Assembly (NCBI GenBank): GCA_050256425.1
Contig: JBBWVW010000086.1
Coordinates: 1,015 to 65,014 of the forward strand
Reading direction: 5' to 3'
Source: Arenicellales bacterium
GTDB lineage: Bacteria > Pseudomonadota > Gammaproteobacteria > Arenicellales > UBA868
DNA length: 64,000 nucleotides
Part shown: positions 1 through 64,000 of the stretch, piece after piece
Layout of the letters: each line of letters starts with the position of its first letter
Position numbering within the stretch: the stretch's first letter is position 1
Made by a program: the position numbers and the translations under genes
Notes under the pieces: model-generated
What the model was told of the DNA's origin: nothing
The model's database searches: none
Seen by the model: the letters and a program-made list of their open reading frames with translations, nothing else

Positions 1-637
1 CGGTGCGGATGCGATCGAGCATCTCGATGAAATGCGCATCGGCCTGGCGAAAAGACCGTGTCAGGGTCACCGTCACCAGTGGCAGTTCGCGCAGGGTGCG
101 GGCGCTGAAAAAATACGGCGACTCGTAGCTCTCCTCGAACAGGCGCTTTTCCTCAGAACCGGCGATCACCGGTGGCAGCTGGTGCATATCGCCGACCAGC
201 ACCAGTGTCTTGCCGCCAAAAGGTACGCCGGCGCGGCCGGTGTTCAGGCGCAGCGAATCATCAATGGCATCGAGCAAGTCGGCGCGCACCATCGACACCT
301 CGTCGATCACCAGTACGTCCATTTTTTCGACCACGTCTTTGGCTGCGCCGGCAATGCGCCTGGCCCGCGGCTGCGGCCCGGGGGGCAGTTGGAACAGCGA
401 GTGAATCGTCTGGCCCTGCACGTTGAGTGCCGCGACTCCGGTGGGGGCGACCACCACCAGGTTCTTATCGAGCTCGGATCGCAACACATCGATCAGCGTG
501 GATTTACCGGTACCGGCCGAGCCGGTGACAAAAACCACCGGCGGGGTTGCCACACTCAACAGATCCAGCACCTGCTGGAACTCGTCAGTAATCTCGGTAG
601 CCACGCTGGGTTCAGGGGCGAGCGGTACAGCCGCCAT
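1..637 (-). CDS. Pif1-family (RecD-like SF1B) DNA helicase, N-terminal part; runs off the window start
   Basis: Not in the ORF track. Manual minus-strand translation gives VFVTGSAGTGKSTL (Walker A), VVAPTGVAALNVQGQTIHSLF, LVIDEVSMVRADLLD, GDMHQLPPV and LTRSFRQ, which are the Pif1 motifs. Start is ATG 637 or GTG 604. Confidence 0.85.
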   Translation of the reverse strand, partial: MAAVPLAPEPSVATEITDEFQQVLDLLSVATPPVVFVTGSAGTGKSTLIDVLRSELDKNLVVVAPTGVAALNVQGQTIHSLFQLPPGPQPRARRIAGAAKDVVEKMDVLVIDEVSMVRADLLDAIDDSLRLNTGRAGVPFGGKTLVLVGDMHQLPPVIAGSEEKRLFEESYESPYFFSARTLRELPLVTVTLTRSFRQADAHFIEMLDRIRT

Positions 638-1361
638 CGACGATCAGCTCGGTACCGGTAATAAAGGCCGCGGCATCCGAAAGCAAAAACAGGCAGGCGC
701 CGGCAATATCCTCGGTAGAGCCGACCCGCCCCAGCGGTATCTGTGCCGACAGCGCCGCCAGCGCCTCGGGATCATCGGCCCAGCGGGTCTGCATGGGCGA
801 GCGTACCGGCCCGGGCAAAATGGTGTTCGAGCGTATGGCATCGCCCGCCAACTGGATTGCCAGCGATTTAGACAGGCGGATCACCCCGGCCTTGGCAGCG
901 CCATAGGCATCCTGGGGCTGGCCGTCGCCGCGCAGTGCATCGATAGAGGCGATATGCACCATCGCCCCACCACCGCGCGCGCGCATATGCTCGGCCACAT
1001 GGCGCACGCTCAAGGCGAAAGACTTGAGATTGATCTGAAACACCCGGTCCCAGGTGTCCATGTCCATTTGCAGCACCGAACGGTCGCGATCGAACCACAG
1101 CACACCGGTGCTATTAACCAGGTAATCAATGCCCCCTTGTGCCGCTGCCACATCAGCCGCCAGCTGGCTGACAAAAGCCTCGTCGCTAAGATCACCCTGG
1201 TAATACGTCGCCTGGCCGGGGCCATTGGCAATATCCGCAGGCTGATCTTTGATATCGGCCAGGGCGACGTCGATGCCGGTGGCAAGCAACTGGTTGGCCG
1301 TGGCCAGCCCGATGCCACCGCCGGCACCACAGACCAGAGCCGATTTTCCCTTAAAGCGCAC
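612..1361 (-). CDS. Short-chain dehydrogenase/reductase (SDR)
   Basis: GAGGGIG cofactor motif, YGAAK catalytic motif and ITGTELIVDGG terminus. Start trimmed to GTG 1361. Confidence 0.9.
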   Translation of the reverse strand: MRFKGKSALVCGAGGGIGLATANQLLATGIDVALADIKDQPADIANGPGQATYYQGDLSDEAFVSQLAADVAAAQGGIDYLVNSTGVLWFDRDRSVLQMDMDTWDRVFQINLKSFALSVRHVAEHMRARGGGAMVHIASIDALRGDGQPQDAYGAAKAGVIRLSKSLAIQLAGDAIRSNTILPGPVRSPMQTRWADDPEALAALSAQIPLGRVGSTEDIAGACLFLLSDAAAFITGTELIVDGGCTARP

Positions 1362-1374
1362 GGCGAACTGGCAC

Positions 1375-2664
1375 TCATTCTTCCTCGAGCTCATCTTCGG
1401 GCAGCAGCTCGAGCAACTCGTCGCTTTCGGCCCCGGGCAGTTGCTCAACCTTACGCAAGGTACGGGCCATCGCCCGGGTACGCCGCTCGGTACTCTCGAT
1501 GGTGTTACTGGCCGTGGCCAGCTGCTTTTTGACCTTGGCCAGCACATCGCCAAACCGGCCAAACTCGGTTTTGACCGCGCCGAGCACCTGCCATACCTCG
1601 CTTGCCTGCTGCTCGATGGCGAGCGAGCGAAAGCCCAGGCGCAGGCTGTTCAGCAACGCGGCGATGGTGGTCGGGCCACTGACCATCACGCGGTAATCCT
1701 GCTGCAGCTGGCTCACCAGCCCGGGCTGGCGCAGCACCTCGGCATACAGGCCCTCGGTAGGCAGGTACAACACCGCGAAATCGGTGGTCTGCGGCGGGTT
1801 GAGGTATTTCTCGGCAATGGTCTTGGCCGACTGTGTGATCGAGCGCAACAGTTCGCGGGTGGACTGTGCCACCGCCTCGGCATCGGCGCTATTGGCGGCC
1901 TCGCTCAAGCGCAGGTAATCCTCCTGGGGAAACTTGGAATCGATGGGTAACCAGACACAATCCTTCGGATCATCACTGCGTCCGGGCAGGCGGATCGCAA
2001 ACTCGACACGCTCGGATGAATCCGCGCGGGTCGCCACGTTGCGGTCAAACTGGTCCGGGGTAAGCACCTGCTCGAGAATGGCTTCGAGCTGGTATTCGGC
2101 CCAGGTGCCCCGCACCTTAACGTTGGTGAGCACATTCTTAAGGTCGCCAACCCCGGCGGCAAGACTCTGCATCTCGCCCAGGCCCTTGTGCACCGCATCC
2201 AGGCGTTCACTGACCAGCTTGAAGGATTCGCCCAGGCGTTTCTCCAGGGTCCCCTGCAGTTTCTCATCGACCGTGCGGCGCATCTCCTCGAGTTTTTTCT
2301 CGTTGGCCTCGCGCATCTGGTTCAGCTGCTCGCTGATGGTGGCACGCAGGCCCTCAAGGCGCTGCTGGTTAGTCTCAACCAGCGCCTGTACCTGGGTGGT
2401 CACGCCCTCGAGCTGCTGTTTTTGAACATTGCCCAGCTGGCCCACGGTGCTGGAGAGCGTCTGAGCGGTTTTGCTAAGGCTCCCCGAGACTTCCTCGCGC
2501 AACTCGCGGCTGCGCTTTGCGGCCTCCTCGCGGCCGTCGCGCAACTCTTCACGCACCGCCTGTTCGGCATCGCCTGAAGACTTTCGCCCGATCAGGCGCA
2601 GCAGCAGTACCAGGTTGAGCACCACCAGTACCGCCAAGGCAGCCAGCAGCAAATTGGTGTTCAT
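1375..2664 (-). CDS. rmuC: DNA recombination protein RmuC
   Basis: N-terminal TM helix, coiled coil, RGTWAEYQLE, LPIDSKFP, TTDFAVLYLPTEGLYAE. Start trimmed to ATG 2664. Confidence 0.92.
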   Translation of the reverse strand: MNTNLLLAALAVLVVLNLVLLLRLIGRKSSGDAEQAVREELRDGREEAAKRSRELREEVSGSLSKTAQTLSSTVGQLGNVQKQQLEGVTTQVQALVETNQQRLEGLRATISEQLNQMREANEKKLEEMRRTVDEKLQGTLEKRLGESFKLVSERLDAVHKGLGEMQSLAAGVGDLKNVLTNVKVRGTWAEYQLEAILEQVLTPDQFDRNVATRADSSERVEFAIRLPGRSDDPKDCVWLPIDSKFPQEDYLRLSEAANSADAEAVAQSTRELLRSITQSAKTIAEKYLNPPQTTDFAVLYLPTEGLYAEVLRQPGLVSQLQQDYRVMVSGPTTIAALLNSLRLGFRSLAIEQQASEVWQVLGAVKTEFGRFGDVLAKVKKQLATASNTIESTERRTRAMARTLRKVEQLPGAESDELLELLPEDELEEE

Positions 2665-2831
2665 AGCAGGGAAGTCTCCAGGCAACGCGGGGCTAGCCCA
2701 TTATCCACGCCCAGGCGTACCCGGGCCAATTGTGTGCAGGCGGGCATATTGTGCCCGCACCACAGATGCACCTGGTGAGCCTGTGTCCGGTGCAAAATCG
2801 CATCTCTTTTGAGTGCACGGACTTTAGCGCT

Positions 2832-3062
2832 ATGTCGCAAAAACCGCTGAGCGAGATTATCCGCCAGGCCGAAAAGCACCTTAGCCAGGGCATTCATCCC
2901 GATGATCTGGAGCGCCTGCTCGGCAGGGGCGATTTTGCTGTCTGGGAAAAAGAAGCCTGGCGGCGCTGGCGGTTGGCCCGGCCGCTGCAATCCATTCATG
3001 GTACGCGGGCGCGCCATCAAGGCCAGCGCGGCTGGAAATCGCCCATGGCTCGCGGGCTTTAA
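2832..3062 (+). CDS. Small hypothetical protein
   Basis: 76-aa ORF (MSQKPLSEIIRQAEKHL...) filling the gap divergent from rmuC; no family recognised. Confidence 0.4.
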   Translation: MSQKPLSEIIRQAEKHLSQGIHPDDLERLLGRGDFAVWEKEAWRRWRLARPLQSIHGTRARHQGQRGWKSPMARGL

Positions 3063-3127
3063 TCCCGCAGCGGCTAAGCTTAAGTACAACTGATGCTGTG
3101 CGATGCCGTGCTATCAGCATCGCAAGA

Positions 3128-3260
3128 TAAAAACAAAAGAAAAAGCCCCGCGCAGACTCAAGATTTGGGGGAGGAGAGACTGCGCGGGGCAGAGTCTGGA
3201 TACCAAAAGGAGATAAGTTACCCAGCACGCAAACGATAGCATTGCGTTCGCAGCGCTGAT
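3128..3260 (-). ncRNA. Candidate small RNA with anti-SD loops ending in an intrinsic terminator
   Basis: 15-bp hairpin (3145-3159/3176-3190, 1 mismatch) followed on the minus strand by TTTTTCTTTTGTTTT. Loop region reads UCUCCUCCCCC. A second 7-bp hairpin (3196-3225) has loop UCUCCUUUUGG. Confidence 0.45.
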
Positions 3261-3426
3261 AGTCAGACTTTCTTAGTCTTTATATAATTGTTTTCTTATG
3301 CTTATGTGCAGACATATCAAGACAAATTGATTGTTTGGACGGCACCAGCCTTGCGGCATCGATGGGTTACCTGCGTGCCAGTTGCCCCCAACCGACCGGC
3401 CAGTCACAGCGCCCGCAGTGAACCTG

Positions 3427-3741
3427 CTAAAGCACCATCTGCAGGCAATCGGTGCTGTCTATCGCCATGTGGATGAGCAGCCCTGCTGCCACGATGCGCA
3501 CCGGTTTAAATGCCAGGCCCACGAGGTAGGCCATGATGGCCGGGTAACTGTGCAGTGGATGAAAACCAATGCCACAGCGCTGCGGGTCAAATATCGGATC
3601 AGCAAGCAGGTGATCGAGATCCACCGCCATGGTGGCGAGCATGATCAGCCAGGCATAGCGCCAACGGGGGCGAAACAAAATCACGGCCACGAGCCCTGGC
3701 ACCAGCAAATGCCCAGCCATATGTATGGTGGTAGCAATCAT
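3427..3741 (-). CDS. DUF6122-like small membrane protein
   Basis: MLATMAVDLDHLLADPIFDPQRCGIGFHPLHS signature. Start trimmed to ATG 3741. Confidence 0.75.
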   Translation of the reverse strand: MIATTIHMAGHLLVPGLVAVILFRPRWRYAWLIMLATMAVDLDHLLADPIFDPQRCGIGFHPLHSYPAIMAYLVGLAFKPVRIVAAGLLIHMAIDSTDCLQMVL

Positions 3742-3899
3742 CAAGGTGTCCAGGGTAGAGTTGTTTGCAGTCGCAAGGGTCTGTCGGTGTTCATCGCTGA
3801 GATGCGGTGGATGCCGGCGCAGATGATAGCGCCTTGGCCAGCGATGCCAACACAGCCGGTACGATTGATGGGTCAGAAAAGCACACAACCGCGATCAGC

Positions 3900-4724
3900 A
3901 TGAATAAAACATCGGACAGCGCGCGTTTATCGGTCAGTTATTTCATGCCATCGGACCCCTTGGATGAACAGATCCTGGCGCTGAAAAATGATGGTGCGAT
4001 CGTTGTTCGTGATCTGGCCAACGCCACGCTGGTTGACCAGGTGGCAAGCGAACTGCAGCCGTTTTTTGATACAAAGGGCCACAATTTTGAGGATGATTTT
4101 AATGGCTATGCGACGCGCCGCCTGGCCAGCACCCTGGCGTATTCATCCGCGGCGGCCGATCTGATCGAACAAACGCATGTGCTTGCACTGCTCGACCCGA
4201 TATTGCTGCCCCACTGCACCAACTACCGCATCGGCAGCAGTACCGGCATTGAGATCCACCCCGGTGAAAAACCGCAGGTACTGCACCAGGATGATCTGAT
4301 CTACCCGATACGCATTCCCGGTATCGACTGGCAGGTCAGCGTGATGTGGGCACTGACCGACTTCACACTCGAAAACGGTGCCACCCACGTGGTGCCAGGC
4401 AGCCACCGGGTCGAGTGTGAGGGCGGCTATGAAAATGCCCCGAGCGTGCAGGCGACGATGAATCGCGGCAGCGCCTTTTTTTACCTGGGCGCTACCTGGC
4501 ACGGCGGCGGCGCCAACCGCTCAACGGCACCGCGCATGGGGCTGGTCACAACCTACGCCCTGGGCTGGCTGCGCCAGGAAGTTAACCACTACCTGACGGT
4601 GCCGCGCGAGAAAGCGCAAGGTTATTCGCGCACCGTGCAGAACCTGATGGGCTATCGCTGCCACGGGCCTTACCTGGGCCGCTTTGCCGACGATCCCGAT
4701 GGCTACTGGCACAACAAACACTGA
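3900..4724 (+). CDS. PhyH-family Fe(II)/2-oxoglutarate dioxygenase
   Basis: LHQDD (HxD), WALTDFTLENGATHVVPGSH and WHGGGAN...R motifs. Confidence 0.88.
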   Translation: MNKTSDSARLSVSYFMPSDPLDEQILALKNDGAIVVRDLANATLVDQVASELQPFFDTKGHNFEDDFNGYATRRLASTLAYSSAAADLIEQTHVLALLDPILLPHCTNYRIGSSTGIEIHPGEKPQVLHQDDLIYPIRIPGIDWQVSVMWALTDFTLENGATHVVPGSHRVECEGGYENAPSVQATMNRGSAFFYLGATWHGGGANRSTAPRMGLVTTYALGWLRQEVNHYLTVPREKAQGYSRTVQNLMGYRCHGPYLGRFADDPDGYWHNKH

Positions 4725-4741
4725 GGGAGTCTTTCGCCTCG

Positions 4742-6049
4742 ATGCCCTGTACAGACGACGCCGAGTTTGCCCTCCCGGCTGAACTTGCCAGTGAGCGCGA
4801 AGCGCTCTGGCAGGTGCAGCGCGAGCGCTTGGCCGGCTCGGCGTTTTATCAGCGTCATCACCCGCAAGCGCCACTGGCCCTGCCCACCGCTGTAGCAGGC
4901 ATTGCCCAGATGCCCTTTACCGACAAGGAGCAGTTGCGTGCCGACCAGGCGGCCTACCCGCCCTTTGGCAGCTATCTCGCCTGCCCCAGCGATCACGTGA
5001 CCCGGCTGCACCGCACCTCGGGCACCTCGGGCCAGGCAATGAACCTTGCACTATCGCCCCATGATGCAATGCTGCAGGCCAAGGTGGCCGGGCGCGCGCA
5101 GTCGGCGGCGGGCCTGGGACCTGGTGACATCGTTGTTCATTGCCTCAATTACCAGTTGTGGATGGGCGGGTTGACCGATCACCTGGGGCTGGAAGCAACC
5201 GGCGCCCTGGTGGTGCCTTTTGGCACTGGCCACACGGCGCTTTTGATCCGCACGATCCGCGAACTGGGCATCAACGCCATCTCGTGCACGCCATCCTACC
5301 CGGCCCGCCTGGCGCAGGTACTGGCAGAACAGTCCCCGGCGATAGCACCTCGAGATCTGGGCTTGCGCAAAGCCTTTATGGGCGGTGAGCCAGGCCTGGA
5401 TGATCCGGTTTTTCGCCAGCGGTTGGCAGACATCTGGGGAATGCAGGTGATGAACTCCAATTACGGTGTGAGTGATTTCCTGTGTAATTTTGCCGGCCAG
5501 TGCACGCTGCAGAACGACCTGCATTTCATGGCCATGGATGTCGCGCAGCCCGAGCTGGTGGTGCCCGGACAAACGACTGTGGTCCCCTTTGAGGCCGGCA
5601 GTGAGGGCGAGCTGGTGCTGACCCACCTCGACCGTGAATGCCAGCCGCTGCTGCGCTTTCGCACCGGCGACCTGGTGCGCCTGAGCGCCACTGATCGCTG
5701 TGCCTGCGGCCGTGGCGCCCCGCGCTTTCAGGTCATCGGGCGCACCGACGACATGATCGTGGTGCGTGGGGTCAACGCTTTTCCATCGGTGGTCGCCGCG
5801 GCCATCAACCGCTGTGAAGAACTCAATGGTGAATACCGTATCCGCCTGCCTCACCCACCCCCTTATGACCGCCTGCCGCTGGAGGCAGAGCTGGCCGACA
5901 ATAACCCGCTGAGCGACGAACTGAGTGCACAACTCAGCCGGCGCCTCAGTGATACTTTGCGTCTGGGCGTCTTGCTTACGCTGCTACCGGGCGGAGCGCT
6001 CGGTCGTAACGAGGGCAAGACCCGTCGCGTGATCCGGGAGTACAACTGA
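4742..6049 (+). CDS. Phenylacetate-CoA ligase-like (PaaK family) acyl-CoA synthetase
   Basis: HRTSGTSG, YGVSD, PLLRFRTGDL and GRTDDMIVVRGVN motifs. Confidence 0.85.
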   Translation: MPCTDDAEFALPAELASEREALWQVQRERLAGSAFYQRHHPQAPLALPTAVAGIAQMPFTDKEQLRADQAAYPPFGSYLACPSDHVTRLHRTSGTSGQAMNLALSPHDAMLQAKVAGRAQSAAGLGPGDIVVHCLNYQLWMGGLTDHLGLEATGALVVPFGTGHTALLIRTIRELGINAISCTPSYPARLAQVLAEQSPAIAPRDLGLRKAFMGGEPGLDDPVFRQRLADIWGMQVMNSNYGVSDFLCNFAGQCTLQNDLHFMAMDVAQPELVVPGQTTVVPFEAGSEGELVLTHLDRECQPLLRFRTGDLVRLSATDRCACGRGAPRFQVIGRTDDMIVVRGVNAFPSVVAAAINRCEELNGEYRIRLPHPPPYDRLPLEAELADNNPLSDELSAQLSRRLSDTLRLGVLLTLLPGGALGRNEGKTRRVIREYN

Positions 6050-6804
6050 TGACCGAAACTGTTTTGTACGAAGTGACCGATGCGGTCGCGAGCGTCACTT
6101 TAAACCGCCCCGAGCGGCTTAATGCCATCAACCCGGCACTGCTGGAGGATCTGACGGCCGCACTGGTGCGCGCCAATGCCGACCCGGCCGTACAGGCCAT
6201 CGTCCTGCGGGGTGCCGGGCGGGCTTTTTGTGCGGGCGATGACCTTAAGGAGTTTGACAGCCAGGTGGGCACCGAGACCGAGACTCGTGCTTACATAGAG
6301 CGTATCCAGGATGTGACACGGGCCTTGTGTCTTAACCGCAAGATGGTCATCGGTGCAATCCACGGCTGGGCGGTGGGCGGTGGGCTTGAGTGGGTGATCA
6401 ACTGTGACTTCGTGATCATGTCACGCGATGCGCGCTTTTTCTTTCCCGAGATCTCGCTGGGTATCTTTGTCACCGGTGCCGTCACCCGCCTGCTGACGCA
6501 GCAGATCGGATTGCAAAAAGCCCGGCGCCTGATCCTGCTCGGCGAACAATACTCAGCAAACGACGCACCCGAACTGGGATTCGACTGGCAGGTGGTCGAC
6601 CCGGACGCGGTCGATGATGAAGCCCGCGCACTGGCGAGGCGAATTGCAGCTTTGCCACCCGGGCCGGTAGGTGATCTCAAGCAGGCTTTGCGCGAGGGGG
6701 CCGATACTGATCTTGAGGGTGCGATGGCGATCGAAACCCAAGCCACACTGAAAGGCTTTCTTGACCCGGATTCGGCACAGCGGGCACGCGACCGACTCGG
6801 CTGA
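6049..6804 (+). CDS. Enoyl-CoA hydratase/isomerase family protein
   Basis: LNRPERLNA, AFCAGDDL, GWAVGGG and FPE motifs; start overlaps the upstream stop. Confidence 0.9.
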   Translation: MTETVLYEVTDAVASVTLNRPERLNAINPALLEDLTAALVRANADPAVQAIVLRGAGRAFCAGDDLKEFDSQVGTETETRAYIERIQDVTRALCLNRKMVIGAIHGWAVGGGLEWVINCDFVIMSRDARFFFPEISLGIFVTGAVTRLLTQQIGLQKARRLILLGEQYSANDAPELGFDWQVVDPDAVDDEARALARRIAALPPGPVGDLKQALREGADTDLEGAMAIETQATLKGFLDPDSAQRARDRLG

Positions 6805-6805
6805 A

Positions 6806-7375
6806 TCAACTGCGCACAGGGTTGCCGCGGCGCAGCCGAAACACCAGTATCAACAGTGCCAAAGACGCATAACTGACCGGCCACGCCCAATCGCTTCGGA
6901 TCATCAGCAGGTAATGCACCGCCACCAGGGCCAGCGCGATGTAGACCGCGCTGTGCAGGCGCTTCCAGTGACGGCCCAATCGGCGCATCGCAGCTCGCGT
7001 TGAGGTCAGCGCCAGCGCTGACAGCGTCAGCCAGGCGGCAAAGCCCAGCAACACATACGGCCGCTCGGCGATCTCTTCGGCGAGTCGGGGAAAATCCCAG
7101 CCCAGCAAAAAAGAGAGAAAGAACGAAAAATGCGCGCTGGCATAGGCAAAAGCCCACAAGCCGACGGCACGCCGGTAGCGCAGTAGCGCCGGCCAATGTG
7201 CCCAGCGGGCCACGCGTGGCAAAAGCAACACCAGCAACAGCAGGTTGAACGTCCAGATTCCCGTTTCCCAGATCAGGGATTTTTGTGGATCGACCCCCAG
7301 CGCCTGCCCCTGCCAGGCCAACGCCAGAACAATCGCCGGGGTTGCCAAGACCAGGTGTGCGGCAAGGCGAATCAA
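6806..7375 (-). CDS. msrQ: Heme-binding membrane subunit MsrQ
   Basis: RRAVGLWAFAYASAHF, WKRLHSAVY, VH; lies directly downstream of msrP. Confidence 0.88.
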   Translation of the reverse strand: MIRLAAHLVLATPAIVLALAWQGQALGVDPQKSLIWETGIWTFNLLLLVLLLPRVARWAHWPALLRYRRAVGLWAFAYASAHFSFFLSFLLGWDFPRLAEEIAERPYVLLGFAAWLTLSALALTSTRAAMRRLGRHWKRLHSAVYIALALVAVHYLLMIRSDWAWPVSYASLALLILVFRLRRGNPVRS

Positions 7376-8340
7376 CGGTACTGCTGCGCCGCCCCTGGGT
7401 ACAACTGAGCTACCTGGTCCGCGTACCCGTTGTACGGCCTTGAGGGGATGCGCTCGATCTCGCCGTCACCCCAGATGCGCCGCTCGGTTGCCTGACTCCA
7501 GCGCGGATGGGAGATATCGGGGTAGACGTTGCTGAACCAGCCATACTCTCGGGGGTTTTGCACATTCCAGGTTGCCATTGGCCGCTCTTCAGTGAAGGTG
7601 ATGCGAACAATAAACTTGGGAGACTTAAAGCCGTACTTCCACGGGACGGTGATACGAAAAGGCATACCGTTTTGTGGCAGTTCGCGATCGCCGTAAACAC
7701 CAAAAGTGGCAAAGGTGAGCGGATGCATAGCCTCTTCTATAGTCAGCGCTTCCACATAGGGCCAATCCAAGGTGCTGAAGACCGACGCCTGGCCCGGCAT
7801 CTCCTTGGGGCGCAAGACACTGGTAAAAGCAACGTAACGCGCTGACCCCAGTGGCTCAACCGCGCGGATGATGTCACGCAGCGGCCGGCCGTTGTAAGGA
7901 ATCACCATCGACCAGGCTTCAACGCAGCGAAAATCGTAAACCCGCTCCTCAAGATGGCTGAAAGGCATGCCCATCAGCTCGTCGATATCGAACGTGCCGG
8001 GCTTGGCACACAGCCCGTCGAAGCTGATCGCCCAGGGTGTCATCTGGAATGCACCAGACTCACGGTAGGGGTCAACCTTGTCCCAGCCAAACTCGTAAGC
8101 GTTGTTGTAGTGAGTCGCGGCGTGCTTGCTGGTTAACCGTTGCCCCGAACCGGCCAGGGACGGTGCCTGATCTGATATCCCGGTTTCCAGCCCTGATGCC
8201 GTTGCGGCCCTCAGCTCTGACCCGGACCTGCCAACACCATAGCGCAACGCTGCAAAACCGCCCACGGCGCAAAGACCCAGAGCGCCCGCGATAAAACGCC
8301 GGCGGCGGTAAGCGGTTTGGTCAGTTATGCGCAACATCAT
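7372..8340 (-). CDS. msrP: Protein-methionine-sulfoxide reductase catalytic subunit MsrP
   Basis: TAT signal RRRRFI; THYNNAYEFG, FRCVEAWSMVIP, PWKYGFKS and HPRWSQATER motifs. Confidence 0.92.
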   Translation of the reverse strand: MMLRITDQTAYRRRRFIAGALGLCAVGGFAALRYGVGRSGSELRAATASGLETGISDQAPSLAGSGQRLTSKHAATHYNNAYEFGWDKVDPYRESGAFQMTPWAISFDGLCAKPGTFDIDELMGMPFSHLEERVYDFRCVEAWSMVIPYNGRPLRDIIRAVEPLGSARYVAFTSVLRPKEMPGQASVFSTLDWPYVEALTIEEAMHPLTFATFGVYGDRELPQNGMPFRITVPWKYGFKSPKFIVRITFTEERPMATWNVQNPREYGWFSNVYPDISHPRWSQATERRIWGDGEIERIPSRPYNGYADQVAQLYPGAAQQYR

Positions 8341-8709
8341 TTTGCTTTTGCTATAGACCTGATTTCGACCATTATCGCCTGTTGCTCGGTCCATGCGCGT
8401 GACAAATTGGTCATCAAGGCAAGATCAAGATCGGACACAAGGTCTGGAAAATCAGTGGTTCACGCCAGAAAATAATGATTGCTTTATGGTTTTTGCTGAG
8501 TTAATGTTTGGCCCAAGTGGCCGAAATACTTGGCCCTTTGACCGAATGGCTACAGGCGAATGCCTGTAGATCTGCTGAAAGCCCTCAAAAGACGCAATCC
8601 AGTTTCTTCACTTCGCCTCCCGTATCCATTCATTTTATCCGCCCTGAGCAATGGGTTTCATCCCAGCGTACCGGGCATTTTCCTGACCTACAAGAGACTT
8701 TTTTGATTT

Positions 8710-9075
<366 letters not shown>

Positions 9076-9374
9076 GTTATAAAACCGTTACCCACAAGAA
9101 GAAGCGGGCGACCGCGACTTCTTCTGGGCAATCAGTTCCTCATACTCGGCGCCGGGTAGAACCTCGGCGCATGGGTGCCCCTGTTTTGTCCGCTGGAACT
9201 GACCGGCAGTGACAACGCGATTACCAACCTCGGTTGCAGCTTTCTCGCTCACCTCGGTGATAGCGCACGTGCTGAACCCGGGTTGAGTCTGATGACGAAA
9301 TAAATGCTGCGCCAAAGACCGTAATCAGGAATTGCGACTGCCTTTCCCAGTTAGCTCACAAATCCTACTAACGC

Positions 9375-10187
9375 CTACATTTCCCGTTGCCAGGTATAAC
9401 GTTGCACCATTTTCGCTACGATGGCGTCAAGCGTATACCCGATGATGCCAATGACTACGACCATCGCTGATAAGTGATCGTATGACAATGTTTCCCTGGC
9501 ATCTTTGATCGCGTACCCAAGGCCTGAGCTAACGCCAAGCAGTTCCGCCGGAACCAGAACCACCCATGCGACACCCAGTGCCAGTCGTATTCCCGTAAAT
9601 ATATCGAAAGCAATTGCAGGAAAAATCACCTCTAATAACGTCTGTCTAAAATTTGCCCCAAGGTTTCTGGATACCTTAAACCATGCCGGATCCACTTTCT
9701 TTAATCCAGCAGCAGTCGCGTAAACAACAGGCCAAATGGCTGCGATTGCAATGAGAAAAATAATAGCTTGATCCCACCTGGGAAAAACAAACACCAGGAT
9801 AGGCATCCAGGATAGTGGGCTCACCATTCGTAGCAATTGAAATGGCTCATTACTGATCTGCTCAGTAACTTTGCTCAGACCGATCGCTATTCCTATTGGC
9901 ACACCAATTAAGACGGCTAAGAACAATCCAATCGCCAAACGGTAACCACTCGCCAGAACATTCTCGGTAATGTATCCGGATGAGAGTAGACCCGGCACCG
10001 CCTTCATTGTTGGAACTAAACCAAACTTGATAAAACTACTCGTCTCCGGGGTAATTGCCAGAAACCAGCTACCGATCGCCCAAAGGACGAGGAGGATTCC
10101 GACTCCTGTGGCCGGGTAAAGAACTCGGTCCCTCAACCAAACCAGACTTGTGTTCCGATCGATACCTTTAATATTTTCGCTAGCCAT
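9375..10187 (-). CDS. ABC transporter permease (NrtB/CynB/SsuC-like)
   Basis: LRMVSPLSWMP, EAA-like loop (SRNLGA) and LVPAELLGVSSGLGY. Confidence 0.9.
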   Translation of the reverse strand: MASENIKGIDRNTSLVWLRDRVLYPATGVGILLVLWAIGSWFLAITPETSSFIKFGLVPTMKAVPGLLSSGYITENVLASGYRLAIGLFLAVLIGVPIGIAIGLSKVTEQISNEPFQLLRMVSPLSWMPILVFVFPRWDQAIIFLIAIAAIWPVVYATAAGLKKVDPAWFKVSRNLGANFRQTLLEVIFPAIAFDIFTGIRLALGVAWVVLVPAELLGVSSGLGYAIKDARETLSYDHLSAMVVVIGIIGYTLDAIVAKMVQRYTWQREM

Positions 10188-10204
10188 GTCTTCAATACGT
10201 TAAG

Positions 10205-11023
10205 TTAACCACGATGCCAACTAAAACGCTTAATCAGTGCCATGCATACGCCGTCCATCAAGAATCCTAATATTCCGATTACCAGGATCATTACTGCCAG
10301 ATTGTCATACATCAAGTTTTCACGTGAGTCCTGGATCGTGTAGCCAAGACCTGAGGTTATACCAAGAAATTCTGCAGGCACAATGACAATCCACGCTACT
10401 CCGACGGCCAGCCGAATACCGGTTAAAACGTCAAATGCGATTGCTGGCAGAATGATCTCCTTCACGACATCCCACCAACGGGCACCGAGGTTTCGGGCAA
10501 CCTTGAACCACGAAGGGTCCAGCTTGGCAAGCCCAGCCGCAGTCGCGAAAGCGACGGGCCAAACCGCTGCCATCGAGATCAAGAAAATAATTGCCTGATC
10601 CCAGGTCGGCATAGCAATTACGGCTATCGGCTCCCAAGACAAGGGGCTTACCATTCTAAGAAATTGGAAGGGTGTATTACTTAACTTACGAAAAACTTTA
10701 CTTCTACCCATCAGAATCCCAATCGGCACTCCTGTGAGTATGGCAAGAAGCAAGCCCATTCCAAGGCGATAACCGCTCGCGAGACTTGCGTTTACTATGG
10801 TTCCGTCTTCGACTAAGTATGAGACCGCATTAAGAGCTGGGCCAGGCCCAAAATCGGCAAAACTGCTCGTTGAAGGGCTGCTCTCAAGTAACCAGCCACC
10901 ATACCACCAGAGACCAAACAAAATTGACAGCCCCATGAGGCTGTAAAACACTCGTGTTACCAGGGTTCTGAAGATTGCTCCCAGACGAGAGAAAGGTTGA
11001 TCGTTATTGGTCACTGTCGACAT
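10205..11023 (-). CDS. ABC transporter permease (NrtB/CynB/SsuC-like), second paralogue
   Basis: LRMVSPLSWEP, ARNLGA and IVPAEFLGITSGLGY. Confidence 0.9.
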   Translation of the reverse strand: MSTVTNNDQPFSRLGAIFRTLVTRVFYSLMGLSILFGLWWYGGWLLESSPSTSSFADFGPGPALNAVSYLVEDGTIVNASLASGYRLGMGLLLAILTGVPIGILMGRSKVFRKLSNTPFQFLRMVSPLSWEPIAVIAMPTWDQAIIFLISMAAVWPVAFATAAGLAKLDPSWFKVARNLGARWWDVVKEIILPAIAFDVLTGIRLAVGVAWIVIVPAEFLGITSGLGYTIQDSRENLMYDNLAVMILVIGILGFLMDGVCMALIKRFSWHRG

Positions 11024-11118
11024 AGCTAATGAAGAGTCTATTTTGTGGATTCTCAGCCAGTCTTCTTGATACGAATCGACGGGCCAAAGTACTCTATTCG
11101 ACTTTGATCGATCGCCGA

Positions 11119-11907
11119 CTATGGTGCTTCATCAGTGCCCCGTTCTTCGATACTTGAAGCCGCCCGGAATGTCTCCATTAAATGTTCGCGAAGTTTTTGA
11201 ACTTCGGAATCCTTAGCGTTACGCTCTTCTGGTAATGAAACGACGATCTCGTCCCTGATTTTCCCTGGTGAACCGGCCATGATCACGGCGCGGTCGGCCA
11301 TCAACACCGCTTCATCAATATTGTGAGTGACTATAACTAGATTTATTCCCAGGCTTTTTGCAATAGAGCGAACATCTTTTTGCAAAGCGGCCCGCGTGAA
11401 CGCGTCCAGAGCTGAAAATGGTTCATCAAGAAGCAGCATTTCGGGCTCCATAACCAAGGACCTTGCGAGCGCCACTCTTTGTTGCTGGCCGCCCGATAAA
11501 TCCTGAACGTTTGAGTCCGCAAAGTCTTCAAGATCTACGAGTTTTATGGTTTTCTCCACACGTTCTTGAATTTTTGATTCTGGCCAGTGAGCGAACTTCA
11601 AGCCGATGCCCACGTTCTGGCGAACATGCATCCACGGAAACAAATGGGGCGCTTGGAACATCATCACCCACCGCGGAGATGGATCCTTCACCGGGACATC
11701 ATCGATTCGGATTTCACCAGCAGTGGGGGCCAACAACCCTGCCATAATATGAAGTAAGGTCGACTTGCCACAACCAGATCGCCCAATAATTGCCAGTACC
11801 TCTCCAGGCAACGATTCTAGATTGACCTGGTCAAAGGTTATCGGGCCACGCGATGCATAGCTATGACTTAGTTCTTTTACGGCGATATGCACGCCCTGCT
11901 TACTCAT
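11119..11907 (-). CDS. ABC transporter ATP-binding protein (NrtD/TauB-like)
   Basis: GRSGCGKST, LSGGQQQR, LLLDEPF and VTH. Start is ATG 11907 or 11952. Confidence 0.93.
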   Translation of the reverse strand: MSKQGVHIAVKELSHSYASRGPITFDQVNLESLPGEVLAIIGRSGCGKSTLLHIMAGLLAPTAGEIRIDDVPVKDPSPRWVMMFQAPHLFPWMHVRQNVGIGLKFAHWPESKIQERVEKTIKLVDLEDFADSNVQDLSGGQQQRVALARSLVMEPEMLLLDEPFSALDAFTRAALQKDVRSIAKSLGINLVIVTHNIDEAVLMADRAVIMAGSPGKIRDEIVVSLPEERNAKDSEVQKLREHLMETFRAASSIEERGTDEAP

Positions 11908-12111
11908 TTCGCCCCTCCTCCTTACGATCTTTATATTTCTTGCGGCTTCCATAATAGGCCAAGCCGAAACTAATCTAACAACATCGACTAAATGCCATTA
12001 CAACATAATGGTTACTTGAATTAACCTTGAGGTTAGTAATAAGGTAATGCCTTTATACTTTAAGTATCCCATAAGTTATCCAAACAGTTAAACTGCAAAC
12101 ATACTTTCTCT

Positions 12112-12149
12112 AAGACGATCTAGTTATCTCCTAAATAGGAAATTCCTAT
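12112..12149 (-). promoter_or_regulatory. LysR-type operator copy 1, facing the ABC ATPase/permease operon
   Basis: Minus strand ATAGG-aattt-CCTAT-ttagga-GATAA-ctag-ATCGTCTT; contains a T-N11-A dyad. Confidence 0.75.
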
Positions 12150-12252
12150 TGGTGCTATTGGTTCTTCTTAAGAACAAGGGTAAACGTAAGAAATGCTAAC
12201 TCAAGATTTTACGATGGCAAACGGCCAATGAACTAGCCCTTGGGCAAAAACC

Positions 12253-13209
12253 ATGCCACGCAACACAATATTTCCTCGCTCCCTAAGGTACCTTTTAGCA
12301 GTCGCCAAGCACTCCAGTTTTACGCGCGCCGCAGAATCCTTGTTCGTTTCTCAGCCCGCTCTTTCCCAACAGATAAAACAACTTGAAGCGCAGATCGGCA
12401 TTCAATTGCTGGAACGTTCCGGACGGAATGTACACCTAACAGATGCCGGAGAAATTTATGTACACCACGTCAAGCGAGCGCTCGCAGAAATAAATGCTGC
12501 TGCGCAGGCCTTAGATGACCTAAGCGACCTAACGCGAGGCTCGCTGAACCTGGGGTTAACGCCAATAACCGACTACCTAACGGCGCCTCTAATCCGAGAC
12601 TTTATCACCAAATACCCGAGAATCTCTTTAAACACTATCGAGATGACACAGCAACAGATTGAAGAAGCGGTGCTGCAGGATCAGGTAAATCTTGGAGTCA
12701 TCTTCAGTGATTCATTTTCTCTTTCTACAAGATCGGCGGATCTAGAGATCTACACACTCTTAACTGACTCCCTCGTGTTGGCGGCCGCGAGTTCCACCCA
12801 TCTAACCACTAATGCTAATGAATGCCTCTATTTGGAAGAAGTTGGCTTAGTGAAGCACCCATTAGCGTTATTGAACTCACAGTTTGAGATGCGAAAGCAA
12901 ATTGATGCGTACTTTTCTTACCATGAGATTACGCCGAACGTCACACTAGAATCCAACTCACTCGGTGTAATTATCGAAGTCGTTCGCTCCGGAGAATTAC
13001 ATACAATATTACCCGCATCAATCGTCAAGTCACTAGGCGGTCTTACTCCACTCACGGTGAGCCCGCCGCTGCCGCAACACACTGTCACTATCATTATCAG
13101 AAAGTCTGCCTATCAAAGTCAGGCTTGTAGCGCTTTCCTTAAGCTTGCGCTGCTTTGGAGTCAGGTCCCTAGAGGCGTGCTCGCAGCAGCAAACAAGGCC
13201 CATGGATAA
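12253..13209 (+). CDS. cynR: CynR-like LysR-family transcriptional regulator
   Basis: HSSFTRAAESLFVSQPALSQQIKQLE and DLSDLTRGSL resemble E. coli CynR; cyanase is nearby. Confidence 0.8.
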   Translation: MPRNTIFPRSLRYLLAVAKHSSFTRAAESLFVSQPALSQQIKQLEAQIGIQLLERSGRNVHLTDAGEIYVHHVKRALAEINAAAQALDDLSDLTRGSLNLGLTPITDYLTAPLIRDFITKYPRISLNTIEMTQQQIEEAVLQDQVNLGVIFSDSFSLSTRSADLEIYTLLTDSLVLAAASSTHLTTNANECLYLEEVGLVKHPLALLNSQFEMRKQIDAYFSYHEITPNVTLESNSLGVIIEVVRSGELHTILPASIVKSLGGLTPLTVSPPLPQHTVTIIIRKSAYQSQACSAFLKLALLWSQVPRGVLAAANKAHG

Positions 13210-13355
13210 CCTAGACAACAACCTAAGTGAACCTTCTTTGGAGAGTTATCAATCATCGCACTTCATTCTTTTGAAAGCGCAAAGCCATTGTAATTAGCTG
13301 GTCTCTTGCTTGGCCGCAGCCTGTTTTTCAGTGATTTCTTTATCCGTCTTTCAAG

Positions 13356-14642
13356 TTAATCTACTTCCTTGCTGATTTGCCGATCAAACAACGACGGTCC
13401 ATAGAGCTCATTGGTGATAAGCGTGCAAATGGTCACAGCAATTATTGAGAAAATCGCCGCCTCGTAAGACAGGGTAAATTCAAGAACAATTAGAACCGTT
13501 GAAATCGGGGCCCCGAAAACAGCGGCAGCGACTGCAGCCATTCCTGCGATACTCAGACTTTCGCCTCCGGCAATTCCCAGAGCGGCTACCATTTTCCCAA
13601 ACAAACACCCTACCCCTGCGCCGATAAAAAGCGATGGCAAGTACACGCCGCCGTGCATCCCGCAGCCGATACATGTCACAGTAAGGAGCAGTTTAGATAT
13701 AACCAAAATTACTATTGTGGTCACCGCAAGATTGTTATGAAGAAGATCTGGAATTACATCAAGGCCAAGACCAAGCGCCCCGGGAACCCAAATTCCAATT
13801 ACTCCGCAGACCATTGCCGCAAAAATTAATGGCCCGATCCGCCCTTTCCAGGAATGATCAACCTTTTCGGTTACCTTCCCGAGCATAATCATGAAAACAA
13901 CTGCTGTAATCGCAAAAATAGGAGCGCCAAGGATAACAAACGGAAGTAACTCCAGCATCGAGCCTCCGACAACCTGATCGAATTGAATCCGACGTTCACC
14001 CAACATTTGTTCACTTAGGGCACTAGCCGTAATAGCCGCTATCGAAATCGGAGCAACTGCTCGTAGTGAGAATCGACGTAACACAACCTCATGGGAGAAA
14101 ACGATTGCCGCCATCGGCGTACCAAAGCCTGCGGCAATGGCGCCAGCAACACCGCATCCAATCCACGTCGAAGTAGAAATCGTGCTCCGAAGCACTCTAG
14201 AAACACCAGACCCGATAGCTCCACCGAAATGAACCAAGGGCCCATACTGTCCGACTGAAGCTGCCCCTCCAACCGAAATCAGCGCCGCCAGTGTAGAGCC
14301 AAAGCCAATTCGGATATCAACAACTTCACCAGATTGTGCAGCTTGAATCGTTTCTGCTGGGCCGTGAAACCGTTCGACTCTAAGGATGCGACGCAATCCA
14401 TATATGAGAAACGCCGCGGCCAGAAGAAATACCGGGCTGACAATTACTACCCATCCGTCCCCGTAACTTGAGGCGATGCGTCCAATAAAATCCGAGAAAT
14501 GTTTTATAGACTCTGCGATAAAAAGAAAGCCGCTCGCCGCGATGGCCATTATGGCTCCAATTCCCACTCCAACACCAACTCTTAAAAAAGAGTCTCTAAT
14601 AGGGCGATGACCCAGTTCTTTCACTGTTAAGTTTGTTTCCAT
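13356..14642 (-). CDS. CLC-family anion channel/transporter, atypical, no CBS domains
   Basis: GQYGPLVHFGG, GVAGAIAAGFGTPMAA, GGVYLPSLFIGA and AAVFGAPIS. Start trimmed to ATG 14642. Confidence 0.88.
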   Translation of the reverse strand: METNLTVKELGHRPIRDSFLRVGVGVGIGAIMAIAASGFLFIAESIKHFSDFIGRIASSYGDGWVVIVSPVFLLAAAFLIYGLRRILRVERFHGPAETIQAAQSGEVVDIRIGFGSTLAALISVGGAASVGQYGPLVHFGGAIGSGVSRVLRSTISTSTWIGCGVAGAIAAGFGTPMAAIVFSHEVVLRRFSLRAVAPISIAAITASALSEQMLGERRIQFDQVVGGSMLELLPFVILGAPIFAITAVVFMIMLGKVTEKVDHSWKGRIGPLIFAAMVCGVIGIWVPGALGLGLDVIPDLLHNNLAVTTIVILVISKLLLTVTCIGCGMHGGVYLPSLFIGAGVGCLFGKMVAALGIAGGESLSIAGMAAVAAAVFGAPISTVLIVLEFTLSYEAAIFSIIAVTICTLITNELYGPSLFDRQISKEVD

Positions 14643-14754
14643 ACTACCGGTCTGCAATCGTTGCCTTTGTGCACTATGAGACCAGCCCAGGTCAACGCCC
14701 AATCGTGCTATGGCTTCTCGAACCTTTTAAATGTTTCGTCTGGCGACGTGGCCC

Positions 14755-15195
14755 TCACCACGAACGGTACGGGAGAAACTTTCCACTCAAATCAAGGCGT
14801 ACTCGATCTCCATTTTCATTTTCTTCTCTAGATAAAGTCATTCTGAAATCGATCGCAGACATTATCCCATCCCCGAATTCCTCATGTATCAGCTCTTTAA
14901 TTGTCTCCCCATATACCCCTACCATTTCATAAAGCCTGTATATCACCGGATCCGTCGGTACGGTCTGTTCCCATTTTTTGTTTGGAAACTGCTGCAACGC
15001 AATTGATGCGTCCGCTGATAGCTCGAGATAGTTCACGACAGCATCCGCGTCCTCTTTATCCATATGGTTCATGCCAAGACAAGCCGAAACGACAAACTCA
15101 GGAGACATCGAGGTCTGCTCTGCTATCTGCCTCCATGAAACCGATTTCTTCGTTTTCGCTGTCTTGATCTCCTCTGACATCTTTACCTTATCCAT
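14755..15195 (-). CDS. cynS: Cyanate hydratase (cyanase)
   Basis: PTDPVIYRLYE, IHEEFGDGIMSAIDF and GKFLPY. ATG 15195 has a GGGAG SD. Confidence 0.96.
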   Translation of the reverse strand: MDKVKMSEEIKTAKTKKSVSWRQIAEQTSMSPEFVVSACLGMNHMDKEDADAVVNYLELSADASIALQQFPNKKWEQTVPTDPVIYRLYEMVGVYGETIKELIHEEFGDGIMSAIDFRMTLSREENENGDRVRLDLSGKFLPYRSW

Positions 15196-15298
15196 TTTCA
15201 AGCTCCCTAACCAAATTGTTTGTTGATGTATTGATGAACAACCTTATAGACCCAGGTACAACATTGTGATCTGATCGCGCCCACGCACTATGTGATAT

Positions 15299-16303
15299 CT
15301 AGTTCTGGCCAGAACGCTGAAGTAGTCTGGCGTCATTTGCCATCCCATAGATTTCAATGTTCCAACCTAACTCGACATCCAGTTGCTTTCGAGCAAGTCC
15401 GCGAAGTCGCTCGCCGAACCTCTCTATTTCAGATACGTCTAATTTCTTTTTCCCGATCAGAATATTCGGATAACGAGAATCCAGCCGTAGGCTTGAATCG
15501 GCGTCCTGCAAATCCCCAAGTTCAGCAATAATAGCTTTTGCTTTTGGGAGTTCTAGCTGCGACTTGGCATTATCGAATTCTTTTTGAATCACATAAAACG
15601 CATGTCCTGTGCGAAAACGCTCTGTTGAGTATGTTTTCTGATGTAGTGCTTTCATTCGAGAAAGCTTCTCCTCGAGTAAGGCAACGCGTCTTCGCTCTGG
15701 CTTAAGGACGGCCTGGACGATCACGCCGGTCTTAAGTTTCTCGCACAGCCTTGTGACCGTATCGACGTGGCCACGCTTTATTGTCTCTACCCGCCCATCT
15801 CGCCTCACAATCGTCGCGCGTAAAAAAGAATCGAGGATGCCGTTCTCAGCAAAACACGCGTTGCTGGCGAGGGCTCCACCAATGGTTCCGGGAATTGCCC
15901 CCAGAAAGGTAAGGTCAAAACCGTTTTCCAGCGCTTTTAGCACAATGTCTTTGGTGAATGCTCCTGCGCCCACTCGTATGGCGTTATTGGGCAGCACCTC
16001 AAAACCATTAAAGCGGGCCCCTAGGGACACTACTAGGCCCGCGAACCCCTCCTTTCTGAAAATCACATTCGAGCCTGACCCAGATGGAAGCACGGCAATT
16101 GATTCGGGCAGATCACGCATCAGAACACATAGGTCTGCCATATTCAAAGGTTGAATCAGTGCTACGGCCTTCCCACCAGAGTTAAACCACGTTTGTAGCG
16201 CAAAGTGAGCATCAAACTCAATATCACCTTGGATGTTGCCCAAGTAAGGCTTCGCGTCATTAGCCGTTAACGGCGACCCATCCTTACTGATAATGCTGCG
16301 CAA
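15299..16303 (-). CDS. MurB-fold FAD-binding protein with substituted catalytic residues
   Basis: FAD motifs GSGSNV and GAIPGTIGGAL are retained. SxGSVF is replaced by RTGHAF, HANF by YPNI, and LxxE by LGWN. Confidence 0.7.
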   Translation of the reverse strand: MRSIISKDGSPLTANDAKPYLGNIQGDIEFDAHFALQTWFNSGGKAVALIQPLNMADLCVLMRDLPESIAVLPSGSGSNVIFRKEGFAGLVVSLGARFNGFEVLPNNAIRVGAGAFTKDIVLKALENGFDLTFLGAIPGTIGGALASNACFAENGILDSFLRATIVRRDGRVETIKRGHVDTVTRLCEKLKTGVIVQAVLKPERRRVALLEEKLSRMKALHQKTYSTERFRTGHAFYVIQKEFDNAKSQLELPKAKAIIAELGDLQDADSSLRLDSRYPNILIGKKKLDVSEIERFGERLRGLARKQLDVELGWNIEIYGMANDARLLQRSGQN

Positions 16304-16474
16304 AATAGTGCTACCTCGGCGAATACTATCTTTCGTTAGTTTCTCATCCGCTTTATCTTCGACGCCATCTTAGATTGTCTGACACACCAGGGTGGCCCCG
16401 CTTGAAAAAGTGTATCTACAGCCATTCTCATTGTAAAACTCTGGGATTCTCAGTGATCAGCTCGCCTAGGCCAG

Positions 16475-16512
16475 ATAGGTTTTTCCTATTCTCTGGATAA
16501 AATAATCGTCTT
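16475..16512 (+). promoter_or_regulatory. LysR-type operator copy 2, facing DUF1348
   Basis: ATAGG-ttttt-CCTAT-tctctg-GATAA-aata-ATCGTCTT running into TTGAAT (-35-like). Confidence 0.78.
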
Positions 16513-16628
16513 GAATTTGACCACATCGCTGTCATGATGTTTCGTAGACTTGAAAGGCTCGATCTTCAAAATAGTCAAATTCACTATAGTTCGTCGAACT
16601 GAAATAACCAGAGGTTTTGGGAGGATTA

Positions 16629-17099
16629 ATGCAACCAACTGATCTTAAACCCCCGTTTAACTCGTCTACTGCAGCCAAAAAAGTACAGATGGCTGAGAAC
16701 GCATGGAATACTCGCGATCCAGAACGTGTGAGCCTGGCCTATACACCAGATAGCACATGGCGGAATCGCTCAGAACATTTCCAGGGACGAGACGCCATCG
16801 TGAAATTTCTTACCAAGAAATGGGAGAAAGAACTTGATTATCGTTTAGTCAAAGAACTCTGGGCATTTTCAGAGAACCGCATAGCCGTACGATTCCAGTA
16901 TGAATGGCGCGATCAAGAACAACATTGGCACAGATCATATGGAAACGAGCTGTGGGAATTTTCCGAAGAGGGCTTAATGCGGCGGCGGGAAGCAAGCATC
17001 AATGATGTTGCTATTGATGTTAGCCAACGTCGATTTTTCTGGCCCAGCCCAGGCCATCGACCCTCTGACCATGCTGGCCTGCTTCAGAGCCCAGAGTAA
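16629..17099 (+). CDS. DUF1348 / SnoaL-like (NTF2-fold) protein
   Basis: [36 protein letters not shown] and [10 protein letters not shown]; GGAGGA SD. Confidence 0.9.
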
Positions 17100-17228
17100 T
17101 TTAATGAGCTTATTAACCAGTGGTGGAATACTGGCGCCCGGTCCCCCTATTCTACAAATCGAGCCGCGGTGTGCTGCCACCCCAGGCAAGAAACTGCGCG
17201 GTGAACTACTGCCTTCGTGATCGTATTC

Positions 17229-17645
17229 TCAGGAAGTCTTTTGGGTGTGAGCGTTAAATTTTTTGAGAAACCCGGCTAACGAATAAATAGCTTGCTGGAC
17301 TTCGGAATCACGCAACAATCGAATCAATCCCAGATACCCACCATGACTCATGTTTTTTTCATCATTAGCGCCATCAAGGAGTTTCTCAGAGGTAAGCGCT
17401 TTTGCGACGCCCTCTAAATTCTCTTGCACTGCAGGGTCGCCTAGCGCCTGCAAGAGATGCATCAGCCCTTCGTTTCTCGTCACACGATCCATCAGGATCA
17501 TTCCTTCCCCAATCGTTGCTGCCAAACGTGTAACGATATCGTCAGTCATTGCATCCTGCGCGGCTGCAATGGCTGATGCTAACTCAATTAATTTATCAAG
17601 ATTTTGGGTTTCCAGATTGGCGCCCGCTTCTTTCAATTCGTTCAT
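17229..17645 (-). CDS. DUF1641-domain protein
   Basis: GYLGLIRLLRDSEVQQAI terminus; the family typically follows SQR-like genes. Confidence 0.75.
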   Translation of the reverse strand: MNELKEAGANLETQNLDKLIELASAIAAAQDAMTDDIVTRLAATIGEGMILMDRVTRNEGLMHLLQALGDPAVQENLEGVAKALTSEKLLDGANDEKNMSHGGYLGLIRLLRDSEVQQAIYSLAGFLKKFNAHTQKTS

Positions 17646-17695
17646 CGTATTTTTTCCATAGACATTGCAGTTGATGTTCTGGAAACTACTTTCGA

Positions 17696-18829
17696 TCAGA
17701 GAAGACCTCGCGCCGAGGACCAATACCATTGGTTATAGGACATCTTCAGCATGTGCATCGACTTGGTTGGCGGCCTGATTTCCGGTGGATCAATATAATT
17801 GAAGCATGCATTAGTTGCGCGGTCCTGGTCTGCTTCGATAAAGCAATACACCTTGCCGTCGTACTCTCGTGTTGCCGTCCCGGTTCGACAAAGAGATGCG
17901 ATGTTCTCACCGATTACTTCACTTTCAAAGTGGGCGGTTGAACCTGTTTTGCTGATTGGCAGGTTAGTGGTATCACCAAGCACGAAGACGTTATCCTGGC
18001 CGTCCATCCTTAGCGAATAACGGTCAGTCGGTATCCAGCCCCCCTCGCCAAGGTTATTATCTTCTATCACCTGCATACCTCTGTGAGGAGGGACGGCGAC
18101 TAACAGATCGAATTCTTTTTCTGTCCCCTCTTCGCTATGTACGATTTTGTTTTCGACATCGATCTCTTTCATATTGAAGAAAGTTTCGTAATCGACTTCC
18201 ATCCGCGCAAATTCCGGGATTGCCCATTTCGCGATGTTTTCAATGTTGTGTATCCGCGCAATCGGATAGGTGTACTTGAGATCGACCTTGTCGCGAATGC
18301 CGCGTTTTTTAAAAAATTCATGCAGCATGAAAGTGATCTCGATCGGCGCGATGGGACACTTATGCGGAACACCAACCACCACCACTACCTTGCCCCCTTC
18401 GAAGTCGCGCAGTTTTTTAAACATACTGACAGCGCCGTCTCGGGTATACGGTGTTTCAGACGACTCCTTAAGTCCAGGCACCTCGTCATATACCGCTTCA
18501 CAACCAGTCGCTATCACTAGCATGTCATAGTCATGGACAACCCCGGCTTTGGTACGAACGCGGTTACTGCTCATTTCAAATTCTTCAACAGGATCAACGA
18601 AAAACTTGATGCCCGGCTCCAAAAGACTCGATTGATCACGACAAATATCGTTAAGAGCCATTTTGCCAAACGCAACGTAAAGGAGCCCAGGCTGATACCA
18701 GTGTTGGTCCGAAGCGGACAACATTGTGATCTCCACGCTGCCTTGTCTGATTTCTTTGGAGAGTCGTCGCGCAACATTGTTTGCGGCGATCGTTCCGCCC
18801 ATTCCACCCCCGACGAACAGAATTCTCAT
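17696..18829 (-). CDS. sqr: Sulfide:quinone oxidoreductase-like flavoprotein (type III-like)
   Basis: GGGMGG FAD motif, HKCPIAPIE, VPPHRG, LPISKTGSTAHFE and VYCFIE (two active-site Cys). Confidence 0.8.
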   Translation of the reverse strand: MRILFVGGGMGGTIAANNVARRLSKEIRQGSVEITMLSASDQHWYQPGLLYVAFGKMALNDICRDQSSLLEPGIKFFVDPVEEFEMSSNRVRTKAGVVHDYDMLVIATGCEAVYDEVPGLKESSETPYTRDGAVSMFKKLRDFEGGKVVVVVGVPHKCPIAPIEITFMLHEFFKKRGIRDKVDLKYTYPIARIHNIENIAKWAIPEFARMEVDYETFFNMKEIDVENKIVHSEEGTEKEFDLLVAVPPHRGMQVIEDNNLGEGGWIPTDRYSLRMDGQDNVFVLGDTTNLPISKTGSTAHFESEVIGENIASLCRTGTATREYDGKVYCFIEADQDRATNACFNYIDPPEIRPPTKSMHMLKMSYNQWYWSSARGLL

Positions 18830-18914
18830 TTAGACCTCCTTATGAAATGCCAAACCCACTTTCGAAAAATACTTTTCACCACATACAAACTAACACCAGA
18901 CGGAAAGGGATATT

Positions 18915-19145
18915 TCACTTTATCTTGCGAACCTTTATGTGCCATACGTCATCGATCTTTTCGTTGCTAACAAGCTCGTGACCCACTTTACTGATCCACT
19001 CCGGTACATCGTTTGCAGAACCTTTATCGGTAGACAGCAGTTCTAACTGGTCTCCGACTCCAGCCCGCTTCATGAATGAGATCAGTTCCATCAACGGCCC
19101 TGGACAAAAAGTGTTCCGGGCATCGACTATTTTTTCTTCGGACAT
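18915..19145 (-). CDS. tusA: TusA-family sulfur carrier
   Basis: VDARNTFCPGPLM (CPxP) and DVPEWI motifs. Confidence 0.9.
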   Translation of the reverse strand: MSEEKIVDARNTFCPGPLMELISFMKRAGVGDQLELLSTDKGSANDVPEWISKVGHELVSNEKIDDVWHIKVRKIK

Positions 19146-19183
19146 AACGCTTCTCCACAAATGACACTTAGTGCCAGTTTCGT

Positions 19184-19576
19184 CTAAAACGAGACTATTC
19201 TTCCGTCTTCTGCATCAGAGAGGAACCGGGTCAATCCAGTAGCAGGTCCAAACTCTAACATCAGATCATCTGGACTAACCTTAAGGAGATCTAGAGCCAT
19301 TGAGCAGGCCAATAATTTAGCATCTCCGAGTTCGGCTGCCTGTTCAAATAATACCCTGAACTCTGGGACGCCCTTGACACCGATTAAATCCCCGAATGGT
19401 CCCTCCTTTGGCGGCACTAAGGTCGCATTCTGCTTAACGAGGAATTGAAGAGCGTTCATCGAAAAAAAGACCGACACTTCGCTTCCACTTGCTGCCGCGA
19501 CAGAAGCGACCATCGCTGCCATTTGCAGTTTTTCGAGTGTTCCAGAAACACAAATTATTGATAGTTTGCTAGTCAT
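19184..19576 (-). CDS. DsrE/DsrF/DrsH-like (DsrE2-type) sulfurtransferase
   Basis: SGTLEK, AAASGSEVSVFFS and KLLACSMALDLL (conserved Cys). Confidence 0.85.
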   Translation of the reverse strand: MTSKLSIICVSGTLEKLQMAAMVASVAAASGSEVSVFFSMNALQFLVKQNATLVPPKEGPFGDLIGVKGVPEFRVLFEQAAELGDAKLLACSMALDLLKVSPDDLMLEFGPATGLTRFLSDAEDGRIVSF

Positions 19577-19732
19577 GCTGATACTTGATTGGTAGTGAAC
19601 CGAACCTGTGTGAAGGAGCTCTAATTCTTGAAGAGCCTCACCTAACGGAGTTTTACGAAACTAGGCTTGTCATCTTCAGAGGCGCAACCCTATGAGTCTA
19701 CGAGACATCCTGACCCCAATGTGGCCAGTTTC

Positions 19733-19770
19733 AAGACGATAATTTTATCTGAAGAATAGGAAAAACCTAT
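19733..19770 (-). promoter_or_regulatory. LysR-type operator copy 3, facing dsrE-tusA-sqr
   Basis: Minus strand ATAGG-ttttt-CCTAT-tcttca-GATAA-aatt-ATCGTCTT running into TTGAAA. Confidence 0.78.
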
Positions 19771-19877
19771 ACTGGCCAAGCAAACTTATAACTAAAGCGT
19801 TAAAAACCTCAACAAGCAGTGTTCCTGAAAATCTACTATTCAGCCAGATCAGATGACCTTTGGGCTTGGTAGAGAAA

Positions 19878-20606
19878 TCAGCTCTCGCTTTGGATATGCC
19901 GCCTCACTGCCCAGCCCGAAAAACCCCCAAGCACCAGCCATAAGATCAGACTGCTAAGGCCAGTGGCTAGCAGAAAATCTTTTGACAACTCGGAGAGTTG
20001 ATCAGCGATGGCTATCGGAAACCCTTCGTAGAGATTCTCCGCGTGCGGTGCACCGTATATATGTGGCGCGCACAGAAGAACAACCAACCCGAGCCACTTC
20101 CATGGGCTACTCAGTATGTAGGCCAGGTACATACCTGCCCCACTACAGATTACAGTCGCTGTCCACCACCATTGCCTTAGTTCTAACGCAGCACCGGAAA
20201 CCCCCGGGATTTCAGGAGAAATACCAAAAGAAGGAGCGGCAAAAAAGGCAATGAAGCCTCCAAGGCCCCAAATGATCCCGGAAGAGGCGCTGATTTCAGT
20301 ATTTTTCCCAAACTTCAGTGAGGCCGTAGCTATTAAAGCGACCAGGACAAGTGCAAATCCAACAGCAGTTAATACGTTCGATAAAATCGTAAACAGAGTT
20401 CGCTCGATTCCATCACTGGGTTCCCAGTCCTCATCATGCTGGCCATCAGCGACTTGCGCTGTGTCTCCGGCGCCGACTTTCAGGCTTTCAAATTTCTCAG
20501 CCTGAACAATGATCGGAATCACTTGCCAGCGCTGGGCCAGACTGAGGGCAATGCCCCCAATCAGCCCAGCGATAAGCGCTATAACGATCAGCCGGCGAAA
20601 CAGCAT
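19878..20606 (-). CDS. cbtA: Cobalt transporter subunit CbtA
   Basis: VIPIIVQAEKFE, WEPSDGIERT, APSFGISPEIPG, RQWWW and PHIYGAP. Start trimmed to ATG 20606. Confidence 0.88.
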   Translation of the reverse strand: MLFRRLIVIALIAGLIGGIALSLAQRWQVIPIIVQAEKFESLKVGAGDTAQVADGQHDEDWEPSDGIERTLFTILSNVLTAVGFALVLVALIATASLKFGKNTEISASSGIIWGLGGFIAFFAAPSFGISPEIPGVSGAALELRQWWWTATVICSGAGMYLAYILSSPWKWLGLVVLLCAPHIYGAPHAENLYEGFPIAIADQLSELSKDFLLATGLSSLILWLVLGGFSGWAVRRHIQSES

Positions 20607-20619
20607 AACCGCCGCGGCC

Positions 20620-20814
20620 TTAGTGGCAGGGGAAGCCTTGAGAATGGCGCATATCGTGCCCCGCATTGTGGACTGATGATGTCTGAACAAAAGCGGCGGC
20701 AAACAACACTGTGGCACCAAGGGCAAACGCGCAAACAAGCTGCAAGCCCTTGCTGGCAAGCATTGGCGCTACCTGTGGAACTTCAACAACGTTTTGGTTG
20801 ACATGATTTTGCAT
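20620..20814 (-). CDS. cbtB: Cobalt transporter subunit CbtB
   Basis: Single TM helix followed by HNAGHDMRHSQGFPCH. Confidence 0.9.
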   Translation of the reverse strand: MQNHVNQNVVEVPQVAPMLASKGLQLVCAFALGATVLFAAAFVQTSSVHNAGHDMRHSQGFPCH

Positions 20815-20888
20815 AACTAAATCTCCTGGATTAAATTTTTTGACCACTAATCTTTAACCACTTTAGATGGTATTTTCGTATCGTCCGT

Positions 20889-22292
20889 TTAGATGATAAA
20901 CACCTCTTCGCGTTCGAACGGATTATCACCCTTTGGCACACTTGGATCGTTTCTCCATTCCGGATTAGCCATTAAAGAATTCCTTATATAGTCGTACTGC
21001 ACCAAGTCATTGACGACGAACTCTGGATCTAAAGTATCCAAGAACGTTCTATCGCCAGTGACTACCGTTTCGTTTTTCAACTCGTTTACTACCAAGCGTG
21101 TCGCAGAGGGGTAAGGCCATGCTTGGAAATCAATCCGATTTTGACCCCATTCTGTATGACGGATAGCTGCAGGATTATTGTAGTACGCCGGGTCGTAGAA
21201 CAACATAGCGCGCTCGACCACCTTGCTGGGGAAGGGATAGTACTTCTTGCCCTCACGCGACAACATCTGGGCCATTTCCTTGCGGTTAGATCCGGTGTAC
21301 AACTGGGCTTTAACAATCGCGTTATGCACTCCTTGAGCCCACGCAGCATGTTCTGGATCCATACAATCATCTTCATGCATGACTACGACACAGCATGGGT
21401 GTCCTTTCCAGACGTCGCCAGTGAATCGAAGCACTTTGCCGCCTGCCTTGATTTCACCTAAGGCATTAAAGGGTTCCGCAACGCAATACCCATCTATTTT
21501 TTTGGCCGCCAAAGCTGGTGGCATATCGGGCGGTGCTAAGACCTGGTAATTACATTCGTTTGCCGCCAAAGCTGCATCTTGTGGTCGAATGACCGATGTA
21601 ATACCTGCCGCTTTCATGATTTTTTGAGAGACGATATTATGAATTGAGTACCAATATGGTACAGCGAATTGCTTACCGCCAAAATCTGCCGGCGTCTTAA
21701 TATCTGCGTTTACAACGATCGCCGATCCGTTACTGTGATCCCAGGCGGTGACCTTCACCGGATACTGATTGTTATACCTCATCCAAATTGGTATCGGGAT
21801 AAGCATATGGGTCAGATTAAATCGGTGTGCAGAGAAAGCCTCTACCAGTGGAGACCAACCTCTAATGAGGGTTGGACGCTTGGAGTCAATACCTTCTTCT
21901 TTGAAGAAGCCCAGTTCATGTGCGACCAGAAGTGCTGCTGCGTCCGTGATCGGTATGTAGCAAATATTGATAACTGGATCGAATTTTTTCTTACCGAATG
22001 CGGGAAGCCCTGTAAGCCCAGTACCAGCAAGTGCTGCGCCGGCCTGAAGGACCGAGCGGCGGCTGATTCCCGTTCCCATAAATCCGCCAAACAGTGGATC
22101 AGAATTTGTCTTTAGGTATGGATCATCAATTCCATCACCAAATTTCTTGGCATCGAGGGGCAGACCCTTTTCATCAATGGGACCACCATCGACAAACTGC
22201 GCTTCCTCTGGGTCTAATAACTCTTTCTTAATAGCCGTAGACTGCGCTTTTGCTGCTAGAAACTTCACCTCTTCCTGTGTTAGCTTAGACAT
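20889..22292 (-). CDS. ABC transporter substrate-binding protein (NrtA/CmpA/CynA-like)
   Basis: YIPITDAAALLVAHELGFF, AVPYWYSIHN, GYCVAEPFNA and HPCCVVV; internal TAT motif SRRSVLQ. Confidence 0.9.
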   Translation of the reverse strand: MSKLTQEEVKFLAAKAQSTAIKKELLDPEEAQFVDGGPIDEKGLPLDAKKFGDGIDDPYLKTNSDPLFGGFMGTGISRRSVLQAGAALAGTGLTGLPAFGKKKFDPVINICYIPITDAAALLVAHELGFFKEEGIDSKRPTLIRGWSPLVEAFSAHRFNLTHMLIPIPIWMRYNNQYPVKVTAWDHSNGSAIVVNADIKTPADFGGKQFAVPYWYSIHNIVSQKIMKAAGITSVIRPQDAALAANECNYQVLAPPDMPPALAAKKIDGYCVAEPFNALGEIKAGGKVLRFTGDVWKGHPCCVVVMHEDDCMDPEHAAWAQGVHNAIVKAQLYTGSNRKEMAQMLSREGKKYYPFPSKVVERAMLFYDPAYYNNPAAIRHTEWGQNRIDFQAWPYPSATRLVVNELKNETVVTGDRTFLDTLDPEFVVNDLVQYDYIRNSLMANPEWRNDPSVPKGDNPFEREEVFII

Positions 22293-22479
22293 ACCTTTCC
22301 TCCAGCGTTAGCCGTTTTCTATTTAAAGTTAAAGTCTAATTCCTTCCAGAACGTATACTCGTCTTCTTATTACATCTGTCTCTCGTATATAACCTCACTA
22401 ACTTCCAATTGATTGTGTGCGTCCAATAGTAACTTGCGTTTTGGTACTATCGAGCCCAGCTGGCCTGCTTGCATTTCGC

Positions 22480-22815
22480 TCAAACTGCGTTCAGTCGCGT
22501 TTCAATAACCTTCATTTGTTGCGCAAGATCTTCTTCCGTAATAACTCCCCGTAGAATCATGCTGTGAGCAAGTGCAAGAAGTTGACGCTCTGGATGTGGA
22601 ATGTGCTTATAGTGATCCTCTACCAGATCATCCTCTTCACCCCGTCGTTCTAGAACAGGCAGGGCACACGCCCCCTCGTTGAGAACTTCACAGGTACTTT
22701 CGAGTGTTATCCTCCAGGGAGGATCTGGATTATCAACGCCATACTCCTCGCATAGGTCGGCCCACACCCGTCCTTCCTTTCCAATCTGTTCCAGCAATGG
22801 AATTGGTTTAGACAT
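22480..22815 (-). CDS. Thiocyanate hydrolase activator/accessory protein (P15K-like)
   Basis: Directly after scnC. NHase-beta-like C-terminus HPERQLLALAHSMILRGVITEEDLAQQM. Confidence 0.7.
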   Translation of the reverse strand: MSKPIPLLEQIGKEGRVWADLCEEYGVDNPDPPWRITLESTCEVLNEGACALPVLERRGEEDDLVEDHYKHIPHPERQLLALAHSMILRGVITEEDLAQQMKVIETRLNAV

Positions 22816-22824
22816 TTTTCAGAC

Positions 22825-23535
22825 CTAATGACCGTAAGGATGTACTGCGCGGTGAATCGGCCGCGTGTCGTCCGCCTTTCGATCTGCGCGTGGCATTGCG
22901 ACACCGATCAAGCAATCCCGTGTCACGATCTCCGCTAGTTGATCTTCGCTCCACCCTTCAGTGCCTTCAGGGCGGGTTGGCATCACCACGTATCTGGTCT
23001 TCTGGTTGGAATCAGCGACCCTTATTTCGACATCCTCGGGCAACTGCAGGCCGAACTCTGCTAGGACTTGGCGCGGCCACCTGACCAGTCGGCGACGATA
23101 ATTAGGGGTTCTGTACCACTCAGGGGACTGACCCAGTATAGGTCTTGGGTAGCAAGAACAAAGCGTGCACACCACTACATGCTTAAGCGTTGGTGTATCC
23201 ACCAGAATCCGGGGGTTGCAATAGTCGCTCGGTGTCCCAAACTTGGTTGGCATCGTGTTAATCCAGTCAATGCCTACATCAAGACTCGCCTTTACAGGAT
23301 CGTCTATACATAGTTGCTTGTAATCTTCATCTAGCCACGCCTTTGCGACCAATCGACCCGCGGGAAGCGGCCCAAGGGTATGCATATACTCTGTCCACTG
23401 GTTATGGTCATCTTGAGTGAATAGCCCTTTTTCAATACAGAGTTCACGGACCGCTACCTCAAGTACTTCAAAGTCGCTGACCTCATCCACCATAGGCGCA
23501 GGTGGACGGTGATCGTGATCATGTGAGTTTGACAT
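22825..23535 (-). CDS. scnC: Thiocyanate hydrolase gamma subunit (cobalt-binding)
   Basis: VVCTLCSCYPRPILGQSPEWYR. Thr marks Co-type, and Arg after YP is SCNase-like (NHases have Trp). Closely resembles Thiobacillus thioparus ScnC as I recall it. Confidence 0.95.
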   Translation of the reverse strand: MSNSHDHDHRPPAPMVDEVSDFEVLEVAVRELCIEKGLFTQDDHNQWTEYMHTLGPLPAGRLVAKAWLDEDYKQLCIDDPVKASLDVGIDWINTMPTKFGTPSDYCNPRILVDTPTLKHVVVCTLCSCYPRPILGQSPEWYRTPNYRRRLVRWPRQVLAEFGLQLPEDVEIRVADSNQKTRYVVMPTRPEGTEGWSEDQLAEIVTRDCLIGVAMPRADRKADDTRPIHRAVHPYGH

Positions 23536-23612
23536 TATGTTTTCCTCTTTACGTCAGACGAGTTCTTTTTCGTTTTTTACTTTGTGATCGATAGTAAAAT
23601 TATCTAGGCCGA

Positions 23613-23966
23613 TCAAATAGCCTCTAACCATCTTTCAGATAGTTCGGTCTCGAGCGTATCCCCTGCAAATTTGGGGGGATAATCTGGCCATAGGTCAGTT
23701 TGATTGAACACTACACTGTAGAACCACTCTGGAGTGTCTGTGTTATCCCAAGCCTCGTCCTCGGCAGCAGGACTTTCGTAAACCAACTTGACGACTATTG
23801 CCTCTGCTTCGCGAAGGTACATCTGCGAACGGGAATAGAAGATATCTGGCAAGTTGCGGATGCGCACTTTATCGCCCACGTTAAACTTCGGCTTTCCTGC
23901 CTCTCCCTTGAAGCACTGAGGATCCCCAATGCCAGTTGCTTTCTCAGCGTGATGATTATTACTCAT
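23613..23966 (-). CDS. scnA: Thiocyanate hydrolase alpha subunit
   Basis: ATGIGDPQCFKG, KFNVGDKVRI, LVYESPAAEDEA and DTLETE. Confidence 0.93.
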   Translation of the reverse strand: MSNNHHAEKATGIGDPQCFKGEAGKPKFNVGDKVRIRNLPDIFYSRSQMYLREAEAIVVKLVYESPAAEDEAWDNTDTPEWFYSVVFNQTDLWPDYPPKFAGDTLETELSERWLEAI

Positions 23967-24393
23967 AAATCTCCCCTCGCTTCTTAACCTCGTCGATCTT
24001 ATTAACCAATTCGGTCAGGGTAATATGCTGCTTGTCGACCAGCACTAGCGCCGCTGTCATCAACCACCTGCCGTAATACGGTAGCCCGAGGTATTGGGTC
24101 TGCCCGACGTCCACGTTTTGCCGCCGCCTACGCTCTTCAGCGTTCCAAACGCCACGCCATGCTAATACCTCACAGGTGACAAAAGTATTGTGTTCCCAAA
24201 TCTCCTCTTCTTTTTCTTCCCACGTTATAGGAATGTCGGCCTCACCTCCAACATCATGGGAGGAGCGTGTGTAAGCGCGGTAATGCGCGTTATCAATTAG
24301 GTCGGGATAAGGGGCGTGCTGCGGCTGATGAAGCGCAGGCTGAAGCTGCGCAACAATATTTAGATGCCGCATGATATTTTCGCGAGTTGACAT
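23959..24393 (-). CDS. scnB: Thiocyanate hydrolase beta subunit
   Basis: QPALHQ, HDVGGEAD, EKEEEIWE, LAWRGVWNAEERRRRQN and YLGLPYYGRW. Start trimmed to ATG 24393; overlaps scnA by 8 nt. Confidence 0.93.
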   Translation of the reverse strand: MSTRENIMRHLNIVAQLQPALHQPQHAPYPDLIDNAHYRAYTRSSHDVGGEADIPITWEEKEEEIWEHNTFVTCEVLAWRGVWNAEERRRRQNVDVGQTQYLGLPYYGRWLMTAALVLVDKQHITLTELVNKIDEVKKRGEIYE

Positions 24394-24458
24394 ATCTGTT
24401 TTGCGTCTCCGAATTGGAATTCTCAGCTTAAAACTACTCCTTGATCGTCCTTTGTGCC

Positions 24459-24496
24459 AAGACATTCTGGTTATTGACTGTATAAGAAAAGTCTAT
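24459..24496 (-). promoter_or_regulatory. LysR-type operator copy 4 (diverged), facing scnB
   Basis: Minus strand ATAGA-ctttt-CTTAT-acagtc-AATAA-ccag-AATGTCTT with identical spacing, running into TTGGCA; TAGTTT lies 18 nt further on. Confidence 0.65.
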
Positions 24497-24852
24497 TTAA
24501 TTTCTCAGGCAATCTCCAAACCTCTAGGATCAATCCAGACATCTAAGATTGTATAGCTTATTAACCATATCTCAATCATGGTAAATAAGCTTTAGTCGCC
24601 TGTATTTTTGAATAGCTGGCCCAATAGCGGGCTCACGCAAGTGTTTTGAAGCAACACGGGCATCAAGCCCTTCACCTAACACGATGCCCACGAGCAAACC
24701 CGAAGCAACAGCCACCCAAAAAACCGAACAGCCAAAAGCTGTATTTCAGCCTTCAACGCACCGTAACGATATGATTAGATTAATGAGCCTGGGCTTTAAT
24801 GGCGTTTCCAACACCTTGTCGCAAACTTGAACCTATTTCTTGCTACGGATTT

Positions 24853-25035
24853 TTAGGAAACTGAAGACATCTTATTCTTCCTTTTCTCAAGTTCCTTTAG
24901 CAGCGTAGTTTTCGCATAAGGCTTAAGAGCCTTCCATTTCTGACATTCCGCTTTAGTCCGCCCGCAGCCACGACACCAGCCTTTCGGTCCACCAAAATCG
25001 CAAACATCAATACACGGGCTTTTGTTGTGTTTCAC
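24853..25035 (-). CDS. DUF1289-domain small Cys-rich protein
   Basis: SPCIDVC...GWCRGCGRT..E...W pattern. Confidence 0.85.
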   Translation of the reverse strand: MKHNKSPCIDVCDFGGPKGWCRGCGRTKAECQKWKALKPYAKTTLLKELEKRKNKMSSVS

Positions 25036-25082
25036 AAATTCTTCGATCGCCGTCTATATCCCAATGATTACCAGTAATCAAA

Positions 25083-25526
25083 TCATTGTTGCAGGGTGCG
25101 TAAAATCCGATCAATCCCTGGCTCTAACTGGCGGAGCCGATTGAACTCTTCGTATAAACGATGTTCCAGATTCTTGAAATTTAAAGGAAGTACTCTTTGA
25201 CAAATACTATACCCATCGCCCATCACGTCATAACCTTTCCAACTTCGAATTTGTTCCCCTTCAGAATCTAGAAAGTCTCTAATAAAGGTCTGCTGCGACG
25301 GGCAATCCTCCTCCGCATGCATACAAATAGGGAAGACTTTTTGTCGAAGCTGTGGAGCTTCGATGTACGTTTCGAAATGCACCCCGCCCTGGCTCTCGTT
25401 GTACCAGGTGTCCTTATATAGTTGAAGGTACACGCCACGGTTGTATATCTCCCAACCATCCGCAAACCAGCTCGATTGCTCTAGTTTGCTCTGAAGATTA
25501 CGAAAAATAATTTTTAGATCTTTCAT
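25083..25526 (-). CDS. Hypothetical protein
   Basis: 147-aa ORF co-oriented between the PhzF-like and DUF1289 genes; no family recognised. Confidence 0.7.
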   Translation of the reverse strand: MKDLKIIFRNLQSKLEQSSWFADGWEIYNRGVYLQLYKDTWYNESQGGVHFETYIEAPQLRQKVFPICMHAEEDCPSQQTFIRDFLDSEGEQIRSWKGYDVMGDGYSICQRVLPLNFKNLEHRLYEEFNRLRQLEPGIDRILRTLQQ

Positions 25527-25548
25527 TTCTATCGACCTCGAGCACTCT

Positions 25549-26337
25549 CTAGTAATCAATCAAATCGCCCGAGACCAGGGTACAGCAAGGGCCTGAGACC
25601 TGAACACCATCGCTTAGTAATTTACAAAACATATTCCCGCCCTGTGGAGACAGTTGCTGGGAAGTAAGCTCGCTCTTTGACAGATGCGATGCCCAATAAG
25701 GAACCAAGGAACACTGTGCGACACCAGACACCGGATCCTCTGGAACTCCATTTGCCGGAGCAAAGAACCTCAAAACATAATCTGTTTCCTCTCCAGGTGC
25801 AGTCGCCGCAATAGTTGGGAGATCCAACTCTTCAAGAGAGAGAAAATCGGGCTCCAGAGACTGGACATCAGTAGCTTTGTCGTAAACCGCTACATAATGC
25901 CTTCCTTTAAGGACTTGCCGTGGAGGTTTCCCCAGGCCCACGCACAAACTATCTGGCGGATCACAAGGTTTTACCGTATCGGCGGGCAAAACCATAGCCA
26001 AATTACCCGAATCCCGAAAAGCGGACAATCTCCCACTCAAACTTGAAACTAGGGTAACTTCGTCTCGCCGAGGTTCCAGTTCAGACAAGACAACGTGAGC
26101 TGCCGCCAGCGTGGCGTGCCCGACAAGGGGCAACTCTTTTGTTGGCGTAAACCAGCGAATTGAGTATTCGCCGCTGCCTCCACTGATAAATGCCGTCTCG
26201 GAGACATTGAACTCCTTCGCCAGCGCCTGTAATTGATCGTCGTGCAGTTCTTGTGAAATTACACAAACGACTGCCGGGTTTCCAGAATATGGCTTGGCGC
26301 TAAAGGCATCCACCCAGTACATCCGATTACTTGTCAT
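25549..26337 (-). CDS. PhzF-family isomerase/epimerase-like protein
   Basis: VDAFSAKPYSGNPA, SETAF, RWFTP.KELPLVGHATLA, RFFAP and EDPVSG. Confidence 0.88.
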   Translation of the reverse strand: MTSNRMYWVDAFSAKPYSGNPAVVCVISQELHDDQLQALAKEFNVSETAFISGGSGEYSIRWFTPTKELPLVGHATLAAAHVVLSELEPRRDEVTLVSSLSGRLSAFRDSGNLAMVLPADTVKPCDPPDSLCVGLGKPPRQVLKGRHYVAVYDKATDVQSLEPDFLSLEELDLPTIAATAPGEETDYVLRFFAPANGVPEDPVSGVAQCSLVPYWASHLSKSELTSQQLSPQGGNMFCKLLSDGVQVSGPCCTLVSGDLIDY

Positions 26338-26728
26338 TTGATCACCCACTAGCTCCTTTTACTTCGAATCAATCTTGGCATATTTATTTAATAATATGAC
26401 GAGCATCCAGTACTAATTCAATCGCTGCTGAAAAAGTTGCATAGCCGAGCATTATGGCAAACAACGCGCAATGAACTAGGCCTGCGACGATGCTTGCATA
26501 CTTTTGTTAATTTTCTCGTTGGAGAATTCAGTGAAACATCGATTTGTTGCTGCGTTTGAGGTAGCAATTCGGCGAAGAGCCGTCATGGAAGAAATAAGAT
26601 TTGATAAAACCCCTAGATCATCGATTGGCTGTCAAATGCTCACTCTATGATGGAACTACCAGCCCTGGTCGCGGTGACTGGGCTGATCAACATGTCGTTT
26701 TGCTGGCGACAACGGGCGCGTGGCGCCC

Positions 26729-27316
26729 TCAGGCTGAAACGCGCAGCAGGTCTTCCTTGTGATCAACATCGCGCAGCACGGCATCATCTGCCATAGGCAC
26801 CTCGACCACGGCATGGGCAAGGTTGTCGAAAAGACAACGCGCGATATCGTCACCGTTGAGCTGCATTAATGCACCGAACCACCCGCGCGGAAACAGTACC
26901 GGGTGACCCCGACGACTGCCAAAACAGGCGACCCGGACAGCATCTGCCGAAAAGCCCGCAAGCAAACGATTGATGTGTCCTGCGCTTACCCATGGCATGT
27001 CGGCCAGACACAGCACCATACCATCGAGATCCGCGGGCAATTGTGATACCCCGGCACTGATTGATGCACCCATGCCGTCGCAGTAGTGTGGGTTATATAT
27101 CCAGTTAAGCGAGCGGCCGGTGAGTGCATCGCGCAACGGGGCCTGTTCGTGCCCGGTGACCACGTGCACGGTACCGACTTTGGAACCAAGGGCCGCATCA
27201 ACAGCGTGAGCCGCAACCGCCTTGCCCTGCCAAGGCAACAATAACTTGTTGGGGCCTCCCGCACGCAGCGAGCGGCCCGCCGCCAGCACCAGTGCATCAA
27301 TCCGTGGTGGCAACAT
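26729..27316 (-). CDS. mocA: MocA-like molybdenum cofactor cytidylyltransferase (NTP transferase)
   Basis: LVLAAGRSLR..PNKLLL, NPHYCDGMGASI, LADMP, RGHPVLF and DVD. Confidence 0.75.
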   Translation of the reverse strand: MLPPRIDALVLAAGRSLRAGGPNKLLLPWQGKAVAAHAVDAALGSKVGTVHVVTGHEQAPLRDALTGRSLNWIYNPHYCDGMGASISAGVSQLPADLDGMVLCLADMPWVSAGHINRLLAGFSADAVRVACFGSRRGHPVLFPRGWFGALMQLNGDDIARCLFDNLAHAVVEVPMADDAVLRDVDHKEDLLRVSA

Positions 27317-27511
27317 TATTCAGCCGTTATGCCCAATTAACATCACACCTCCAATTCTGGATGGGCTCGCGCCCGGCCAACTCTACTGACGCGTACAAAC
27401 TCGATTACACAATTATTAATGCCTGGCAGTCAACACCTGGCTGCTACAACAGCATCAGCCCTTGAGCAAGAACATACCCCTGTCGAGCCAAACACCACGA
27501 GAAGCTTAATT

Positions 27512-28702
27512 TCAAATGAAATCCGCGCAGACCACCTGCAGTGCCAGTGCTGCGTACATTGCAACGCCGGCTGGAAACGCATCCTCGTTGACCCGCATTG
27601 TGCTGGAATGACAAGGGGCAGCGGGGCCATCGGCCGGCGCGGTGCCGATAAAGGCAAAAGCCCCGGGGAAGCGCTCGAGTACGTATGAGAAATCCTCGGC
27701 ACCCATCCACGGGGTTGGCATCTGCTGGTAACGATCTTCACCGAGCACCTTGTGTGCGGCACGAGCCACTGCCTGCTCACCGCTGGTGTGATTCACCGTG
27801 GGCGGATAGCCTTTCTCGATGTCCAGCGAGACCTCCAGGCCATGGGCCGCGGGAATCTGCCGGACCAGGCGCTCTATACCCTCGACCAACCGGGCGCGGG
27901 CATCCACGGACAGCGACCGCAACGTGATGTCGAGCTCCGCAAATTGCGGAATAACATTGCTGGTGGTGCCCGACTGGATACGACCCACCGTTGCCACCAC
28001 AGGATCAAACACATCGAAGCGCCGGGTGATAAGGGTCTGTATGGCCTGGACGACTTCGCAGGCCACAGGCACTGGATCTATCGCATTGTGCGGCATCGAA
28101 CCGTGACCGCCGCGGCCTTGCAACCGAGCGAATACCGTATCTACCGCAGCGAGAATCGCACCGGAACGACACGCAATCATTCCAGAGGGCAGCTCGGGCT
28201 CCACGTGCAGTGCGTAAACCGCCTGTGGTGGGCCAGCAGCATCCAGCAAGCCTTCATCGAGCATGGGCTTGGCACCGCCTGGGCCTTCCTCGCCTGGCTG
28301 GAACATAAAGCGCACACTGCCAGCTATACGGTCACGGTGCGCATGCAAAAGATGCGCGGCACTTGAAAGCATTGCTGTGTGCGCGTCGTGGCCGCAGGCG
28401 TGCATGCAACCGGCTTCGACAGAAGCAAAGGGCAGGCCGGTATCTTCGGGCATCGGCAATGCATCCATGTCGCCCCGCAACAACACCGCGGGCCCTGGCT
28501 TGGCACCGTGCAGGGTAGCCACGATTCCGCTGGTAGTCGCTGATAGTGCCAGCTCAAGATCCAGGCCCTGCAGTGACTCAAGCACCGCTGCGCGGGTACG
28601 GGGCAGATCCAACCCGAGCTCAGGGTGACGATGGATTTCCCGGCGCAGCGCAACGGTGCGCTCCTGCAGTGCCTGTGCGTCTTGAAGCAGCTGTAGTGGC
28701 AT
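27512..28702 (-). CDS. M20D amidohydrolase (hippurate hydrolase-like)
   Basis: HRHPELG, LRGDMDALP, MHACGHDAH, FQPGEEG and MGAEDFS. ATG 28702 has a GGAGAAAC SD. Confidence 0.92.
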   Translation of the reverse strand: MPLQLLQDAQALQERTVALRREIHRHPELGLDLPRTRAAVLESLQGLDLELALSATTSGIVATLHGAKPGPAVLLRGDMDALPMPEDTGLPFASVEAGCMHACGHDAHTAMLSSAAHLLHAHRDRIAGSVRFMFQPGEEGPGGAKPMLDEGLLDAAGPPQAVYALHVEPELPSGMIACRSGAILAAVDTVFARLQGRGGHGSMPHNAIDPVPVACEVVQAIQTLITRRFDVFDPVVATVGRIQSGTTSNVIPQFAELDITLRSLSVDARARLVEGIERLVRQIPAAHGLEVSLDIEKGYPPTVNHTSGEQAVARAAHKVLGEDRYQQMPTPWMGAEDFSYVLERFPGAFAFIGTAPADGPAAPCHSSTMRVNEDAFPAGVAMYAALALQVVCADFI

Positions 28703-28768
28703 GTTTCTCCTGGGTATCGCGTATTTTCGACAGACTCCCATTGTGCACCAGCGGGCGGTGCGAAGCGC

Positions 28769-28794
28769 AAAAAAATCCCCGCCAGAGGCGGGGA
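28769..28794 (-). terminator. Intrinsic terminator downstream of the 58-aa ORF
   Basis: Minus strand TCCCCGCC-tct-GGCGGGGA followed by TTTTTTT. Confidence 0.8.
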
Positions 28795-28885
28795 CACGCG
28801 GAGGAGGAAACAACGCTGTTAGCGTCTCAGTTTTGCTGTCCCGTTATTTGTGACCTGATTCACGGTTGACCCGCTTCGGGTACTT

Positions 28886-29062
28886 TCAACAAACACCATC
28901 TTTGGAGTGCATCTGGATATGCTCGAACTCCAGGTCAAGTTTGTCGCAGCGCTCTAATTGCTCTATCGGTATACCGATCTCGAGCAGGTCTTTGAGCATG
29001 GCAATAATCGCCTCGGAATCGTTGCTCGTTCCGGCTTCGATGATTGTGGAGCTCGTATTCAT
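28886..29062 (-). CDS. 58-aa small protein, below the ORF-track cutoff
   Basis: MNTSSTIIEAGTSNDSEAIIAMLKDLLEIGIPIEQLERCDKLDLEFEHIQMHSKDGVC; AAGAGG SD upstream and a terminator downstream. Confidence 0.6.
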   Translation of the reverse strand: MNTSSTIIEAGTSNDSEAIIAMLKDLLEIGIPIEQLERCDKLDLEFEHIQMHSKDGVC

Positions 29063-29239
29063 GGCATGTTCCTCTTATGTGTCCTTTGCTGATGTTTTGC
29101 AGTTACATCATCTGCGATCGGAACATCTGTGGCAGTGATGGTTGTCACACATTTACAACCGATGCGGGTAGTAGCGAGAGGAAACGACGATTAAACGCCC
29201 AGACAAGTGACGGCCGTCACATTTGCCGGAATGAAAGAA

Positions 29240-30064
29240 CTACAGCAAGGTGTCGAGAAAAGCAGCGACCCGCCGGGCAAAGCGGCGGTCAGTCCAGTAA
29301 GCCAGATGGGAAGCCGGAGTCCATCCGCTTATCGGGCCGCCCACATTGATCAGTTCGTCACGGTGGACGACGCTGGCGTAGGCCGCATTGATGGGCTTGA
29401 GCGGCCAGCCCAATACATCGTCAGGATCAAAATAATTCAGCCACCGGGCATCGCCCTTGAGGCGTGCGGGCAGGCGCGGCGGCGGAAAACGGATCGGCTG
29501 CACCTTCGAACAGGCAAAAGTGAACAGCGGAATATTGCAGCCAAAGGTGATAAAACCCGTCAACCAGTTCATGCGCTCAAAGGGCGACAACCGACGATCC
29601 GGGCGGTGTTGGCTGTCCCAGATGTAATTGGACAGAATATGCCCGCCGAACGAATGTGCCAATACCACCAGCGGTACAGCACGAGAGGAGAGTTGATCGT
29701 TGTACAGAGTCGCCATGGCCTGGCGTACCCGGGCATGCACCCGATGATAGGTTCGTGTCTCCTCGCCACCACGCCGGCCACCAGAGCGCAACTGGCGATA
29801 ACCGACCGCATCACCCAAAGCGCTCAGCAGCAGGGTGCGCAAGCGTCGTGCCCGCAGATCCGTAGAATCGTAGGCCGCCTGCAGATAGACATTCTGGGCT
29901 GGGCGCAGGATATCGTCCCAGAATACCGGCTGCCAAGCCACCTGCTGCGGGTCTGTGCCGATCTTCTCGAGTTGCGTGCTGACCCCATCAATCAGCTGGT
30001 CGGCAAAATCCGGACTCTGACGGCCGATGCCGTGGATGACCAATGCGGCAAGGTTTTTTTTCAT
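29240..30064 (-). CDS. Predicted alpha/beta-hydrolase-fold protein
   Basis: VIHGIG, LAHSFGG nucleophile elbow, DPDDVLG and SHLAYW give a putative Ser-Asp-His triad. Confidence 0.7.
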   Translation of the reverse strand: MKKNLAALVIHGIGRQSPDFADQLIDGVSTQLEKIGTDPQQVAWQPVFWDDILRPAQNVYLQAAYDSTDLRARRLRTLLLSALGDAVGYRQLRSGGRRGGEETRTYHRVHARVRQAMATLYNDQLSSRAVPLVVLAHSFGGHILSNYIWDSQHRPDRRLSPFERMNWLTGFITFGCNIPLFTFACSKVQPIRFPPPRLPARLKGDARWLNYFDPDDVLGWPLKPINAAYASVVHRDELINVGGPISGWTPASHLAYWTDRRFARRVAAFLDTLL

Positions 30065-30286
30065 CGACGGGTGTAGCTCAACGGGCATGTCGGCAGCGCG
30101 CTGCACGCCCAACATGCAAAGGCGCAGGGAAAATTATCGAACCCTGAGCCTGCGAGAATCACGCTTTGAACGCCATGATGCACCACCATCCAGTAAGTGT
30201 ACTCGCCGCCCCGCATCCGGAACAGGCGCCACGACTGTCGAGCACAGGTACAATCGCGCCTGGCCTCAGTTGATCCTTCTCTACCG

Positions 30287-31801
30287 TTGAACCAGAACCT
30301 TTACCTGCTGCTTCGCCAGCACTTCCCGGCTGACCCCGATACGCCGTGGCTGGTGCTGCCTGACGGGCACTGCCTGCGCTATGGCGACATTGATACAACC
30401 ACGGCTTGCTACGCCGGGGCACTGCACTCGCTGGGCATAGGTCATGGTGATCGGGTGCTGGCGCAGATCGATAAATCGCCAGAAGCGCTGTTGTTGTACC
30501 TGGCAACACTGCGCCTGGGCGCCATCTACGTGCCACTGAACACAGCCTACACCCCAACCGAGGTAGCCTATTTTCTGGGTGATGCGCAGCCAGGGGTGTT
30601 TATCGCCCGACCTGACCGTGAAGCCACCTTGAGTGAAACTGCCCAGGCGACGGCCACGACACTGCTCACCCTGGACGGGTCCGGACAGGGCAGCCTGTGC
30701 GAACGAGTCAATCAGGCAACGCCTCTCGAAGCAGTAACAACCGTCAGTGGCAATGAGATCGCGACGATCATCTACACCTCGGGTACCACCGGGCGCTCCA
30801 AGGGCGCCATGCTCAGCCACGACAACCTGGCCAGCAACGCCCTCACCCTTCGGACCTTGTGGGGTTTTGTCAGTACCGATGTTTTGCTGCATGCCCTGCC
30901 GATCTACCACCTGCACGGGCTCTTTGTGGCCGTGCACTGTGCCATGCTGCGCGGGATTCCCATGCTGTTTCTGCCGCGCTTTGACCCCGGGCAGGTGCTG
31001 ACACATCTGCGATCCGCCACGGTCATGATGGGCGTGCCTACTTTCTATACGCGTCTACTGCGAACAGAGGGTTTCGATCGCGGGCGCTGCGAGCATATGC
31101 GGCTTTTTATCAGTGGCTCAGCGCCACTGCTGGCGCAGACCTGGCAGGCGTTTTATAAACACACCGGGCACCGCATTCTCGAACGCTACGGCATGAGCGA
31201 GGCCGGTATGATCGCCTCGAACCCGCTGGCGGGTGAACGGCTACCGGGCACTGTAGGCTTTGCCCTGCCGGGGGTCACGCTGCGGGTATGCGACAACACG
31301 CACCACCCGCTACCGGCCGGGGAGACCGGCGTGCTTGAGATGCGTGGCCCTAACGTATTCCAGGGCTACTGGCAGATGCCCGAAAAAACCGCCAGCGAAT
31401 TCACCAACGATGGTTTTTTTATCTCGGGTGATCTTGCGACCCTGGCAGAAGATGGCCGGGTCTCGATCGTCGGGCGGGAAAAGGATCTGGTGATCAGTGG
31501 CGGATTGAATGTCTACCCCAAAGAGATCGAGGACGCGATCGACGCGCTGCCCGGGGTCAACGAGGCCGCGGTGATCGGCGTCCCACACGCAGACCTCGGT
31601 GAAGGCCTGGTGGCGGTTATCTGCGTCACGCCAGGGGGCGCTCTTGATTCGAACAGCGTAATTGAAGCCCTTAAAGCCAGCTTGGCAGGCTTCAAAGTGC
31701 CCCGGCAGATCTACACGGTTGATGAACTGCCGCGCAACGCGATGGGCAAGGTGCAAAAAAATATTCTGCGTGAACGATACGCCCAAACCTTCTGCGCCTG
31801 A
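30287..31801 (+). CDS. matB: Malonyl-CoA synthetase-like acyl-CoA ligase
   Basis: NQNLY N-terminus, YTSGTTGRSKGAMLSH, HALPIYHLHGLF, ERYGMSE and PRNAMGKVQKN. Probable TTG start at 30287. Confidence 0.82.
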   Translation: MNQNLYLLLRQHFPADPDTPWLVLPDGHCLRYGDIDTTTACYAGALHSLGIGHGDRVLAQIDKSPEALLLYLATLRLGAIYVPLNTAYTPTEVAYFLGDAQPGVFIARPDREATLSETAQATATTLLTLDGSGQGSLCERVNQATPLEAVTTVSGNEIATIIYTSGTTGRSKGAMLSHDNLASNALTLRTLWGFVSTDVLLHALPIYHLHGLFVAVHCAMLRGIPMLFLPRFDPGQVLTHLRSATVMMGVPTFYTRLLRTEGFDRGRCEHMRLFISGSAPLLAQTWQAFYKHTGHRILERYGMSEAGMIASNPLAGERLPGTVGFALPGVTLRVCDNTHHPLPAGETGVLEMRGPNVFQGYWQMPEKTASEFTNDGFFISGDLATLAEDGRVSIVGREKDLVISGGLNVYPKEIEDAIDALPGVNEAAVIGVPHADLGEGLVAVICVTPGGALDSNSVIEALKASLAGFKVPRQIYTVDELPRNAMGKVQKNILRERYAQTFCA

Positions 31802-31811
31802 GCGGGGGTGC

Positions 31812-32165
31812 TTACAACTCGGTGTACTTGCGCGCTGTCCCGCGGGCTTTTTCCACCGGGTATTTGTGCCGGTTCTTTTCCAGTTTCGCCCACGCAGCGC
31901 TGTCCAGATCAATCTCCATCTGCGAAGCCAGGCGCAAGGTGTAGATCAATATATCGGCCAACTCCTCGGCCACTGCCGCGCGCTGGTCATGGTCCAATTC
32001 CTCGCTCTGGCGCTCGCTCAGCCACTGGAAGTGCTCCACAAGCTCTGCCGCCTCGACAATCAGCGCCATGGAAAGGTTCTTGGGCGCATGAAACTGCTGC
32101 CAGTCGCGCTCACTGGCAAACTGATCGATCGCTGCAGAAAACTCTTCAAGAAAAGCATCGCTCAT
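31812..32165 (-). CDS. MazG-like nucleotide pyrophosphohydrolase (dCTPase-like)
   Basis: RDWQQFHAPKNLSMALIVEAAELVEHFQW, EELADI and KYP. Confidence 0.9.
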   Translation of the reverse strand: MSDAFLEEFSAAIDQFASERDWQQFHAPKNLSMALIVEAAELVEHFQWLSERQSEELDHDQRAAVAEELADILIYTLRLASQMEIDLDSAAWAKLEKNRHKYPVEKARGTARKYTEL

Positions 32166-32190
32166 GCCGGCACTCCGCGAAAGTGGTCAA

Positions 32191-32934
32191 TTACCCAGTG
32201 GTGGTGAACTGCTCAAAATCCTCGAGCGTATCGGCGAGGGCAGCCTCGAGAATCCGCTCACCATGGGCCACGCTGGCAAGACCAGGGTTGGAACCGATAC
32301 GCCCATCGGGAAAACAGCGACGGTAATCGGCAGCATCCCGAATCTGGCCTGTGGCAGCACGCTCGGGGCTTAGGGCCGCATCCTTGACAGCCTCGGGATG
32401 CACATACCAGCTCAGTGACACTTCGGTGGGCGTGGCATGACTGCCTTCGGCGTCGCCGAACAACTCCTTTGACAGCGCGCCGACGCGCTTGCCGGCCCAC
32501 CAGTTGCGAAGTTTCAGGTGCGGCGCGGGTGAATCGCTGCCAGCAAAACTTGCGCTCGACCAGATCTCTGAAAAAGCCGCCGTCACGGTAGCGATATTGC
32601 CGCCATGGCCATTGAGAAAATACACATGGGTGAAACCATGGCAAAGCAGTGACTCTGTGACATCGCGCACCAGCGCCAACAGTGTGGAGGGGCGCAGCGC
32701 AATCGAGCCGGGAAAGGCCAGATGATGCTGGGCCATGCCCACCGCCAGTGTGGGGCCAATGAGCACCGTGATGCGCCGTGCCATTTCGTGGGCAACAGCT
32801 TCGGGGCAGATCGCATCGGTACCGATCAGCCCGTTGGGGCCGTGCTGCTCGGTCGAGCCGATCGGCACGATGATCGCCGTTGACGAGCGCAAGTAGGCCT
32901 CTACCTCGGGCCAAGCGGCCAGTTGCAATAGCAT
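32191..32934 (-). CDS. Creatininase-family amidohydrolase
   Basis: PIGSTEQHG, GMAQHH, NGHGGN and HA...E motifs. Confidence 0.9.
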   Translation of the reverse strand: MLLQLAAWPEVEAYLRSSTAIIVPIGSTEQHGPNGLIGTDAICPEAVAHEMARRITVLIGPTLAVGMAQHHLAFPGSIALRPSTLLALVRDVTESLLCHGFTHVYFLNGHGGNIATVTAAFSEIWSSASFAGSDSPAPHLKLRNWWAGKRVGALSKELFGDAEGSHATPTEVSLSWYVHPEAVKDAALSPERAATGQIRDAADYRRCFPDGRIGSNPGLASVAHGERILEAALADTLEDFEQFTTTG

Positions 32935-32966
32935 GGTTAATCTCCTGCTGGGATAAGCCGTCGCAC

Positions 32967-34643
32967 CTATCGACCGGATCGTGCGCGCAGTTCGGTCAGG
33001 GTCGTGGTATGGACAATTGCCTCGGCATCGGTGACCAGTTCAATCAAGGCAGCACTCGGGGCGGCCAGGGCACGCTGTAGCGCCGAGGCAAATCCGTCAG
33101 TTGTGCTGACCCGCTCGCTGCCAAGGCCATGAGCACCCGCCAACGCACAAAAATCCGGATTACTCAGATCGGTGTGACGGGTCCGGCCGGGATAATGCAT
33201 CTCCTGGTGCATGCGGATAGTGCCCAGCATCGCGTTGTTGATCACGATAATCACAATCGACAGCTCATACTGCGCTGCGGTGGCGAGCTCCTGCCCGGTC
33301 ATCTGAAAATCCCCGTCGCCAACCACACAGATCACCTGGCGCTCGGGAAATACCAGTGCGGCAGCGATCGCGGCCGGGATACCGTAGCCCATCGATCCCG
33401 AAGTCGATGCCAGCTGCCGTCCAGTGCCGCGGTGTCGAAAATAGCGGTGCAACCAACCGGTATTGTTGCCGGCACCGGTGCAGACGATGGCGTCATCCGC
33501 CAGGGTCTCGCTAAGATGCGCCACCACCTTCGCCAGATTGACAGCACCGGGGGCATCGGCCGGCGTCGTCCAGCGTAGGTAGCTATCGCGCAGTTCCCGG
33601 CCATGTGCCGCCCAGGGCAGTTTGGTCGGAGGCTGCAGGGCCGACAATGCCAGCGCAAACACCGGCGCCGACACGGGAAAAGCCAGCGCTGGGTAATAAA
33701 CCCGCCCCAACTCCTCAACACCAGGGTGAACGTGCACGAGCTGCTGATAAGGCAACGGCACACGCAGGCGAGTGTAATTACCCGTGGTGACCTCGCCCAG
33801 GCGTACGCCCAGGGCAATCACCAGATCAGCCTCGGTGAGCGCACTTTCCAGCTGCGGGTTCATGCCAACACCGACGTCACCTACGTACTGTGCATCGGTG
33901 TTGTCGAATACATCCTGGTAACGAAATGGCGTAGTCACCGGTAACTGCCAGCGCTGGGCAAATTCATGCAATGCCGTACGCGCCGCTGCGCTCCAGTTGC
34001 GCCCGCCGGCCAGCAACACCGGCTGGCGCGCATTTGCCAGCAATGTCGCAAACCGCGCCATGTCCTCAGGCGCGGGCTCACTATGGAACCGGTGGTACGG
34101 TGGCAGGTCGACTACCTGTGCACTCTCGGCCAGAACATCTTCAGGCAACACCACAACGACGGGGCCGGGACGGCCATTGCAGGCGGTATGAAAAGCCCGG
34201 CTCATGACCTCGGGCAAACGAGCGGCATCATGCACTTGCTCGACGTGCTTGGCCAGAGCGTTGTAGAAAAGCCCGTAGTCGATCTCCTGAAAGGCCTCGC
34301 GTCCAAGTGCATCACGGCTCACCTGGCCGATGAGCAACACCAGTGGCGTGGAATCCTGGGCCGCCACGTGAATGCCGGATGCGGCGTTGGTGGCACCAGG
34401 ACCACGAGTCACAAAACACACGCCGGGGCGTCCTGTGAGCTTGGCACGGGCTTCGGCCATCATCGCGGCACCGCCCTCGTGGCGGCAGACTACGGTGGTG
34501 ATGTCGGACGCATCGTGCAATGCGTCTAGTGCGCTGAGGTAACTCTCGCCCGGCACGCAGAAGACGTGCCTCACCTGTTGTTGACACAGCGCCTGGATAA
34601 GAATCTGGCCGCCGGTACGGGCGGGAGGCAACGGTGCGGACAC
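32967..34643 (-). CDS. Thiamine pyrophosphate-binding protein (acetolactate synthase-like)
   Basis: FCVPGESYL, CRHEGGAAMMAEA, RGPGATNA and GDGDFQM...NN. Start trimmed to GTG 34643. Confidence 0.9.
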   Translation of the reverse strand: MSAPLPPARTGGQILIQALCQQQVRHVFCVPGESYLSALDALHDASDITTVVCRHEGGAAMMAEARAKLTGRPGVCFVTRGPGATNAASGIHVAAQDSTPLVLLIGQVSRDALGREAFQEIDYGLFYNALAKHVEQVHDAARLPEVMSRAFHTACNGRPGPVVVVLPEDVLAESAQVVDLPPYHRFHSEPAPEDMARFATLLANARQPVLLAGGRNWSAAARTALHEFAQRWQLPVTTPFRYQDVFDNTDAQYVGDVGVGMNPQLESALTEADLVIALGVRLGEVTTGNYTRLRVPLPYQQLVHVHPGVEELGRVYYPALAFPVSAPVFALALSALQPPTKLPWAAHGRELRDSYLRWTTPADAPGAVNLAKVVAHLSETLADDAIVCTGAGNNTGWLHRYFRHRGTGRQLASTSGSMGYGIPAAIAAALVFPERQVICVVGDGDFQMTGQELATAAQYELSIVIIVINNAMLGTIRMHQEMHYPGRTRHTDLSNPDFCALAGAHGLGSERVSTTDGFASALQRALAAPSAALIELVTDAEAIVHTTTLTELRARSGR

Positions 34644-34647
34644 GTAC

Positions 34648-35157
34648 TCAGTCCTGTGCGGGTTTCTTGCCGGCCTTGCTGGAACGCTTGGTGCGGGGAT
34701 GATCGGTGCTCTTGACCAGGCCTGCCGAGCGCAGGAAATTGTCTTGCACATCCTGCCACACTTCGAGGTTGCGACGAGCCATCTCCGACATCGCGCCGAC
34801 GGAAGTCTGGCCCAGGAAATCTGCCAGACGATCCTGATAAGCCTGCTGCTCCTCGACAAACAACCCCAGGCTACGGCCAAGATAGTCGGTGAACATCTTC
34901 TGAGTGGGACCGCCGTAGAAGCGGATGAGGTTGGTGAGAATCTCAGTGGTGAACAGCGGCTGGCCGGAGCTCTCCTGCTCGTTGATGATCTGCAGCAGCA
35001 CGCTGCGAGTGATGTCATCGCCACTGGCGACATCGATCACCATGAATGCCTCGCCTTCGACAATCAGTTGCCGCAGGTCGGACACGGTAATGTAGTGGCT
35101 GAGCTCAGTGTCGTAGAGTCGCCGGTTGGGGTACTTCTTGATCGTACGCGCGCTCAC
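34648..35157 (-). CDS. phaR: PHA synthesis repressor PhaR
   Basis: IKKYPNRRLYDT...YIT, DITRSVLLQII and LIRFYG. Confidence 0.93.
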   Translation of the reverse strand: MSARTIKKYPNRRLYDTELSHYITVSDLRQLIVEGEAFMVIDVASGDDITRSVLLQIINEQESSGQPLFTTEILTNLIRFYGGPTQKMFTDYLGRSLGLFVEEQQAYQDRLADFLGQTSVGAMSEMARRNLEVWQDVQDNFLRSAGLVKSTDHPRTKRSSKAGKKPAQD

Positions 35158-35172
35158 TGCCGGTCCCCCGCG

Positions 35173-35191
35173 TTATTGTGCAACGCAATAA
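35173..35191. promoter_or_regulatory. Putative PhaR box upstream of phaR
   Basis: ttattg-TGC-aac-GCA-ataa dyad (TGC-N3-GCA core). Confidence 0.55.
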
Positions 35192-35227
35192 TACCACCAG
35201 CCGGGGGGCAAACGTGGGAACGGCGCA

Positions 35228-35950
35228 TCAGTACATGTGCTGACCACCATTGATCGACAGCGTGGAGCCGGTCATGAAAGTCGCGTCATCGGCGACCAGA
35301 AACATCACCGCACGGGCGATGTCACTGGCGTAACCCAGTCGTCCGACAGGGATAGTGGCAATAATTTTTTCCAGCACTTTTTGCGGTACCGCGCGCACCA
35401 TATCGGTATCTACATAACCCGGGGCAATTGCATTAACCGTGACGCCTTTAGCAGCGCCTTCCAGAGCCAGCGCCTTGGTAAACCCATGGATACCCGACTT
35501 GGCCGCCGCATAGTTGACCTGGCCGTACTGTCCCGCCTGGCCATTGATCGAACCGATGTTGACGATGCGCCCGAACCCACGCTCACGCATACCTTCAATC
35601 ACGTTGCGGCACATGTTGTAGCACGAGGACAGATTGGTCTGCAGCACGGCGTTCCACTGCTCGAAATCCATGCGGTGCAAAGTGCCGTCTCGGGTAATGC
35701 CCGCATTGTTCACGAGTATATCGACCGGGCCAAGATCCGCCTCGATGCGTTCCACGCTCGTGGCGCACTGGTCGAAATCGGCGACGTCGAACTTGTATAC
35801 GCTGATTCCGGTTTCGCTGTTGAATGCCTGGGCCGCCTGGTCATTGCTGGCATAGGTGGCGGCAACACGGTGACCCATTTCACTCAACGCTGTCGAGATG
35901 GCGGCACCAATACCCCGCGTCCCGCCGGTAACTATTGCTGTGTGTGACAT
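35228..35950 (-). CDS. phaB: Acetoacetyl-CoA reductase
   Basis: TGGTRGIG, NNAGITRD, GSINGQAGQYGQVNYAAAK and INGGQHMY. Confidence 0.93.
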   Translation of the reverse strand: MSHTAIVTGGTRGIGAAISTALSEMGHRVAATYASNDQAAQAFNSETGISVYKFDVADFDQCATSVERIEADLGPVDILVNNAGITRDGTLHRMDFEQWNAVLQTNLSSCYNMCRNVIEGMRERGFGRIVNIGSINGQAGQYGQVNYAAAKSGIHGFTKALALEGAAKGVTVNAIAPGYVDTDMVRAVPQKVLEKIIATIPVGRLGYASDIARAVMFLVADDATFMTGSTLSINGGQHMY

Positions 35951-36012
35951 ATGTATCTAACTCCTTGAACGACTAAAAATATGGTGAAAAACGGTTTACT
36001 CGGGGGAGTGGC

Positions 36013-37197
36013 TCAGGGGCGTTCCACGCACATGGCGATTCCCATACCGCCACCGATGCACAGGGTGGCAAGACCGCGGCGCACGTCACGTCGGCCCATC
36101 TCATAGAGCAAGGTCGTCAGAACCCGGGCACCGGAAGCGCCGATCGGATGCCCAAGAGCAATCGCGCCGCCATTGACGTTGACAATATCGGTATCCCACG
36201 CCATTTCCTGGTTCACGGCACAAGCCTGCGCTGCGAACGCCTCGTTCGCCTCGACCAAGTCAAGGTCCCCTACCTGCCAACCCGCCTTTTCCAGAGCCTG
36301 GCGACTGGCGGGAATCGGTCCGGTCCCCATAATTGAGGGGTCCACACCGGCGGTTGACCAGGAGACGATCCGGGCCAACGGTGTGATACCTCGAGCGCTG
36401 GCCAAGCGTGCGCTCATCAGCACCGTGGCAACAGCGCCGTCGTTGATTCCCGAGGCATTGCCCGCAGTCACGGTGCCCGCCTTATCAAAGGCCGGTCTCA
36501 GACCCGCCAGCGCTTCTGCTGTAGTGCCGTGGCGTGGGTGTTCGTCGGTATCCACCACGGTATCGCCCTTGCGGCCCTTGATCGTGACCGGAGTGATCTC
36601 CTTCGCAAAGCGCCCGGCTTTTTGTGCGGCCTCGGCTTTTTGCTGCGACGCAGCAGCAAAGGCATCCTGGGTCTTCCGGGAAATAGCAAACTGGCTTGCG
36701 ACGTTCTCAGCCGTATTGCCCATGTGGTAGCCATTGAAAGCATCCCACAGCCCATCAACGATCATGCTATCGACCATTTCCAAGGGCCCGAGTTTCTGTC
36801 CATTACGCAGGTGTGCACAGTGCGGGGCCTGGCTCATGCTTTCCTGACCACCGGCAACGACGATATCACTGTCGCCATTGCGGATCGCCTGGTATCCCAA
36901 GGCGATGGCACGCAGTCCCGAACCGCACAGCTGATTGATTACCAGCGCAGTCTTCTCCACCGGAACGCCGGCTCCAATGGCAGCCTGGCGAGCCGGATTC
37001 TGGCCCGTTCCCGCCGTGAGCACCTGGCCCAGCACGACCTCGGAGACCTCTTGCGGCGCAACGCCGGCACGGTCCAGCGCGGCCACTATGGCGACACGAC
37101 CCAGTTCACTCGCAGGCAAAGTGCGCAAGCCACCGTTAAAGGCGCCAGTCGCGGTTCGCGCTGCACTGACAATTACCACTTCGGTTTCAGTTTTCAT
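36013..37197 (-). CDS. phaA: Acetyl-CoA C-acetyltransferase (beta-ketothiolase)
   Basis: [21 protein letters not shown] and LCIGGGMG. Confidence 0.94.
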
Positions 37198-37342
37198 CTG
37201 TTCTTTTGTCTTTCGGAAAATATTCGGGCGGCTCCACCGAGGGTACCCTGGTACGGCAATATCGCATTGCTAAGCTGGCCAGTGCGTTGTGGCAGCGTCA
37301 CCCAATACAGTGAAAGCGCCGGGAGCACGCGAGCGCCCCGGC

Positions 37343-37370
37343 AAAGAAAAGACCGGCTCAAGCCGGTCTT
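37343..37370 (-). terminator. Intrinsic terminator downstream of the phasin gene
   Basis: AAGACCGGC-N4-GCCGGTCTT perfect 9-bp stem followed by a T-rich tail on the minus strand. Confidence 0.75.
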
Positions 37371-37414
37371 CCGTGCCTGCAACACTCAAGACTCAGGCGC
37401 CGTCAGCGCGAGAC

Positions 37415-37777
37415 TCAGGCGCGCTTGTCAGTGACGGCACTGAACTCATCCGCGGACTTACGGAAAAGCGTCTGCGCCTGATCGGCATACTGGCGGCCAA
37501 GCTCCAAAGCTTCACCGGAATCCTTAGCCATCCGCTGCACCAGGCCACGGACAATCTCAGGCTGCTTTTCGAAGTACACACGAGCGCTGCCGATATCTTT
37601 GACCTGCAGCGCTTCCCGAGCATTAGTCAGGACGGCGCTGGCGTAATTGCGAGCAACACCCATCTGCAGTTCGATCAATTTTTCCAGGTTATCTACGGCC
37701 AGTTTGCTGGCGTCAGTGACGGCCGTACCGGCTGCCTTGCTGACTTCTTCATACGACTCGGTGATGTTGGCATTCAT
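37415..37777 (-). CDS. phaP: Phasin family protein
   Basis: 120-aa helical protein (LEKLIELQ...) inside the PHA locus. Confidence 0.8.
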   Translation of the reverse strand: MNANITESYEEVSKAAGTAVTDASKLAVDNLEKLIELQMGVARNYASAVLTNAREALQVKDIGSARVYFEKQPEIVRGLVQRMAKDSGEALELGRQYADQAQTLFRKSADEFSAVTDKRA

Positions 37778-37810
37778 GATTTCATCCTCTTGAATTCAGG
37801 GGGTTTAATA

Positions 37811-37830
37811 TATTGTTGCAGTGCACAATA
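37811..37830. promoter_or_regulatory. Putative PhaR box upstream of phaP
   Basis: tattgt-TGC-agt-GCA-caata dyad. Confidence 0.55.
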
Positions 37831-37957
37831 TCAAATAATTTGACGCGATGCAACATTTTTTATCACACATCATATAAATACTATTTTTCAACGCTTTAAA
37901 CTACCTTATTTCTCTATTAAGTGATGTTATTACAGGGTATTTTCAACAATACCTGCT

Positions 37958-37972
37958 TGGTGCATCGCACCA
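37958..37972. promoter_or_regulatory. Putative PhaR box upstream of phaE
   Basis: TGGTGC-atc-GCACCA perfect dyad. Confidence 0.5.
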
Positions 37973-38036
37973 GTAGTGACCCTGTAACCGACCCCAGCCT
38001 CACTGAACCCAGCCCGCCACGGTCTACAATCGGCGC

Positions 38037-38870
38037 ATGAACCCAATCCCCCCGGCCAACTGGGCGCAAGCCCTGGTGCAACTGCAATCGCAGTTTGCCG
38101 CCGCGCTTAGCCATGCTGAGCGCACAGCCGGAACACGGCCGCTGGCTAATCTTAGCGACTGGCTCCAGGCTTTTGGCGGACCAACTGACCCCACGGCCAC
38201 CACAGCACAAGCACCGGGTCTCGCGTTCATGGCCAACCCATGGCCTGGCAGTGTCTCCCCTGTCACTGTGGGCACTGACCGCTGGGGCGTGGCAGCGACA
38301 CGCTACCAGGAAGCGTTGGCCGCGCTCCAGCAGGCCTGGCTTAAGATTGGCATTGAAGCTTGGGGCCGGCTGCACGAGGCACTGACAACCAGTGAAGCTG
38401 CGGACAACCTGCGTGCAAGTTACGACCTTTGGATCTATTATGGTGAGCAGGTTTTTGCCGAACAGGCCCACAGCGAACACTATGCGGGGCTTGTCAGCGA
38501 GCTGATCAATGCGCAGGTAGCGCTGCACCTCGCCTGCGGGATCGGCAACGAACCTGCATCTGATGACCCACAACAACTAAGGCAAGCACTCGCCGAAGCC
38601 CACTCGCGCGAGGCCAACCTGCGGGCTGATCTCAAAACGTTGCGCGAATCACACGGCGGCGACAGCACAAGTTCCCCCGGGCCAGCAAAGAAGGCCCGTG
38701 CGCGACCAACGTCGTCCAGGAAGAAACCAACAAAGAAGAAATCCACAAAGCAGGCCGGTCGAGCGGGCGCCCAGCAGCCAGCGCCAGCTAACACCCAAGG
38801 GGTCCGGAAAAAGGCAGTGAAGAAAAAACCGCGAGAGGCGAAAGCCACGCCGGGCGGTTCCCGACGATGA
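38037..38870 (+). CDS. phaE: Class III PHA synthase subunit PhaE with Lys/Arg/Ala-rich tail
   Basis: LRASYDLWIYYGEQVFAEQAHSEHYAGLVSELINAQ is PhaE-like; the stop overlaps the phaC start. Confidence 0.75.
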   Translation: MNPIPPANWAQALVQLQSQFAAALSHAERTAGTRPLANLSDWLQAFGGPTDPTATTAQAPGLAFMANPWPGSVSPVTVGTDRWGVAATRYQEALAALQQAWLKIGIEAWGRLHEALTTSEAADNLRASYDLWIYYGEQVFAEQAHSEHYAGLVSELINAQVALHLACGIGNEPASDDPQQLRQALAEAHSREANLRADLKTLRESHGGDSTSSPGPAKKARARPTSSRKKPTKKKSTKQAGRAGAQQPAPANTQGVRKKAVKKKPREAKATPGGSRR

Positions 38871-39913
38871 GCCATACAGCCGACAGATCCACCCAGGCGC
38901 TGGCTGCGCGGCTGGCTCGCAGCCTTGCGCAACTGGCGCAACTGGGCGTTCCCGAGATTGGCACCAGCCAGCGCGAGACGGTTTTTTCCGGGCGGGGCTT
39001 TCGGCTTCTGCGTTACGGTAGCGGGCCCGAGCGTGCCCAGGCCTGTCCGGTGCTGATTGTCTATGCCCTGGTCAACCGGCCCTGGGTGCTCGACCTTGAG
39101 CCGCAACGCTCGATCATCGCCCGGCTGATGGATGCCGGGCTGGACGTGTTTCTGGTGGAATGGACCGATCCCGACCAGGATGATCAGGGCACGACTCTCG
39201 CCGATTACATCTGTGACATGCTGGATCAATGCGTCGATGCCACCTGTACCGTGCGCAATGAGACCACTGTTAACCTGCTGGGCGTATGCCAGGGCGGCAC
39301 CTTCAGCTTGTGCTACAGCGCACTGTTTACCCACAAGGTACGAAACCTGATCACTATGGTGACCCCGGTGGATTTTCACACCGAGGACAATCTACTGTCG
39401 CACTGGGTACGAGGCGTGGACGTTGAGCGGATGGTCAGTTGTTATGGCAACGTGCCCGGCGCCTTTCTCAATGCGCTGTTCGTCGCCCTGCAGCCCTTTC
39501 GCCTGGGCGGAAAGAAAACTCTCGACCTTGCGGACCTGGCAGATGACCACGATCGACTACAAACTTTTGCGCGCATGGAACGCTGGATCGCTGACAGCCC
39601 CGACCAGGCAGGTCGGGCCTTTGCCGACTTTCTCACGATGCTGTTTCAGCGTAACAGCCTGGTCAAAGGCCAGATGGTGCTGGGGGGGCGGGCGGTCCGG
39701 TTGAACGACGTCCGCTGCCCGATACTGAACGTCTACGCATTGGCAGATCACCTGGTGCCCGCCACTGCCTCACGGGCATTGGCACAACACGTTAGCTGCA
39801 CCGACTACACTGAGCTTGCCTTTGACGGCGGGCACATTGGCATCTACGTCAGCCGTCATGCCCAGCAACAGATTCCACCGAAGGTTGCCGCCTGGCTACA
39901 GGCACGACAATAG
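38867..39913 (+). CDS. phaC: Class III PHA synthase subunit PhaC
   Basis: PVLIVYALVNRP..LDL, lipase box GVCQGG, DSPDQAG, DHLVP and GGHIG. Confidence 0.92.
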   Translation: MSHTADRSTQALAARLARSLAQLAQLGVPEIGTSQRETVFSGRGFRLLRYGSGPERAQACPVLIVYALVNRPWVLDLEPQRSIIARLMDAGLDVFLVEWTDPDQDDQGTTLADYICDMLDQCVDATCTVRNETTVNLLGVCQGGTFSLCYSALFTHKVRNLITMVTPVDFHTEDNLLSHWVRGVDVERMVSCYGNVPGAFLNALFVALQPFRLGGKKTLDLADLADDHDRLQTFARMERWIADSPDQAGRAFADFLTMLFQRNSLVKGQMVLGGRAVRLNDVRCPILNVYALADHLVPATASRALAQHVSCTDYTELAFDGGHIGIYVSRHAQQQIPPKVAAWLQARQ

Positions 39914-39924
39914 ATCCAAAAGCA

Positions 39925-40545
39925 TCAGGGCTTGCGTGATACCTTCAGGCGCAGTGCCTTGATCTTCATTTTCGCTAATCGACGATTAGCGGTTTCCATG
40001 AGGTCCATGGACGGGTAAGGGCCTACCCGCACACGGTAGAAATCGCCTCGTCCCTGTACCGAGATATGCTGAACACTGGGTTCAAAACCTGCCAAGGCCA
40101 GGCGAGCTTTCATGCGCTCGGCCTGTCCCGGATCGTTGTACGCACCCGCCTGCAGCATATAGAAACCCCCCGGCGAAGCCTTGCTCTTTGACTCAGCAGG
40201 CATCGACTGGGTCTTTGGGGTTGCTGGCGTGGTTTCGAAGGCGCCGGTCTCGGGAATCACGCGCTCAATCTCCGGCAGCACAGTGTAAAAATCAAAACTG
40301 GTGCGCGCCGGTGCTGGGCTGTTGGCAACCGTTGACGATGCCGGTGCGCTGTCCCGGACACTGTCGCGCGAGTCCTGCAGTAACTGGCTGATACCCGCGC
40401 CCAGACGATCCGGATCTCCGCTGGTAGCGCCCTGGTAAAGCAGGAGGCTGATCGATCCCACGGCAACACCCACCACCAGCATCACCAGGTCATGACCAAA
40501 ACGAGCGCCGCTGGAGTTCTTTTTTCGGTGCGAGTTGCGGGCCAT
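39925..40545 (-). CDS. SPOR-domain cell division protein (FtsN-like)
   Basis: N-terminal TM helix, FDFYTVLPE, YMLQAGAY and RVRVGPY; follows argS. Confidence 0.85.
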   Translation of the reverse strand: MARNSHRKKNSSGARFGHDLVMLVVGVAVGSISLLLYQGATSGDPDRLGAGISQLLQDSRDSVRDSAPASSTVANSPAPARTSFDFYTVLPEIERVIPETGAFETTPATPKTQSMPAESKSKASPGGFYMLQAGAYNDPGQAERMKARLALAGFEPSVQHISVQGRGDFYRVRVGPYPSMDLMETANRRLAKMKIKALRLKVSRKP

Positions 40546-40548
40546 TGC

Positions 40549-42285
40549 CTACATACGCTCGGGCGCAGTAACCCCCAGCAGCGCCAGCGCATTGGCCAAC
40601 ACCTGCCGGGCCGCATCAATCAGCGACAAGCGCGCCAGGCGCAGGTCGGGTTCGGCCGCGATAAACGGGTGTGCGTTGTAGTAGGTATGGAAATCATTGG
40701 CCAGTTCGCGCAGGTAATACGCAACCTGGTGGGGCTCATAGGCGCGTGCGGCTGACTCGACGACCTCGGGGTAACGCGAGAGTTTGTGTAGCAGATCCGA
40801 TTCACGCGGCTCAATCAGCAGACCATGGTTCGCCTCGGCGAAGTTGATCTGGATACCTTTTTCATCAAGCTGGCGAAATACGCTGCAGATACGCGCGTGG
40901 GCATACTGTACGTAATACACCGGGTTATCGCTTGACTGCGACTTGGCCAGGTCAAGATCAAAATCCATATGCTGATCAGGTTTGCGCAAAGCGTAAAAAA
41001 AGCGCGCGGCGTCACGGCCGACTTCCTCGCGCAGTTCACGCAGCGTGACAAAGTCACCGCTGCGCGTGGACATGGAGACTTTTTCACCGCCTCGATAAAG
41101 TATCGCGAACTGCACCAACAGCACGGTGAGAGCCGCCTGATCGAGCCCAAGTGCTGACAGTGAGGCCTTAACCCGCTTGATGTAACCGTGATGATCCGCG
41201 CCCCAGATGTTGATGACGTGATCAAAACCGCGCGCCATCTTGTCACGGTGATAGGCAATATCGGTGGCGAAATAGGTATGGTTGCCGTTAGCCCGCAACA
41301 CCACCCGATCTTTTTCGTCGCCAAAGTTGCTGCTGCGAAACCACCAGGCGTCACCATCCTGGTACAGAAAATCGCCCTCCTTGAGATCATCGACCGCGCG
41401 CTGTACGGCACCGCTGTCGATCAGGCTGCGCTCCGAGTACCAGGTCTGGTATTCAACACCGAAGCACGTCAGGTCAGCACGGATATCCGCGACCAGCGTC
41501 TCACTGGCCAGAGTGTGAACCCGGACAAATCCGGGGTCACCAAGCACAGAGCGTGCCCGGCTGATCAGCGTGTCCAGTGCCTGATCGTCATCGTCGGGCA
41601 GCGAGCTCAGCAGTGCGGTGGCGTCGCAACGATATTTTTCACTGCCTTCACGATGCAGCGTAGCGGCAATATCGAAAACATAATCGCCCTGGTAAGCGGC
41701 CCGTGGAAAAGATACCGTCTCACCACACAGTTCGAGATAGCGCAGCCAGACACTTAAGGCCAGGATATCCATCTGTCGTCCGGCATCGTTGATATAGTAC
41801 TCGCTGACCGCATCGTACCCCGCCGCACGCAAAACACGGGCTAAGGCATCGCCGTACGCAGCCCCACGACCATGTCCCACGTGCAACGGTCCGGTCGGAT
41901 TCGCCGAGACAAATTCCACCATGATCCGCTGCCCGGCCCCGTCACTGCTGGTGCCATAGGCCTCGCCCTGGGTACGGATCTGCACAGGCAACTGCTGGTA
42001 GGCATCTGCGGCCAGAAACAGATTGATGAAACCCGGCCCGGCGACTTCAGAACGCACCACCAGGGACGATGCCGGAAAGTTGGCACAAAGTTGTTCGGCC
42101 AGATCGCGCGGCTTCAGGCCGGCCCCTTTCGCCAGAACCATGGCCAGGTTGCTGGCATAGTCGCCATAGCCTGCCTTTCGCGCCCGTTCAAGTTGAATCG
42201 GGATATCGGCCGAGGCAGGCAGAACACCTTGGCGAATCAGTGATGCCAGGGCATCACGAAGCAACTGACAGACTTCATTACGCAT
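40549..42285 (-). CDS. argS: Arginine--tRNA ligase
   Basis: EFVSANPTGPLHVGHGR, WGADHHGY, MSTRSG and NPVYYVQYAHARICS. Confidence 0.97.
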   Translation of the reverse strand: MRNEVCQLLRDALASLIRQGVLPASADIPIQLERARKAGYGDYASNLAMVLAKGAGLKPRDLAEQLCANFPASSLVVRSEVAGPGFINLFLAADAYQQLPVQIRTQGEAYGTSSDGAGQRIMVEFVSANPTGPLHVGHGRGAAYGDALARVLRAAGYDAVSEYYINDAGRQMDILALSVWLRYLELCGETVSFPRAAYQGDYVFDIAATLHREGSEKYRCDATALLSSLPDDDDQALDTLISRARSVLGDPGFVRVHTLASETLVADIRADLTCFGVEYQTWYSERSLIDSGAVQRAVDDLKEGDFLYQDGDAWWFRSSNFGDEKDRVVLRANGNHTYFATDIAYHRDKMARGFDHVINIWGADHHGYIKRVKASLSALGLDQAALTVLLVQFAILYRGGEKVSMSTRSGDFVTLRELREEVGRDAARFFYALRKPDQHMDFDLDLAKSQSSDNPVYYVQYAHARICSVFRQLDEKGIQINFAEANHGLLIEPRESDLLHKLSRYPEVVESAARAYEPHQVAYYLRELANDFHTYYNAHPFIAAEPDLRLARLSLIDAARQVLANALALLGVTAPERM

Positions 42286-42443
42286 AAACAGAAAACCAGC
42301 GGCCGTGGGGAAGATATGCCGACCGGTGTGTACTGGCACCGGCACATGGCAAGGAACAGCACGATTCTAACCAAAGCGTGACTCTCACCAAAGCGGTCTG
42401 TAGTACTCTTGGCGCAGACCTGTCCACGACCCCTTACCCACAA

Positions 42444-43406
42444 ATGGACCATCTGCAACAAAGCCGCCTGAATCTGCTGACCAGTCATGCGCTGGATCGT
42501 GCTGCATTGGTGCGCCTTGATGAAGAAAATCTCGGGCAGCGCATAATGAGTGAAAATGCGCGTTTTATCGGTGTACACCACCTGCAGATAGCCATTGATG
42601 AAGAGAACAGTACCGTACGCCCGGCACTGCTGACCCGCAGTGAAGCACAACAGCGTTTTGGGTACTGCGAACCATGGGTGTACCTGGGTCGGGAGGACAC
42701 CAAAGACTACTTCGCCGTACTGCTGGATAACGGCCGCCCGCGCCAGACCCGCGGTTTTGCCGGGTTACGGGCGCTTGCAGCTACGGTAGATGGTGCAAAG
42801 GCGACTCTGCTCGCCTATGCGCGGGCCATGGCCGCATGGCACCAACGCCACCTTTACTGCAGCCGCTGTGGTGGTGAGACCGTATCGCAACACGGCGGGC
42901 ACGTGCGTGCCTGTACCCATGCCAGCTGCGGTGAACAGCATTACCCGCGTACCGATCCTGCGATTATTGTCCTGGTAGAAAAAGGCGAGCGGGCCCTGTT
43001 TGGGCGCAAACCTGAGTGGTCTGCACATCGGTATTCAACGCTTGCCGGTTTTGTCGAGCCCGGCGAAAGCGCTGAGCAGGCCCTGGTCCGGGAAGTCATG
43101 GAAGAAACCGGGGTTGAGGTACTAAGTGCCCATTACCATTCGTCCCAACCCTGGCCCTTTCCCGGCTCGCTGATGCTGGGTTACAGCGCCCAGGCCGGAA
43201 GCGAAGAAATTACCCTCAATGATCAGGAACTGGAGCATGCGTGTTGGCTGGATCGTGATGAAATCACCTCACGCATGCAGCAAGGTCTGTTTGTACTGCC
43301 ACCGCCAATCTCGATCTCTTTTCGACTCATTGAAGACTGGTTCGACCGACACTCGACCATTCCGCTGCGAAAGTTGCGCGAAAATACAGGTGCCACAGAT
43401 TTTTAA
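42444..43406 (+). CDS. nudC: NAD(+) diphosphatase NudC
   Basis: CSRCG...CTHASC zinc finger, YPRTDPAII, Nudix box and SQPWPFPGSLM. Confidence 0.93.
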   Translation: MDHLQQSRLNLLTSHALDRAALVRLDEENLGQRIMSENARFIGVHHLQIAIDEENSTVRPALLTRSEAQQRFGYCEPWVYLGREDTKDYFAVLLDNGRPRQTRGFAGLRALAATVDGAKATLLAYARAMAAWHQRHLYCSRCGGETVSQHGGHVRACTHASCGEQHYPRTDPAIIVLVEKGERALFGRKPEWSAHRYSTLAGFVEPGESAEQALVREVMEETGVEVLSAHYHSSQPWPFPGSLMLGYSAQAGSEEITLNDQELEHACWLDRDEITSRMQQGLFVLPPPISISFRLIEDWFDRHSTIPLRKLRENTGATDF

Positions 43407-43508
43407 AGAGTTGCGTTCAACAGCCACACGGATACAATGTGCGCGGGGGTTGTGCTCTGAGCGATCACATCTACCCGGATTGTTGCAGTCACCATAGTGG
43501 AGGAGTTC

Positions 43509-43721
43509 ATGTCGGAACGACAAACCGGAACCGTAAAATGGTTCAACGAAAGAAAAGGCTTTGGCTTTATTGAGTTGGAAGGTGGGGATGACGTATTTGT
43601 CCACTACCGAGAGATCAGAGGAGATGGCTTCAAAACACTGAACGAAGGGCAGCGTGTTGAGTTCACCCTGACGACTCGCGATAAGGGTCCTGCAGCGGAA
43701 GACGTTTCACCCGTCGACTGA
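43509..43721 (+). CDS. Cold-shock protein
   Basis: [15 protein letters not shown] and DVFVHY. Confidence 0.95.
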
Positions 43722-43808
43722 TCTGGCTTCAACAGGCGGCGCAAACCGCCCTGTCGCACTTATTCGTTTGATATATCCTGTGAGCTGTCTGCGCTCGCAG
43801 GCTCTACG

Positions 43809-44366
43809 ATGAAAATTGTCTGCATCGGCTTTCTCGCACTTGGTATCGCGCTGGCCGTGCTGGCAACGGGAGGCATTGCCGCGCTGCTGCTGAGCAGTGC
43901 AAACCTGCCCTTGGTGTCCTTCTCAGCCGTTATTTTCGCCCTGGCATTCAGTGCACTGACCGGGATGATCGGCATTATCGGCCTGGTGCGCGGGGCGGCC
44001 CAACCGTCACCCGCAGCAACGGCAAAACCCGCCTCGGCAGACTGGCGAGCCAGCGTGCAGCATCTGTCAGCACTTCTGACTTATGTGGGGCTGCCGCTGG
44101 GGTACCTGCTGGGGCCATGGCTGGCATGGCTGGCATGGCGGCGACACTCGCCCTGGCTTGATGCTCACGGCCGTGCCGCACTGAACTTTGCGCTGACGAT
44201 GAGTATCTTGTATGTCACCGCGTTGATACTGGTCTTTATTTTTGTCGGCCTCATACTGCTGGCGCTGCTGGCTGTCTTCCACATACTGACGGTGATACGC
44301 AACGCCTGGCGCGCATCGGTCAACCTGCCTCCGCACTACCCCCTTTCGATCGACTTTTTTCGTTGA
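43809..44366 (+). CDS. DUF4870-domain membrane protein
   Basis: HLSALL...GPWLAWL...HGRAALNF...YPLSI pattern. Confidence 0.8.
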
Positions 44367-45648
44367 GTGTCGCAAAAACCGCACGCGCGGCTTCGATGGT
44401 ATCGTTGATCTCAGCGTCGCCATGGGTGATCGACACGAAGCCCGCTTCAAAAGCCGAGGGCGCCAGATACACGCCGTGATTAAGCATGCCGTGAAAAAAG
44501 TGCGCAAAGCGCACGGTGTCACAGGCCATCACCTGGGCGAAAGAACTCACCCGATCCTGTTCGGTAAACAACAGACCGAACATTCCGCCCACAGACTCAG
44601 TAGCCAAAGGAACCCCGGCATCATGCGCTGCCGCCGCCAATCCCGAAACCAGAGCGCGGGTTTTGTCTGTCAGGGCCTCGAAAAATCCTGGCGCCGCAAT
44701 TTTCTTCAAAGTCGCGATCCCGGCGGACATCGCCAGCGGATTGCCCGACAAAGTACCGGCCTGGTACACCGGGCCGGTCGGCGCAAGCTGCGCCATCACC
44801 TCAGCCCTGCCGCCAAAAGCGCCCACCGGTAACCCGCCGCCAAGTACCTTGCCCAGCGTAGTCAGGTCGGGCCGGATGCCGTAGAGCGACTGGGCCCCTC
44901 CTAGCGCAACCCGAAACCCGGTCATCACTTCGTCAAAAATCAGCAGCGACCCGCTGCGGTCACAAACATCGCGCAAGGCCTGGAGAAACCCCGGCAGGGG
45001 GGCGATACAGTTCATGTTCCCGGCAATGGGCTCGACGATAACCGCAGCGATGTCATCGCCGGATTCGGCAAAAACCTGCTCCAGCTGCGCCGTATTGTTG
45101 AATTCCAGAGTGAGCGTATGGTGTGCCACATCAGCCGGCACGCCTGGCGAGGTCGGTATACCCAGGGTCAGCGCACCAGAACCCGCTTTTACCAGCAGGC
45201 TGTCGGCATGGCCGTGATAACAGCCTTCGAACTTAACCAGGGTATCGCGGCCGGTGAAGCCACGCGCCAGGCGTATTGCGCTCATGGTCGCCTCGGTACC
45301 CGAGTTGACCATACGGACCTGTTCGATGGACGGTACCGCAGTACAGACCTGCTGTGCCAGTTCTGTTTCCAGCGCGGTGGGGGCGCCGTAACTCAGGCCC
45401 TGCTCGGCAGCGTGTTGCACGGCGGCAACGATATCTGGATCGGCATGGCCGAGGATCATCGGGCCCCAAGAACCCACATAATCGATATAAGTTCGACCGT
45501 CAGCACCGTAGAGCAAAGGGCCACGTGCATGGTCAATAAACACCGGGGTTCCACCAACTGACTTGAAAGCGCGTACCGGAGAATTAACGCCGCCGGGAAT
45601 AACCGCGCAGGCCTGGTCAAAAAGCTGTTTGTTTTTGTCGCTCATCAA
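44320..45648 (-). CDS. hemL: Glutamate-1-semialdehyde 2,1-aminomutase
   Basis: [29 protein letters not shown] and [11 protein letters not shown]. Confidence 0.96.
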
Positions 45649-45767
45649 GGGCTCCGTAGATCAGTGCTACGAGTATAAAAATGTGGTCGCGCGTATTTTC
45701 TGGATGTTTTGGATTGTGTTGATCGGCTAGAATCCGCCGCTGCTATTTGAAAACTGTCAATCGGGTC

Positions 45768-45938
45768 ATGATCAACCGAACCTTTATGTGCATTATCTGT
45801 GGCTTCATCTATGAGGAAGCCGAAGGCCTGCCCGAGGAGGGTATCGCTCCTGGAACACGCTGGGAAGATATTCCCGATGATTGGCAATGCCCGGACTGCG
45901 ACGCCACCAAGGTCGATTTCGAAATGATCGAGATCTGA
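45768..45938 (+). CDS. Rubredoxin
   Basis: CIICGFIY...WQCPDC. Confidence 0.93.
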
Positions 45939-45958
45939 TCGTCGGTCGGCGTCCATAT

Positions 45959-46846
45959 TCATCGCTCCCCCTGCCCAATCAGCGCCTCAAGTTCCTGCGC
46001 ACTCAACACAAACACCACAGCATCGTCATTCATTGACATCAGCCAGGTGAACGACACCCGCGGCCAGGCGGCCTCGAGCGCATCACGAGCACTGCCGGCT
46101 TCTACCACCAGCAGGCCATCGTCGCTGAGGTGAGCGCGGGCCTGATACAACAGGGGGGTAATGAAATCGAGTCCTCCATTACCACCGGCGAATGCCAGTG
46201 TTGGCTCGTGATTGTATTCGTGCGGCAGAGTGCGCATCAAACTGTCGCTGACGTAGGGAGGGTTGCAGACGATGAGGTCATAGCGTTGCCCCTCTAAGGA
46301 GCTGAAAAGGTCGCCTTGCACCAGGCGTACCCGGTCGCCGAGTGCGTGTCGCTCGACATTGATGGCGGCCACTTCCAGCGCCGCGACACTGATATCGCTG
46401 GCATCTACCTGGGCTTCGGGAAAAGCCAGCGCCAAAGATATCGCGATACAGCCACTACCGGTGCAAAGATCAAGTATGGCGTCCAGCGGCCGGTCTACCC
46501 GCCATGGCGTAAAGCGCTCCAAAATCCATTCGCCGATGTGCGAGCGTGGCACGATAGCACGCGAATCGACAAAAAAATCGCGTCCCCCAAACCAGGCCCG
46601 GTTAACAAGGTATGCCAGAGGTTGGTGGGTCTCAATGCGACGGGCAAGCAGTGCGTCCACCGCCTGACGTTGGCCAGCGTTGAGAATAGCTTGCCAGGGA
46701 ACCTCATCCCCCGAAGGGTCAAGTCCCGCTGCTTCGAGTACCAGCCAAACAGCCTCGTCAAAAGCGTTATCGGTACCATGGCCGAAGTACAAACCCGCCT
46801 GATCCAGTTCAGACGCAACCGCCTCGACCTTATCCTCAAGTCGCAT
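45959..46846 (-). CDS. prmB: Ribosomal protein L3 N5-glutamine methyltransferase
   Basis: FGHGTDNAFDEA, IVPRSHIGE, LDLCTGSGCIA and NPPY. Confidence 0.92.
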   Translation of the reverse strand: MRLEDKVEAVASELDQAGLYFGHGTDNAFDEAVWLVLEAAGLDPSGDEVPWQAILNAGQRQAVDALLARRIETHQPLAYLVNRAWFGGRDFFVDSRAIVPRSHIGEWILERFTPWRVDRPLDAILDLCTGSGCIAISLALAFPEAQVDASDISVAALEVAAINVERHALGDRVRLVQGDLFSSLEGQRYDLIVCNPPYVSDSLMRTLPHEYNHEPTLAFAGGNGGLDFITPLLYQARAHLSDDGLLVVEAGSARDALEAAWPRVSFTWLMSMNDDAVVFVLSAQELEALIGQGER

Positions 46847-46860
46847 GGCCTGCAGACTGT

Positions 46861-47466
46861 TTACCCAGCCAGTACGGTGCGCACGGCCTCGGCCATCTCC
46901 TGCGCGCCGACCCTGTGCCGTACCAGATCGCGGACCCTGCCCTGTGGGCCGATCAGGTAGGTCGTCGCTGAATGATCCAGGGTATAGCCCAACGCAGAGT
47001 CCTCAGCGTCGACCCGCTGGTACAGCACGTAATACTGCTTCGCTACCGCCGCTACCGCCTCGGCAGACCCGCTGAGTCCCATGATCTGCTTATGGAAAAA
47101 CGCCGCGTACTTGGTGGCGTGCTCGGGGGTATCGCGATCGGTGTCCACACTCACAAACATGCCCACAACCCGCTGTGTCTCGGCATCGGACAACTGCTCG
47201 AACACGGCGCTCATCCGCGCAAGATCCGTGGGGCAGACATCCGGGCATGAGGTGTAGCCGAAGAACAGCATCACGACCTTGTCACGATAGTCACTCAGGG
47301 ATACCGGGCCGTGACCTGACGCCAGGGTGAAATCACCACCGAGTTTCTCGTAGGGATTGACGGCTTTACTGCCACGCTGCTGCAGCCACACCCCGGCTCC
47401 CAGGCCTATCGCGGTGGCGCATAGCAGCACGAGCAAAGGAAGGCGCCATGGTTTTGTCGTGATCAT
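46861..47466 (-). CDS. SCO family copper chaperone
   Basis: FFGYTSCPDVCP and DHSA. Confidence 0.93.
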   Translation of the reverse strand: MITTKPWRLPLLVLLCATAIGLGAGVWLQQRGSKAVNPYEKLGGDFTLASGHGPVSLSDYRDKVVMLFFGYTSCPDVCPTDLARMSAVFEQLSDAETQRVVGMFVSVDTDRDTPEHATKYAAFFHKQIMGLSGSAEAVAAVAKQYYVLYQRVDAEDSALGYTLDHSATTYLIGPQGRVRDLVRHRVGAQEMAEAVRTVLAG

Positions 47467-47526
47467 CGTTCTTTCTCTTATCGATGGGGCCCCGGGTGAC
47501 CCGTACCACCCCTGCCCTTATCCGGA

Positions 47527-47994
47527 TCAGTCGGCGTGTTTGGTGTGATCTGTTGGGGTAGGCATATCCCCGGCCATCTGCACCGGCGCGTTGACTGTCA
47601 GGCGCTCACCGTCAGCGAACTCCAGATTAATAGTAACTCGCTCACCTACCTGCAGGTTACGGCTCAGTCCGATCAGCATGATATGCCGTCCGCCGGGTTT
47701 CAGTTCCACCTGGCCATGGCCCGGTACCACGATCGTATCAATACGGCGCATCTTCATCATGCCCTCTGCCAGAACGTGATTGTGCAGTTCCGCCGCACCG
47801 GCCACGTCCGAGTGTACCTTCACCAGTATTTGTTCATCCATGCCATGATTATGCAGGGTCATAAAGGCGACACTGATAGGCTGCCCCGGTGGCACCATGC
47901 GCACCATGGAATCATGTACCCGCACCTGGGCCCAAGCGGGCGCCCCAAGGGCGCCGACCAATACGGCGAGCAGGGCAGCAATCGTCTTGGTCAT
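47527..47994 (-). CDS. PCu(A)C copper chaperone
   Basis: ELHNH...MMKM and PGGRHIML. Confidence 0.9.
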   Translation of the reverse strand: MTKTIAALLAVLVGALGAPAWAQVRVHDSMVRMVPPGQPISVAFMTLHNHGMDEQILVKVHSDVAGAAELHNHVLAEGMMKMRRIDTIVVPGHGQVELKPGGRHIMLIGLSRNLQVGERVTINLEFADGERLTVNAPVQMAGDMPTPTDHTKHAD

Positions 47995-48215
47995 GTTTGA
48001 TCTTCAAATTCAGCTTCAAACGGGCGGCGGTCGTTGCGACTAACGAGGGGCGTTGGCCCTACGAGCCCAGGCCTGATTGAAGGGGTGGTGCCCACCGGGG
48101 AAAGCCCGAACAGTGGATGAAACACCAGCGCGCAGGCCGCAAGCCAGGAAATTGCAAAAGCCACATGCCGATGTATCACGCGCGTCAGTGTTCCCGCTTG
48201 CCTGTGAAGCGACAT
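47991..48215 (-). CDS. Small hypothetical membrane protein
   Basis: One hydrophobic segment; its stop overlaps the PCuAC start (ATGA coupling). Confidence 0.4.
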   Translation of the reverse strand: MSLHRQAGTLTRVIHRHVAFAISWLAACALVFHPLFGLSPVGTTPSIRPGLVGPTPLVSRNDRRPFEAEFEDQT

Positions 48216-48267
48216 GGTGTCAGCACGCGAAGGGGAGCCCGATAAGCTGAGTTGTATCAAGAGTTGA

Positions 48268-49125
48268 TCAATTAGCAGGGCACAGCCGCTGGGGGTCGGT
48301 ACCGCAGCGCTCGAGCATGAAGGGATGGCTGATCACCAGTGTGGCGCGGGACTTCTTTTTGGAGACCCAACCTCGCGCCACAATTGTAGCCTGGTCAAGT
48401 GCCCACGGCGAGTAACCAAAATAGGCCTGCCAGTCAGTGCGACGAACCAGAATCACGAACTTTTGGTCCAGGGAAAAGATGAACCATTTCTCACCGGACT
48501 CAATGCGTGACAAACGGCCATGGACAAACTGGTAACCGCCACGGACGCGATCAGGCGGATGGGGGGCGTAGTACGGCAATGCCCAGATGCCACGGTCAAA
48601 ACGGCGGGCGACATCTTCTGCCCAAATGAATCCCTCAAGATAACGATCATTGGGGGAGATCACCACTGCGCTGGCCAGTCCTTCACGCAGCAAGGCTGCC
48701 TGGATGCTGGAACCGTCAGGCGTGAACAGGTAGGCCAAGGTACGGCCGTGACGGTCTTTTGCCTGTGGCGCAGTCTCGACGCCAACCCAACCACTCGATA
48801 CCTGTGCCTGTAGCGCATCGCGCGCCTGAACAGCAAGCGGCTCGCCGGGACGGCTCTTGTAAGCCATCTCCGGGGTATTGATACCGGCAAGGCGGATAGT
48901 CTCGCCAGAGATCAAAGTCAGGGTATCGCCATCGATCACCCGAGCCACCTCGGCGATACGCACCGACTGGGGCAATACCGGCGTGCTGAAAAGGCAACAC
49001 AAAACCGCCACCACAACGGCGGGTGCTGCACAAGCGCAGTTTTTCAGATGAGCAAATACCCAAGTCGCAGCAGCAGCTGCCGGGCTGTCAAGCAGAGCGG
49101 CCGTACTTTTTCTGGAATTTACCAA
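48268..49125 (-). CDS. Thermonuclease (SNase) family protein; true start probably downstream of 49125
   Basis: [26 protein letters not shown] and RGIW. Confidence 0.85.
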
Positions 49126-49294
49126 CGCGCCCGGCAGTGTCGATAATCTTCTGCTGGCCGGTATAAAACGGGTGGCAAGCTGAACAGATTTCCACGTGCA
49201 GTTCCTCGCCCAGCGTAGAGCGGGTCTCGAAACTATTGCCGCAGGCGCAGACCACTTTGATGGTCTCGTAGGCGGGATGTGTGTCTGGCTTCAT
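49088..49294 (-). CDS. rpmE: 50S ribosomal protein L31 (Zn-binding type)
   Basis: CACG...[20 protein letters not shown]. Confidence 0.96.
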
Positions 49295-49378
49295 GAGTGT
49301 TATATGGCTGCGGTCGGGGCCTAAGCCCCGGCGGGACGCGGATCATAGGCGAAACGCGCGGGTGTCGCAAGTTCAGAA

Positions 49379-50641
49379 TTAGCGGTTCATTGATTTGAAA
49401 AACTCAGCGTTGTTCTTGGTGGCCCGCAACTTGTCCAGCAGGAACTCGACGGCCTCGATATCGTCCATCGGGTGCAGCAGTTTGCGTAGTAACCAGATTT
49501 TCTGCAGTTCGGCCGGGTCGATGAGTAACTCCTCGCGGCGGGTCCCAGAGCGGCTTATCACCACCGACGGGTAGACGCGTTTTTCAGCAATACGACGATC
49601 AAGGTGGATTTCCAAATTGCCGGTACCCTTGAACTCCTCGTAGATAACGTCATCCATCTTGGAGCCGGTATCGATCAAGGCAGTGGCCAGGATCGTGAGG
49701 CTACCGCCTTCTTCGATATTGCGTGCAGCGCCAAAAAATCGCTTGGGCTTTTGCAGAGCATTGGCATCCACACCACCGGTCAACACCTTGCCCGATGCGG
49801 GCTGCACAGTGTTGTAGGCGCGCGCGAGGCGGGTGATCGAGTCAAGCAGGATGATCACATCTTTCTTGTGCTCCACCAGGCGCTTGGCTTTCTCGATAAC
49901 CATCTCGGCTACTTGGACGTGGCGCGTGGCAGGTTCATCAAAGGTTGAGGAAACCACCTCCCCGCGCACGGTGCGCCTCATTTCGGTGACTTCTTCCGGG
50001 CGTTCGTCGATCAGCAACACAATCAATGTGCTGTCAGGCTCGGTCGCGGTGATCGCATGGGCGATCTGCTGCAACATCACGGTCTTTCCCGTCTTCGGCG
50101 CCGAAACCAGCAGACCGCGCTGACCCTTACCTATGGGTGAGACGATATCGATCATTCGTCCGGTCAGGTCCTCCGAAGAACCGTTCTCCTGTTCCAGGCG
50201 TAGGCGCTCATCAGGATGCAACGGGGTCAGGTTTTCGAACAGAATCTTCTTCTTGGCTTCCTCAGGCAACTGAAAGTTGATGGTCTCGACCTTGAGCAGC
50301 GCGAAGTATCGTTCGGAATCCTTAGGGGGACGCACCAGGCCGGTAATCGTGTCACCGGTACGCAGGCCGAAACGGCGAATCTGGCTGGGAGAGACGTAGA
50401 CGTCATCCGGCCCAGCAAGGTATGAACTGCTGGCCGAGCGCAGGAAGCCAAAGCCATCCTGCAGGATTTCGACCACACCCTCGCCCTTGATCTTCTCGCC
50501 GCGCTTGGCCTGGGACTTGAGGATGGCAAAGATCTGGTCCTGCTTGCGCAAGCGGGTTACGTTTTCCAACTTGAGCGTGCGTGCGAATTCGGCCAGTTCC
50601 GTGGGGGTTTTTTCTTTTAGCTCGGACAGACTTAGGGACAT
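49379..50641 (-). CDS. rho: Transcription termination factor Rho
   Basis: DGFGFLR, GKGQRGL, APKTGKT and [10 protein letters not shown]. Confidence 0.98.
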
Positions 50642-50869
50642 GGCTGTAGAGGTCTCGGTGGGTTTGGGAAATCGGCGTCCGGCGGACCACTGGGGCCCAA
50701 ACGGGTCACTTTGTGGCGGCTAAATGCTGGGAAACTTCTGAAAATAAAGGGGCGAGGACAGGGTGGGCTCTCAACCCGGGGTTAACGTTATCACTAAAAT
50801 GCCGGCCAGGTCCAGTCCGGGCCGGACGCCTTGGTGTGCGGCTGAGAGCTCGCAGCCGCTGGTTTGTGC

Positions 50870-51196
50870 TCAGATATTCTCATCCAGGAACTTCGCCAGG
50901 TCCTTCTTGGAGACAGCGCCCACTTTGGTCGCTTCGACCTCGCCGTTCTTGAATAACATCAGCGTGGGAATACCCCGGATACCATATTTCGGCGGCGTCG
51001 CCGGGTTGTCATCTATATTCAGTTTGGCAATCTGCACCTTGTCGGCGTACTCGTCGGCCAGTTCGGCCAGCACTGGCGCGATCATCTTGCAGGGTCCACA
51101 CCACTCGGCCCAATAATCAATCAGGACGGGCTTATCGGATTGCAAAACTTCCTGCTCAAAAGAATCATCGCTGACGTGAATAATATTTGCCGACAT
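50870..51196 (-). CDS. trxA: Thioredoxin
   Basis: WCGPCK and GIPTL; lies upstream of rho. Confidence 0.96.
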
Positions 51197-51571
51197 TTTT
51201 TATTGACCTGGGTTTTCCCCCGAGGGGACATGAAAGGGGCGTGACTCTGTGACAATCAGGACGTGTGGTATACTGAATACTTCCCGTTACCACTTGGGAT
51301 TATTGTACCGGACAACGCAACCGACGGTTGTTATTTCTGCCCGGCACAGCAGTTTTACCAGAATTCCACTCAAAGAATCAAGGACCAATTATCTATCCGC
51401 GGGAGGCTTCGCTTGCTCCTGCATTAAACCCGCGACCCGCCCAGGCCGTCCAGAAGACCATGTCAGCTGTTTCGCGTGACTGATATTCCCGGCCTTTTTA
51501 TATTCATAATCCTGCAATCACGCTGGTCATAACAGCAACCACACGATACCCCAATCACGCTATAAAACCCT

Positions 51572-53029
51572 ATGGAAGATACCAGTTACCTCACCAAAAC
51601 CCGCTTTACCGAATTTGCGTTAGAGCCCCAGCTGCTCGAAGGCCTGGCTGATGCCGGCTTTGAGTACTGCACCAAGATTCAGGCGCAGTCCTTGCCAGTG
51701 GCACTGGCCGGCCAGGATGTCGCTGGCCAGGCCCAAACTGGCACTGGCAAGACCGCCGCTTTTCTACTCGCCATTTTTAACTACCTGCTGACCCATCCCC
51801 GTCCGGAATCTGCGGGACCGCTCAGCACTCGTGCCGTGGTGCTCGCGCCGACACGGGAACTGGCGATACAGATTCACCGTGATGCCCAGATACTGGGAAG
51901 AGCCACCGGCCTGAAACTGGGGCTGGTATACGGTGGCACAGGCTATCAAGAACAGCGCGAGACCCTGGCCGCCGGCGTGGACGTGCTGATTGGCACGCCG
52001 GGGCGATTGATCGATTACTTCAAACAGCAAGTCTTTGATCTCAACGCAGTACAGGTTCTGGTGCTCGATGAAGCGGACCGCATGTTTGATCTGGGTTTTA
52101 TCAAAGACATCCGCTACGTACTGAGACGGATGCCGCCGCCCACTGAGCGACTGAATCTACTGTTCTCGGCCACGCTCTCACACCGAGTGAATGAGTTGGG
52201 CTACGAACACATGAACAATCCCGAGGAGATCAAGATCGACGCCGACGCGATCGTCGCCGACCGGCTGCTTGAGGAAGTCTACTACCCTGCCAACACCGAG
52301 AAACTGCCCTTATTGCTGGGGCTGATGCGCCAGACCGCCGGTGACCGGGTTCTGGTTTTCTCCAATATGCGGGTCACCTGTGACCGGCTGGGCCGGACGC
52401 TCAAACAACAGGGCTATACCGCGGGCGTGTTATCTGGTGACGTTCCACAACTAAAACGCGAACAATTGCTTAATGCCTTTAAGGAGGGCAAGCGGCAGGT
52501 GCTCGTAGCGACTGATGTTGCCGCACGTGGTCTGCACATCCCCAGCGTGAGCCATGTAATTAACTATGACCTGCCACAGGATCCCGAGGATTACGTGCAC
52601 CGCGTCGGCCGCACCGCCCGGGTGGGTGCCAGCGGGCACGCCATCAGTTTTGCCTGTGAGGACCATGCCTTCTCACTGCTCGATATCGAACAGTACATTG
52701 GCCATCCGCTGGCGCGCCAGGAAATTACCGAGGCAGTGCTTGAGCGGCCGGCATCGCGCAGCCAGTCAAGCTCTGACAAGCCGCGCAAATCATCTGCCCA
52801 CGAACGTACACCCAAACGCGACGAAAAAGCCAGTGCCCGCCCGCCACGACGCGAGCGCGCCTCCCAGCCCAGCCGAAACACAACCGATAAGCCACGGCCC
52901 GAGGCAAAACCGGCTACTGCCCTCCCAGTCGCACCGGCGCCGATACCAGCCGCGGCAAAACCTGAGGTCGCGCGAAGAGTTCAATCATCGCGCCATCGGT
53001 CCAAGGTAGAGATTCCTGCTATCGGCTGA
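51572..53029 (+). CDS. rhlB: DEAD-box RNA helicase RhlB
   Basis: AQTGTGKT, DEADRMFDLGF, SAT and HRVGRTAR; divergent from trxA-rho. Confidence 0.9.
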   Translation: MEDTSYLTKTRFTEFALEPQLLEGLADAGFEYCTKIQAQSLPVALAGQDVAGQAQTGTGKTAAFLLAIFNYLLTHPRPESAGPLSTRAVVLAPTRELAIQIHRDAQILGRATGLKLGLVYGGTGYQEQRETLAAGVDVLIGTPGRLIDYFKQQVFDLNAVQVLVLDEADRMFDLGFIKDIRYVLRRMPPPTERLNLLFSATLSHRVNELGYEHMNNPEEIKIDADAIVADRLLEEVYYPANTEKLPLLLGLMRQTAGDRVLVFSNMRVTCDRLGRTLKQQGYTAGVLSGDVPQLKREQLLNAFKEGKRQVLVATDVAARGLHIPSVSHVINYDLPQDPEDYVHRVGRTARVGASGHAISFACEDHAFSLLDIEQYIGHPLARQEITEAVLERPASRSQSSSDKPRKSSAHERTPKRDEKASARPPRRERASQPSRNTTDKPRPEAKPATALPVAPAPIPAAAKPEVARRVQSSRHRSKVEIPAIG

Positions 53030-53053
53030 TCAACTGCTACGGTCTGCAGCGCA

Positions 53054-53809
53054 ATGACCCCACAAAATCATTTTCCGAAGACGCAACAGGCTGTCACGGA
53101 TGGATCATCCGGACTGCGGCGCTATCAGGATGTAATGGTTGGATCACGCAAACTGCTCACCACGTTGTACTTCGAGTGGTGTTCCTGGCTATCGCCGATA
53201 CCTGGCGCTATTGGACTCTTCCTGAGACAGCTGTTCTGGCCAAAGCTGTTCGGCCGTTGCGGGAAAGGTGTCATGTTTGGCGCCAACATGATCTTGCGCC
53301 ATCCCGGTCGGGTGATCATCGGTGATAACGCTGTATTGAGCGAAGGCGTACTGCTCGACGCGCGACATTCGACAGAGTCTGCTGTGATCAGTATAGGCAA
53401 TGACGTGATCCTGGCTAACAACGTTATGATTTCGTGCAAGGAAGGCACCGTGCAGATTGGCGATCGAACAGGTATCGGCGCATACACCATCATCCAGTCG
53501 GCGCAGCAATGTCCAGTCGCCATCGGTGATGACGCAATCCTGGGGCCACGTTGCTACCTGGTCGGGGGCGGCAACTACAACATAGACCGTTTGGATATTC
53601 CCATTGCCCAGCAGGGTATTCGCCCCGATGGCGGCTGCACGATTGGTAACGATGTCTGGCTGGGCGCCAATGTTTCAGTTCTTGACGGGGTCACCATCGG
53701 AGATGGAAGCGTGGGTGCCGCGGGTGGGGTCATTACGCGAACGGTAACGCCTGGCGCAATCGTCGGCGGGGTACCCGCGCGCGTGCTTGGGCGGCGCGGC
53801 AACAACTGA
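53054..53809 (+). CDS. Hexapeptide-repeat acyltransferase
   Basis: Left-handed beta-helix repeats, IGNDVWLGANV and GVPARV. Confidence 0.88.
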   Translation: MTPQNHFPKTQQAVTDGSSGLRRYQDVMVGSRKLLTTLYFEWCSWLSPIPGAIGLFLRQLFWPKLFGRCGKGVMFGANMILRHPGRVIIGDNAVLSEGVLLDARHSTESAVISIGNDVILANNVMISCKEGTVQIGDRTGIGAYTIIQSAQQCPVAIGDDAILGPRCYLVGGGNYNIDRLDIPIAQQGIRPDGGCTIGNDVWLGANVSVLDGVTIGDGSVGAAGGVITRTVTPGAIVGGVPARVLGRRGNN

Positions 53810-53832
53810 ACGCGCTACTCAAAGACCGGGGC

Positions 53833-54777
53833 ATGTCCCAGAAAAATCTGCCTATCCTGGCGTTAAAACTGCTGCTGTCCGGCGGGCTGATTCTCTGGAT
53901 AACACGCGATGTCGCGCTCGACTCGGTATTCGCAGTTATTGAGTCGGCCAATCTTGCGCTACTTGGGCTCGCGTTTAGCCTGTTTTTTGTCGGCTACATC
54001 ATCAGCGCTTTTCGTTGGCGCACCCTGATACGTGCCCAGGGCGGGAATGCACCGATCCTGTACCTGATACGCTCTTTCATGGTCGCGCTCTTTTTCAACA
54101 ATTTTCTGCCATCCACCGTCGGTGGTGACGTCGTACGCATGTACGACTCGTGGCGGGTGGGCGGCAGCAAATCCGACGCTGTTGCCGTGGTACTGGTGGA
54201 TCGTTTTCTGGGGGTACTGGTATTGCTGTGCTTTGCCCTGATAGCGCTAACTCTGGACCAGGCAGTGGTTGGCCAGATCCCGCTTATCGGCTGGTGGGTT
54301 GCTGCCGGCATCGGTGGAGCTGTGTTACTGGCCTGGCTGGCACTGAACATACCGGCAGCACGAATTGACACGCTGGCAACCACCTCTGGGGGGTTGGCCA
54401 AAATCATTGCGAGTGCGCTGACGAAAATCCTGGGTTCGTTCCAGGTCTACCGATCAGCAAGCTCAGCGATCCTACGCGCCTTTGTATTGTCTGTGCTACT
54501 ACAGATCAACGTGGTTGTGCACTTTGTTCTGATCGCACGGGGAGTAGGTATCATGGTGCCAGTGGAGTCAATGTTCCTGATCGTCCCGGTTGCGATATTC
54601 GTTATGATGCTGCCGCTATCGATCAATGCGATCGGGGTACGCGAGGCTATTTTTGTTTTTTTCTTCTCACTTTACGGCGTACCGGATTTCCAAGCCCTGG
54701 CCCTGGCGTGGGTCTCGTACGGCTTTACCCTGACACAAGGCGTCCTCGGCGGAATCGTATTCGCCATGCGCCGATAA
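53833..54777 (+). CDS. Lysylphosphatidylglycerol synthase TM-domain (UPF0104 flippase-like) protein
   Basis: RW..LI, FFNNFLPSTVGGDVVR, DRFLG and PLSINAIGVRE. Confidence 0.85.
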   Translation: MSQKNLPILALKLLLSGGLILWITRDVALDSVFAVIESANLALLGLAFSLFFVGYIISAFRWRTLIRAQGGNAPILYLIRSFMVALFFNNFLPSTVGGDVVRMYDSWRVGGSKSDAVAVVLVDRFLGVLVLLCFALIALTLDQAVVGQIPLIGWWVAAGIGGAVLLAWLALNIPAARIDTLATTSGGLAKIIASALTKILGSFQVYRSASSAILRAFVLSVLLQINVVVHFVLIARGVGIMVPVESMFLIVPVAIFVMMLPLSINAIGVREAIFVFFFSLYGVPDFQALALAWVSYGFTLTQGVLGGIVFAMRR

Positions 54778-54801
54778 CCACAGTCACAAAGAAGGCTGTG
54801 C

Positions 54802-55791
54802 TCAGCCTCGTTTTATCGCCGCTATGGTAAAGCAGTTGAATCGCAGGCCAAATGGAATCCAGATGAGTTGCGATAGCCACATCGACAAAGGACCCGGGCG
54901 GGGAAACTGGCGGATGACTTCATCCTTATTGAAAAACTGCTTGGACAAGCCATCCATACCATCAGCCACCAGGCGCATGACCGGGAATCCGCTAAAAGTC
55001 GAGCGAAAAGTCGCGTACTCGGGCAGCGAGAAGGCGTAGAAATAATCCCGAACCCGCAATGGCGCAAATGCCCCCTTGTACTCGAGGTTGTTTTCATCAA
55101 ACCAGCGCAATACTTCCTGCGCGGTATGCAGTGATTCGTGCGGGAAACCGAAAATATCGTAACCGATTTGGCGGGTGTTCAACCCATGGTAACGCTTATC
55201 CAGTTTGCGCAATGTGCCACCAAAAAGCTTCTCACCCCACTCTACCCGCTTGTCGATATCTGCACCACCAAGCAGTCGGCAGATCTGCTGTTTGGTGCGC
55301 AGGATGCGTCGGCTGTATTGGCTGTACAGGCTGACGATGACTACGCCTCCCGGCCGCGTAATCCTCGCCAGGTGGCGAAAGCCACGCAACGGATCACCGG
55401 TATGGTGCAGGACGCCTACCGAATAACTGTAGTCAAAATAATTGTCAGGTAACTCGCAGTTAAGGATATCCATCTTGGTGAAATCGACATGATTCGCGTC
55501 CATCTCCTCTTTTCGCTCGCGCGCAATAGCGAGCGAGCCATCAGAAAGGTCGATACCAGTTACACTGGCCGCCCCATTCTTGGCGTACCACAGAGCGTAC
55601 TCACCGGTGCCGCAGCCCATATCGAGCACCTTTTTCCCCTGATAATCCTCCGGCGCTATCCCCAGGCATTTAAGGCGCCAGCCCATCTCCTCGTCGGTAC
55701 GCCGGTTCAACGGCCATGGGTTCTCCGAGTACATGCCGACAACGGTTTCCTGGATTTTCTGGATCTCGGGCGACAGTTCCTGGGTAGGCAT
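54802..55791 (-). CDS. Class I SAM-dependent methyltransferase
   Basis: VLDMGCGTG, GIDLS and GVLHHT. Confidence 0.88.
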   Translation of the reverse strand: MPTQELSPEIQKIQETVVGMYSENPWPLNRRTDEEMGWRLKCLGIAPEDYQGKKVLDMGCGTGEYALWYAKNGAASVTGIDLSDGSLAIARERKEEMDANHVDFTKMDILNCELPDNYFDYSYSVGVLHHTGDPLRGFRHLARITRPGGVVIVSLYSQYSRRILRTKQQICRLLGGADIDKRVEWGEKLFGGTLRKLDKRYHGLNTRQIGYDIFGFPHESLHTAQEVLRWFDENNLEYKGAFAPLRVRDYFYAFSLPEYATFRSTFSGFPVMRLVADGMDGLSKQFFNKDEVIRQFPRPGPLSMWLSQLIWIPFGLRFNCFTIAAIKRG

Positions 55792-56086
55792 ATCTACTCC
55801 TGGCTAAATGCGGTTATCTGTAACTCATAGTACGATCGCCGCCTTCCGACCAGATCTTCGGCCACTCTGACAGGCAACATCAGGATGGTGTTGCGAATCA
55901 GGCAGGGGCTTTGCGCGACGGGCGGCGCGATTATACAGCCCAAAAGCTTTACCCTGAGACATTCTTGGAATAGTTTACCTTCGCCAAAGCCAGCCGTTAC
56001 ACTTGAAAACAGGCCTAAATCTGACTATGGTCTGCCTCCCGGCGGGTATGCCGCGGGTGGCCCTTAGCGCGTTACGTTAAACCAAG

Positions 56087-58390
56087 ATGCTTGAAAAATT
56101 TATCCGTTTTACCGCAGTTGCGGTACTTGCCTTCGCCACAACCGGTGCCGGAGCAGCGCCGGATATCGCATCGGGAGAATACTTCAACCAGCCCTACCTC
56201 GCCGGCATCAAGGTCGTGCCAGCATGGAACGCTGGACTGCTCGGTGCTGGTTTCATTATCGCTGATCTGGACTCAGGCGTTCGCGCCACCCATGTTGATC
56301 TGCTCGGGCGAATCGCGGCGGGCGGTTATGATTTTGTTAACGACGACGATGATCCGGACGATGACGAGGACTCCATTACCGATGGCCATGGCACCGCTTC
56401 GGCCGGTGTCATTGTCGGCAACTGGAACGGTGTGGGGATAGGCGGTATTGCCCCCAGCGCCCAAATTCTGCCGGTTAAAATCGCCGATGACAAAAATCAA
56501 AGCAGTGGCGATCTCATCCGCAAGGGATTCGACTTCGTAGCAGGAAAACCCGGTGTCAGGATCATCCTGCTTGAAGCCGTGAAGACCTCATTGAGTGCTG
56601 CGGAGTTCGCCTCGCTGCAATCGGCAGTCGCGAGCGGTAAGCTGGTAATAGCCCCTTCGGGTAATGGCGGCCAAGCAAGCCCGTACAGTCCTAGCAATAA
56701 ATTCGCGACACTGGGCGGGGGGGCGCTGGTGGTGGGCTCGCACAACGGTGCCAACCTTTCTACTTTCAGCAACGGTGCGGCAGGGGTTGAAAATAATTTC
56801 CTCACGGCGCCCGGCGAAAATGTCGTCGTTGCCGGTAATCGAGCTGACGATTTTTATTTTCGCGTTGACGGCACATCGATGGCCGCACCACAGGTTGCCG
56901 CGGCAGCAGCGCTCATCTGGGCGTATTCACCCGGGCTCACCGCAGCCCAGGTGGCCAGTATTCTGAAACAAACAGCAACCGATCTGGGCACACCCGGTGT
57001 CGACAGCGTCACGGGCGCGGGGGCATTGAATATCGAAGCAGCATTGGCACCGATTGGCATCATCATCGCGCCTGTTGAAGATGAAGAGGATTCTGAAGAA
57101 AGCGAAGACGACGAGTCGAGCGACGAGAACGGTGAATCTGACTCAGATGACGCGGACTCCGAGGGATCAGGTAGCGGCGGGTCGAGCGGATCAGGCGCCG
57201 GTGTCGCGCTCGCGGCGCTGGTCGTGGGGGGCGTGGGCTATGCGCTGCTTGGCAACAACTCAGATCTGGAAGAGACACTGGTGCTCGACGAATACGGGCG
57301 AACCTATGAGCTGGATCTGGAGACCCGTATCACCATCCGCGACCCCGGACCCTCAGCACAGTCTGTGTTGAAGGACTTAAATACCGAGCAAGTCAATGAG
57401 ACGCTCATTCAGCGCAGCGACCTGCAGATGACCGTAAGCTACACCACCAACTCGGCAGATGCCTTGTGGCTGGTAGGCTCAGATGATGCTATGGACGCAG
57501 AACGTCCCGTACACATGAGCATGTCCGCAATCCACAGCGATGGCACCCGCTATGCCTTCGGCGTTAACAAATCCCTCACGGGTTTTCATAACAGCTTATC
57601 AGGGCAAACGGATACGTCTGGCCTCGTCAGTGCATTCCAGACCGATGCGTTCTCTGCTCCGCTCGCTGGGTTCACAGATATGGGCTACCACGGGGCCGTG
57701 GGTTTTGTCTCCACTATGGGCTGGCAGGGGGGACTGTCTTTCGCCTTTACTGATGATCAGCGCCGATATGGACTCAAGAGCGACGGCTCCGCTGTCCACG
57801 CCGGCTTCCGGCACGGCCGCTGGGGGATCGGGTTGCGGCTTGGGCTGCTTGAAGAAGATGGCAACCTGCTGGGTGGCGCGTCGGGCGGAGCCCTCAGCGT
57901 ATCGCATGCCCGGACGGTTTCCGGGGTATTACGCGGCCACCTGGATTTTGGCCACAAATGGTCAGTAGTGGGCAAGTATACCGAGGGGCTGACCTGGGTT
58001 GATGACTATAGTGCGAGCCTGGTGCGTGATTTCAGCGAGATTCAAAGTAACAGTTGGGGGTTCGGTTTGGTTGGGCGTGATCTGTTTAGCGCAGGTGATG
58101 CCTTTGGCGCCGCCTGGTCCCAACCACTGCGTACTCGTGACGGTGATGCCCGAGTCAGCGTACCGTACTGGAACAGTGCACTTGGGGGCATCGATTTCAA
58201 GGTCGCCCGCACCAGCCTGGTACCCGACGGAATCGAGCAGACTTTTGAGCTGTTTTACCGCAAACCGCTCGGCTCACGCGCGCGCCTGATTACCTATCTG
58301 GTGCATCGCGAACAGCCCCTACATCGACGTGGCAGCGGCGGACGTACCAGCCTGGTCGGTGCATGGCAGATTGATTTCTCCTCTGACTGA
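56087..58390 (+). CDS. Secreted S8 (subtilisin-like) peptidase with acidic linker and C-terminal beta-rich domain
   Basis: Signal peptide; triad motifs DLDSG, HGTASA and GTSMAAP; alternating aromatic beta-strand C-terminus. Confidence 0.85.
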   Translation: MLEKFIRFTAVAVLAFATTGAGAAPDIASGEYFNQPYLAGIKVVPAWNAGLLGAGFIIADLDSGVRATHVDLLGRIAAGGYDFVNDDDDPDDDEDSITDGHGTASAGVIVGNWNGVGIGGIAPSAQILPVKIADDKNQSSGDLIRKGFDFVAGKPGVRIILLEAVKTSLSAAEFASLQSAVASGKLVIAPSGNGGQASPYSPSNKFATLGGGALVVGSHNGANLSTFSNGAAGVENNFLTAPGENVVVAGNRADDFYFRVDGTSMAAPQVAAAAALIWAYSPGLTAAQVASILKQTATDLGTPGVDSVTGAGALNIEAALAPIGIIIAPVEDEEDSEESEDDESSDENGESDSDDADSEGSGSGGSSGSGAGVALAALVVGGVGYALLGNNSDLEETLVLDEYGRTYELDLETRITIRDPGPSAQSVLKDLNTEQVNETLIQRSDLQMTVSYTTNSADALWLVGSDDAMDAERPVHMSMSAIHSDGTRYAFGVNKSLTGFHNSLSGQTDTSGLVSAFQTDAFSAPLAGFTDMGYHGAVGFVSTMGWQGGLSFAFTDDQRRYGLKSDGSAVHAGFRHGRWGIGLRLGLLEEDGNLLGGASGGALSVSHARTVSGVLRGHLDFGHKWSVVGKYTEGLTWVDDYSASLVRDFSEIQSNSWGFGLVGRDLFSAGDAFGAAWSQPLRTRDGDARVSVPYWNSALGGIDFKVARTSLVPDGIEQTFELFYRKPLGSRARLITYLVHREQPLHRRGSGGRTSLVGAWQIDFSSD

Positions 58391-58436
58391 CACTGCCGGC
58401 GACTTGTTGTTACCCTAGCGATTAAGTCGGCCAATC

Positions 58437-60296
58437 TTGGCCGAAACAACGATATCAGCACAAAATTTTGTGACTAGCATACAACCCGCCCCAACCTACA
58501 AAGGCCCCCTGATTGTCTTCGTGGCTTTTCTGGTGTACTACCTGGCCACCGCAATGGCGCTGCCCTACGGTGCTGGGCCAGACTACACAGCTCACCTTGA
58601 CGGAGCACGCTTTATTTTTGACGAGGGGCGTCTGGCGACCTTACCGGCTGACAAAGAAAGGCTTCATTTCACTGTCTACGGTTCAACACGTGTGCTACGC
58701 CCGCCGCTGCCTTACATCGTCGCAGCGGCCGCTGCACACAGCCTGAACTGGACTGGAATTGATCTCCGCCTGCTGTTTCGCGCTGGACCTGCGCTGCTGA
58801 GCGCTCTCACCCTGGGGCTGATCTTCGCGACCCTACGTCTTTATTTCAACGACAACTGGTATGCGCTTGGTGGTGCGCTGCTGGTGGGACTGATGCCGCA
58901 ATTCGCCTTTATTGCCTCGCATCTGAATGATGACTGTGCGGCAATTTTTTCAGTCACACTGACGCTCTACTGTCTGGTGCGGTTGTTACATGAAAAGTCA
59001 ACGCCCGGTCTTGCAGCAATGACTGGAATTGCGATTGGATTGATAATTCTGTCCAAGTTTACTGCCTGGCTTTTCTTGCCCTTTGCAGGTATTGCTCTGG
59101 CTGCCTTTGCCCGGCCCCAACCAGGCCGTTGGCTGTCCTGTACCGCTTTTTTGACTATCGGCATTATCATCGGCGGCGGTTGGTGGATCGGCTTTAATGT
59201 TTGGCACTATGGCTGGCACGACCCACTACTGTTCAAGATCGCTGCACAGACCAGCGTAGCGCACATGCGGCTGGAACCGGAAGCCGTACGCAGTTTCGCT
59301 GACGAGGGGGTGACATTAGTTGGCCTGGTAATCGCTAATTACAAAGGTTTTGTTGACGAAACCCTGATATCTACAATCGGCAATCTCGATTGGCTGCGGC
59401 TCAAACTTGGTCTTCCGCAGTACCTTTTGTATGGCCTGGTTCTGGGAACTGGCTTGGCTTACCTACCCCTGCGATGGTTCGCCGCCCTGCTTTCAGTAAG
59501 TCGCGGAGACGGTGCGCCTAGGATTCGACGGCTACTGTTTGAGTCTCTTCTTCTGGGCGCTATCATTTTTCAGTTTTTCATGTACGCACGCTATAACCTG
59601 CTTCAAGAAGCACAGGTACAGGGTAAGTACCTACTGCCTGTTCTGTTGTGCCCCCTGTTGCTGTTTTTCGCCGCGATTGAGATGCTGGGGCGCTGGCGCC
59701 GGCTGCACCACTGCCTACCGACCCTGGTTTTTGGCTCACCGCTGGGCGGGGTACGCATCGCCCTGGCCCCAGCGCTGATGATTACAGTGATCACACTGGT
59801 ACATGTTGATGCACTGGTGCGCTTTGTGATTCCCTTTTACGATCCACCGCCGAAAGCTTTGCGCCTGGGTGGCTTCCATTCACTTGATCTCACCAGCACC
59901 AACCTTGTCCATCGCAGCCAAAATCTCGAAATGCAACTGAATGAAAACGGCTTGCTGATTGATACGCTAACGGATGATGGTCAGATTGAATTTGATCCCG
60001 CGCTGTGTCAGTTTTTTCAGGCCAACAATCTGGTGCAAATAAAGTTACGCAGTGACGGTACGGGCACGCTGCAGTTATTCTGGGACAATGGAGAAGGCTT
60101 TATTGCACGTGAGGGGGTATTTTCGACAACGGCAAAAATACAGCCCGGAGAAAATACCCTTCTGATGGCAGTGGGAACAGGTGCCTGTAAACGACTGCGG
60201 CTCGACCCGACCAACGCAGCCGGTCAACAGATTCTGCTACGCACGTTTTCGGTAGCACCGCTCAGCATCAACCGCCGACCTTTCAAGTTCCGATGA
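58437..60296 (+). CDS. GT-C-fold membrane glycosyltransferase (ArnT/PMT/DUF2142-like)
   Basis: Multi-TM protein; first-loop GPDYTAH, RPPLPY, PQFAFI...LNDD, SKF and QVQGKYLLP. Confidence 0.65.
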   Translation: MAETTISAQNFVTSIQPAPTYKGPLIVFVAFLVYYLATAMALPYGAGPDYTAHLDGARFIFDEGRLATLPADKERLHFTVYGSTRVLRPPLPYIVAAAAAHSLNWTGIDLRLLFRAGPALLSALTLGLIFATLRLYFNDNWYALGGALLVGLMPQFAFIASHLNDDCAAIFSVTLTLYCLVRLLHEKSTPGLAAMTGIAIGLIILSKFTAWLFLPFAGIALAAFARPQPGRWLSCTAFLTIGIIIGGGWWIGFNVWHYGWHDPLLFKIAAQTSVAHMRLEPEAVRSFADEGVTLVGLVIANYKGFVDETLISTIGNLDWLRLKLGLPQYLLYGLVLGTGLAYLPLRWFAALLSVSRGDGAPRIRRLLFESLLLGAIIFQFFMYARYNLLQEAQVQGKYLLPVLLCPLLLFFAAIEMLGRWRRLHHCLPTLVFGSPLGGVRIALAPALMITVITLVHVDALVRFVIPFYDPPPKALRLGGFHSLDLTSTNLVHRSQNLEMQLNENGLLIDTLTDDGQIEFDPALCQFFQANNLVQIKLRSDGTGTLQLFWDNGEGFIAREGVFSTTAKIQPGENTLLMAVGTGACKRLRLDPTNAAGQQILLRTFSVAPLSINRRPFKFR

Positions 60297-60323
60297 ACTG
60301 CCATAGGGCCAACGAATGGTTAC

Positions 60324-62021
60324 TTGAGCGTTGTGGCTGAAAACCGGCTCGACACGCAAGTGTTGACTGAGCAGGTTTTCGATGTCCTGGTCATCGGCGG
60401 TGGAATTACCGGAGCTTGGACTGCACTGGACTGCGCTCTGCGGGGCATGTCTACCGTGCTGATCGAAAAAAACGATTTTGGCAGTGCCACATCTATGCGC
60501 TCATCCAGGCTGCTGCATGGTGGTATACGCTACCTGCAGCAGTTGGAGCTTGCGAAAGTGCGCGAATCATCCCGCGAGAGGGCCTTTCTGATACGCTGCG
60601 CACCGCACATGGTTGAACACGTACCGTTCATCGTGCCCACGTACCGCGGTCTGCGCCAAAGCCGCGGTTTTCTATACAGCGGTATGCTCGCATACCGGTT
60701 ATTGACTCTGGGCACCCAGACCCAGTTGACCGATCCTGCTACTCAAATACCCAGGGACCGGGCTCTCAGTCGGGCGCAAACCATAGCGGGTGGGGCACTC
60801 GATGGCGAAAACATTACGGGCGGGCGGGTACTGTACGAGACGCAGATGAACAGCTCCGATCGAATGACACTGGGTGTGATTAATACCGCCCGCGCATCCG
60901 GTGCCGCCACACTCAATTACGTCGCGATGGAGAATTACCGCATCGGTGACCGCAAAGTGGCTGGTGTCAAAGTCCGTGACAGGGTTAGCGACAGATCATT
61001 TGAAATTCGCTCTCGCGTCGTGGTCAACGCCGCCGGCCCCTGGTGCGACAGCCTGAATCAGCCAGCATCATTGGGCCGGTTGAACACCGGCTTTGCCCGC
61101 GGCGCTCATATCATCACCCGGCCACTACTGGGCAACTTTGCAGTCGCCTTGCCTTCCGCCTTCCGTGCTGACGGTGTAGCCACACGTGGGAATCGGCATA
61201 TTTTCGTCATTCCCTGGCGGGGTCACTCTCTCATCGGCACGAGCTACATTGAAGCCGATGAACCCTCAGGGGAACTGGTTCCGACCGATAGTGAAATCGA
61301 CCAACTCATTGAAACCGTTAACGCTTCCCTGCCACAGGCAAATTTGAGCCGCACCGATGTACGCCAATCCTTCGCCGGCTATTACCCGTTGCAGAATCCA
61401 GCAATACAGCACGGGGTTTACCAGGGTACCGGTGAATACCAACTGGTAGATCACAGCATTACCGACAATCTAGACGGACTGGTTACTGCGCTGGGCGCCA
61501 AGTTCACTACCGGCCGTCGGCTCGGCGAGATGACAGCTCAGTTGGTAGAAAGAAAACTCGGCCGACATGGGTCACGCAACAACCCAACTAGAAGAGTCCG
61601 GCTGGTTGGCGGCGATATCAACGACCTGGCCAAGTTCCGCAATGACTGCCTTCAGCAATACAGCACTCTTTGGTCAGAGCAAACCTGCCTGCAACTGGTA
61701 AGCAGTTACGGGACACGAATCGATGAGATCGCGCAGTTATGCCGTCATCGACCGGATCTGGCCGAACTGCTCGCCGGTGGGCGCGATACCATCGCAGGCC
61801 AGGTGGTATGGGCAGCACAGCACGAATCTGTCGTGCACCTTGCCGATATCCTCCTGCGCCGTACCGACCTGTGTCTGCTGGGCAATCCCGGGGGTGTCGT
61901 ACTGGAACGCTGCGCCCAACTCGCCGGCGACGTGCTCAACTGGAGCGAAGAAAGACGACACGCTGAGTTAGAATCCCTGCGTATTGAACTGGGCCGAAGC
62001 ATCCCGGCGGCCAGAACCTGA
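60324..62021 (+). CDS. GlpD-like FAD-dependent glycerol-3-phosphate dehydrogenase/oxidase family protein
   Basis: DVLVIGGGITG, DFGSATSMRSSRLLHGGIRYL, VVNAAGPW and RRTDL. Confidence 0.85.
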   Translation: MSVVAENRLDTQVLTEQVFDVLVIGGGITGAWTALDCALRGMSTVLIEKNDFGSATSMRSSRLLHGGIRYLQQLELAKVRESSRERAFLIRCAPHMVEHVPFIVPTYRGLRQSRGFLYSGMLAYRLLTLGTQTQLTDPATQIPRDRALSRAQTIAGGALDGENITGGRVLYETQMNSSDRMTLGVINTARASGAATLNYVAMENYRIGDRKVAGVKVRDRVSDRSFEIRSRVVVNAAGPWCDSLNQPASLGRLNTGFARGAHIITRPLLGNFAVALPSAFRADGVATRGNRHIFVIPWRGHSLIGTSYIEADEPSGELVPTDSEIDQLIETVNASLPQANLSRTDVRQSFAGYYPLQNPAIQHGVYQGTGEYQLVDHSITDNLDGLVTALGAKFTTGRRLGEMTAQLVERKLGRHGSRNNPTRRVRLVGGDINDLAKFRNDCLQQYSTLWSEQTCLQLVSSYGTRIDEIAQLCRHRPDLAELLAGGRDTIAGQVVWAAQHESVVHLADILLRRTDLCLLGNPGGVVLERCAQLAGDVLNWSEERRHAELESLRIELGRSIPAART

Positions 62022-63234
62022 TCTCTCCGGCTTGAAAGTACTCCACATCGCTCCGACCCCGTTTTTTTCAGACCGGGGCTGCCACATACGGATACTCAGT
62101 ATCCTGCGCGCGATAGAAACCCGCGGGGGCACCAATATCCTATGCACTTACCCGCTTGGACGTGATGTCAGCGGAGTGGGCACGCGTCGGACCTCTGCGG
62201 TACCTGGCTATGAAAACACTGAGGCCGGCCCGCAGAAAGGCAAGTTGCGGGCTGACTTGATGCTGCTGATCCTATGCCTGCGTACGGCCTTGACAGAAAA
62301 ACCAGATCTCATACACGCCCACCTGCATGAAGGATTACTGATCGGCTGGCTGGTGAGAATACTTCTGCCATGGAAGCGCCTGGTGCTGGTTGCCGATCTA
62401 CAAGGTGGGCTGGTCGGCGAACTGGATGATCACAACTTCTTCTCGCGAAGGTCAATTGCGCCAGGCCTGCTACGCTTTTGCTTTCGCGCACTTGAGGCAT
62501 GCCTGCTAAAGCTGCCAGCGCACATTTTCTGCTCCTCGGGTAACAGTGAGCAAATTTTCCGAATAGACTACGGAATCAAGCTAGCCCGGATCACCCGGCT
62601 CGACGATCGAGTGGACCTCAGCGCCTACGATCCTGCGCGGGTGTTGCTATCGGTTTCACCTTTTCCAAAAGATGCCTTTGTCGCCGTCTACAGCGGCTCC
62701 TTGCTGTCGATCAAAGGTCTTGATGTACTTAAGGAGTTGATACTGACGGTGACGGAGCGTCGGCACGACATCTGTTTCCTTCTGTTGGGTTATCCCACGG
62801 TTGAAATGGAGGCGTTTGTCGCGGAGCATCAAATCTCTGCTCAGGTTGCTCTGACGGGGCGCATCGCATTTGAATCTCTTCCCGGTTACCTGCTGCTGGC
62901 GAACGCCGGTATTGAACCGAAGCGCTCGGCCTCGGGTGAGGGCAGCGGCAAACTGCTACATTACATGGCTGCGGGTCTTGCACTGGCAGCGTTCCCCACA
63001 GAGCACAATTTGTCTTTCGCTGGCGCTGATGCCCTGGCCACAGGCAACACACCAGCCGATCTTGCCCGACGAATTGAAATGCTGGCTGATGATCGGGCAC
63101 TTTGCCGTGCGGCCGGGCAGGCAAACCGTGATCAGGCGCGAGCCTACTCACTGGCGGCCGGCGGGGAGACTATTGCCGGTATTTATCAGACGCTGGGCTT
63201 AACCCTCGGCCAACAGGATGCCGGCGGGGGCTGA
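61984..63234 (+). CDS. Glycosyltransferase family 4
   Basis: PFFSDRGCHIR, HAHLHEG, YSGSL...KG and SGKLLHYMAAG. Confidence 0.85.
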   Translation: MNWAEASRRPEPDLSGLKVLHIAPTPFFSDRGCHIRILSILRAIETRGGTNILCTYPLGRDVSGVGTRRTSAVPGYENTEAGPQKGKLRADLMLLILCLRTALTEKPDLIHAHLHEGLLIGWLVRILLPWKRLVLVADLQGGLVGELDDHNFFSRRSIAPGLLRFCFRALEACLLKLPAHIFCSSGNSEQIFRIDYGIKLARITRLDDRVDLSAYDPARVLLSVSPFPKDAFVAVYSGSLLSIKGLDVLKELILTVTERRHDICFLLLGYPTVEMEAFVAEHQISAQVALTGRIAFESLPGYLLLANAGIEPKRSASGEGSGKLLHYMAAGLALAAFPTEHNLSFAGADALATGNTPADLARRIEMLADDRALCRAAGQANRDQARAYSLAAGGETIAGIYQTLGLTLGQQDAGGG

Positions 63235-63247
63235 TGGAGATTCAACA

Positions 63248-64000
63248 ATGCGAGTTCTGGTAACAGGCGGGACCGGGTTTACCGGCAAAGCGCTGGTCAA
63301 ACGACTGTACGATGCCGGGCATGAGCCGGTCGCCCTTGACTACAAGGAAGGTGTCAAGACCGATGAAATACGCCAGTGGGGCGTGAGAGTGATTATCGGC
63401 AGCGTTACCGATACAAAAATCGTCCGTGAAGCCGTGCAGGGGGTTGAGGTTATCCATCACCTGGCGGCTGCGTTCAGGGAGCTGGATGTGCCTAACAATT
63501 ACTATCATGAGGTTAACTTCAAAGGCACCCGCATAGTGCTCGATGCAGCCAAAGACGCCGGGGTCAGACGCTTCATCTACTGTAGCACTTGTGGGGTACA
63601 CGGTAACGTCAAGAATCCACCGGCAAATGAAGATGCGCCCATCGCTGCGGCCGACTACTATCAGCAGACCAAGTACGAGGCAGAACCCCTGGTACAACAA
63701 TATGGGCAACAGGGCCTAAAAACAGTGATTGTCCGCCCTGCTGCTATTTATGGGCCAGGCGACCCCGAGCGTTTCGGGATGATCTTTCGGCGGGTTGCCA
63801 GGGGCAGTTTTCCGATCTTCGGCAACGGCCGCGCCTTTTATCACCCACTCTACATCGACAACTTTGTTGATGCGCTGATGAACGTGACGCAAGACGGTGT
63901 TGGGGACGGTCGTACCTACCTGATTGCCGATCGCGAGTACGTCACCATTGAGGACCTGGTGCAGCGAGTAGGTCGCGCTATGGATCAGAAAGTAAAAACC
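63248..64000 (+). CDS. NAD-dependent epimerase/dehydratase, runs off the window end
   Basis: Manual translation gives MRVLVTGGTGFTG, HHLAAAF, YQQTKYEAE and RPAAIYGPGD. Confidence 0.9.
   Translation, partial: MRVLVTGGTGFTGKALVKRLYDAGHEPVALDYKEGVKTDEIRQWGVRVIIGSVTDTKIVREAVQGVEVIHHLAAAFRELDVPNNYYHEVNFKGTRIVLDAAKDAGVRRFIYCSTCGVHGNVKNPPANEDAPIAAADYYQQTKYEAEPLVQQYGQQGLKTVIVRPAAIYGPGDPERFGMIFRRVARGSFPIFGNGRAFYHPLYIDNFVDALMNVTQDGVGDGRTYLIADREYVTIEDLVQRVGRAMDQKVKT

Follow-up and report, generated by a model that had tools for sequence, protein, structure and literature searches.

An island with thiocyanate hydrolase genes and a predicted CynR-type regulon in a marine sulfur-oxidising gammaproteobacterium

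The window, i.e. the whole 64-kb stretch of DNA analysed here, contains a 17.5-kb island (positions 9209-26724; 17,516 bp) in the genome of a marine sulfur-oxidising gammaproteobacterium. Its limits were set by blastn against the island-free congener G008, where homology stops at 9208 and restarts at 26725. The GC content of the island is 0.478, compared with 0.601 in the left and 0.579 in the right flank, and GC3 is 0.49 in the island and 0.68 in the flanks overall. The GC3 values of 21 island genes (0.40-0.57) and of 16 flank genes (0.62-0.74) do not overlap (Mann-Whitney p = 3e-7). The AT-richer block noticed in a preliminary description of this DNA is thus real, but its proposed span of 9375-24500 ends too early on the right. 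Family searches recovered all the genes named in that description where they had been placed, and the island holds further ones that it did not name, encoding a MurB-like flavoprotein, a DUF1348 protein, a DUF1289 mini-protein, a 158-aa product and a PhzF-family protein.

Three genes on the minus strand encode the predicted subunits of thiocyanate hydrolase (SCNase): scnB (beta subunit, 23959-24393), scnA (alpha subunit, 23613-23966) and scnC (gamma, catalytic subunit, 22825-23535). Their products match PDB entry 2dd4, the structure of the Thiobacillus thioparus SCNase, far better than any nitrile hydratase (chain B, E 7.2e-63; chain A, E 4.1e-50; chain C, E 2.6e-124). The scnB ORF extends to 24465, but its alignment with the T. 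thioparus protein sets in only at residue 25, which makes 24393 the most likely start. The claw motif VCTLCSCYPRP is retained in ScnC, together with the Arg that is Trp in the mutant chain of 3vyg. Based on these matches and residues, ScnBAC is assigned as a thiocyanate hydrolase, as had been proposed. The gene behind scnC (22480-22815, minus strand) is predicted to encode a P15K-like SCNase activator; its product has a faint similarity to NHase_beta_N (E 0.05) and is 53% identical to that of the ORF following scnC in T. thioparus DSM 505. In a neighbourhood survey of the best 80 of 492 confirmed scnC relatives from diverse taxa, to which all counts out of 80 refer, such a gene lies immediately behind scnC in 75 of 80 loci.

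The ABC transporter is encoded on the minus strand by two permease genes (permease 2, 9375-10187, Pfam BPD_transp_1, E 1.2e-20; permease 1, 10205-11023, same family, E 1.3e-22), an ATPase gene (11119-11952; ABC_tran, E 1.3e-36) and a gene for a periplasmic binding protein that resembles NrtA, CmpA and SsuA and bears a twin-arginine motif (20889-22292; NMT1_2, E 1.2e-32; TAT_signal). The closest solved relatives of the binding protein in the PDB are components of nitrate and bicarbonate transporters. The ATPase and binding-protein genes are neighbours in 69 of 70 other loci, but 9 kb apart here. The cobalt transporter subunits are also encoded on the minus strand: CbtA (19878-20606) scored 201.8 bits with its NCBIfam model (cut-off 182.9), and CbtB (20620-20847) scored 59.6 bits, slightly below the cut-off of 64.4. 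The cbtA ORF reaches 20759, but the family match begins only at residue 53, and the start most likely lies near 20606. A further transport protein, a CLC anion channel or transporter (13356-14702, minus strand; Voltage_CLC, E 3.6e-59), has no gating glutamate in the alignment, as GREGP of E. coli ClcA corresponds to GQYGP and the central Tyr to Phe. Its gene was found in only 4 of the 80 loci, L001-L004, which all belong to the window's own ScnBAC clade.

The cyanase gene cynS (14755-15201, minus strand) is supported by Pfam Cyanate_lyase and CYNS_N and by the NCBIfam cynS model (149.4 bits, cut-off 113.3). The neighbouring MurB-like FAD_binding_4 flavoprotein (15299-16303, minus strand; E 1.8e-13) reached 119 bits with the NCBIfam MurB model, well short of the cut-off of 259, and its gene is present in 3 of the 80 loci, every one of the window's genus. 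The DUF1348 protein of the NTF2/SnoaL fold (16629-17099, plus strand; Pfam E 7.6e-64) matches PDB 2imj (E 9.8e-58), deposited as 'hypothetical protein DUF1348'; in 18 of 80 loci, Thiobacillus included, its gene marks the border of the scn cluster. The sulfur genes follow on the minus strand, encoding a DsrE-family protein (19184-19576; DrsE_2, E 1.3e-13), the sulfur carrier TusA (18915-19160; E 1.7e-19), a flavoprotein of the sulfide:quinone oxidoreductase (SQR) family (17696-18829) and a DUF1641 protein (17229-17729; E 2e-6). The SQR-like protein has human SQOR as its best match in the PDB (E 1.5e-34), with a Cys aligned to each of two SQOR Cys, in the KC-AP and the SC/YC stretches, and scored 308 bits with the NCBIfam type III SQR model, under the cut-off of 525. 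The DUF1641 protein is likely its partner; in 56 of 80 loci the SQR-like gene is followed by a DUF1641 gene. At the right end of the island, again on the minus strand, are genes for a Cys-rich DUF1289 mini-protein of 60 aa (24853-25035; E 3.3e-15), a 158-aa product (25083-25559) and, at the very edge, a PhzF-family isomerase-like protein (25549-26349; Pfam E 2.6e-45; NCBIfam PhzF 107 bits, cut-off 76). The 158-aa ORF had no Pfam or NCBIfam match, and its homologues (66-72% identity) are restricted to loci L002-L005 of the best 80.

The LysR-family regulator (12253-13209, plus strand) scored 318.9 bits with the NCBIfam CynR equivalog model (cut-off 277) and is 41% identical to E. coli CynR (E 7e-81). 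Its assignment as a CynR orthologue by similarity is new in this analysis. A search of the window with a 39-bp bipartite pattern of 24 fixed positions revealed four predicted operator-promoter copies, each directed at a gene start. Copy 1 (12108-12149, minus strand; 1 mismatch, 22.7 bits, the top match in the window) lies between the regulator gene and the divergent ATPase-permease unit, which it faces. Copy 2 (16475-16516, plus strand; 0 mismatches, 14.6 bits) faces the DUF1348 gene in the divergent region which that gene has in common with the MurB-like/cynS/CLC unit, and is located within a 99-nt inverted repeat (16452-16550/19695-19793). Copy 3 (19729-19770, minus strand; 0 mismatches, 20.7 bits) faces dsrE-tusA-sqr-DUF1641, and copy 4 (24455-24496, minus strand; 5 mismatches, 18.2 bits) faces scnBAC-P15K-SBP-cbtBA; the next best pattern site in the window has 7 mismatches. 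The bit scores come from a weight matrix built from 45 sites, all outside the window's genus, which placed exactly these four copies on top, the fifth-best site having 5.3 bits. Applied to 4 kb around E. coli cynR, the same matrix gave one match of 26.0 bits (next, -16.6) in the cynR-cynT spacer, beginning with ATAAGTAAA. In the published DNase footprint of CynR, ATAAGTAAA is the high-affinity site R1 (PMC5002191), so the predicted scnB operator-promoter matches a footprinted site. Among the surveyed loci, 50 of 79 have ATAG-N7-CTAT in the 420 nt preceding scnB (background, 0.04 per 450 nt), and in 27 cases the LysR gene runs divergently from it. This predicted operator-promoter is likewise new here. 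Scans for consensus promoters and terminators gave no excess over chance, and the transcription units were therefore deduced from gene order and operator position alone. On this basis, most other taxa have one long operon, whereas in the window's genus it appears split into four units with a common type of predicted operator, which is also new in this analysis.

The gene set itself is of a known type. A NitT/TauT ABC transporter, DsrE, TusA, SQR, a hypothetical protein, cyanase and a cobalt transporter were described beside scnABC in T. thioparus DSM 505 and Thioalkalivibrio thiocyanodenitrificans in 2017 (PMC5328954, Fig. 3), i.e. the same set as in the island, and it has been termed a 'conserved operon' (PMC5458468, citing Kantor 2015). 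In our survey, the best 80 of 492 loci contain near scnC the binding protein in 74, the ATPase in 71, the permeases in 69, a LysR homologue in 71, SQR in 63, TusA in 64, DsrE in 61, DUF1641 in 56, cynS in 50, CbtA in 30 and CbtB in 28 cases. The genes scnB, scnC, SBP, DsrE and SQR are colinear on one strand in 57 of the 60 loci that hold all five. The neighbourhoods and the four copies of one predicted operator bear out the idea of a coherent thiocyanate unit under a local CynR-like regulator. The preliminary description also saw several accessory genes without an established role in thiocyanate metabolism, which overstates the case: the accessory set is not peculiar to this island, and only the CLC gene, the MurB-like gene, the 158-aa ORF and the split transporter are restricted to the window's genus.

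The preliminary view that the island moved into its host is supported by the contrast in composition, by empty sites in congeners and by its patchy spread. In four congeners (G008, G024, G005 and G020) the insertion site is empty or occupied by an HPP-family gene; the latter is the case in the closest relative, G008, whose flank proteins are 87-100% identical, and in both closed genomes. Within the genus, scnC was detected in 7 of 25 species, and all 16 genomes from other families of the order lack it. In the tree, the ScnBAC of the genus form one clade (SH-aLRT 100) on a long stem amid unrelated taxa. The island is marked neither by an integrase or a tRNA nor by direct repeats at its ends. 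Alternatively, the block could be ancestral to the genus and repeatedly lost, its low GC reflecting local mutational or expression bias. This would agree with the monophyly of ScnBAC, with the absence of mobility genes and with the comparison of G000 and G004, which carry the island at the same site and share 41-89% identity in island genes, bracketing the 74-83% of flank genes. Nevertheless, a GC3 about 19 points below that of every flank gene tested, the HPP-family gene at the site in G008 and the two closed genomes, the long stem and the absence of scnC from the other families make it unlikely.

Other explanations concern the function. A split-beta cobalt nitrile hydratase in place of a three-subunit SCNase hardly deserves consideration: the gamma subunit scored 417 bits with SCNase and 178 bits (3e-51) with the best nitrile hydratase in the PDB, SCNase is the sole PDB match of the beta subunit, the Arg after the claw motif is retained, and a separate nitrile-hydratase-type alpha gene is located on another contig of the genome. 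It is also very improbable that we deal with a self-contained thiocyanate regulon in a heterotroph otherwise lacking sulfur-oxidising metabolism, as previously suggested from the flanks. Acyl-CoA and PHA genes are indeed there (PhyH, two AMP-binding enzymes, enoyl-CoA hydratase, thiolase, SDR and PhaE/PhaC), but they do not indicate heterotrophy. RuBisCO of form II (875 bits, cut-off 489), SoxB (834 bits, cut-off 550) and DsrA and DsrB (above the curated cut-off) are encoded in this genome, from which the host is predicted to be a sulfur-oxidising, CO2-fixing bacterium. More serious, though still doubtful, is the reading of the island as mainly a module for scavenging nitrogen from cyanate or from pseudohalides in general, in which CynR would sense and the importer carry cyanate, the SCNase and sulfur genes being secondary and only detoxifying sulfide. 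The regulator score above the equivalog cut-off, the operator resembling that of the E. coli cyanate operon, the nitrate/bicarbonate relatives of the binding protein and the presence of cynS all fit this proposal. However, importer, regulator and operator remain with scnBAC in the 30 of the best 80 loci without cynS within 10 kb, the operator stands immediately upstream of scnB in the 50 of 79 loci mentioned above, and DsrE-TusA-SQR-DUF1641 are strand-colinear with scnBAC in 57 of 60 loci.

We thus favour, with a probability of about 0.8, the view that the acquired island gives its sulfur-oxidising, CO2-fixing host the carbonyl-sulfide route of thiocyanate use. The steps are proposed from family membership, the identity of ScnBAC from its sequence. 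An NrtA/CynA-type importer (Tat-exported binding protein, two permeases and ATPase) would bring thiocyanate, and probably also cyanate, into the cytoplasm, where ScnBAC, with Co2+ supplied by CbtBA and loaded by P15K, would convert thiocyanate to COS and NH3. COS would then yield H2S and CO2. A dedicated enzyme for this step was not identified. Beta- and alpha-class carbonic anhydrases were not detected in the 91%-complete assembly; one beta-class gene is present in 6 of 10 congeners. The SQR-like flavoprotein, regarded as cytoplasmic, may oxidise the sulfide together with its DUF1641 partner and pass sulfane sulfur through DsrE and TusA to the host's own rDsr/Sox machinery, while cyanase would remove cyanate. 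The CynR orthologue is predicted to bind a bipartite operator homologous to the E. coli cynR-cynT site, with ATAG-N7-CTAT as recognition site followed by an activation site ending with GTCTTG at the -35 region. Whereas one long operon driven by one promoter of this kind is predicted for most taxa, four operator-promoters precede the four units in this genus, the one at DUF1348 probably being shared with the divergent MurB-like/cynS/CLC unit, which suggests that the regulon has been kept together although the operon was broken up.

Three consecutive minus-strand genes of the island (window 9209-26724) carry the Pfam domains NHase_beta_N, NHase_beta_C and NHase_alpha, in the order scnB-scnA-scnC. 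The β and α subunits of thiocyanate hydrolase (SCNase) correspond to the N- and C-terminal halves of the nitrile hydratase β subunit, and its γ subunit is the counterpart of nitrile hydratase α. In a PDB search, chains C, A and B of the T. thioparus SCNase structure 2dd4 were matched with E values of 2.6e-124, 4.1e-50 and 7.2e-63, respectively. The γ subunit scored 416.8 bits to SCNase and 177.5 bits to the best nitrile hydratase (3e-51), the α subunit 172.4 and 27.3 bits, and for the β subunit SCNase was the sole match. The claw motif and the arginine next to it (VCTLCSCYPRP; aligned as vvctlcscyprpilg) are identical to wild-type 2dd4_C, whereas the 3vyg mutant chain has tryptophan at this arginine position. 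Judged by sequence, we conclude that the three nitrile-hydratase-family genes encode a thiocyanate hydrolase (EC 3.5.5.8). The enzyme shares with Co-type nitrile hydratases (PDB 1v29, 1ire and 3qxe) the fold, the CTLCSC metal claw, the need for cobalt and a small β-related activator, but its β is split into two genes, it has arginine where they have tryptophan after the claw motif, and its scores to them are far below those to SCNase. Since the ScnB match starts at ORF residue 25, scnB probably starts at 24393. The P15K-type ORF (activator; 111 aa) lies 10 nt 3' of scnC and is 53% identical to its T. thioparus DSM 505 counterpart. Elsewhere in the same genome, a second NHase_alpha-type gene (contig C47:11216-11758) scored 294 bits on the NHase_alpha model, against 227 bits for scnC; because of this higher score, it is probably a true nitrile hydratase.

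The preliminary description had listed import, cobalt supply, sulfur, cyanate and regulatory genes around scnBAC, and the Pfam and NCBIfam families, together with the SCNase matches, confirmed this inventory. Two ABC permease genes and an ABC ATPase gene (minus strand) are followed by the LysR-type regulator gene (12253-13209, plus strand), by genes for a CLC protein (13356-14702), cyanase (cynS) and a MurB-like FAD_binding_4 protein (all minus), and by a DUF1348 gene (plus). The remaining genes lie on the minus strand: those for DUF1641, an SQR-like flavoprotein, TusA and DsrE, then CbtA and CbtB, an NMT1_2 binding protein with a twin-arginine motif (20889-22292) and the P15K-type ORF with scnC, scnA and scnB, and finally a DUF1289 mini-ORF, a 158-aa ORF and a PhzF-family gene. 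The binding protein is of the NrtA/CmpA/SsuA kind. About 75 residues precede its twin-arginine motif, and this long N-terminal region is probably real, as the sequence is conserved across taxa from about residue 40. The SQR-like protein has an FAD-binding fold from residue 2 and no N-terminal signal, and two cysteines of human SQOR each align with a cysteine in it.

Relatives of ScnC were confirmed by tblastn on at least 492 genome contigs, and every island protein was searched against the best 80 of these loci, each extended by as much as 10 kb in both directions. These 80 loci span Gamma-, Beta- and Alphaproteobacteria as well as contigs binned as Gemmatimonas. Homologues of the P15K-like protein were found in 75 of them, each directly downstream of scnC, and those of the binding protein in 74, the ATPase and the LysR regulator in 71 each, the permeases in 69, TusA in 64, the SQR-like protein in 63, DsrE in 61, DUF1641 (after the SQR-like gene) in 56 and cynS in 50. 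CbtA (30/80), CbtB (28/80) and DUF1348 (18/80) were less frequent, and the CLC protein (4/80), the 158-aa ORF (4/80) and the MurB-like protein (3/80) were rare. The accessory set does recur with scnC, as the preliminary description had proposed to check, and is not peculiar to this island: most of the 80 loci hold the same set, and the set is already published (PMC5328954). It stands beside the scn genes of T. thioparus DSM 505 and Thioalkalivibrio thiocyanodenitrificans (Berben et al. 2017, PMC5328954, Fig. 3), and Kantor et al. 2015 is cited in PMC5458468 for the set as a 'conserved operon'. The island is thus a further example of a known gene cluster, and its content itself is not new.

With the clusters of T. 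thioparus DSM 505 and THI115 and of Thioalkalivibrio thiocyanodenitrificans, the island has in common scnB-scnA-scnC, a P15K-type gene, a divergent LysR gene, a four-part NitT/TauT-type ABC transporter, DsrE, TusA, SQR, a trailing hypothetical gene (DUF1641), cyanase and a cobalt transporter. Compared with the T. thioparus DSM 505 locus, ScnC is 76% identical, SQR 65%, the binding protein 64% and LysR 49%. The usual layout among the surveyed loci is a divergent LysR gene and a one-strand series scnB-scnA-scnC-P15K-ATPase-SBP-permeases-(CbtBA)-DsrE-TusA-SQR-DUF1641, which is colinear in 57 of the 60 loci having the core genes; the ATPase gene adjoins the binding-protein gene in 69 of 70. This layout of one operon with adjacent transporter genes does not hold for the window and its genus. 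While the published clusters form a single operon, that of the island is broken into four or five units with an operator copy each, and its ATPase and permease genes lie 9 kb from the binding-protein gene. The island further differs in sitting in a low-GC block and in having a pelagic marine gammaproteobacterium as host; public records of the window's ScnBAC clade come from the Red Sea and the isolate SI039_bin78. Two side observations concern individual loci of the survey: in Thiobacillus sp. 63-78, the full scnBAC is preceded, at a distance of about 3 kb, by an additional scnB-scnA pair that lacks scnC, and a 'Rhizobium sp.' MAG contig, whose ScnBAC is identical to that of T. thioparus DSM 505 and of a T. 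denitrificans-labelled MAG, is probably mis-binned.

Beyond the published clusters and the usual scn set, this genus has the CLC protein, the MurB-like flavoprotein, the DUF1289 mini-protein, the 158-aa ORF and the PhzF-family gene. The CLC gene lies directly 3' of cynS and was found solely in the window's own ScnBAC clade; its product lacks the gating glutamate (GQYGP versus GREGP of E. coli ClcA) and has phenylalanine for the central tyrosine. The MurB-like flavoprotein scores well under the NCBIfam MurB cut-offs. PhzF-family genes (25549-26349 in the window) recur within a few kb of the scn clusters in 26 of the 80 loci, including those of Thiobacillus, Halochromatium and Thiohalophilus, with only 22-30% identity to the window copy.

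A 99-nt inverted repeat (16452-16550 and 19695-19793) consists of two copies of one 5' region, that of DUF1348 (plus strand) and that of dsrE (minus strand). We considered whether its arms could be the ends of a mobile cassette, and rejected this because each arm stands 5' of a gene, is oriented alike with respect to that gene and contains the operator; they are duplicated promoter regions. The core of the repeat is the bipartite element ATAGG-N5-CCTAT-N6-GATAA-N4-ATCGTCTTG. It is present without mismatch at 16475 (plus strand, facing DUF1348) and 19770 (minus, facing dsrE), with one mismatch at 12149 (minus), where it faces the ATPase gene with the regulator gene divergent, and with 5 mismatches in 24 positions at 24496 (minus), facing scnB. 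The next best site in the 64-kb window has 7 mismatches. No Rfam match at E ≤ 1 to a riboswitch or other RNA was obtained for the repeated 5' regions (search of 7000-28000), and scans for consensus sigma-70 promoters and intrinsic terminators gave hits at or below chance and were of no help in delimiting the units.

The element is not confined to this genus. In 50 of 79 loci, the 420 nt preceding scnB contain the motif ATAG-N7-CTAT followed by ...GTCTTGGA, against a background rate of 0.04 per 450 nt; T. thioparus is among these and shares the operator position before scnB with the island. A LysR gene is the divergent neighbour of the motif in 27 cases. As an independent test of the operator, we built a weight matrix from 45 sites, all from outside the window's genus. 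Its top four matches in the window are the four copies (22.7, 20.7, 18.2 and 14.6 bits), and the fifth scores 5.3 bits. Applied to 4 kb around E. coli cynR, the matrix gave one match of 26.0 bits (next -16.6) in the cynR-cynT spacer, facing cynT. This match starts with ATAAGTAAA, which is the high-affinity CynR site R1 of the Lamblin and Fuchs DNase footprint, as summarised in PMC5002191; in PMC5002191, itself a footprinting study, it is the inverted repeat IR1, with its centre at -66. The regulator of the island shares 41% identity with E. coli CynR (E 7e-81), and its score of 318.9 bits on the CynR equivalog model exceeds the cut-off of 277. Taken together, the operator matches and the CynR orthology of the regulator lead to a model in which the CynR orthologue would contact two sites at each of four promoters, one for recognition near -65 and one for activation that covers the -35 region. 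Control of the four promoters by this orthologue is the best-supported model; we infer binding, inducer and activation from the sequence likeness.

The comparison with the E. coli cyn system (Sung & Fuchs 1988; Lamblin & Fuchs 1993, 1994, as covered in PMC5002191) shows the same divergent layout of regulator and target, a gap-free operator alignment with R1 as the top matrix match, and cynS within the regulon in both. In contrast to E. coli cyn, the island is without cynT (β-carbonic anhydrase) and cynX, with no CynX-type or MFS family match among the island genes scanned with Pfam; its regulon holds SCNase, cobalt supply, an ABC importer and a sulfur-relay module, and its target promoters number four instead of one. 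Our literature search found no paper linking CynR or a LysR regulator with scn genes. Both the conserved CynR-type operator and the splitting of the operon, with its multiplied operators, are modest, testable additions.

The island differs sharply in composition from its surroundings. Read in 1-kb steps, the GC content falls to 0.44-0.52 from about 9 to 27 kb, the rest of the window having 0.53-0.64 (mostly 0.55-0.63); overall GC is 0.478 for the island and 0.601 and 0.579 for its flanks; GC3 is 0.40-0.57 in the island and 0.62-0.74 in the flanks, without overlap. Comparison by blastn with the closest relative, G008, whose flank proteins are 87-100% identical to the window's, placed the limits at 9208/9209 and 26724/26725. 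We located the homologous site in relatives via the M20 peptidase gene right of the island. In four congeners (G008, G020 and the closed genomes G024 and G005), the gene for an RRM protein (8710-9075 in the window) lies 0.35-1.2 kb from a MobA-like gene (26729-27316). A gene for an HPP-family (PF04982) membrane protein fills this gap in three of the four island-free genomes (e.g. G008, site L093, 2988-3860; also sites L094 and L095), and G020 has neither the island nor the HPP-family gene there. The HPP-family gene lying exactly at the island site marks this spacer as a hotspot with alternative cargo. In another congener, G004, the island occupies this very site. Immediately to the left of the island in the window, 6806-8394 encodes a Ferric_reduct and molybdopterin oxidoreductase pair (MsrQ/MsrP-like) that is missing in G008 and present in G004, G005 and G024. 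The RRM-domain RNA-binding protein has a Gly-rich tail from GGC/GGT repeats (8953-9081) that is shorter in G008 (101 versus 121 aa).

Of 25 species genomes of the genus, 7 have scnC, while the 16 genomes searched from other families of the order all lack it. In the phylogeny, ScnBAC of the window groups with that of loci L001-L005 in a single clade (SH-aLRT 100), which has a long stem. The island is missing from the closest relative and present in congeners further removed, so that gain, loss or replacement must have occurred more than once within the genus. As for the route of entry, the block shows two features of a classic genomic island, its deviant composition and a site that is empty in close relatives; the further ones (integrase or transposase, tRNA target, direct repeats) were not found: the island genes include no integrase or transposase family (Pfam), and no flanking repeat pair was detected. 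Integration targeted to a tRNA is ruled out, as the window contains no tRNA. Entry and exchange by homologous recombination in the conserved flanks would be the likeliest route.

The preliminary description had seen an AT-richer block moved into a host with heterotrophic-looking flanks. The block is borne out, sharply bounded and with contrasting GC and GC3, and composition, empty sites and patchy distribution support its arrival; the acyl-CoA and PHA genes are indeed in the flanks, those on the right (35228-39913) being for a thiolase, an SDR reductase and a class III-type PHA synthase (PhaE, PhaC-like). A heterotrophic host is contradicted by the genome itself (2.67 Mb, 91% complete, the window being on contig 86), which encodes form II RuBisCO (NCBIfam, 875 bits, cut-off 489), SoxB (834 bits, cut-off 550) and DsrB (535 bits, cut-off 341.5) with DsrA beside it. 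Judged by these genes, the host oxidises sulfur and possesses an enzyme of CO2 fixation, as do the known SCNase hosts. Of the overall interpretation, a thiocyanate unit with a local CynR-like regulator stands, and the heterotrophic host does not.

The proposed pathway, in which SCNase would turn SCN- into COS and NH3, has its weak step in COS hydrolysis. Neither a β-class (Pro_CA) nor an α-class carbonic anhydrase was found in the 91%-complete assembly, and the island has no Pro_CA. One β-class gene is present in 6 of 10 congeners, three of them island carriers, and was not found in G008, G004, G021 and G022; the absence may result from a gap in the assembly or from a recent loss that G008 shares. 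We dropped the lack of a COS hydrolase as a firm feature, given the β-class gene in 6 of 10 congeners and a CsoSCA search that had no positive control.

A broader, joint reading goes further, and we consider it unlikely, at roughly one chance in five. The CynR orthologue of scn clusters would serve specifically to sense thiocyanate, conservation of its promoter would reach from E. coli cynT to scn clusters in over 50 species, and each fragment of the split operon in this genus would have kept or gained a promoter copy. DUF1348, with its own operator and its recurrence beside scn clusters, would then be a real, unrecognised pathway step, one possibility being the handling of COS where no α- or β-class carbonic anhydrase was found; the wiring would likewise single out two proteins of the divergent unit, the MurB-like flavoprotein and the CLC protein that lacks the gating glutamate.

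A literature search combining thiocyanate with the marine family name UBA868 found no paper. Our results extend a pathway known from bioreactors and soda lakes to free-living marine sulfur oxidisers, which thiocyanate could supply with both nitrogen and reduced sulfur. In evolutionary terms, the genus shows an operon breaking up while every piece retains the same control site. For the regulation of SCNase clusters, the results provide a testable model: a CynR orthologue would control them through a conserved operator that matches the footprinted E. coli site.

Follow-up and report, generated by a model that had tools for sequence, protein, structure and literature searches.

Four genes of the window (the whole stretch of 64,000 nucleotides that was analysed) appear to encode a single importer of the NitT/TauT class of ABC transporters, whose physiological substrate would be thiocyanate, and probably cyanate too (probability about 0.65). 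The domain set of this class is complete, with two BPD_transp_1 permeases, one ABC_tran ATPase and one NMT1_2 substrate-binding protein (SBP), all encoded on the minus strand. The second membrane subunit, perm2 (9375..10187; 270 aa; E 1e-20), the first, perm1 (10205..11023; 272 aa; E 1e-22), and the ATPase (11119..11952; 277 aa; E 1e-36) form one unit, flanked by an RRM-protein gene below and a divergent LysR gene above. The permeases are distinct paralogues sharing 58% identity, and no binding-protein gene was found among the genes adjoining the unit in the window, as an earlier note on this DNA had described; the ATPase start given there, at 11907, corresponds to Met16 of the longest ORF, an ATG inside it, both starts being possible. 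The SBP gene (20889..22292; 467 aa; E 1e-32), whose product has an NrtA/CmpA-like fold and is predicted to be periplasmic, lies 9 kb away with eight unrelated genes in between, behind scnC and a small P15K-like gene, again in agreement with the note. At this distance from the SBP gene, the ATPase and permease genes of the window do not share in a full clustering of the transporter with the scn operon.

The surroundings of the SBP gene connect it to thiocyanate hydrolase. The scnB-scnA-scnC genes (22825..24465, minus strand) were recognized by the score of scnC (22825-23535) against TIGR03887 (370 bits, cut-off 291) and by matches of scnA and scnB to the C- and N-terminal halves, respectively, of nitrile hydratase beta. 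They share one unit with the P15K-like gene (22480..22815, minus strand, 111 aa), named by position alone and without a Pfam or NCBIfam match, with the SBP gene, which begins 187 nt past the P15K-like ORF, and with cbtA directly 3' of the SBP gene (19878..20759, minus strand), encoding a cobalt transporter subunit (CbtA E 4e-46; TIGR02458 202 bits, cut-off 183). No export signals were found in the N-termini of ScnA, ScnB and ScnC, meaning that thiocyanate must be imported. In 40 of 42 related loci scnC adjoins the SBP gene, the other two being short contigs, and the P15K-like gene keeps its position in 40 of the 42 as well. Of the 243 genomes compared within the order, 17 have true scnC and 17 have the SBP, 16 having both (Fisher p = 7e-23). 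In the SBP tree the window protein falls in a 100%-supported clade (clade A) made up exclusively of scn-linked members. These observations support the assignment of the transporter to the thiocyanate hydrolase cluster.

The two units also have an operator in common, which the note had likewise reported. A motif search across all 2.67 Mb of the genome (91% complete) finds this 38-bp element (AAGACGAT-N4-TTAT-N8-ATAGGAAA-NN-CCTAT) four times, always within one low-GC island. One copy lies between the ATPase and cynR genes (12112..12149) and another before scnB (24459..24496), where it heads the scnBAC-P15K-SBP-cbtA unit, while the remaining two (16475-16512, inverted, and 19733-19770) belong to two further island units. 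The first contains an ATAGG-N5-CCTAT sequence, a LysR-type T-N11-A box located ~100 nt before the regulator start and also before the ATPase unit. The regulator itself (12253..13209, plus strand; HTH_1 and LysR_substrate domains), divergent from the ATPase-permease unit, scores 318.9 bits against NF008416 CynR (cut-off 277) and by this match is a CynR orthologue, with the island operators as its putative sites; of the 42 related loci, 35 encode a LysR orthologue. The operator between the ATPase and LysR genes is kept in relatives with the same split layout (L002, L003, L004, L036 and L039). Split-layout relatives also have it ~100 nt upstream of scnB, and relatives with a contiguous layout in the LysR-scnB spacer. 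With a putative operator of a CynR-type regulator before both units, the parts of the transporter should be made together.

The alternative that best withstands this evidence, although clearly the less probable one, accepts a single importer but makes it a cyanate transporter like CynABD, with thiocyanate entering by some other path, such as the CLC protein or a carrier not yet recognised; the position in the scn cluster would then reflect the co-occurrence of cyanate and thiocyanate, or a CynR regulon inherited whole. Characterised CynABD systems do import cyanate (PMC6627978), and besides the CynR orthologue the island contains a cyanase gene, cynS (14755..15201, minus strand; Cyanate_lyase and CYNS_N; TIGR00673 149 bits, cut-off 113), which is found in 30 of the 42 scn-linked loci. 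The window cynS forms part of another unit, at distances of 2.8 kb to the ATPase gene and 5.7 kb to that of the SBP. However, several loci with long flanks (L017, L026, L029 and L038) have no cynS, while the scn genes are never missing from any locus. In most lineages the SBP gene sits inside the scnBAC-P15K operon and cynS is separately transcribed or absent, and the clade-A SBP was never seen without scn genes other than on the two short contigs. Moreover, the cytoplasmic hydrolase would be left without any other conserved candidate importer. The CLC anion channel or exchanger (13356..14702, minus strand; Voltage_CLC E 4e-59) is encoded in only 5 of the 42 loci, every one of split layout; its product is a possible second anion route, outside the ABC system.

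The SBP sequences speak on both sides of this question. The sister clade (clade B, 55-62% identical) is found in 80 loci, 78 of which are ATPase-SBP-permease operons without scn genes; its immediate neighbour is cynS in 18 loci, and 12 have cynS elsewhere within the locus. Ligand positions were mapped onto the SBP through profile alignment from the published ligands of the CmpC regulatory domain (PMC13287603): the Trp and His positions are kept (W146 and H218), Gly is replaced by A272, and the specificity Lys by an invariant Cys301. Clades A and B are identical at all four predicted positions and at their neighbours. In two scn clusters (L125 and L148) a clade-B SBP has been recruited on its own, and at most discriminating positions it has not changed to the residue found in clade A, so the pocket may not tell cyanate from thiocyanate. 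Against a transporter for cyanate stand 15 positions at which the two clades are fixed for different residues, some of them 2-4 residues from predicted ligand positions (C270/I, S222/L, V304/C). As the sister clade is cyanase-linked with the same first-shell residues, and the regulator is a CynR orthologue, sequence alone cannot separate the two anions. The note had proposed uptake of thiocyanate or cyanate, a hedge that was apt even though its two terms cannot be told apart at this level; the genomic associations make thiocyanate the most likely substrate, perhaps along with cyanate. High affinity, also part of the note's proposal, may hold by analogy with the transporter class.

Far less probable is an importer of nitrate, nitrite, bicarbonate or sulfonate lying near the scn genes by chance. 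This would account for the NrtA/CmpA-like fold of the SBP, whose profile matches, at about E 1e-15 to 1e-18, are NrtA (E 8e-15) and the regulatory domains of CmpC (E 7e-18) and NrtC, CmpA being matched weakly over a short stretch (E 3e-7), and for the best NCBIfam matches, which are ntrB, SaoP and TauC for the permeases and SsuA_fam for the SBP. Yet the scores fall far under the cut-offs. Against ntrB (TIGR01183, cut-off 209), the best match of perm2, the permeases reach 136 and 118 bits, and the ATPase has no fused regulatory domain of the NrtC/CmpC type (277 aa; Pfam domain search), which led to rejection of an NrtABCD identity. Scans of the SBP (E <= 1e-5) returned SsuA_fam (64.9 bits, cut-off 163.5), SaoX and, weakly, taurine-SBP models, all under their cut-offs, and the SsuA/TauA sulfonate-binding family was rejected because those of TIGR01728/TIGR01729 were not reached. 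The specificity position is occupied by Lys269 in NrtA, Lys481 in CmpC and a Glu in CmpA (PMC13287603). A nitrate-type SBP was discarded on the replacement of the charge-pairing lysine by Cys301, and a bicarbonate-type SBP on the presence of the same cysteine in place of the CmpA Glu for the bicarbonate hydroxyl. Finally, so strict a co-occurrence with scnC is not incidental. The Cys-Cys motif of the SBP is also present in 3un6, a distant SBP without assigned ligand, and is therefore not diagnostic, and the structure model of the SBP (mean pLDDT 54.5) was too poor for pocket inspection.

That the SBP and the distant ATPase-permease unit belong together is indicated by several comparisons. A contiguous layout is found in 32 loci whose SBP is of the same clade, with ATPase, SBP and permease genes directly after scnBAC-P15K; there the ATPases are 60-68% and the perm1 orthologues, directly 3' of the SBP gene, 59-68% identical to the window copies. 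Six other loci (L002, L003, L004, L036, L038 and L039) are split in the same order, their ATPase and permease genes lying 7-9 kb downstream. The permease tree places perm1 alongside its counterparts from relatives with the split layout, and perm2 and its counterparts from these relatives form a well-supported clade of their own. The tree of the SBPs mirrors that of the ATPases, and across 95 loci the identities of SBP, ATPase and permease to the window copies correlate (r = 0.95 and 0.93). In the ATPase tree, 39 scn-linked proteins, the window ATPase among them, form a clade with 100% support that lies far from the other NitT/TauT ATPases of the genome. The note had named permeases elsewhere in the genome as alternative partners of the SBP; the other NitT/TauT systems have SBPs of their own, one on contig C153 (SBP-permease-ATPase-permease-ATPase) and one on contig C189 (SBP-glyoxalase-permease-ATPase), with permeases at most 30% identical to those of the window. 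A third NMT1-like protein (contig C53) is encoded in a type II secretion cluster, and the scn-side SBP is the only NMT1_2/NrtA-like SBP in the 91% complete genome that matches the ATPase-permease unit. Taken with the common operator, the contiguous loci and mirrored trees strongly support one ABC uptake system with perm1 and perm2 as a heterodimeric permease, as the note had suggested. That the two units are unrelated orphans, the SBP serving permeases elsewhere in the genome or being a sensor in the periplasm while the translocator works with another SBP, is highly improbable: the intervening genes and a partner hidden in the missing part of the genome could be invoked for it, but orthologues stand together in 32 relatives, the trees agree, the other systems are self-contained, the operator is confined to the island and the split order is kept in six other genomes.

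In the preferred reading, thiocyanate import with probable acceptance of cyanate, the Tat pathway would carry the SBP to the periplasm. A twin-arginine signal is located near residues 75-100. Of 21 aligned family members, 20 keep its motif (S/N-R-R-x-[VL]-L-[QK] plus a hydrophobic stretch), and L040, a fragment, starts past it; some database relatives match PF10518 TAT_signal. Export via Tat is predicted from this conserved motif, and no lipoprotein cysteine was seen behind the signal. The periplasmic SBP would capture a small linear pseudohalide anion and dock on the perm1/perm2 heterodimer, with transport powered by a homodimer of the single ATPase. Thiocyanate would pass to thiocyanate hydrolase (ScnBAC), a cobalt enzyme of the cytoplasm, and cyanate, probably accepted as well, would be degraded by the island cyanase. 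Both units would be co-regulated through the CynR-type LysR operator; the inducing signal, like the physical assembly of the importer, is something we infer. A rearrangement in this lineage probably split an ancestral scnBAC-P15K-ATPase-SBP-permease operon.

The closest described arrangement is that of Berben et al. [quoted passage not shown] The scn-linked transporter of Thiobacillus has an SBP of the same clade (L034, L035 and L041; 65-68% identical), encoded after scnBAC and a small P15K-like gene, and two permease genes; as in the window, DsrE and SQR genes follow and cynS and a LysR gene are nearby. Its ATPase-SBP-permease-permease genes are contiguous, whereas the window ATPase and permeases are 9 kb off, beside the regulator, and its permease pair arose by a duplication separate from that of perm1/perm2. 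The cyanate transporter CynABD, known from Synechococcus elongatus and from Pseudomonas pseudoalcaligenes as cynFABDS (PMC6627978), resembles the window system in being built from one SBP, permease and a single ATPase, all belonging to the nitrate/cyanate/bicarbonate class, in a link to cyanase, whose gene stands in another unit of the window's island, and in a linear pseudohalide anion as substrate, presumed for the window. The sister clade of the window SBP lies directly beside cynS, and in L040 a sigma-54 activator follows, reminiscent of CynF. In contrast to CynABD, with CynA compared by description, the window clade is tied to thiocyanate hydrolase and not to cyanase alone, and the window has a CynR-type LysR instead of CynF and two permease paralogues. 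NrtABCD and CmpABCD (NrtA 2g29, CmpA 2i48, CmpC regulatory domain 9uai) share with it the SBP fold family and the Trp and His ligand positions, but differ in the residue at the specificity position, in a second ATPase with fused regulatory domain, in permeases that the ntrB cut-off admits and in a lipoprotein cysteine, which does not follow the Tat-type signal of the window SBP.

More tentatively, and with the odds somewhat against it, clade A may be a dedicated high-affinity thiocyanate SBP family. Its CynA-like ancestor would have bound cyanate, and changes in the second shell (C247, C270, S222, V304, G297 and others) around an unchanged Trp/His/Ala/Cys pocket would have given rise to the family. 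Were this true, no ABC importer for thiocyanate would have been defined before it, and thiocyanate would be regularly scavenged at sea as a source of nitrogen, sulfur and energy. The newness implied by the note was overstated, as the link between scnABC and a NitT/TauT transporter was already published (PMC5328954); the novelty is modest and lies in details, namely the splitting of the layout, the sister clade of the SBP and the mapping of its residues. As a separate observation, clade A is widespread, its members occurring in open-ocean Gammaproteobacteria, in sponge and lucinid symbionts and in Thiobacillus.

The earlier note had proposed that an ATPase and two permeases encoded without an adjacent binding protein, together with a binding protein (SBP) encoded 9 kb away behind scnC and a P15K-like gene, form a single thiocyanate (or cyanate) importer with a heterodimeric permease. 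This split layout proved correct as written, and its coordinates were confirmed in the sequence. The genes lie in an island of low GC content at about 9.1 to 26.4 kb of the window (47.9%, versus 55.1% for the genome and about 59% in the flanks). The island carries perm2 (9375-10187), perm1 (10205-11023) and the ABC ATPase gene (11119-11952) on the minus strand, a divergent LysR gene on the plus strand (12253-13209), genes for a CLC protein, the cyanase CynS and a MurB-like flavoprotein (all minus), for a DUF1348 protein (plus), and for a DUF1641 protein, a sulfide:quinone reductase (SQR) and DsrE (minus), followed by cbtA, the gene of the NMT1_2 binding protein (20889-22292), the P15K-like ORF (111 aa) and scnC, scnA and scnB, all on the minus strand. 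ScnC scores 370 bits against the thiocyanate hydrolase gamma model (cut-off 291). A second nitrile-hydratase alpha homologue of the same genome (contig C47, 11213-11761), 40% identical to ScnC and under the thiocyanate hydrolase cut-off, is probably an ordinary nitrile hydratase. The best NCBIfam match of the SQR-like gene (17696-18829) is the "type III SQR, selenoprotein subtype" (308 bits, below the cut-off of 525). The left border of the island (8710-9075) is occupied by a gene with a GGC/GGT repeat tract, whose product is an RRM RNA-binding protein rich in glycine. A search of the whole window for tRNA genes gave none, and the ORFs scanned at 8.7-26.3 kb showed no integrase.

That the SBP, the ATPase and the two permeases constitute one transport system, to which we assign a probability of roughly 90%, is well supported, with four independent lines in agreement: synteny, co-evolution, the lack of rival partners and shared regulation. 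A scan of one genome per species returned 43 loci encoding an SBP at 55-89% identity, the next matches dropping to 27% or less. In 32 of the 43, the ATPase, SBP and permease genes are adjacent right behind scnBAC and the P15K-like gene, with an ATPase and permease 59-68% identical to those of the window, and the split order of the window is repeated in six (L002, L003, L004, L036, L038 and L039). For SBP, ATPase and permease, identity to the respective copy in the window was correlated across 95 loci (r = 0.95 and 0.93). In addition, 39 scn-linked ATPases form a clade with 100% support that takes in the ATPase of the window, apart from those of a sister group (clade B, see below) and from the genome's other ATPases of the NitT/TauT class. 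The opposing possibility, that the SBP serves permease subunits encoded elsewhere in the genome, was checked against three candidate contigs of the 91%-complete assembly and rejected for each, the NitT/TauT systems of C153 and C189 having their own SBP and the NMT1-like protein of C53 being encoded inside a type II secretion cluster.

Regulation points to the same four-gene system. A 38-bp operator with a LysR-type ATAGG-N5-CCTAT core occurs in the ATPase-LysR spacer (12112-12149), before scnB (24459-24496), before dsrE (19733-19770) and, inverted, before the DUF1348 gene (16475-16512), and when all 2.67 Mb of the genome were scanned for the pattern, no copies turned up beyond these four, which are confined to the island. 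Split-layout relatives carry the operator at the same four promoters, and contiguous-layout relatives retain it in the LysR-scnB spacer. The LysR protein itself scores above the cut-off of the CynR equivalog model (318.9 bits versus 277). No convincing terminator was found between the P15K-like gene, the SBP gene and cbtA, so that the SBP gene is probably co-transcribed with scnBAC. Parts of an ABC transporter that would be annotated as orphans can thus be paired through a shared operator and comparison with relatives. At 24393-24465, the longest scnB ORF begins within the operator copy; translation probably starts at Met25 instead (near 24393), in agreement with relatives, where some 100 nt separate the operator from scnB. 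Two 99-nt inverted repeats (16452-16550 and 19695-19793; 78% complementary), each holding an operator copy, flank the DUF1348-to-dsrE block and look like a duplicated promoter region. In one relative, L016, a second operator copy (15052-15089) precedes a gene for a 514-aa AlgE-like outer-membrane barrel (PF13372; 13195-14739, minus strand), and about 20 contiguous-layout loci show a similar arrangement; the barrel, of which the window's genome has no copy, could serve the same pathway as an anion porin under common control.

The two permeases are 58% identical to each other and fall in separate well-supported clades, those of Thiobacillus derive from a separate duplication, and the sponge-symbiont lineage has one permease only. 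The heterodimeric permease therefore appears to be a lineage-specific trait rather than a family-wide one.

To our knowledge, no bacterial thiocyanate importer has been characterised, though thiocyanate hydrolase is cytoplasmic, and the thiocyanate bioremediation literature known to us takes the neighbouring ABC transporter as the importer by assumption. The Thiobacillus scn operon was reportedly first described by Kantor et al. in 2015. Berben et al. (2017, PMC5328954) noted scnABC, then one hypothetical gene and then the genes of four NitT/TauT ABC subunits in Thioalkalivibrio thiocyanodenitrificans and in Thiobacillus thioparus, which has the contiguous layout, and Huddy et al. (2021, PMC8061750) refer to "the necessary transporters". 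The literature searched held no biochemical or genetic test of the scn-linked transporter, and on thiocyanate transport or uptake it returned mammalian work only; public databases give the SBP no name beyond that of a generic ABC or NitT/TauT binding protein. The present system belongs, in rearranged form, to a transporter group that had already been noted next to scn genes. What is added here is a distinct transporter clade found only with scn genes, its near-perfect co-occurrence with true scnC, the absence of the residue specifying nitrate, and a sister clade linked to cyanase that shares its first-shell residues. The worth of the finding is a sharpened, testable hypothesis of specificity.

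Thiocyanate is probably a substrate. In the scn-linked SBP clade to which the window's protein belongs (clade A), scnC lies beside the SBP gene in 40 of 42 loci, the remaining two being short contigs. Of 243 genomes in the order, 17 have true scnC, 17 have the SBP and 16 have both (Fisher p = 7e-23); the two exceptions are fragmented assemblies, one of them with a stop codon in the SBP gene and a truncated scnC on the same contig. With a conserved twin-arginine signal in the SBP and no export signal found in ScnA, ScnB or ScnC, thiocyanate would have to cross the inner membrane. In public metagenomes, the SBP has matches at E <= 1e-20 in at least 3,891 protein clusters, and the substrate answer therefore bears on how far thiocyanate is used by bacteria of the sea and by symbionts of animals.

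That thiocyanate is the only substrate is uncertain, and we consider it somewhat less likely than not. The most distant SBP match came from a Methyloprofundus locus (L040) whose genome is without scnC, and a metagenome scan with this protein gathered 80 loci (clade B) with SBPs 55-62% identical to that of the window. These are ATPase-SBP-permease operons in which scn genes are missing in 78 cases, cynS directly adjoining the operon in 18 and lying elsewhere in the locus in 12. CynABD cyanate transporters are characterised relatives (PMC6627978). The SBP tree separates cleanly clade A, scn-linked throughout, from clade B; the two are identical at the four predicted ligand positions and their neighbours, and at 15 further positions each clade has a fixed residue of its own (among them C247/V, C270/I, S222/L, V304/C and G297/N). 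In two metagenome contigs (L125 and L148), a cyanase-type clade-B SBP, ATPase and permease have been recruited on their own into an scnBAC-P15K cluster, an indication that thiocyanate hydrolase can be supplied by transporters of either type. Convergence of these two on clade A was rejected, given that none of their 15 discriminating positions has the residue of clade A, while 11 have the clade-B consensus and four a third residue. Thus, of the proposed thiocyanate (or cyanate) uptake, the strict scn link stands, and the clade-B likeness (L125 and L148 included), the CynR-type regulator and the island's cynS leave the two anions inseparable by sequence. The system is likely a pseudohalide importer that would mainly supply thiocyanate here and take cyanate as a second substrate, which would explain a cyanase travelling with an enzyme that makes no cyanate. 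Behind the Methyloprofundus operon lies a gene for a sigma-54 activator with a GAF domain (L040, 5164-6798), reminiscent of CynF of the Pseudomonas cynFABDS cluster.

NrtA, CmpA and the CmpC/NrtC regulatory domains are distant relatives of the SBP. An AlphaFold2 model built for the SBP on 21 aligned sequences was of poor quality (mean pLDDT 54.5) and was left out of fold searching and pocket analysis, so that the predicted ligand positions rest on sequence alignment only, routed via the CmpC regulatory domain and not NrtA, with numbering checked against the residues named in PMC13287603. The nitrate ligands of that domain are Trp319, His408, Gly452 and Lys481 (PMC13287603). In the SBP, the first two are kept as W146 and H218, A272 replaces the glycine, and an invariant Cys301 replaces the lysine that sets nitrate specificity, a position occupied by Glu in CmpA. 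From these residues, the SBP should bind neither nitrate nor bicarbonate. A Cys-Cys motif was rejected as a thiocyanate signature, being found also in clade B and in the unrelated 3un6. The CLC protein was judged unlikely to be the importer, being encoded in only 5 of 42 loci; a channel would be expected to pass anions outward under an inside-negative membrane potential.

Residues 1-76 of the SBP (22065-22292) form a long stretch ahead of the twin-arginine motif, which is uncommon in Tat signals. Conservation across the family covers about the last 30 residues of this stretch (DGI..DDP.L....DPLF...LGTG..RR), and it is translated, since relatives have Leu at the window's Met72. A contig labelled "uncultured Mycobacterium sp." (L009, CAXMUG010000073.1) bears a typical gammaproteobacterial scn-ABC cluster and is probably mis-binned. 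The island is carried by only about 10 of 28 genomes of the window's genus, and in one genome of the genus (G232, contig C142, 2154-4676) it may be decaying, with an internal TAA stop in the SBP gene and a truncated scnC match on the contig.

Follow-up and report, generated by a model that had tools for sequence, protein, structure and literature searches.

A 38-bp CynR-type operator box repeated before four gene units of a thiocyanate island, probably under a single LysR regulator

Introduction

The divergent cynR-cynTSX region of Escherichia coli was reportedly footprinted with CynR, using DNase I, by Lamblin and Fuchs in 1994. The CynR operator has been modelled as three inverted repeats, IR1, IR2 and IR3 (Oliver et al., 2016; PMC5002191), with IR1 centred at -66 and IR2 at -44, and CynR activates from this IR1/IR2 architecture (PMC5002191). 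Furthermore, a second linear triatomic anion, azide, is accepted by E. coli CynR (bioRxiv 10.1101/2020.07.08.193060). In the E. coli cynR-cynT region, which reads ATAAGTAAATCCAAT-N7-ATCATAAATGAGACT, the footprinted R1 (ATAAGTAAA) falls in the first dyad.

To our knowledge, the induction of thiocyanate hydrolase genes has not been worked out so far, and none of the papers retrieved by full-text literature searches connects a LysR or CynR regulator with scn genes. Here, we describe a bipartite motif that precedes four gene units of a thiocyanate island in a marine Arenicellales bacterium. The window is the whole stretch of DNA that was analysed (64,000 nucleotides).

Results

The motif, ATAGG-N5-CCTAT-N6-GATAA-N4-ATCGTCTT (38 bp), was located in the window by pattern matching, and its family was also recovered de novo by a repeat finder (D2 and I2). 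The putative operators are:

12112-12149, minus strand: S1, 23/23 specified bases matched, in the intergenic region that separates the ABC ATPase/permease operon from the divergent CynR-like gene, pointing at the operon
16475-16512, plus strand: S2, 23/23 specified bases matched, pointing at DUF1348
19733-19770, minus strand: S3, 23/23 specified bases matched, pointing at dsrE-tusA-sqr-DUF1641
24459-24496, minus strand: S4, 5/23 specified bases changed, pointing at scnB (unit scnBAC-SBP-cbtBA)

A preliminary description of this DNA had reported three exact copies and a diverged fourth, each with its target. Coordinates, strands and spacing were as claimed, and the Pfam and NCBIfam gene calls bore out all four assignments. 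The first dyad is a 15-bp interrupted one of the T-N11-A type; its half-sites, ATAGG-N5-CCTAT, are perfect in S1-S3 (ATAGGAATTTCCTAT in S1) and read ATAGA-N5-CTTAT in S4 (ATAGACTTTTCTTATACAGTCAATAACCAGAATGTCTT). The second dyad, ATAA-N7-GTCT, is present in all four sites, with its centre 22 bp from that of the first.

The genes of the island are:

9375-11952, minus strand: unit 1, ABC ATPase and two permeases (Pfam ABC_tran, BPD_transp_1)
11119-11952, minus strand: ABC ATPase, true start probably slightly downstream
10205-11023 and 9375-10187, minus strand: ABC permeases (Pfam BPD_transp_1)
12253-13209, plus strand: CynR-type LysR regulator, 318 aa (Pfam HTH_1 and LysR_substrate)
13356-16303, minus strand: FAD_binding_4 (MurB-like)-cynS-CLC unit, inside the island and divergent from S2
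16617-17099, plus strand: unit 2, DUF1348/SnoaL-like gene (Pfam PF07080, 213.9 bits)
17229-19576, minus strand: unit 3, dsrE-tusA-SQR-DUF1641 (Pfam/NCBIfam)
19184-19576, minus strand: dsrE
18915-19160, minus strand: tusA
17696-18829, minus strand: type III SQR-like flavoprotein
17229-17729, minus strand: DUF1641 protein
19878-24394, minus strand: unit 4, scnBAC, 111-aa protein, substrate-binding protein (SBP) and cbtB/cbtA (Pfam)
23959-24394, minus strand: scnB, start corrected
23613-23966, minus strand: scnA
22825-23535, minus strand: scnC, thiocyanate hydrolase gamma equivalog (370 bits; cut-off 291)
22480-22815, minus strand: 111-aa protein
20889-22292, minus strand: NMT1-type substrate-binding protein
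19878-20847, minus strand: cbtB/cbtA cobalt transporter, CbtB being called in relatives

The transporter of unit 1 is of the nitrate/sulfonate/taurine type by NCBIfam. The longest open reading frame of scnB starts at an ATG (24465) that falls inside S4; the start codon that is conserved, however, is the ATG at 24394, which leaves 64 nt between the end of S4 and scnB. The motif scan found no site in the orientation of the FAD-cynS-CLC unit, which merely shares an intergenic region with S2. In L009, a locus without the FAD gene, the site in the corresponding intergenic region points at cynS, as does a box in Thiobacillus-type loci. For the FAD-cynS-CLC unit, a sigma-70-like match at 16437-16409 on the minus strand (TTTACA-17-TACACT) is a weak promoter candidate. 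In some sponge-symbiont-type loci DUF1348 adjoins cynS and the regulator gene on the same strand.

The regulator scores 318.9 bits against the CynR equivalog NCBIfam NF008416 (cut-off 277), is the sole protein genome-wide above that cut-off, and shares 41% identity with E. coli CynR over 299 aa. In the PDB, only the CynR effector domain (2hxr/3hfu) is related to it, and its DNA-reading helix, VSQPxLSQQI(K/R)QLE, is nearly invariant from the window through to E. coli. The regulator gene is divergent from S1, whose dyad lies 103 nt upstream of it; other lineages have the dyad overlapping the start codon of this gene.

The motif is not common genome-wide, a point on which the earlier reading depended: across both strands of the draft genome (2.67 Mb), S1-S4 are the only sites with five or fewer mismatches and the next best has six. 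Furthermore, 100 dinucleotide shuffles of the window gave no match at three or fewer mismatches. Since a uniform-base estimate predicts about 0.7 chance sites at five or fewer mismatches genome-wide, S4 is not significant by mismatch count alone. It was validated independently, being the top position in the genome under a matrix from other lineages and having a conserved counterpart before scnB in relatives. That position weight matrix (PWM) was trained solely on scn-linked sites from other lineages, and ranked S4, S1, S3 and S2 at 1, 2, 4 and 5 among 5.3M scored positions. A single off-island position scored like the window sites, and this is an OxyR-type box. Tried as an OxyR box itself, the motif was rejected: its first dyad fits, but at each of the four sites the second agrees with the consensus at only 5/8 positions.

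The same approach reaches E. coli. Motif positions 1-15 correspond to the published CynR IR1, and positions 23-37 to IR2. When E. coli is left out of the PWM of scn-linked sites, the E. coli operator scores 20.6 bits and the runner-up in the 2.7-kb region -20; in the window genome just one of 5.3M positions, S4, reaches 20.6 bits. The homology of the motif to the operator footprinted with CynR extends over its full length.

Among relatives whose regulators are 63-99% identical, S1, S3 and S4 are conserved blocks within otherwise variable intergenic regions. S1 is the sharpest conserved block in its intergenic alignment (13 Arenicellales-type loci), S3 is conserved in all Arenicellales-type loci examined, and the S4 orthologue, ATTGATTTTTCTTAT-N6-GATAACGAGATAGTCTTGG, lies 61-62 nt upstream of scnB. 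The strict pattern has eight matches in 41 related genomes, all in island-carrying ones; a reversed-pattern control over the same genomes gave no match. Within the genus, the motif occurs in 5 of 24 genomes, precisely those with CynR, and is absent from the other 19. ScnC exceeds its cut-off in 8/28 genomes. Similarly, in a 201-genome sample of the class, the box was found at all five further CynR loci over the cut-off and at none of the four LysR-type (LTTR) loci below it. The scan of other scn loci, foreseen earlier, recovered the box in Arenicellales-type, sponge-symbiont-type and Thiobacillus-type loci, and so in other orders as well: sponge-symbiont-type gammaproteobacteria carry this bipartite box in the interval from the regulator gene to scnB, and in Thiobacillus-type MAGs it adjoins the regulator gene and precedes scnB.

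The promoter elements associated with the sites are:

12085-12113, minus strand: candidate ABC-operon core promoter, -35 TTAGAG (12113-12108), 17-nt spacer, -10 TAACTG (12090-12085)
24431-24460, minus strand: candidate scn-operon core promoter, -35 TTGGCA (24460-24455), 18-nt spacer, -10 TAGTTT (24436-24431)
19695-19706, minus strand: near-invariant GTCTCGTAGACT block, 26 nt downstream of S3, containing a likely -10 TAGACT (19700-19695)
16539-16550: the S2 equivalent of that block, GTTTCGTAGACT

The -35-like hexamers TTGAAT, TTGAAA and TTGGCA described earlier after three of the copies are all present, and S1 is followed by TTAGAG. The accompanying proposal, that the -35 abuts the motif, is well supported for S1 and S4, in which a conserved -10 lies 17-18 nt past the abutting TT-hexamer and the dyad centre falls near -65, as in E. 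coli. The distance of the ABC-operon -10 block (TAACTG/TAATGT/TACTGT) is kept across all aligned relatives, and the spacing of the scn elements (-35 TTGGAG/TTGGCA; -10 TATGTT/TATTTT/TAGTTT) is kept in 9/10 aligned loci, with L055 as the outlier. The proposal is less well supported for S2 and S3, as the -10 that an abutting -35 would imply (CATGAT/CAGGAT) is unconserved. The block downstream of S3 keeps a fixed distance from the operator and is near-invariant in 12 of the 13 aligned loci, L055 alone differing; its invariant TAGACT, taken as the -10, would set the dyad near -75. It appears more likely that the S2 and S3 promoters use TAGACT, about 10 bp further downstream, and these two operators may sit one helical turn further upstream of their promoters than S1 and S4. 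A simple sigma-70 scan was uninformative (13 matches observed, 21 expected by chance).

S2 and S3 lie within a larger repeat:

16452-16550 and 19695-19793: arms of an inverted repeat, 99 nt, 78% identity, the duplicated S3/S2 operator-plus-promoter

S2 was thus copied recently from the S3 promoter, and the three exact copies are therefore not three independent events. Because the 99 nt are common to both, the identity of S2 and S3 partly reflects duplication and not operator selection alone. S2 is perfect solely in the sub-lineage of the window (regulator 91-99% identical); in relatives whose regulator is 63-66% identical, the S2 orthologue is degenerate (ATCyGATTTTCTTAC...GATAA...TTGG). A mobile cassette bounded by the inverted repeat was considered and rejected, since in those relatives, with the same gene order, S2 and S3 are alike at motif positions only. 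No transposase gene was seen within the repeat-bounded segment.

Discussion

The preliminary description read the motif as an LTTR recognition- and activation-site operator of the local CynR-like regulator, common to four units, and the equivalog score, the operator homology and the conservation all support that reading computationally. We consider it quite likely that the four sites are CynR-type recognition/activation-site operators, and the regulator encoded at 12253-13209 is, with similar confidence, the proposed binder of all four. One local regulator would then probably switch the whole thiocyanate pathway through four gene groups. Besides thiocyanate hydrolase, its binding protein and its cobalt transporter, the predicted regulon takes in the ABC ATPase and permeases, the DsrE-TusA-SQR sulfur module and DUF1348.

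If E. coli CynR and other LTTRs are taken as the model, ATAGG-N5-CCTAT would be the high-affinity T-N11-A recognition site, equivalent to IR1, and ATAA-N7-GTCT the weaker, imperfect activation site, equivalent to IR2 and ending at or just before the target -35. A regulator tetramer on both dyads would bend the DNA; binding of a small linear anion would alter the contact at the promoter-proximal dyad, allowing RNA polymerase to start. The complex at S1 would, in addition, exert autoregulation on the divergent regulator gene. Our results show the motif, how specific and how conserved it is, its homology to a footprinted operator and its joint occurrence with CynR; binding by this regulator, activation rather than repression, the start sites and the effector are inferred.

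Could another protein bind the sites? The classical OxyR consensus, ATAG-N7-CTAT repeated after 7 bp, shares its core and its 22-bp register with the IR1/IR2 dyads of the window. The genome encodes an OxyR-like LTTR (G000 C182:33178), and the off-island position that resembles the window sites lies 9 bp upstream of it; its best family match is OxyR (255.9 bits). Because this LTTR uses ATAG-type boxes, the dyad alone is no unique pointer to the binder, and OxyR and CynR have been placed in one architectural group (PMC5002191). If OxyR bound instead of or alongside CynR, the island would answer oxidative or sulfur stress and not a pseudohalide. However, the second dyad departs from ATAG-N7-CTAT, the motif travels with cynR, lying divergent from or overlapping its start in every lineage, and genomes of the genus without CynR lack it. 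Together with the full-length homology to the E. coli site, this makes control by OxyR very unlikely.

It is just as improbable that the regulator binds but mainly represses or roadblocks transcription arriving from upstream of the motif, in place of class-II-type activation. Sigma-70-like matches that would read through the operator do lie upstream of S4 (TTGAGA-16-TACAAT, 24575-24548) and S1 (TTGCCA-16-TAGCAT, 12220-12193), but such matches are fewer than chance predicts and these two are unconserved in relatives, whereas conservation is seen for the -10 elements that follow the motif; moreover, E. coli CynR is an activator with the same architecture (PMC5002191). The repeat around DUF1348 and the sqr module, and the restriction of a perfect S2 to one sub-lineage, might suggest that the copies are mere duplication products, of a promoter cassette or of a repeat-bounded segment, and that S1 is the sole working operator. 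This we find hardly credible: S1 resembles S3 and S4 mainly at motif positions, the repeat-finder match among them being the 38-bp motif alone; S3 and S4 occupy orthologous positions in the different lineages and are conserved there amid variable flanks; even the degenerate S2 retains the GATAA and TTGG register; and other lineages independently carry two or three boxes per locus. Activation by the CynR-type regulator from all four sites remains the reading that we prefer.

Which anion would this regulator sense? In three genomes, of which two are complete chromosomes and the third is a 94%-complete MAG, a CynR-like gene lies next to scnBAC but cyanase is absent; we therefore favour thiocyanate, raised as a possibility in the preliminary description, at a little less than an even chance; cyanate is a possibility somewhat behind it, and both anions or another ligand are rather unlikely. 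Similarly, it is conceivable, if not quite probable, that a large branch of the CynR family comprises thiocyanate sensors, not cyanate sensors; the three genomes support this, and azide is a precedent for a second linear triatomic anion in E. coli CynR. If so, the four-operator regulon would be a thiocyanate-inducible switch for the hydrolase (SCNase), transporters and a sulfur-disposal module, in Thiobacillus and sponge symbionts as well as in the Arenicellales-type sulfur oxidisers that abound in the sea. If thiocyanate is the effector, the regulator and its box could serve as parts for a thiocyanate biosensor.

The mechanism is canonical, ordinary LTTR biology, and the new part is the content of the regulon. 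A concrete regulon can now be proposed, with one named regulator and a defined 38-bp box conserved over several scn-carrying lineages (Arenicellales-type marine MAGs, sponge-symbiont-type gammaproteobacteria and Thiobacillus-type MAGs). The predicted co-regulation links DUF1348, the DUF1641 protein and the 111-aa protein, all poorly understood, to thiocyanate metabolism, and opens the way to asking why cyanase accompanies a COS-forming enzyme.

Among known systems, OxyR boxes share with the window sites their ATAG/CTAT half-sites and the 22-bp register of two dyads, and OxyR, too, belongs to the LTTRs and has a divergent, autoregulated gene; here, unlike OxyR, the motif is linked to cynR, and the OxyR-like gene has its own box elsewhere in the genome. 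The Thiobacillus-type and sponge-symbiont-type scn clusters of public MAGs also contain scnBAC, the 111-aa protein, the ABC and cobalt transporters and either dsrE-tusA-sqr-DUF1641 or cynS, with an adjacent CynR-like gene and a box upstream of scnB. However, their genes are gathered in one or two long operons that carry 1-3 boxes (in L049, one box before cbiM-cynS-hydrolase and another before scnBAC through DUF1641), whereas in the lineage of the window the genes are spread over at least five units, of which four have a box to themselves, and the gene for the binding protein stands apart from the ATPase and permeases.

Finally, E. coli CynR belongs to the same equivalog family, has a near-identical recognition helix and, as at S1, a divergent regulator gene. 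Its first dyad is likewise a 15-bp T-N11-A element (ATAAG-N5-CCAAT in E. coli, ATAGG-N5-CCTAT in the window) and its second, 22 bp on, also ends at the -35 (ATCA-N7-GACT and ATAA-N7-GTCT, respectively); PWMs cross-recognise the two in both directions via intermediate lineages. IR3 of E. coli (centre -34, R2 ATAAGGTAA) has no evident counterpart inside the window sites. Furthermore, a single operator serves a single operon in E. coli (carbonic anhydrase, cyanase and a transporter), whereas the window has four operators, directed at thiocyanate hydrolase, cobalt and ABC transport, a sulfur-relay/SQR module and DUF1348, with its cyanase unit lacking an oriented site, and the effectors of the two regulators may differ.

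Four motif copies and the island that holds them

All four copies of the 38-bp bipartite motif that the preliminary description had placed in front of four gene groups were confirmed, three of them exact and the fourth with five changes.

Motif copies, scored on the 23 specified bases of ATAGG-N5-CCTAT-N6-GATAA-N4-ATCGTCTT
S1, 12112-12149 (-), before the ABC ATPase/permeases: 23/23
S2, 16475-16512 (+), before DUF1348: 23/23
S3, 19733-19770 (-), before dsrE-tusA-sqr-DUF1641: 23/23
S4, 24459-24496 (-), before scnBAC-SBP-cbtBA: five changes, sequence ATAGACTTTTCTTATACAGTCAATAACCAGAATGTCTT

The motif family was also found de novo by a repeat finder (D2 and I2), and shuffled windows gave no match at up to three mismatches. 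Nor is the motif widespread, as S1 to S4 are the sole positions with up to five mismatches in the draft genome (2.67 Mb in 199 contigs, with the window at C86:1015-65014). A candidate with seven mismatches at 13076-13113, in the 3' end of the regulator gene, was rejected as chance, being coding and scoring only 6 bits.

Gene order in the island
Permease, permease, ABC ATPase (-), first in window order, followed by S1
CynR-type LysR regulator (+), after S1
CLC, cyanase, MurB-like FAD protein (-), between the regulator and S2
DUF1348 (+), after S2
DUF1641 protein, type III SQR-like protein, TusA, DsrE (-), between DUF1348 and S3
CbtA/CbtB, NMT1-type binding protein, 111-aa protein, ScnC, ScnA, ScnB (-), between S3 and S4

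The regulator (12253-13209, +), which is the proposed binder of S1 to S4, passes the CynR equivalog cut-off (318.9 bits against 277) and is 41% identical to E. coli CynR, and ScnC passes that of the thiocyanate hydrolase (SCNase) gamma equivalog (370 bits against 291). A second nitrile-hydratase-alpha-like gene elsewhere in the genome (G000 C47:11213-11761) scores 181 bits, under the SCNase gamma cut-off, and paralogues like it are present in many congeners. The G+C content is 46-49% in the scn/cyn/sulfur block (about 8500-26500) versus 58-62% in the flanks. As ScnC exceeds its cut-off in only 8 of the 28 species of the genus, the scn block is an accessory island at a fixed locus; its neighbours are msrPQ-like genes on one side and a PhzF-like gene on the other. 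At its low-GC edge lies a gene for an RRM_1 RNA-binding protein (8710-9075), whose glycine-rich tail derives from a GGC/GGT repeat array. The binding-protein gene (20889-22292) is part of the scn operon and some 9 kb away from the ATPase and permease genes (9375-11952), whereas in sponge-type and Thiobacillus-type loci the order ATPase-SBP-permease-permease is contiguous. Finally, because the longest scnB ORF begins at an ATG inside S4 (24465), automatic annotation would bury this site in coding sequence; alignment with relatives places the true start at the ATG at 24394, preceded by GGAGA and giving MS(T/N)RENI.

Specificity and conservation

Matrix scans of the genome and of other scn loci, of the kind that the preliminary description had suggested, support its assignment. 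With a 38-bp matrix built from other lineages, S4, S1, S3 and S2 took ranks 1, 2, 4 and 5 among 5.3 million positions. Rank 3 fell to an ATAG-type box (33132-33169, ATAGGTAATAACGAT...) on another contig, where it precedes the start of an OxyR-like LysR gene (G000 C182:33178-34137) by 9 bp. This box, the only position outside the island whose score resembles that of the CynR boxes, evidently belongs to the OxyR-like regulator itself. A matrix from Arenicellales-type sites, in turn, placed its top match between the regulator gene and scnB in 19 sponge-symbiont-type loci, and found a box in three of five further CynR loci of the class sample.

Occurrence of the motif also follows that of the regulator. 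When 41 related genomes were scanned with the strict pattern (at most one mismatch), matches were confined to the window genome, with 3 sites, and to five congeners, each with one S1-type site; a reversed-pattern control gave none. Both searches covered 24 congeners: all five that bear CynR have the motif, and none of the other 19 does. In the 201-genome class sample, six genomes have a CynR match over the cut-off, and in four of these, the window genome included, cynR is next to scnBAC.

Loci of relatives were gathered by way of regulator homologues (99, 91, 75 and 63-65% identity) and of the binding protein. In marine MAGs, several labelled Arenicellales, the island recurs at an unchanged chromosomal position. 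When these loci are aligned, no conserved block of the otherwise variable intergenic region stands out as sharply as S1, and S3 and S4 are kept at orthologous positions. Outside the order, the form ATAGnnnnnnCCTAT-N6-(G/A/C)AT(A/C)A-N6-AGTCTTGG occurs in sponge-symbiont-type gammaproteobacteria and in Thiobacillus-type MAGs, whose regulators are 40-50% identical; it is located between the regulator gene and scnB, or over the regulator start codon and again before scnB. These two types of locus often have one or two extra copies, for example before cbiM-cynS-hydrolase in one (L049), and at 14881-14918 in another (L035), before the gene for a 542-aa protein (13119-14747, -). This protein had no Pfam match and no relative among solved structures, and may be a new member of the thiocyanate regulon.

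Relation to the E. coli CynR operator

The E. coli cynR-cynT intergenic sequence reads ATAAGTAAATCCAAT GGAACTC ATCATAAATGAGACT TTTACC.... In this region Lamblin and Fuchs footprinted about 60 bp; the high-affinity element R1 is ATAAGTAAA, and 15-bp inverted repeats of the type ATAA-N7-TTAT have their centres at -66, -44 and -34 relative to the start of cynT (PMC5002191). Positions 1-15 of the window motif, which hold its first dyad, align with the first of the E. coli inverted repeats (IR1), and positions 23-37, the second dyad (ATAA-N7-GTCT), with IR2. Furthermore, a matrix for which only scn-linked sites outside the Arenicellales were used, and none from E. coli, gave the E. coli operator 20.6 bits, as against -20 bits for the next best position in the 2.7-kb cynR-cynT region; in the window genome, a single position of 5.3 million (S4) reaches 20.6 bits. 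The kinship of the two operators has statistical as well as visual backing. The DNA-reading helix, VSQPxLSQQI(K/R)QLE, is likewise nearly unchanged between E. coli CynR and the window regulator.

Promoter geometry

The preliminary description had three of the copies running directly into a -35-like hexamer (TTGAAT, TTGAAA, TTGGCA). For S1 and S4, the motif-final TT begins a -35-like hexamer with a conserved -10 element 17-18 nt later.

Predicted promoter elements
S1: -35 TTAGAG; -10 TAACTG in the window, TAATGT or TACTGT in relatives
S4: -35 TTGGCA; -10 TAGTTT in the window, TATGTT or TATTTT in relatives

With this spacing, the first dyad would be centred near -65 and the second would lie near -43, an arrangement like that of E. 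coli, and the predicted transcription starts are near 12077 (S1) and 24424 (S4). For S3, the aligned loci do not conserve CAGGAT, the -10 that the abutting TTGAAA would imply. Instead, GTCTCGTAGACT is near-invariant at S3 motif positions 65-76 (19695-19706) in 12 of 13 aligned loci, and its S2 counterpart in the window (16539-16550) is GTTTCGTAGACT. If TAGACT is the -10, the operator would lie one helical turn further upstream, with centres near -75 and -53. The predicted starts for S2 and S3 are then near 16557 and 19688, as against 16547 and 19698 with the abutting -35. The conservation of GTCTCGTAGACT exceeds the need of a -10 hexamer alone; the block is a GTCT/AGAC palindrome and repeats the GTCT half-site of the second dyad.

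A sigma-70 consensus scan gave fewer matches (13) than shuffled sequence (21), and was therefore not used as evidence. The best sigma-70 match of the island, TTGAGA-16-TACAAT (10/12; 24548-24575, -), sits immediately upstream of S4, is oriented through that site and has no conserved counterpart in relatives.

Within the predicted leader of the ABC operon are two ATAAG-containing boxes, ATAAGGTAA (12039-12047) and ATAAGTTAT (12071-12079), whose starts are 32 nt apart at about +35 and +1 and whose ATAAG core is kept across relatives. The former has the same sequence as the R2 element of E. coli CynR; the latter is a palindrome. These boxes could be extra low-affinity CynR contacts or the site of a second regulator.

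Origin of S2 and the cyanase unit

S2 and S3 lie in a 99-nt inverted repeat of 78% identity (16452-16550 and 19695-19793) that is restricted to the sub-lineage of the window; in distant relatives with the same gene order the two sites share motif positions only. It would follow that the DUF1348 promoter acquired the S3 operator and core promoter by copying or conversion fairly recently, and that to speak of three exact copies overstates how many events were independent. S2 is degenerate (ATCyGATTTTCTTAC ... GATAA ... TTGG) in those relatives whose regulator is 63-66% identical, and the S3-to-S2 replacement has put a perfect box back before DUF1348.

The FAD-cynS-CLC unit of the window has no box in its own orientation; S2, which has a symmetric dyad, lies in the region upstream of this unit. 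On the FAD side of S2, a second operator half was considered and rejected, as the reversed dyad is not followed by the GATAA and GTCTT elements. L009, a relative whose regulator is 75% identical and which lacks the FAD gene, has its cynS/DUF1348 box (7014-7051, -) pointing at cynS and not at DUF1348; the box has changed direction from one lineage to another.

Thiocyanate or cyanate as effector

Arguments can be put forward for either anion as the effector. The definition of the CynR equivalog, which it satisfies, and the position of cynS as first or second gene after a box in Thiobacillus-type loci make cyanate a candidate. The regulon is centred on SCNase and its supply and disposal functions, which speaks for thiocyanate as a possible effector, as the preliminary description had considered. 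Pointing the same way, three genomes have a CynR-like gene beside scnBAC and no cyanase domain anywhere in the record searched (G243, locus L043; G244, L046; G153, L078); they comprise two complete chromosomes of 3.6-3.7 Mb and one 94%-complete MAG. L043 has the dyad ATAAGAATTTCCTAT between the regulator gene and scnB, and L078 the full box. E. coli CynR itself answers two linear triatomic anions, cyanate and azide (azide-biosensor preprint); the residues of its azide/cyanate pocket are given neither there nor in PMC8694067.

Comparison with known systems

Full-text searches found no paper that links thiocyanate hydrolase to a LysR/CynR or other regulator, and the comparative genomic studies of thiocyanate oxidisers that were consulted describe sigma-54 regulators for the unrelated thiocyanate dehydrogenase only. 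The proposal that the four units have CynR-type LTTR operators in common is supported by matrix ranking, E. coli homology and conservation, and on this comparative footing S1 to S4 are to be read as canonical operators of that type; the mechanism is thus not new. Novelty lies in the content of the predicted regulon (SCNase, transport, cobalt supply, sulfur relay/SQR and DUF1348), in the apparent spread of the operator to four units once an operon that other lineages keep contiguous had broken up, and in the indication that some CynR-family regulators may serve thiocyanate.

Follow-up and report, generated by a model that had tools for sequence, protein, structure and literature searches.

The window, meaning the whole 64-kb stretch of DNA that was analyzed, contains an island with a GC content of 0.479 against 0.58–0.60 in its flanks, which carry housekeeping genes; this argues that the island was acquired horizontally. 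Its host, probably a marine Arenicellales-like gammaproteobacterium, is known as a MAG of 2.67 Mb in 199 contigs, 91% complete and with an estimated 9% missing. The comparison sample consists of 80 related scn loci, 47 of them full-length, and 79 scn-bearing genomes. The island comprises the following features:
9375–10187, minus strand: second ABC permease, NtrB/TauC-like (TIGR01183, 136 bits)
10205–11023, minus strand: ABC transporter permease (PF00528; 69/80 loci)
11119–11952, minus strand: ABC transporter ATPase (PF00005, 127 bits; 71/80 loci)
12135–12149, no strand: ATAGG-N5-CCTAT palindrome in the divergent cynR/ABC-ATPase promoter region
12253–13209, plus strand: LysR-type regulator scoring as CynR (NF008416, 318.9 bits, cut-off 277; homolog in 71/80 loci)
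13356–14702, minus strand: CLC-family anion channel/exchanger, downstream of cynS (PF00654, 201 bits; 4/80 loci)
14755–15201, minus strand: cynS, cyanase (NF002773, 192 bits, and TIGR00673, 149 bits, both above cut-off; 50/80 loci)
15299–16303, minus strand: MurB-derived FAD_binding_4 protein (MurB model NF010480, 119 bits, cut-off 259; 3/80 loci)
16475–16489, no strand: ATAGG-N5-CCTAT palindrome in the divergent DUF1348/MurB-like–cynS promoter region, inside inverted-repeat arm 16452–16550
16629–17099, plus strand: DUF1348 protein, an accessory with an NTF2/SnoaL fold (PF07080, 214 bits; 198 bits to PDB 2IMJ; 18/80 loci)
17229–17729, minus strand: DUF1641 partner of the SQR-like protein (PF07849, 28 bits; 56–63/80 loci, always after the SQR gene)
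17696–18829, minus strand: type III-like sulfide:quinone reductase (SQR) flavoprotein (NF049943, 308 bits, cut-off 525; 63/80 loci)
18915–19160, minus strand: TusA-family sulfur carrier (PF01206, 70 bits; 64/80 loci)
19184–19576, minus strand: DsrE-family sulfur carrier (PF13686/PF02635; 61/80 loci)
19756–19770, no strand: ATAGG-N5-CCTAT palindrome, putative CynR operator upstream of dsrE, inside inverted-repeat arm 19695–19793
19878–20759, minus strand: CbtA cobalt transporter subunit (PF09490, 158 bits; TIGR02458 above cut-off; 30/80 loci)
20623–20847, minus strand: CbtB cobalt transporter small subunit (PF09489, 62 bits)
20889–22292, minus strand: NMT1/SsuA-family ABC substrate-binding protein, a probable SCN-/pseudohalide binder (PF13379, 114 bits; 74/80 loci)
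22480–22815, minus strand: small ORF after scnC, positional counterpart of the SCNase activator P15K
22825–23535, minus strand: scnC, SCNase gamma (catalytic, Co-binding) subunit
23613–23966, minus strand: scnA, SCNase alpha subunit, NHase beta C-terminal half (PF02211, 69 bits; 80/80 loci)
23959–24465, minus strand: scnB, SCNase beta subunit, NHase beta N-terminal half (PF21006, 63 bits; homolog in 80/80 loci)

Pfam searches showed the minus-strand SCNase, cyanase, and sulfide-module genes at 14755–24465 to match the description given in a sequence-only reading. ScnC aligns over nearly its full length with the Thiobacillus thioparus SCNase gamma subunit (PDB 2DD4_C, 417 bits) and keeps the metal site VCTLCSCYPR, that is, the CTLCSC motif and the next Arg. 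The small ORF has no Pfam or NCBIfam match; in 75/80 loci, T. thioparus DSM 505 among them, a homolog lies directly 3' of scnC, and the function of P15K is taken from Kataoka 2006 as cited in PMC5458468. CbiM is found in 24 loci other than those carrying CbtA. CynS keeps the catalytic Arg/Glu/Ser motif and is a single-copy protein, the only cyanase of the genome. Both redox cysteines are kept in the SQR-like flavoprotein, as seen in an alignment with human SQOR, and the protein is a type III SQR relative whose NF049943 score lies below the cut-off.

The perfect ATAGG-N5-CCTAT palindrome occurs three times in the 64 kb, each time in an island promoter, and in related loci the same box was found 11 times upstream of scnB and cynR, against ~1.3 expected. 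A CynR-class LysR regulator divergent from its targets and paired with a cyanase that keeps its catalytic residues is also the arrangement of Escherichia coli cynR-cynTSX. The island, however, lacks cynT (beta-CA) and cynX, and its regulon is enlarged by SCNase, an ABC importer, cobalt uptake, and a sulfide-oxidation module.

The gene set and order are shared with T. thioparus DSM 505, strain SCN1, and Halochromatium. The scn cluster, whose architecture in T. thioparus was described by Berben et al. 2017 (PMC5328954) and which has been named the 'conserved operon' (Kantor et al. 2015; PMC5458468), contains in T. thioparus DSM 505 and Thioalkalivibrio thiocyanodenitrificans the same scnBAC genes, small activator-like ORF, NitT/TauT-type ABC transporter, DsrE, TusA, SQR, trailing hypothetical gene (DUF1641), cyanase, cobalt uptake, and divergent LysR regulator, and likewise no linked COSase. 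Relative to this T. thioparus-type cluster, the island is rearranged, with the ATPase and permeases separated from the binding protein and cynS placed downstream of scnB instead of immediately ahead of it; it uses CbtAB instead of CbiM, lacks the SAM-methyltransferase found in 40/80 loci, and carries the MurB-like, CLC, and DUF1348 genes as extras. Its host also differs from those of the T. thioparus-type cluster in being a marine Arenicellales-like MAG that lacks beta-CA altogether. We propose that the stretch is an acquired low-GC copy of the scn-type thiocyanate-utilization island already described in T. thioparus, that it most likely follows the canonical COS route, and that non-dedicated catalysts then act on the COS or part of it is lost; this joint account has a probability of roughly 0.6.

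The absence of a beta-CA/COS hydrolase and of cynT, first noted for the window, extends to the entire 91%-complete genome. The PF00484 profile gave no match genome-wide while controls gave signal, and tblastn with the beta-CAs of four relatives returned a best E of about 0.5. Neither an alpha-CA nor an iota-CA/PF08332 protein was found in the genome; a CsoSCA search gave no match, and its control was likewise silent. The genome does contain one gamma-CA family protein and a form II RuBisCO. A COSase or beta-CA hidden in the unassembled ~9% of the MAG would explain these results, and room for one is left by the fragmentation into 199 contigs, at 91% completeness, and by the frequent location of relatives' beta-CA genes on short contigs. 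However, in four relatives the beta-CA gene adjoins a Rieske oxygenase gene, whose ortholog here (C45:9933–11105, 71–73% identity) sits mid-contig and is followed by GNAT and enolase-superfamily genes. Because this syntenic site is inside an uninterrupted contig, the absence of beta-CA at the expected place is not an assembly gap. Moreover, 11/19 genomes of the genus have no beta-CA, including three others at least 90% complete (G004, G008, and G014), and the beta-CA of those that have one belongs to the Can housekeeping type (~185–195 bits to Pro_CA), not to the COSase type (~55 bits). Within the genus, beta-CA presence is unrelated to scn (3/5 scn+ versus 5/14 scn- genomes). Closed scn+ genomes devoid of any beta-CA also exist, and a hidden gene is highly improbable.

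In the model organism T. thioparus THI115, the COS pathway after an SCNase of the same type is completed by COSase, a clade D beta-CA (PDB 3VQJ). No homolog exists in the island's genome, and even in T. thioparus DSM 505 the COSase ortholog (384 bits to 3VQJ) is unlinked to scn, residing on a different scaffold. A linked beta-CA was found in 0/80 related scn loci; 28/79 scn-bearing genomes (35%) have no beta-CA, including the closed chromosomes G036 and G042, and only about six of the 79 match COSase in score and length class. The missing COS hydrolase is real, yet it is the rule for scn clusters, and the finding is largely ordinary. The sequence-only reading had offered two ways out: either COS leaves the cell or an enzyme encoded elsewhere deals with it, or else the DUF1348 or MurB-like protein turns COS or a thiocarbamate into cyanate and HS-. 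These counts favor the first; the second found no support.

A novel COS-handling activity encoded in the island, by DUF1348, by the MurB-like protein, or by DsrE/TusA/SQR/DUF1641 acting directly on COS, is distinctly unlikely. In its favor, DUF1348 recurs in 18 loci of several lineages, co-diversifies with ScnC (rho 0.69), and has its own operator copy; in addition, the sulfur module is present in 43 of the 47 full-length loci (~91%) though COSase is never linked. Against this, DUF1348 is missing from 62/80 loci, shares 60% identity with an uncharacterized protein of Pseudomonas fluorescens, and has family members in fungi as well. Its model (pLDDT 93) has ketosteroid isomerases as the next-nearest folds and no specific likeness to iota-CA, which is not among the top 50 folds. 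The MurB-like protein lacks the MurB_C domain, as do its few close relatives, and its gene is confined to three loci, none of them outside this genus. The gene belongs to a tiny clade and evolves fast, with an identity of only 41–43% between islands whose ScnC is ~89% identical. We regard both candidates as unlikely COS processors. Neither is enriched in linkage to scn in beta-CA-less genomes, de novo clustering near scn gave no other conserved hydrolase-like family, and the cysteines of SQR are those of an ordinary sulfide oxidizer.

The coupling of scn and cynS is real. Linked cynS occurs in 32/47 full-length loci as well as in the 50/80 overall, and lies on the same strand directly upstream of scnB in both beta- and gammaproteobacteria. 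Among 31 relatives, any cynS at all is present in exactly the five scn+ genomes and in 0/26 others (p ~6e-6). A pure COS route offers no proven reason for such strict coupling, and our result sharpens the long-standing puzzle that cyanase always accompanies SCNase. Thiocarbamate can decompose to cyanate and sulfide. The SCNase thiocarbamate may partly or mainly yield cyanate and HS- in vivo instead of COS and NH3, with cyanase freeing the nitrogen, the SQR module taking the sulfide, and COS hydrolase being needless. This side-branch is possible, if rather unlikely: the coupling, the location of the genome's only cyanase in the island, a regulator that scores as the cyanate regulator CynR, and the 35% of scn genomes without beta-CA all agree with it. 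However, the T. thioparus enzyme, whose cluster is built in the same way and also contains cynS, makes COS, and the cells emit it (PMC5745022, PMC5328954). Linkage of cynS is also not enriched in beta-CA-less genomes (20/28 versus 30/52, p = 0.33; 13/19 versus 19/28 in full-length loci), and about one third of full-length loci have no linked cynS. The earlier premise that cyanase belongs to a separate cyanate route is outdated, as its presence does not mark that route (PMC5328954, PMC6504805). The cyanate pathway of Thioalkalivibrio and Thiohalobacter also degrades thiocyanate, cyanate and reduced sulfur being actual or possible intermediates in both systems, and some of its carriers have cyanase genes (PMC6504805). 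Its thiocyanate dehydrogenase (TcDH) is a copper enzyme of the periplasm with no relation to SCNase, and Pfam scans of the island revealed no TcDH-like protein.

In the closed beta-CA-less genomes of loci L010 and L034, cynR-cynS-scnBAC-ABC is not accompanied by a sulfur module, and nitrogen scavenging from SCN- and OCN- fits them as well as a cyanate side-branch does. Applied to the island, scavenging alone would mean that NH3 is taken from both anions while COS diffuses off and the sulfur module handles only spontaneously formed sulfide. The host lineage is marine and planktonic, judged from the records of the closest loci, and COS escapes even from T. thioparus (PMC5745022). But the island has a full DsrE-TusA-SQR-DUF1641 module under the same operator, which argues that sulfur is recovered here, and we regard scavenging alone as improbable.

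Under the canonical COS route, a CynR-type regulator would act at the ATAGG-N5-CCTAT operators to induce the cynS unit and the sulfur module along with the ABC importer. The cobalt enzyme ScnBAC, whose maturation presumably requires the P15K-like protein and cobalt supplied by CbtAB, would then hydrolyze imported SCN- in the cytoplasm. By analogy with the T. thioparus enzyme, for which the product was demonstrated, the reaction would yield NH3 and COS. As in most scn-bearing genomes, no dedicated COS hydrolase appears to be encoded, and COS may be converted slowly to H2S and CO2 by non-dedicated catalysts or may partly escape. The type III-like SQR and its DUF1641 partner would catch the sulfide and pass sulfane sulfur to TusA and DsrE. 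Cyanase, an integral co-regulated gene of the island, most probably handles cyanate taken up through the island's pseudohalide importer or formed as a minor by-product, and the MurB-like and DUF1348 proteins are best seen as lineage-specific accessories. The frequency of the sulfide module among full-length loci implies efficient sulfide release and fits poorly with slow hydrolysis of COS. Candidate catalysts are the single gamma-CA family protein, a side-activity of form II RuBisCO, and abiotic hydrolysis. No COS activity of gamma-CAs is documented in the literature examined, and that of RuBisCO is low; both points count against this account. Weak COS degraders described elsewhere include alpha-CA, nitrogenase, CO dehydrogenase, and RuBisCO, and COS is also hydrolyzed abiotically (PMC5745022).

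The SCNase genes lie in an island at ~9.4-26.3 kb of the window (9375-26349) that has a G+C content of 47.9%, as compared with 58-60% in its flanks. The flanks consist of ordinary chromosomal genes (MsrPQ-like genes, an RRM protein, peptidase M20, ArgRS, Rho, and a DEAD-box helicase). No tRNA gene was found within the 64-kb window, and the scanned border ORFs contain no integrase or transposase. The island genes were called by Pfam profile matches and compared with 80 loci that encode close relatives of ScnC (74-90% identity), each taken with at most 10 kb on either side.

Genes of the island: coordinates, strand, product, basis of the call, and occurrence among the 80 related loci for the accessory families counted.
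23959-24465, minus strand, scnB (SCNase beta subunit); Pfam
23613-23966, minus strand, scnA (SCNase alpha subunit); Pfam
22825-23535, minus strand, scnC (SCNase gamma subunit); Pfam
22480-22815, minus strand, 111-aa ORF (p111, counterpart of P15K by position); 75/80
20889-22292, minus strand, NMT1/SsuA-type binding protein; Pfam; 74/80
20623-20847, minus strand, CbtB; Pfam
19878-20759, minus strand, CbtA; Pfam; 30/80
19184-19576, minus strand, DsrE; Pfam; 61/80
18915-19160, minus strand, TusA; Pfam; 64/80
17696-18829, minus strand, SQR-like Pyr_redox_2 flavoprotein; PF07992; 63/80
17229-17729, minus strand, DUF1641; Pfam; 56/80
16629-17099, plus strand, DUF1348; Pfam; 18/80
15299-16303, minus strand, MurB-like FAD_binding_4 protein; Pfam; 3/80
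14755-15201, minus strand, cyanase (cynS); Pfam; 50/80
13356-14702, minus strand, CLC-family anion channel or exchanger, directly downstream of cynS; 4/80
12253-13209, plus strand, LysR regulator; Pfam; 71/80
9375-11952, minus strand, ABC ATPase and two permeases; Pfam; ATPase 71/80, permeases 69/80

Three adjoining ORFs match PF21006, PF02211, and PF02979, which represent the N-terminal half of the nitrile hydratase (NHase) beta subunit, its C-terminal half, and the alpha subunit, respectively. ScnC scores 417 bits against the gamma subunit of T. thioparus SCNase (PDB 2DD4_C) versus at most 178 bits against any nitrile hydratase, and the Cys-cluster metal site of the T. thioparus subunit, VCTLCSCYPR, is identical in ScnC. 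Biochemical proof that SCNase yields COS and NH3 exists only for the T. thioparus enzyme (PMC5328954, PMC5745022). A second NHase-alpha-type gene, ~40-43% identical to ScnC, is located elsewhere in the genome (contig C47:11177-11779) and is presumably an ordinary nitrile hydratase; such paralogs are common throughout the genus. Just upstream of scnB, a 158-aa ORF (25083-25559) without a Pfam or NCBIfam match is conserved only in the islands of the same genus (L002-L005), at 68-75% identity. The CLC gene is confined to this genus's islands and one other, and its product may be a pseudohalide channel.

The sequence-only reading had described a window that encodes SCNase, cyanase, and a sulfide module without a beta-carbonic anhydrase (beta-CA) or the COS hydrolase (COSase, a clade D beta-CA). 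This description is correct, and the named genes are real, as judged from the checks on ScnC, CynS, and the SQR-like protein. The absence extends to the whole genome. PF00484, the beta-CA family, has no match in the 2.67-Mb, 91%-complete assembly, in which controls were positive, and tblastn with the beta-CAs of four relatives found no homolog (best E ~0.5). In these relatives, one of them a closed genome, the beta-CA gene adjoins a Rieske oxygenase gene. The ortholog of this oxygenase (71-73% identity) lies here in the middle of a 22-kb contig (C45:9933-11105), followed by a GNAT and then an enolase-superfamily gene, with no beta-CA. An assembly gap was therefore rejected as the cause, as the syntenic site is assembled intact with the other genes in place. 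No alpha-CA or iota-CA (PF08332) was found in the genome; a CsoSCA profile search gave no match either, but its control was silent too. The RuBisCO contig encodes a 462-aa form II-like RuBisCO and no carboxysome genes, and a single gamma-CA family protein is present at C156:15655-16179. Across the genus, 8 of 19 genomes carry a beta-CA gene, whose product is a Can-type housekeeping enzyme with Pro_CA scores of ~185-195 bits. For the verified COSase ortholog of T. thioparus DSM 505, the match to Pro_CA reaches ~55 bits and that to PDB 3VQJ 384 bits.

A missing COS hydrolase is not unusual among SCNase carriers. None of the 80 related loci has a beta-CA linked to scn, as probed with four beta-CA query types, and de novo clustering of all their ORFs revealed no conserved hydrolase candidate for a hidden COSase near scn. 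T. thioparus DSM 505 has its COSase ortholog and scn on different scaffolds. The 80 loci come from 79 distinct genomes, 28 of which lack any PF00484 match, including two closed chromosomes, strain SCN1, and Halochromatium roseum; only ~6 of the 79 have a match whose score and length fall in the class of the verified COSase. Within the genus, beta-CA and scn are unrelated in occurrence, with beta-CA present in three of five scn-positive and 5 of 14 scn-negative genomes. If confirmed, beta-CA is entirely missing from about one SCNase carrier in three, and a dedicated COSase is a Thiobacillus peculiarity rather than a general part of the SCNase pathway.

Two island proteins had been proposed to process COS or a thiocarbamate intermediate, and neither bears this out. 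At 119 bits, the MurB-like protein falls below the MurB equivalog cut-off of 259, and it is missing the C-terminal domain of MurB (PF02873), which the true MurBs among its distant matches possess. It has just a few relatives with at least 41% identity among 5.8 billion proteins, and none of them has this domain. Its gene is restricted to islands of this genus and shows 41-43% identity between them versus ~89% for ScnC, the profile of a fast-evolving lineage accessory and not of a core enzyme. We rejected it as a pathway enzyme on account of this restriction, divergence, and tiny clade. DUF1348 shares the operator of the island, and its 18 loci come from several lineages; its identity to 2IMJ, a structural-genomics protein from Pseudomonas fluorescens, is 60%, and the family occurs in fungi too. 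Iota-CAs are NTF2-fold enzymes, and the structure of DUF1348 was modeled because of this shared fold (pLDDT 93). The nearest PDB fold to the model is 2IMJ, followed almost entirely by ketosteroid isomerases; the top 50 contain no CA and one epoxide hydrolase/cyclase-like enzyme (SalBIII). With PF08332 absent and no CA fold matched by the model, a role as a metal-free, iota-CA-like COS hydrolase was rejected as unsupported and is considered unlikely. Across the 80 loci, linkage of cynS, DUF1348, or the MurB-like gene to scn is not enriched where beta-CA is absent.

All components of the conserved scn cluster (Kantor 2015; Berben 2017), compared through the gene map of T. thioparus DSM 505, are present in the window: scnBAC, the activator-like ORF, the ABC transporter, DsrE, TusA, SQR, the trailing hypothetical, cyanase, and the cobalt transporter. 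This cluster has been termed a conserved operon (PMC5458468). Gene maps of the related loci give a common order of cynR (reverse), cbiM, cynS, an optional methyltransferase gene, scnB, scnA, scnC, p111, ABC, dsrE, tusA, SQR, and DUF1641, whereas in the window and its genus the order is rearranged: cynS lies downstream, and the genes for the ATPase and permeases stand apart. The island is a rearranged marine copy of an already published operon type, so the window by itself matters little; if confirmed, it places planktonic marine gammaproteobacteria among the carriers of the scn island. Of the 47 loci whose flanks are full-length, 32 contain cynS and 43 the SQR-like gene. Further families from de novo clustering were a SAM-methyltransferase in 40 loci, a GlcF-like Fe-S protein in 33, CbiM in 24, and an alpha/beta-hydrolase in 12, together with CbtB and a porin. 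The SAM-dependent methyltransferase gene, absent from the window, sits between cynS and scnB in these 40 loci, T. thioparus included, ~2 kb upstream of scnC (e.g., L009:5516-6334). Two small ORF families, of ~107 aa (21 loci; no Pfam match for its representative) and ~88 aa (12 loci), adjoin cynS/cynR in marine gammaproteobacterial scn loci (L007, L010, L023, L034, and others) and are both absent from the window.

The evidence agrees best with the canonical COS route operating in this known island type. We infer that COS is handled here by non-dedicated catalysts or lost in part. Weak COS degraders include alpha-CA, nitrogenase, CO dehydrogenase, and RuBisCO, COS also hydrolyzes abiotically, and T. 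thioparus itself emits COS (PMC5745022). The sulfide would then be caught by the SQR/DUF1641/TusA/DsrE module, and the substrate of cyanase would be cyanate that enters by co-import or arises as a by-product. By our reasoning, cells that have SCNase and lack a COS hydrolase could contribute COS to the ocean as a minor biological source.

The cyanase belongs to this island by several measures. CynS combines a Cyanate_lyase C-terminal domain with CYNS_N, passes both NCBIfam cyanase cut-offs, keeps the catalytic Arg/Glu/Ser, and is encoded by the sole cyanase gene in the genome. The LysR regulator scores 318.9 bits against a CynR equivalog cut-off of 277 (NCBIfam); the putative effector of this CynR-type regulator could as well be SCN- as cyanate. 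Perfect ATAGG-N5-CCTAT palindromes occur three times in the 64-kb window, where 0.84 is expected by chance even with one mismatch allowed, and all three are in island promoter regions:
12135, cynR/ABC promoter region
16475, DUF1348/MurB-like-cynS promoter region
19756, dsrE promoter region

Two of these boxes lie in a 99-nt inverted repeat (16452-16550 / 19695-19793, 78% complementary), whose arms are found upstream of DUF1348 and dsrE, oriented alike with respect to the gene that follows, and thus look like a duplicated regulatory region. The related loci contain 11 copies of the palindrome versus ~1.3 expected, 10 of them at most 400 nt upstream of scn-cluster genes. Of 31 genomes from the order, those with cyanase are exactly the five that have a true SCNase, the remaining 26 having no cyanase (exact probability ~6e-6), and cynS divergence tracks that of ScnC about like other accessory genes (rho 0.47). 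Taken together, the CynR-class score, operators, co-occurrence, and parallel divergence indicate that cynS is an integral island gene and probably co-regulated; if confirmed, a cyanase and a CynR-type regulator are part of the scn island. The scnBAC genes of the window lack a perfect box, which is often present upstream of scnB in related loci. A different palindrome with 13-nt arms, GCTTATTAACCAT-N9-ATGGTAAATAAGC, is found upstream of scnB at 24556-24590 and may reflect a second regulator or a diverged operator.

An alternative gives cyanase an obligatory role as partner of SCNase, with thiocarbamate partly converted to cyanate and HS- in vivo. HS- would pass to SQR/TusA/DsrE, CynS would release the nitrogen, and no COS hydrolase would be needed. 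Such a side-branch would explain SCNase genomes without beta-CA, the strict co-occurrence of scn and cynS, and the CynR-type control, and, if true, it would solve a 70-year-old puzzle, why cyanase is SCN-induced in thiobacilli of the COS pathway. We consider it unlikely. The sequence-only reading had assigned cyanase to a separate cyanate route; published work holds that cyanase is no marker of that route (PMC5328954; PMC6504805). The prediction from the sequence-only reading that cynS linkage is commoner without beta-CA failed, at 20/28 loci versus 30/52 with beta-CA (p = 0.33) and 13/19 versus 19/28 for full-length loci.

In the sulfur module, the short SQR-like flavoprotein (377 aa) aligns both redox cysteines with human SQOR. 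Among NCBIfam models it matches the one for type III SQR (selenoprotein subtype) best, with 308 bits versus a cut-off of 525, and by this profile match the protein is a predicted relative of type III SQR. The gene overlaps the DUF1641 gene start by 34 nt (17229-18829), and the two genes are invariably adjacent in related loci. Two closed chromosomes (L010, OZ252002.1; L034, OZ241890.1) carry compact scn islands with cynR, cynS, scnBAC, p111, ABC, and a porin; these islands lack the DsrE-TusA-SQR module, and both genomes are without any beta-CA. Their gene content looks like nitrogen-only use of thiocyanate and cyanate, and is possibly a COS-releasing genotype.
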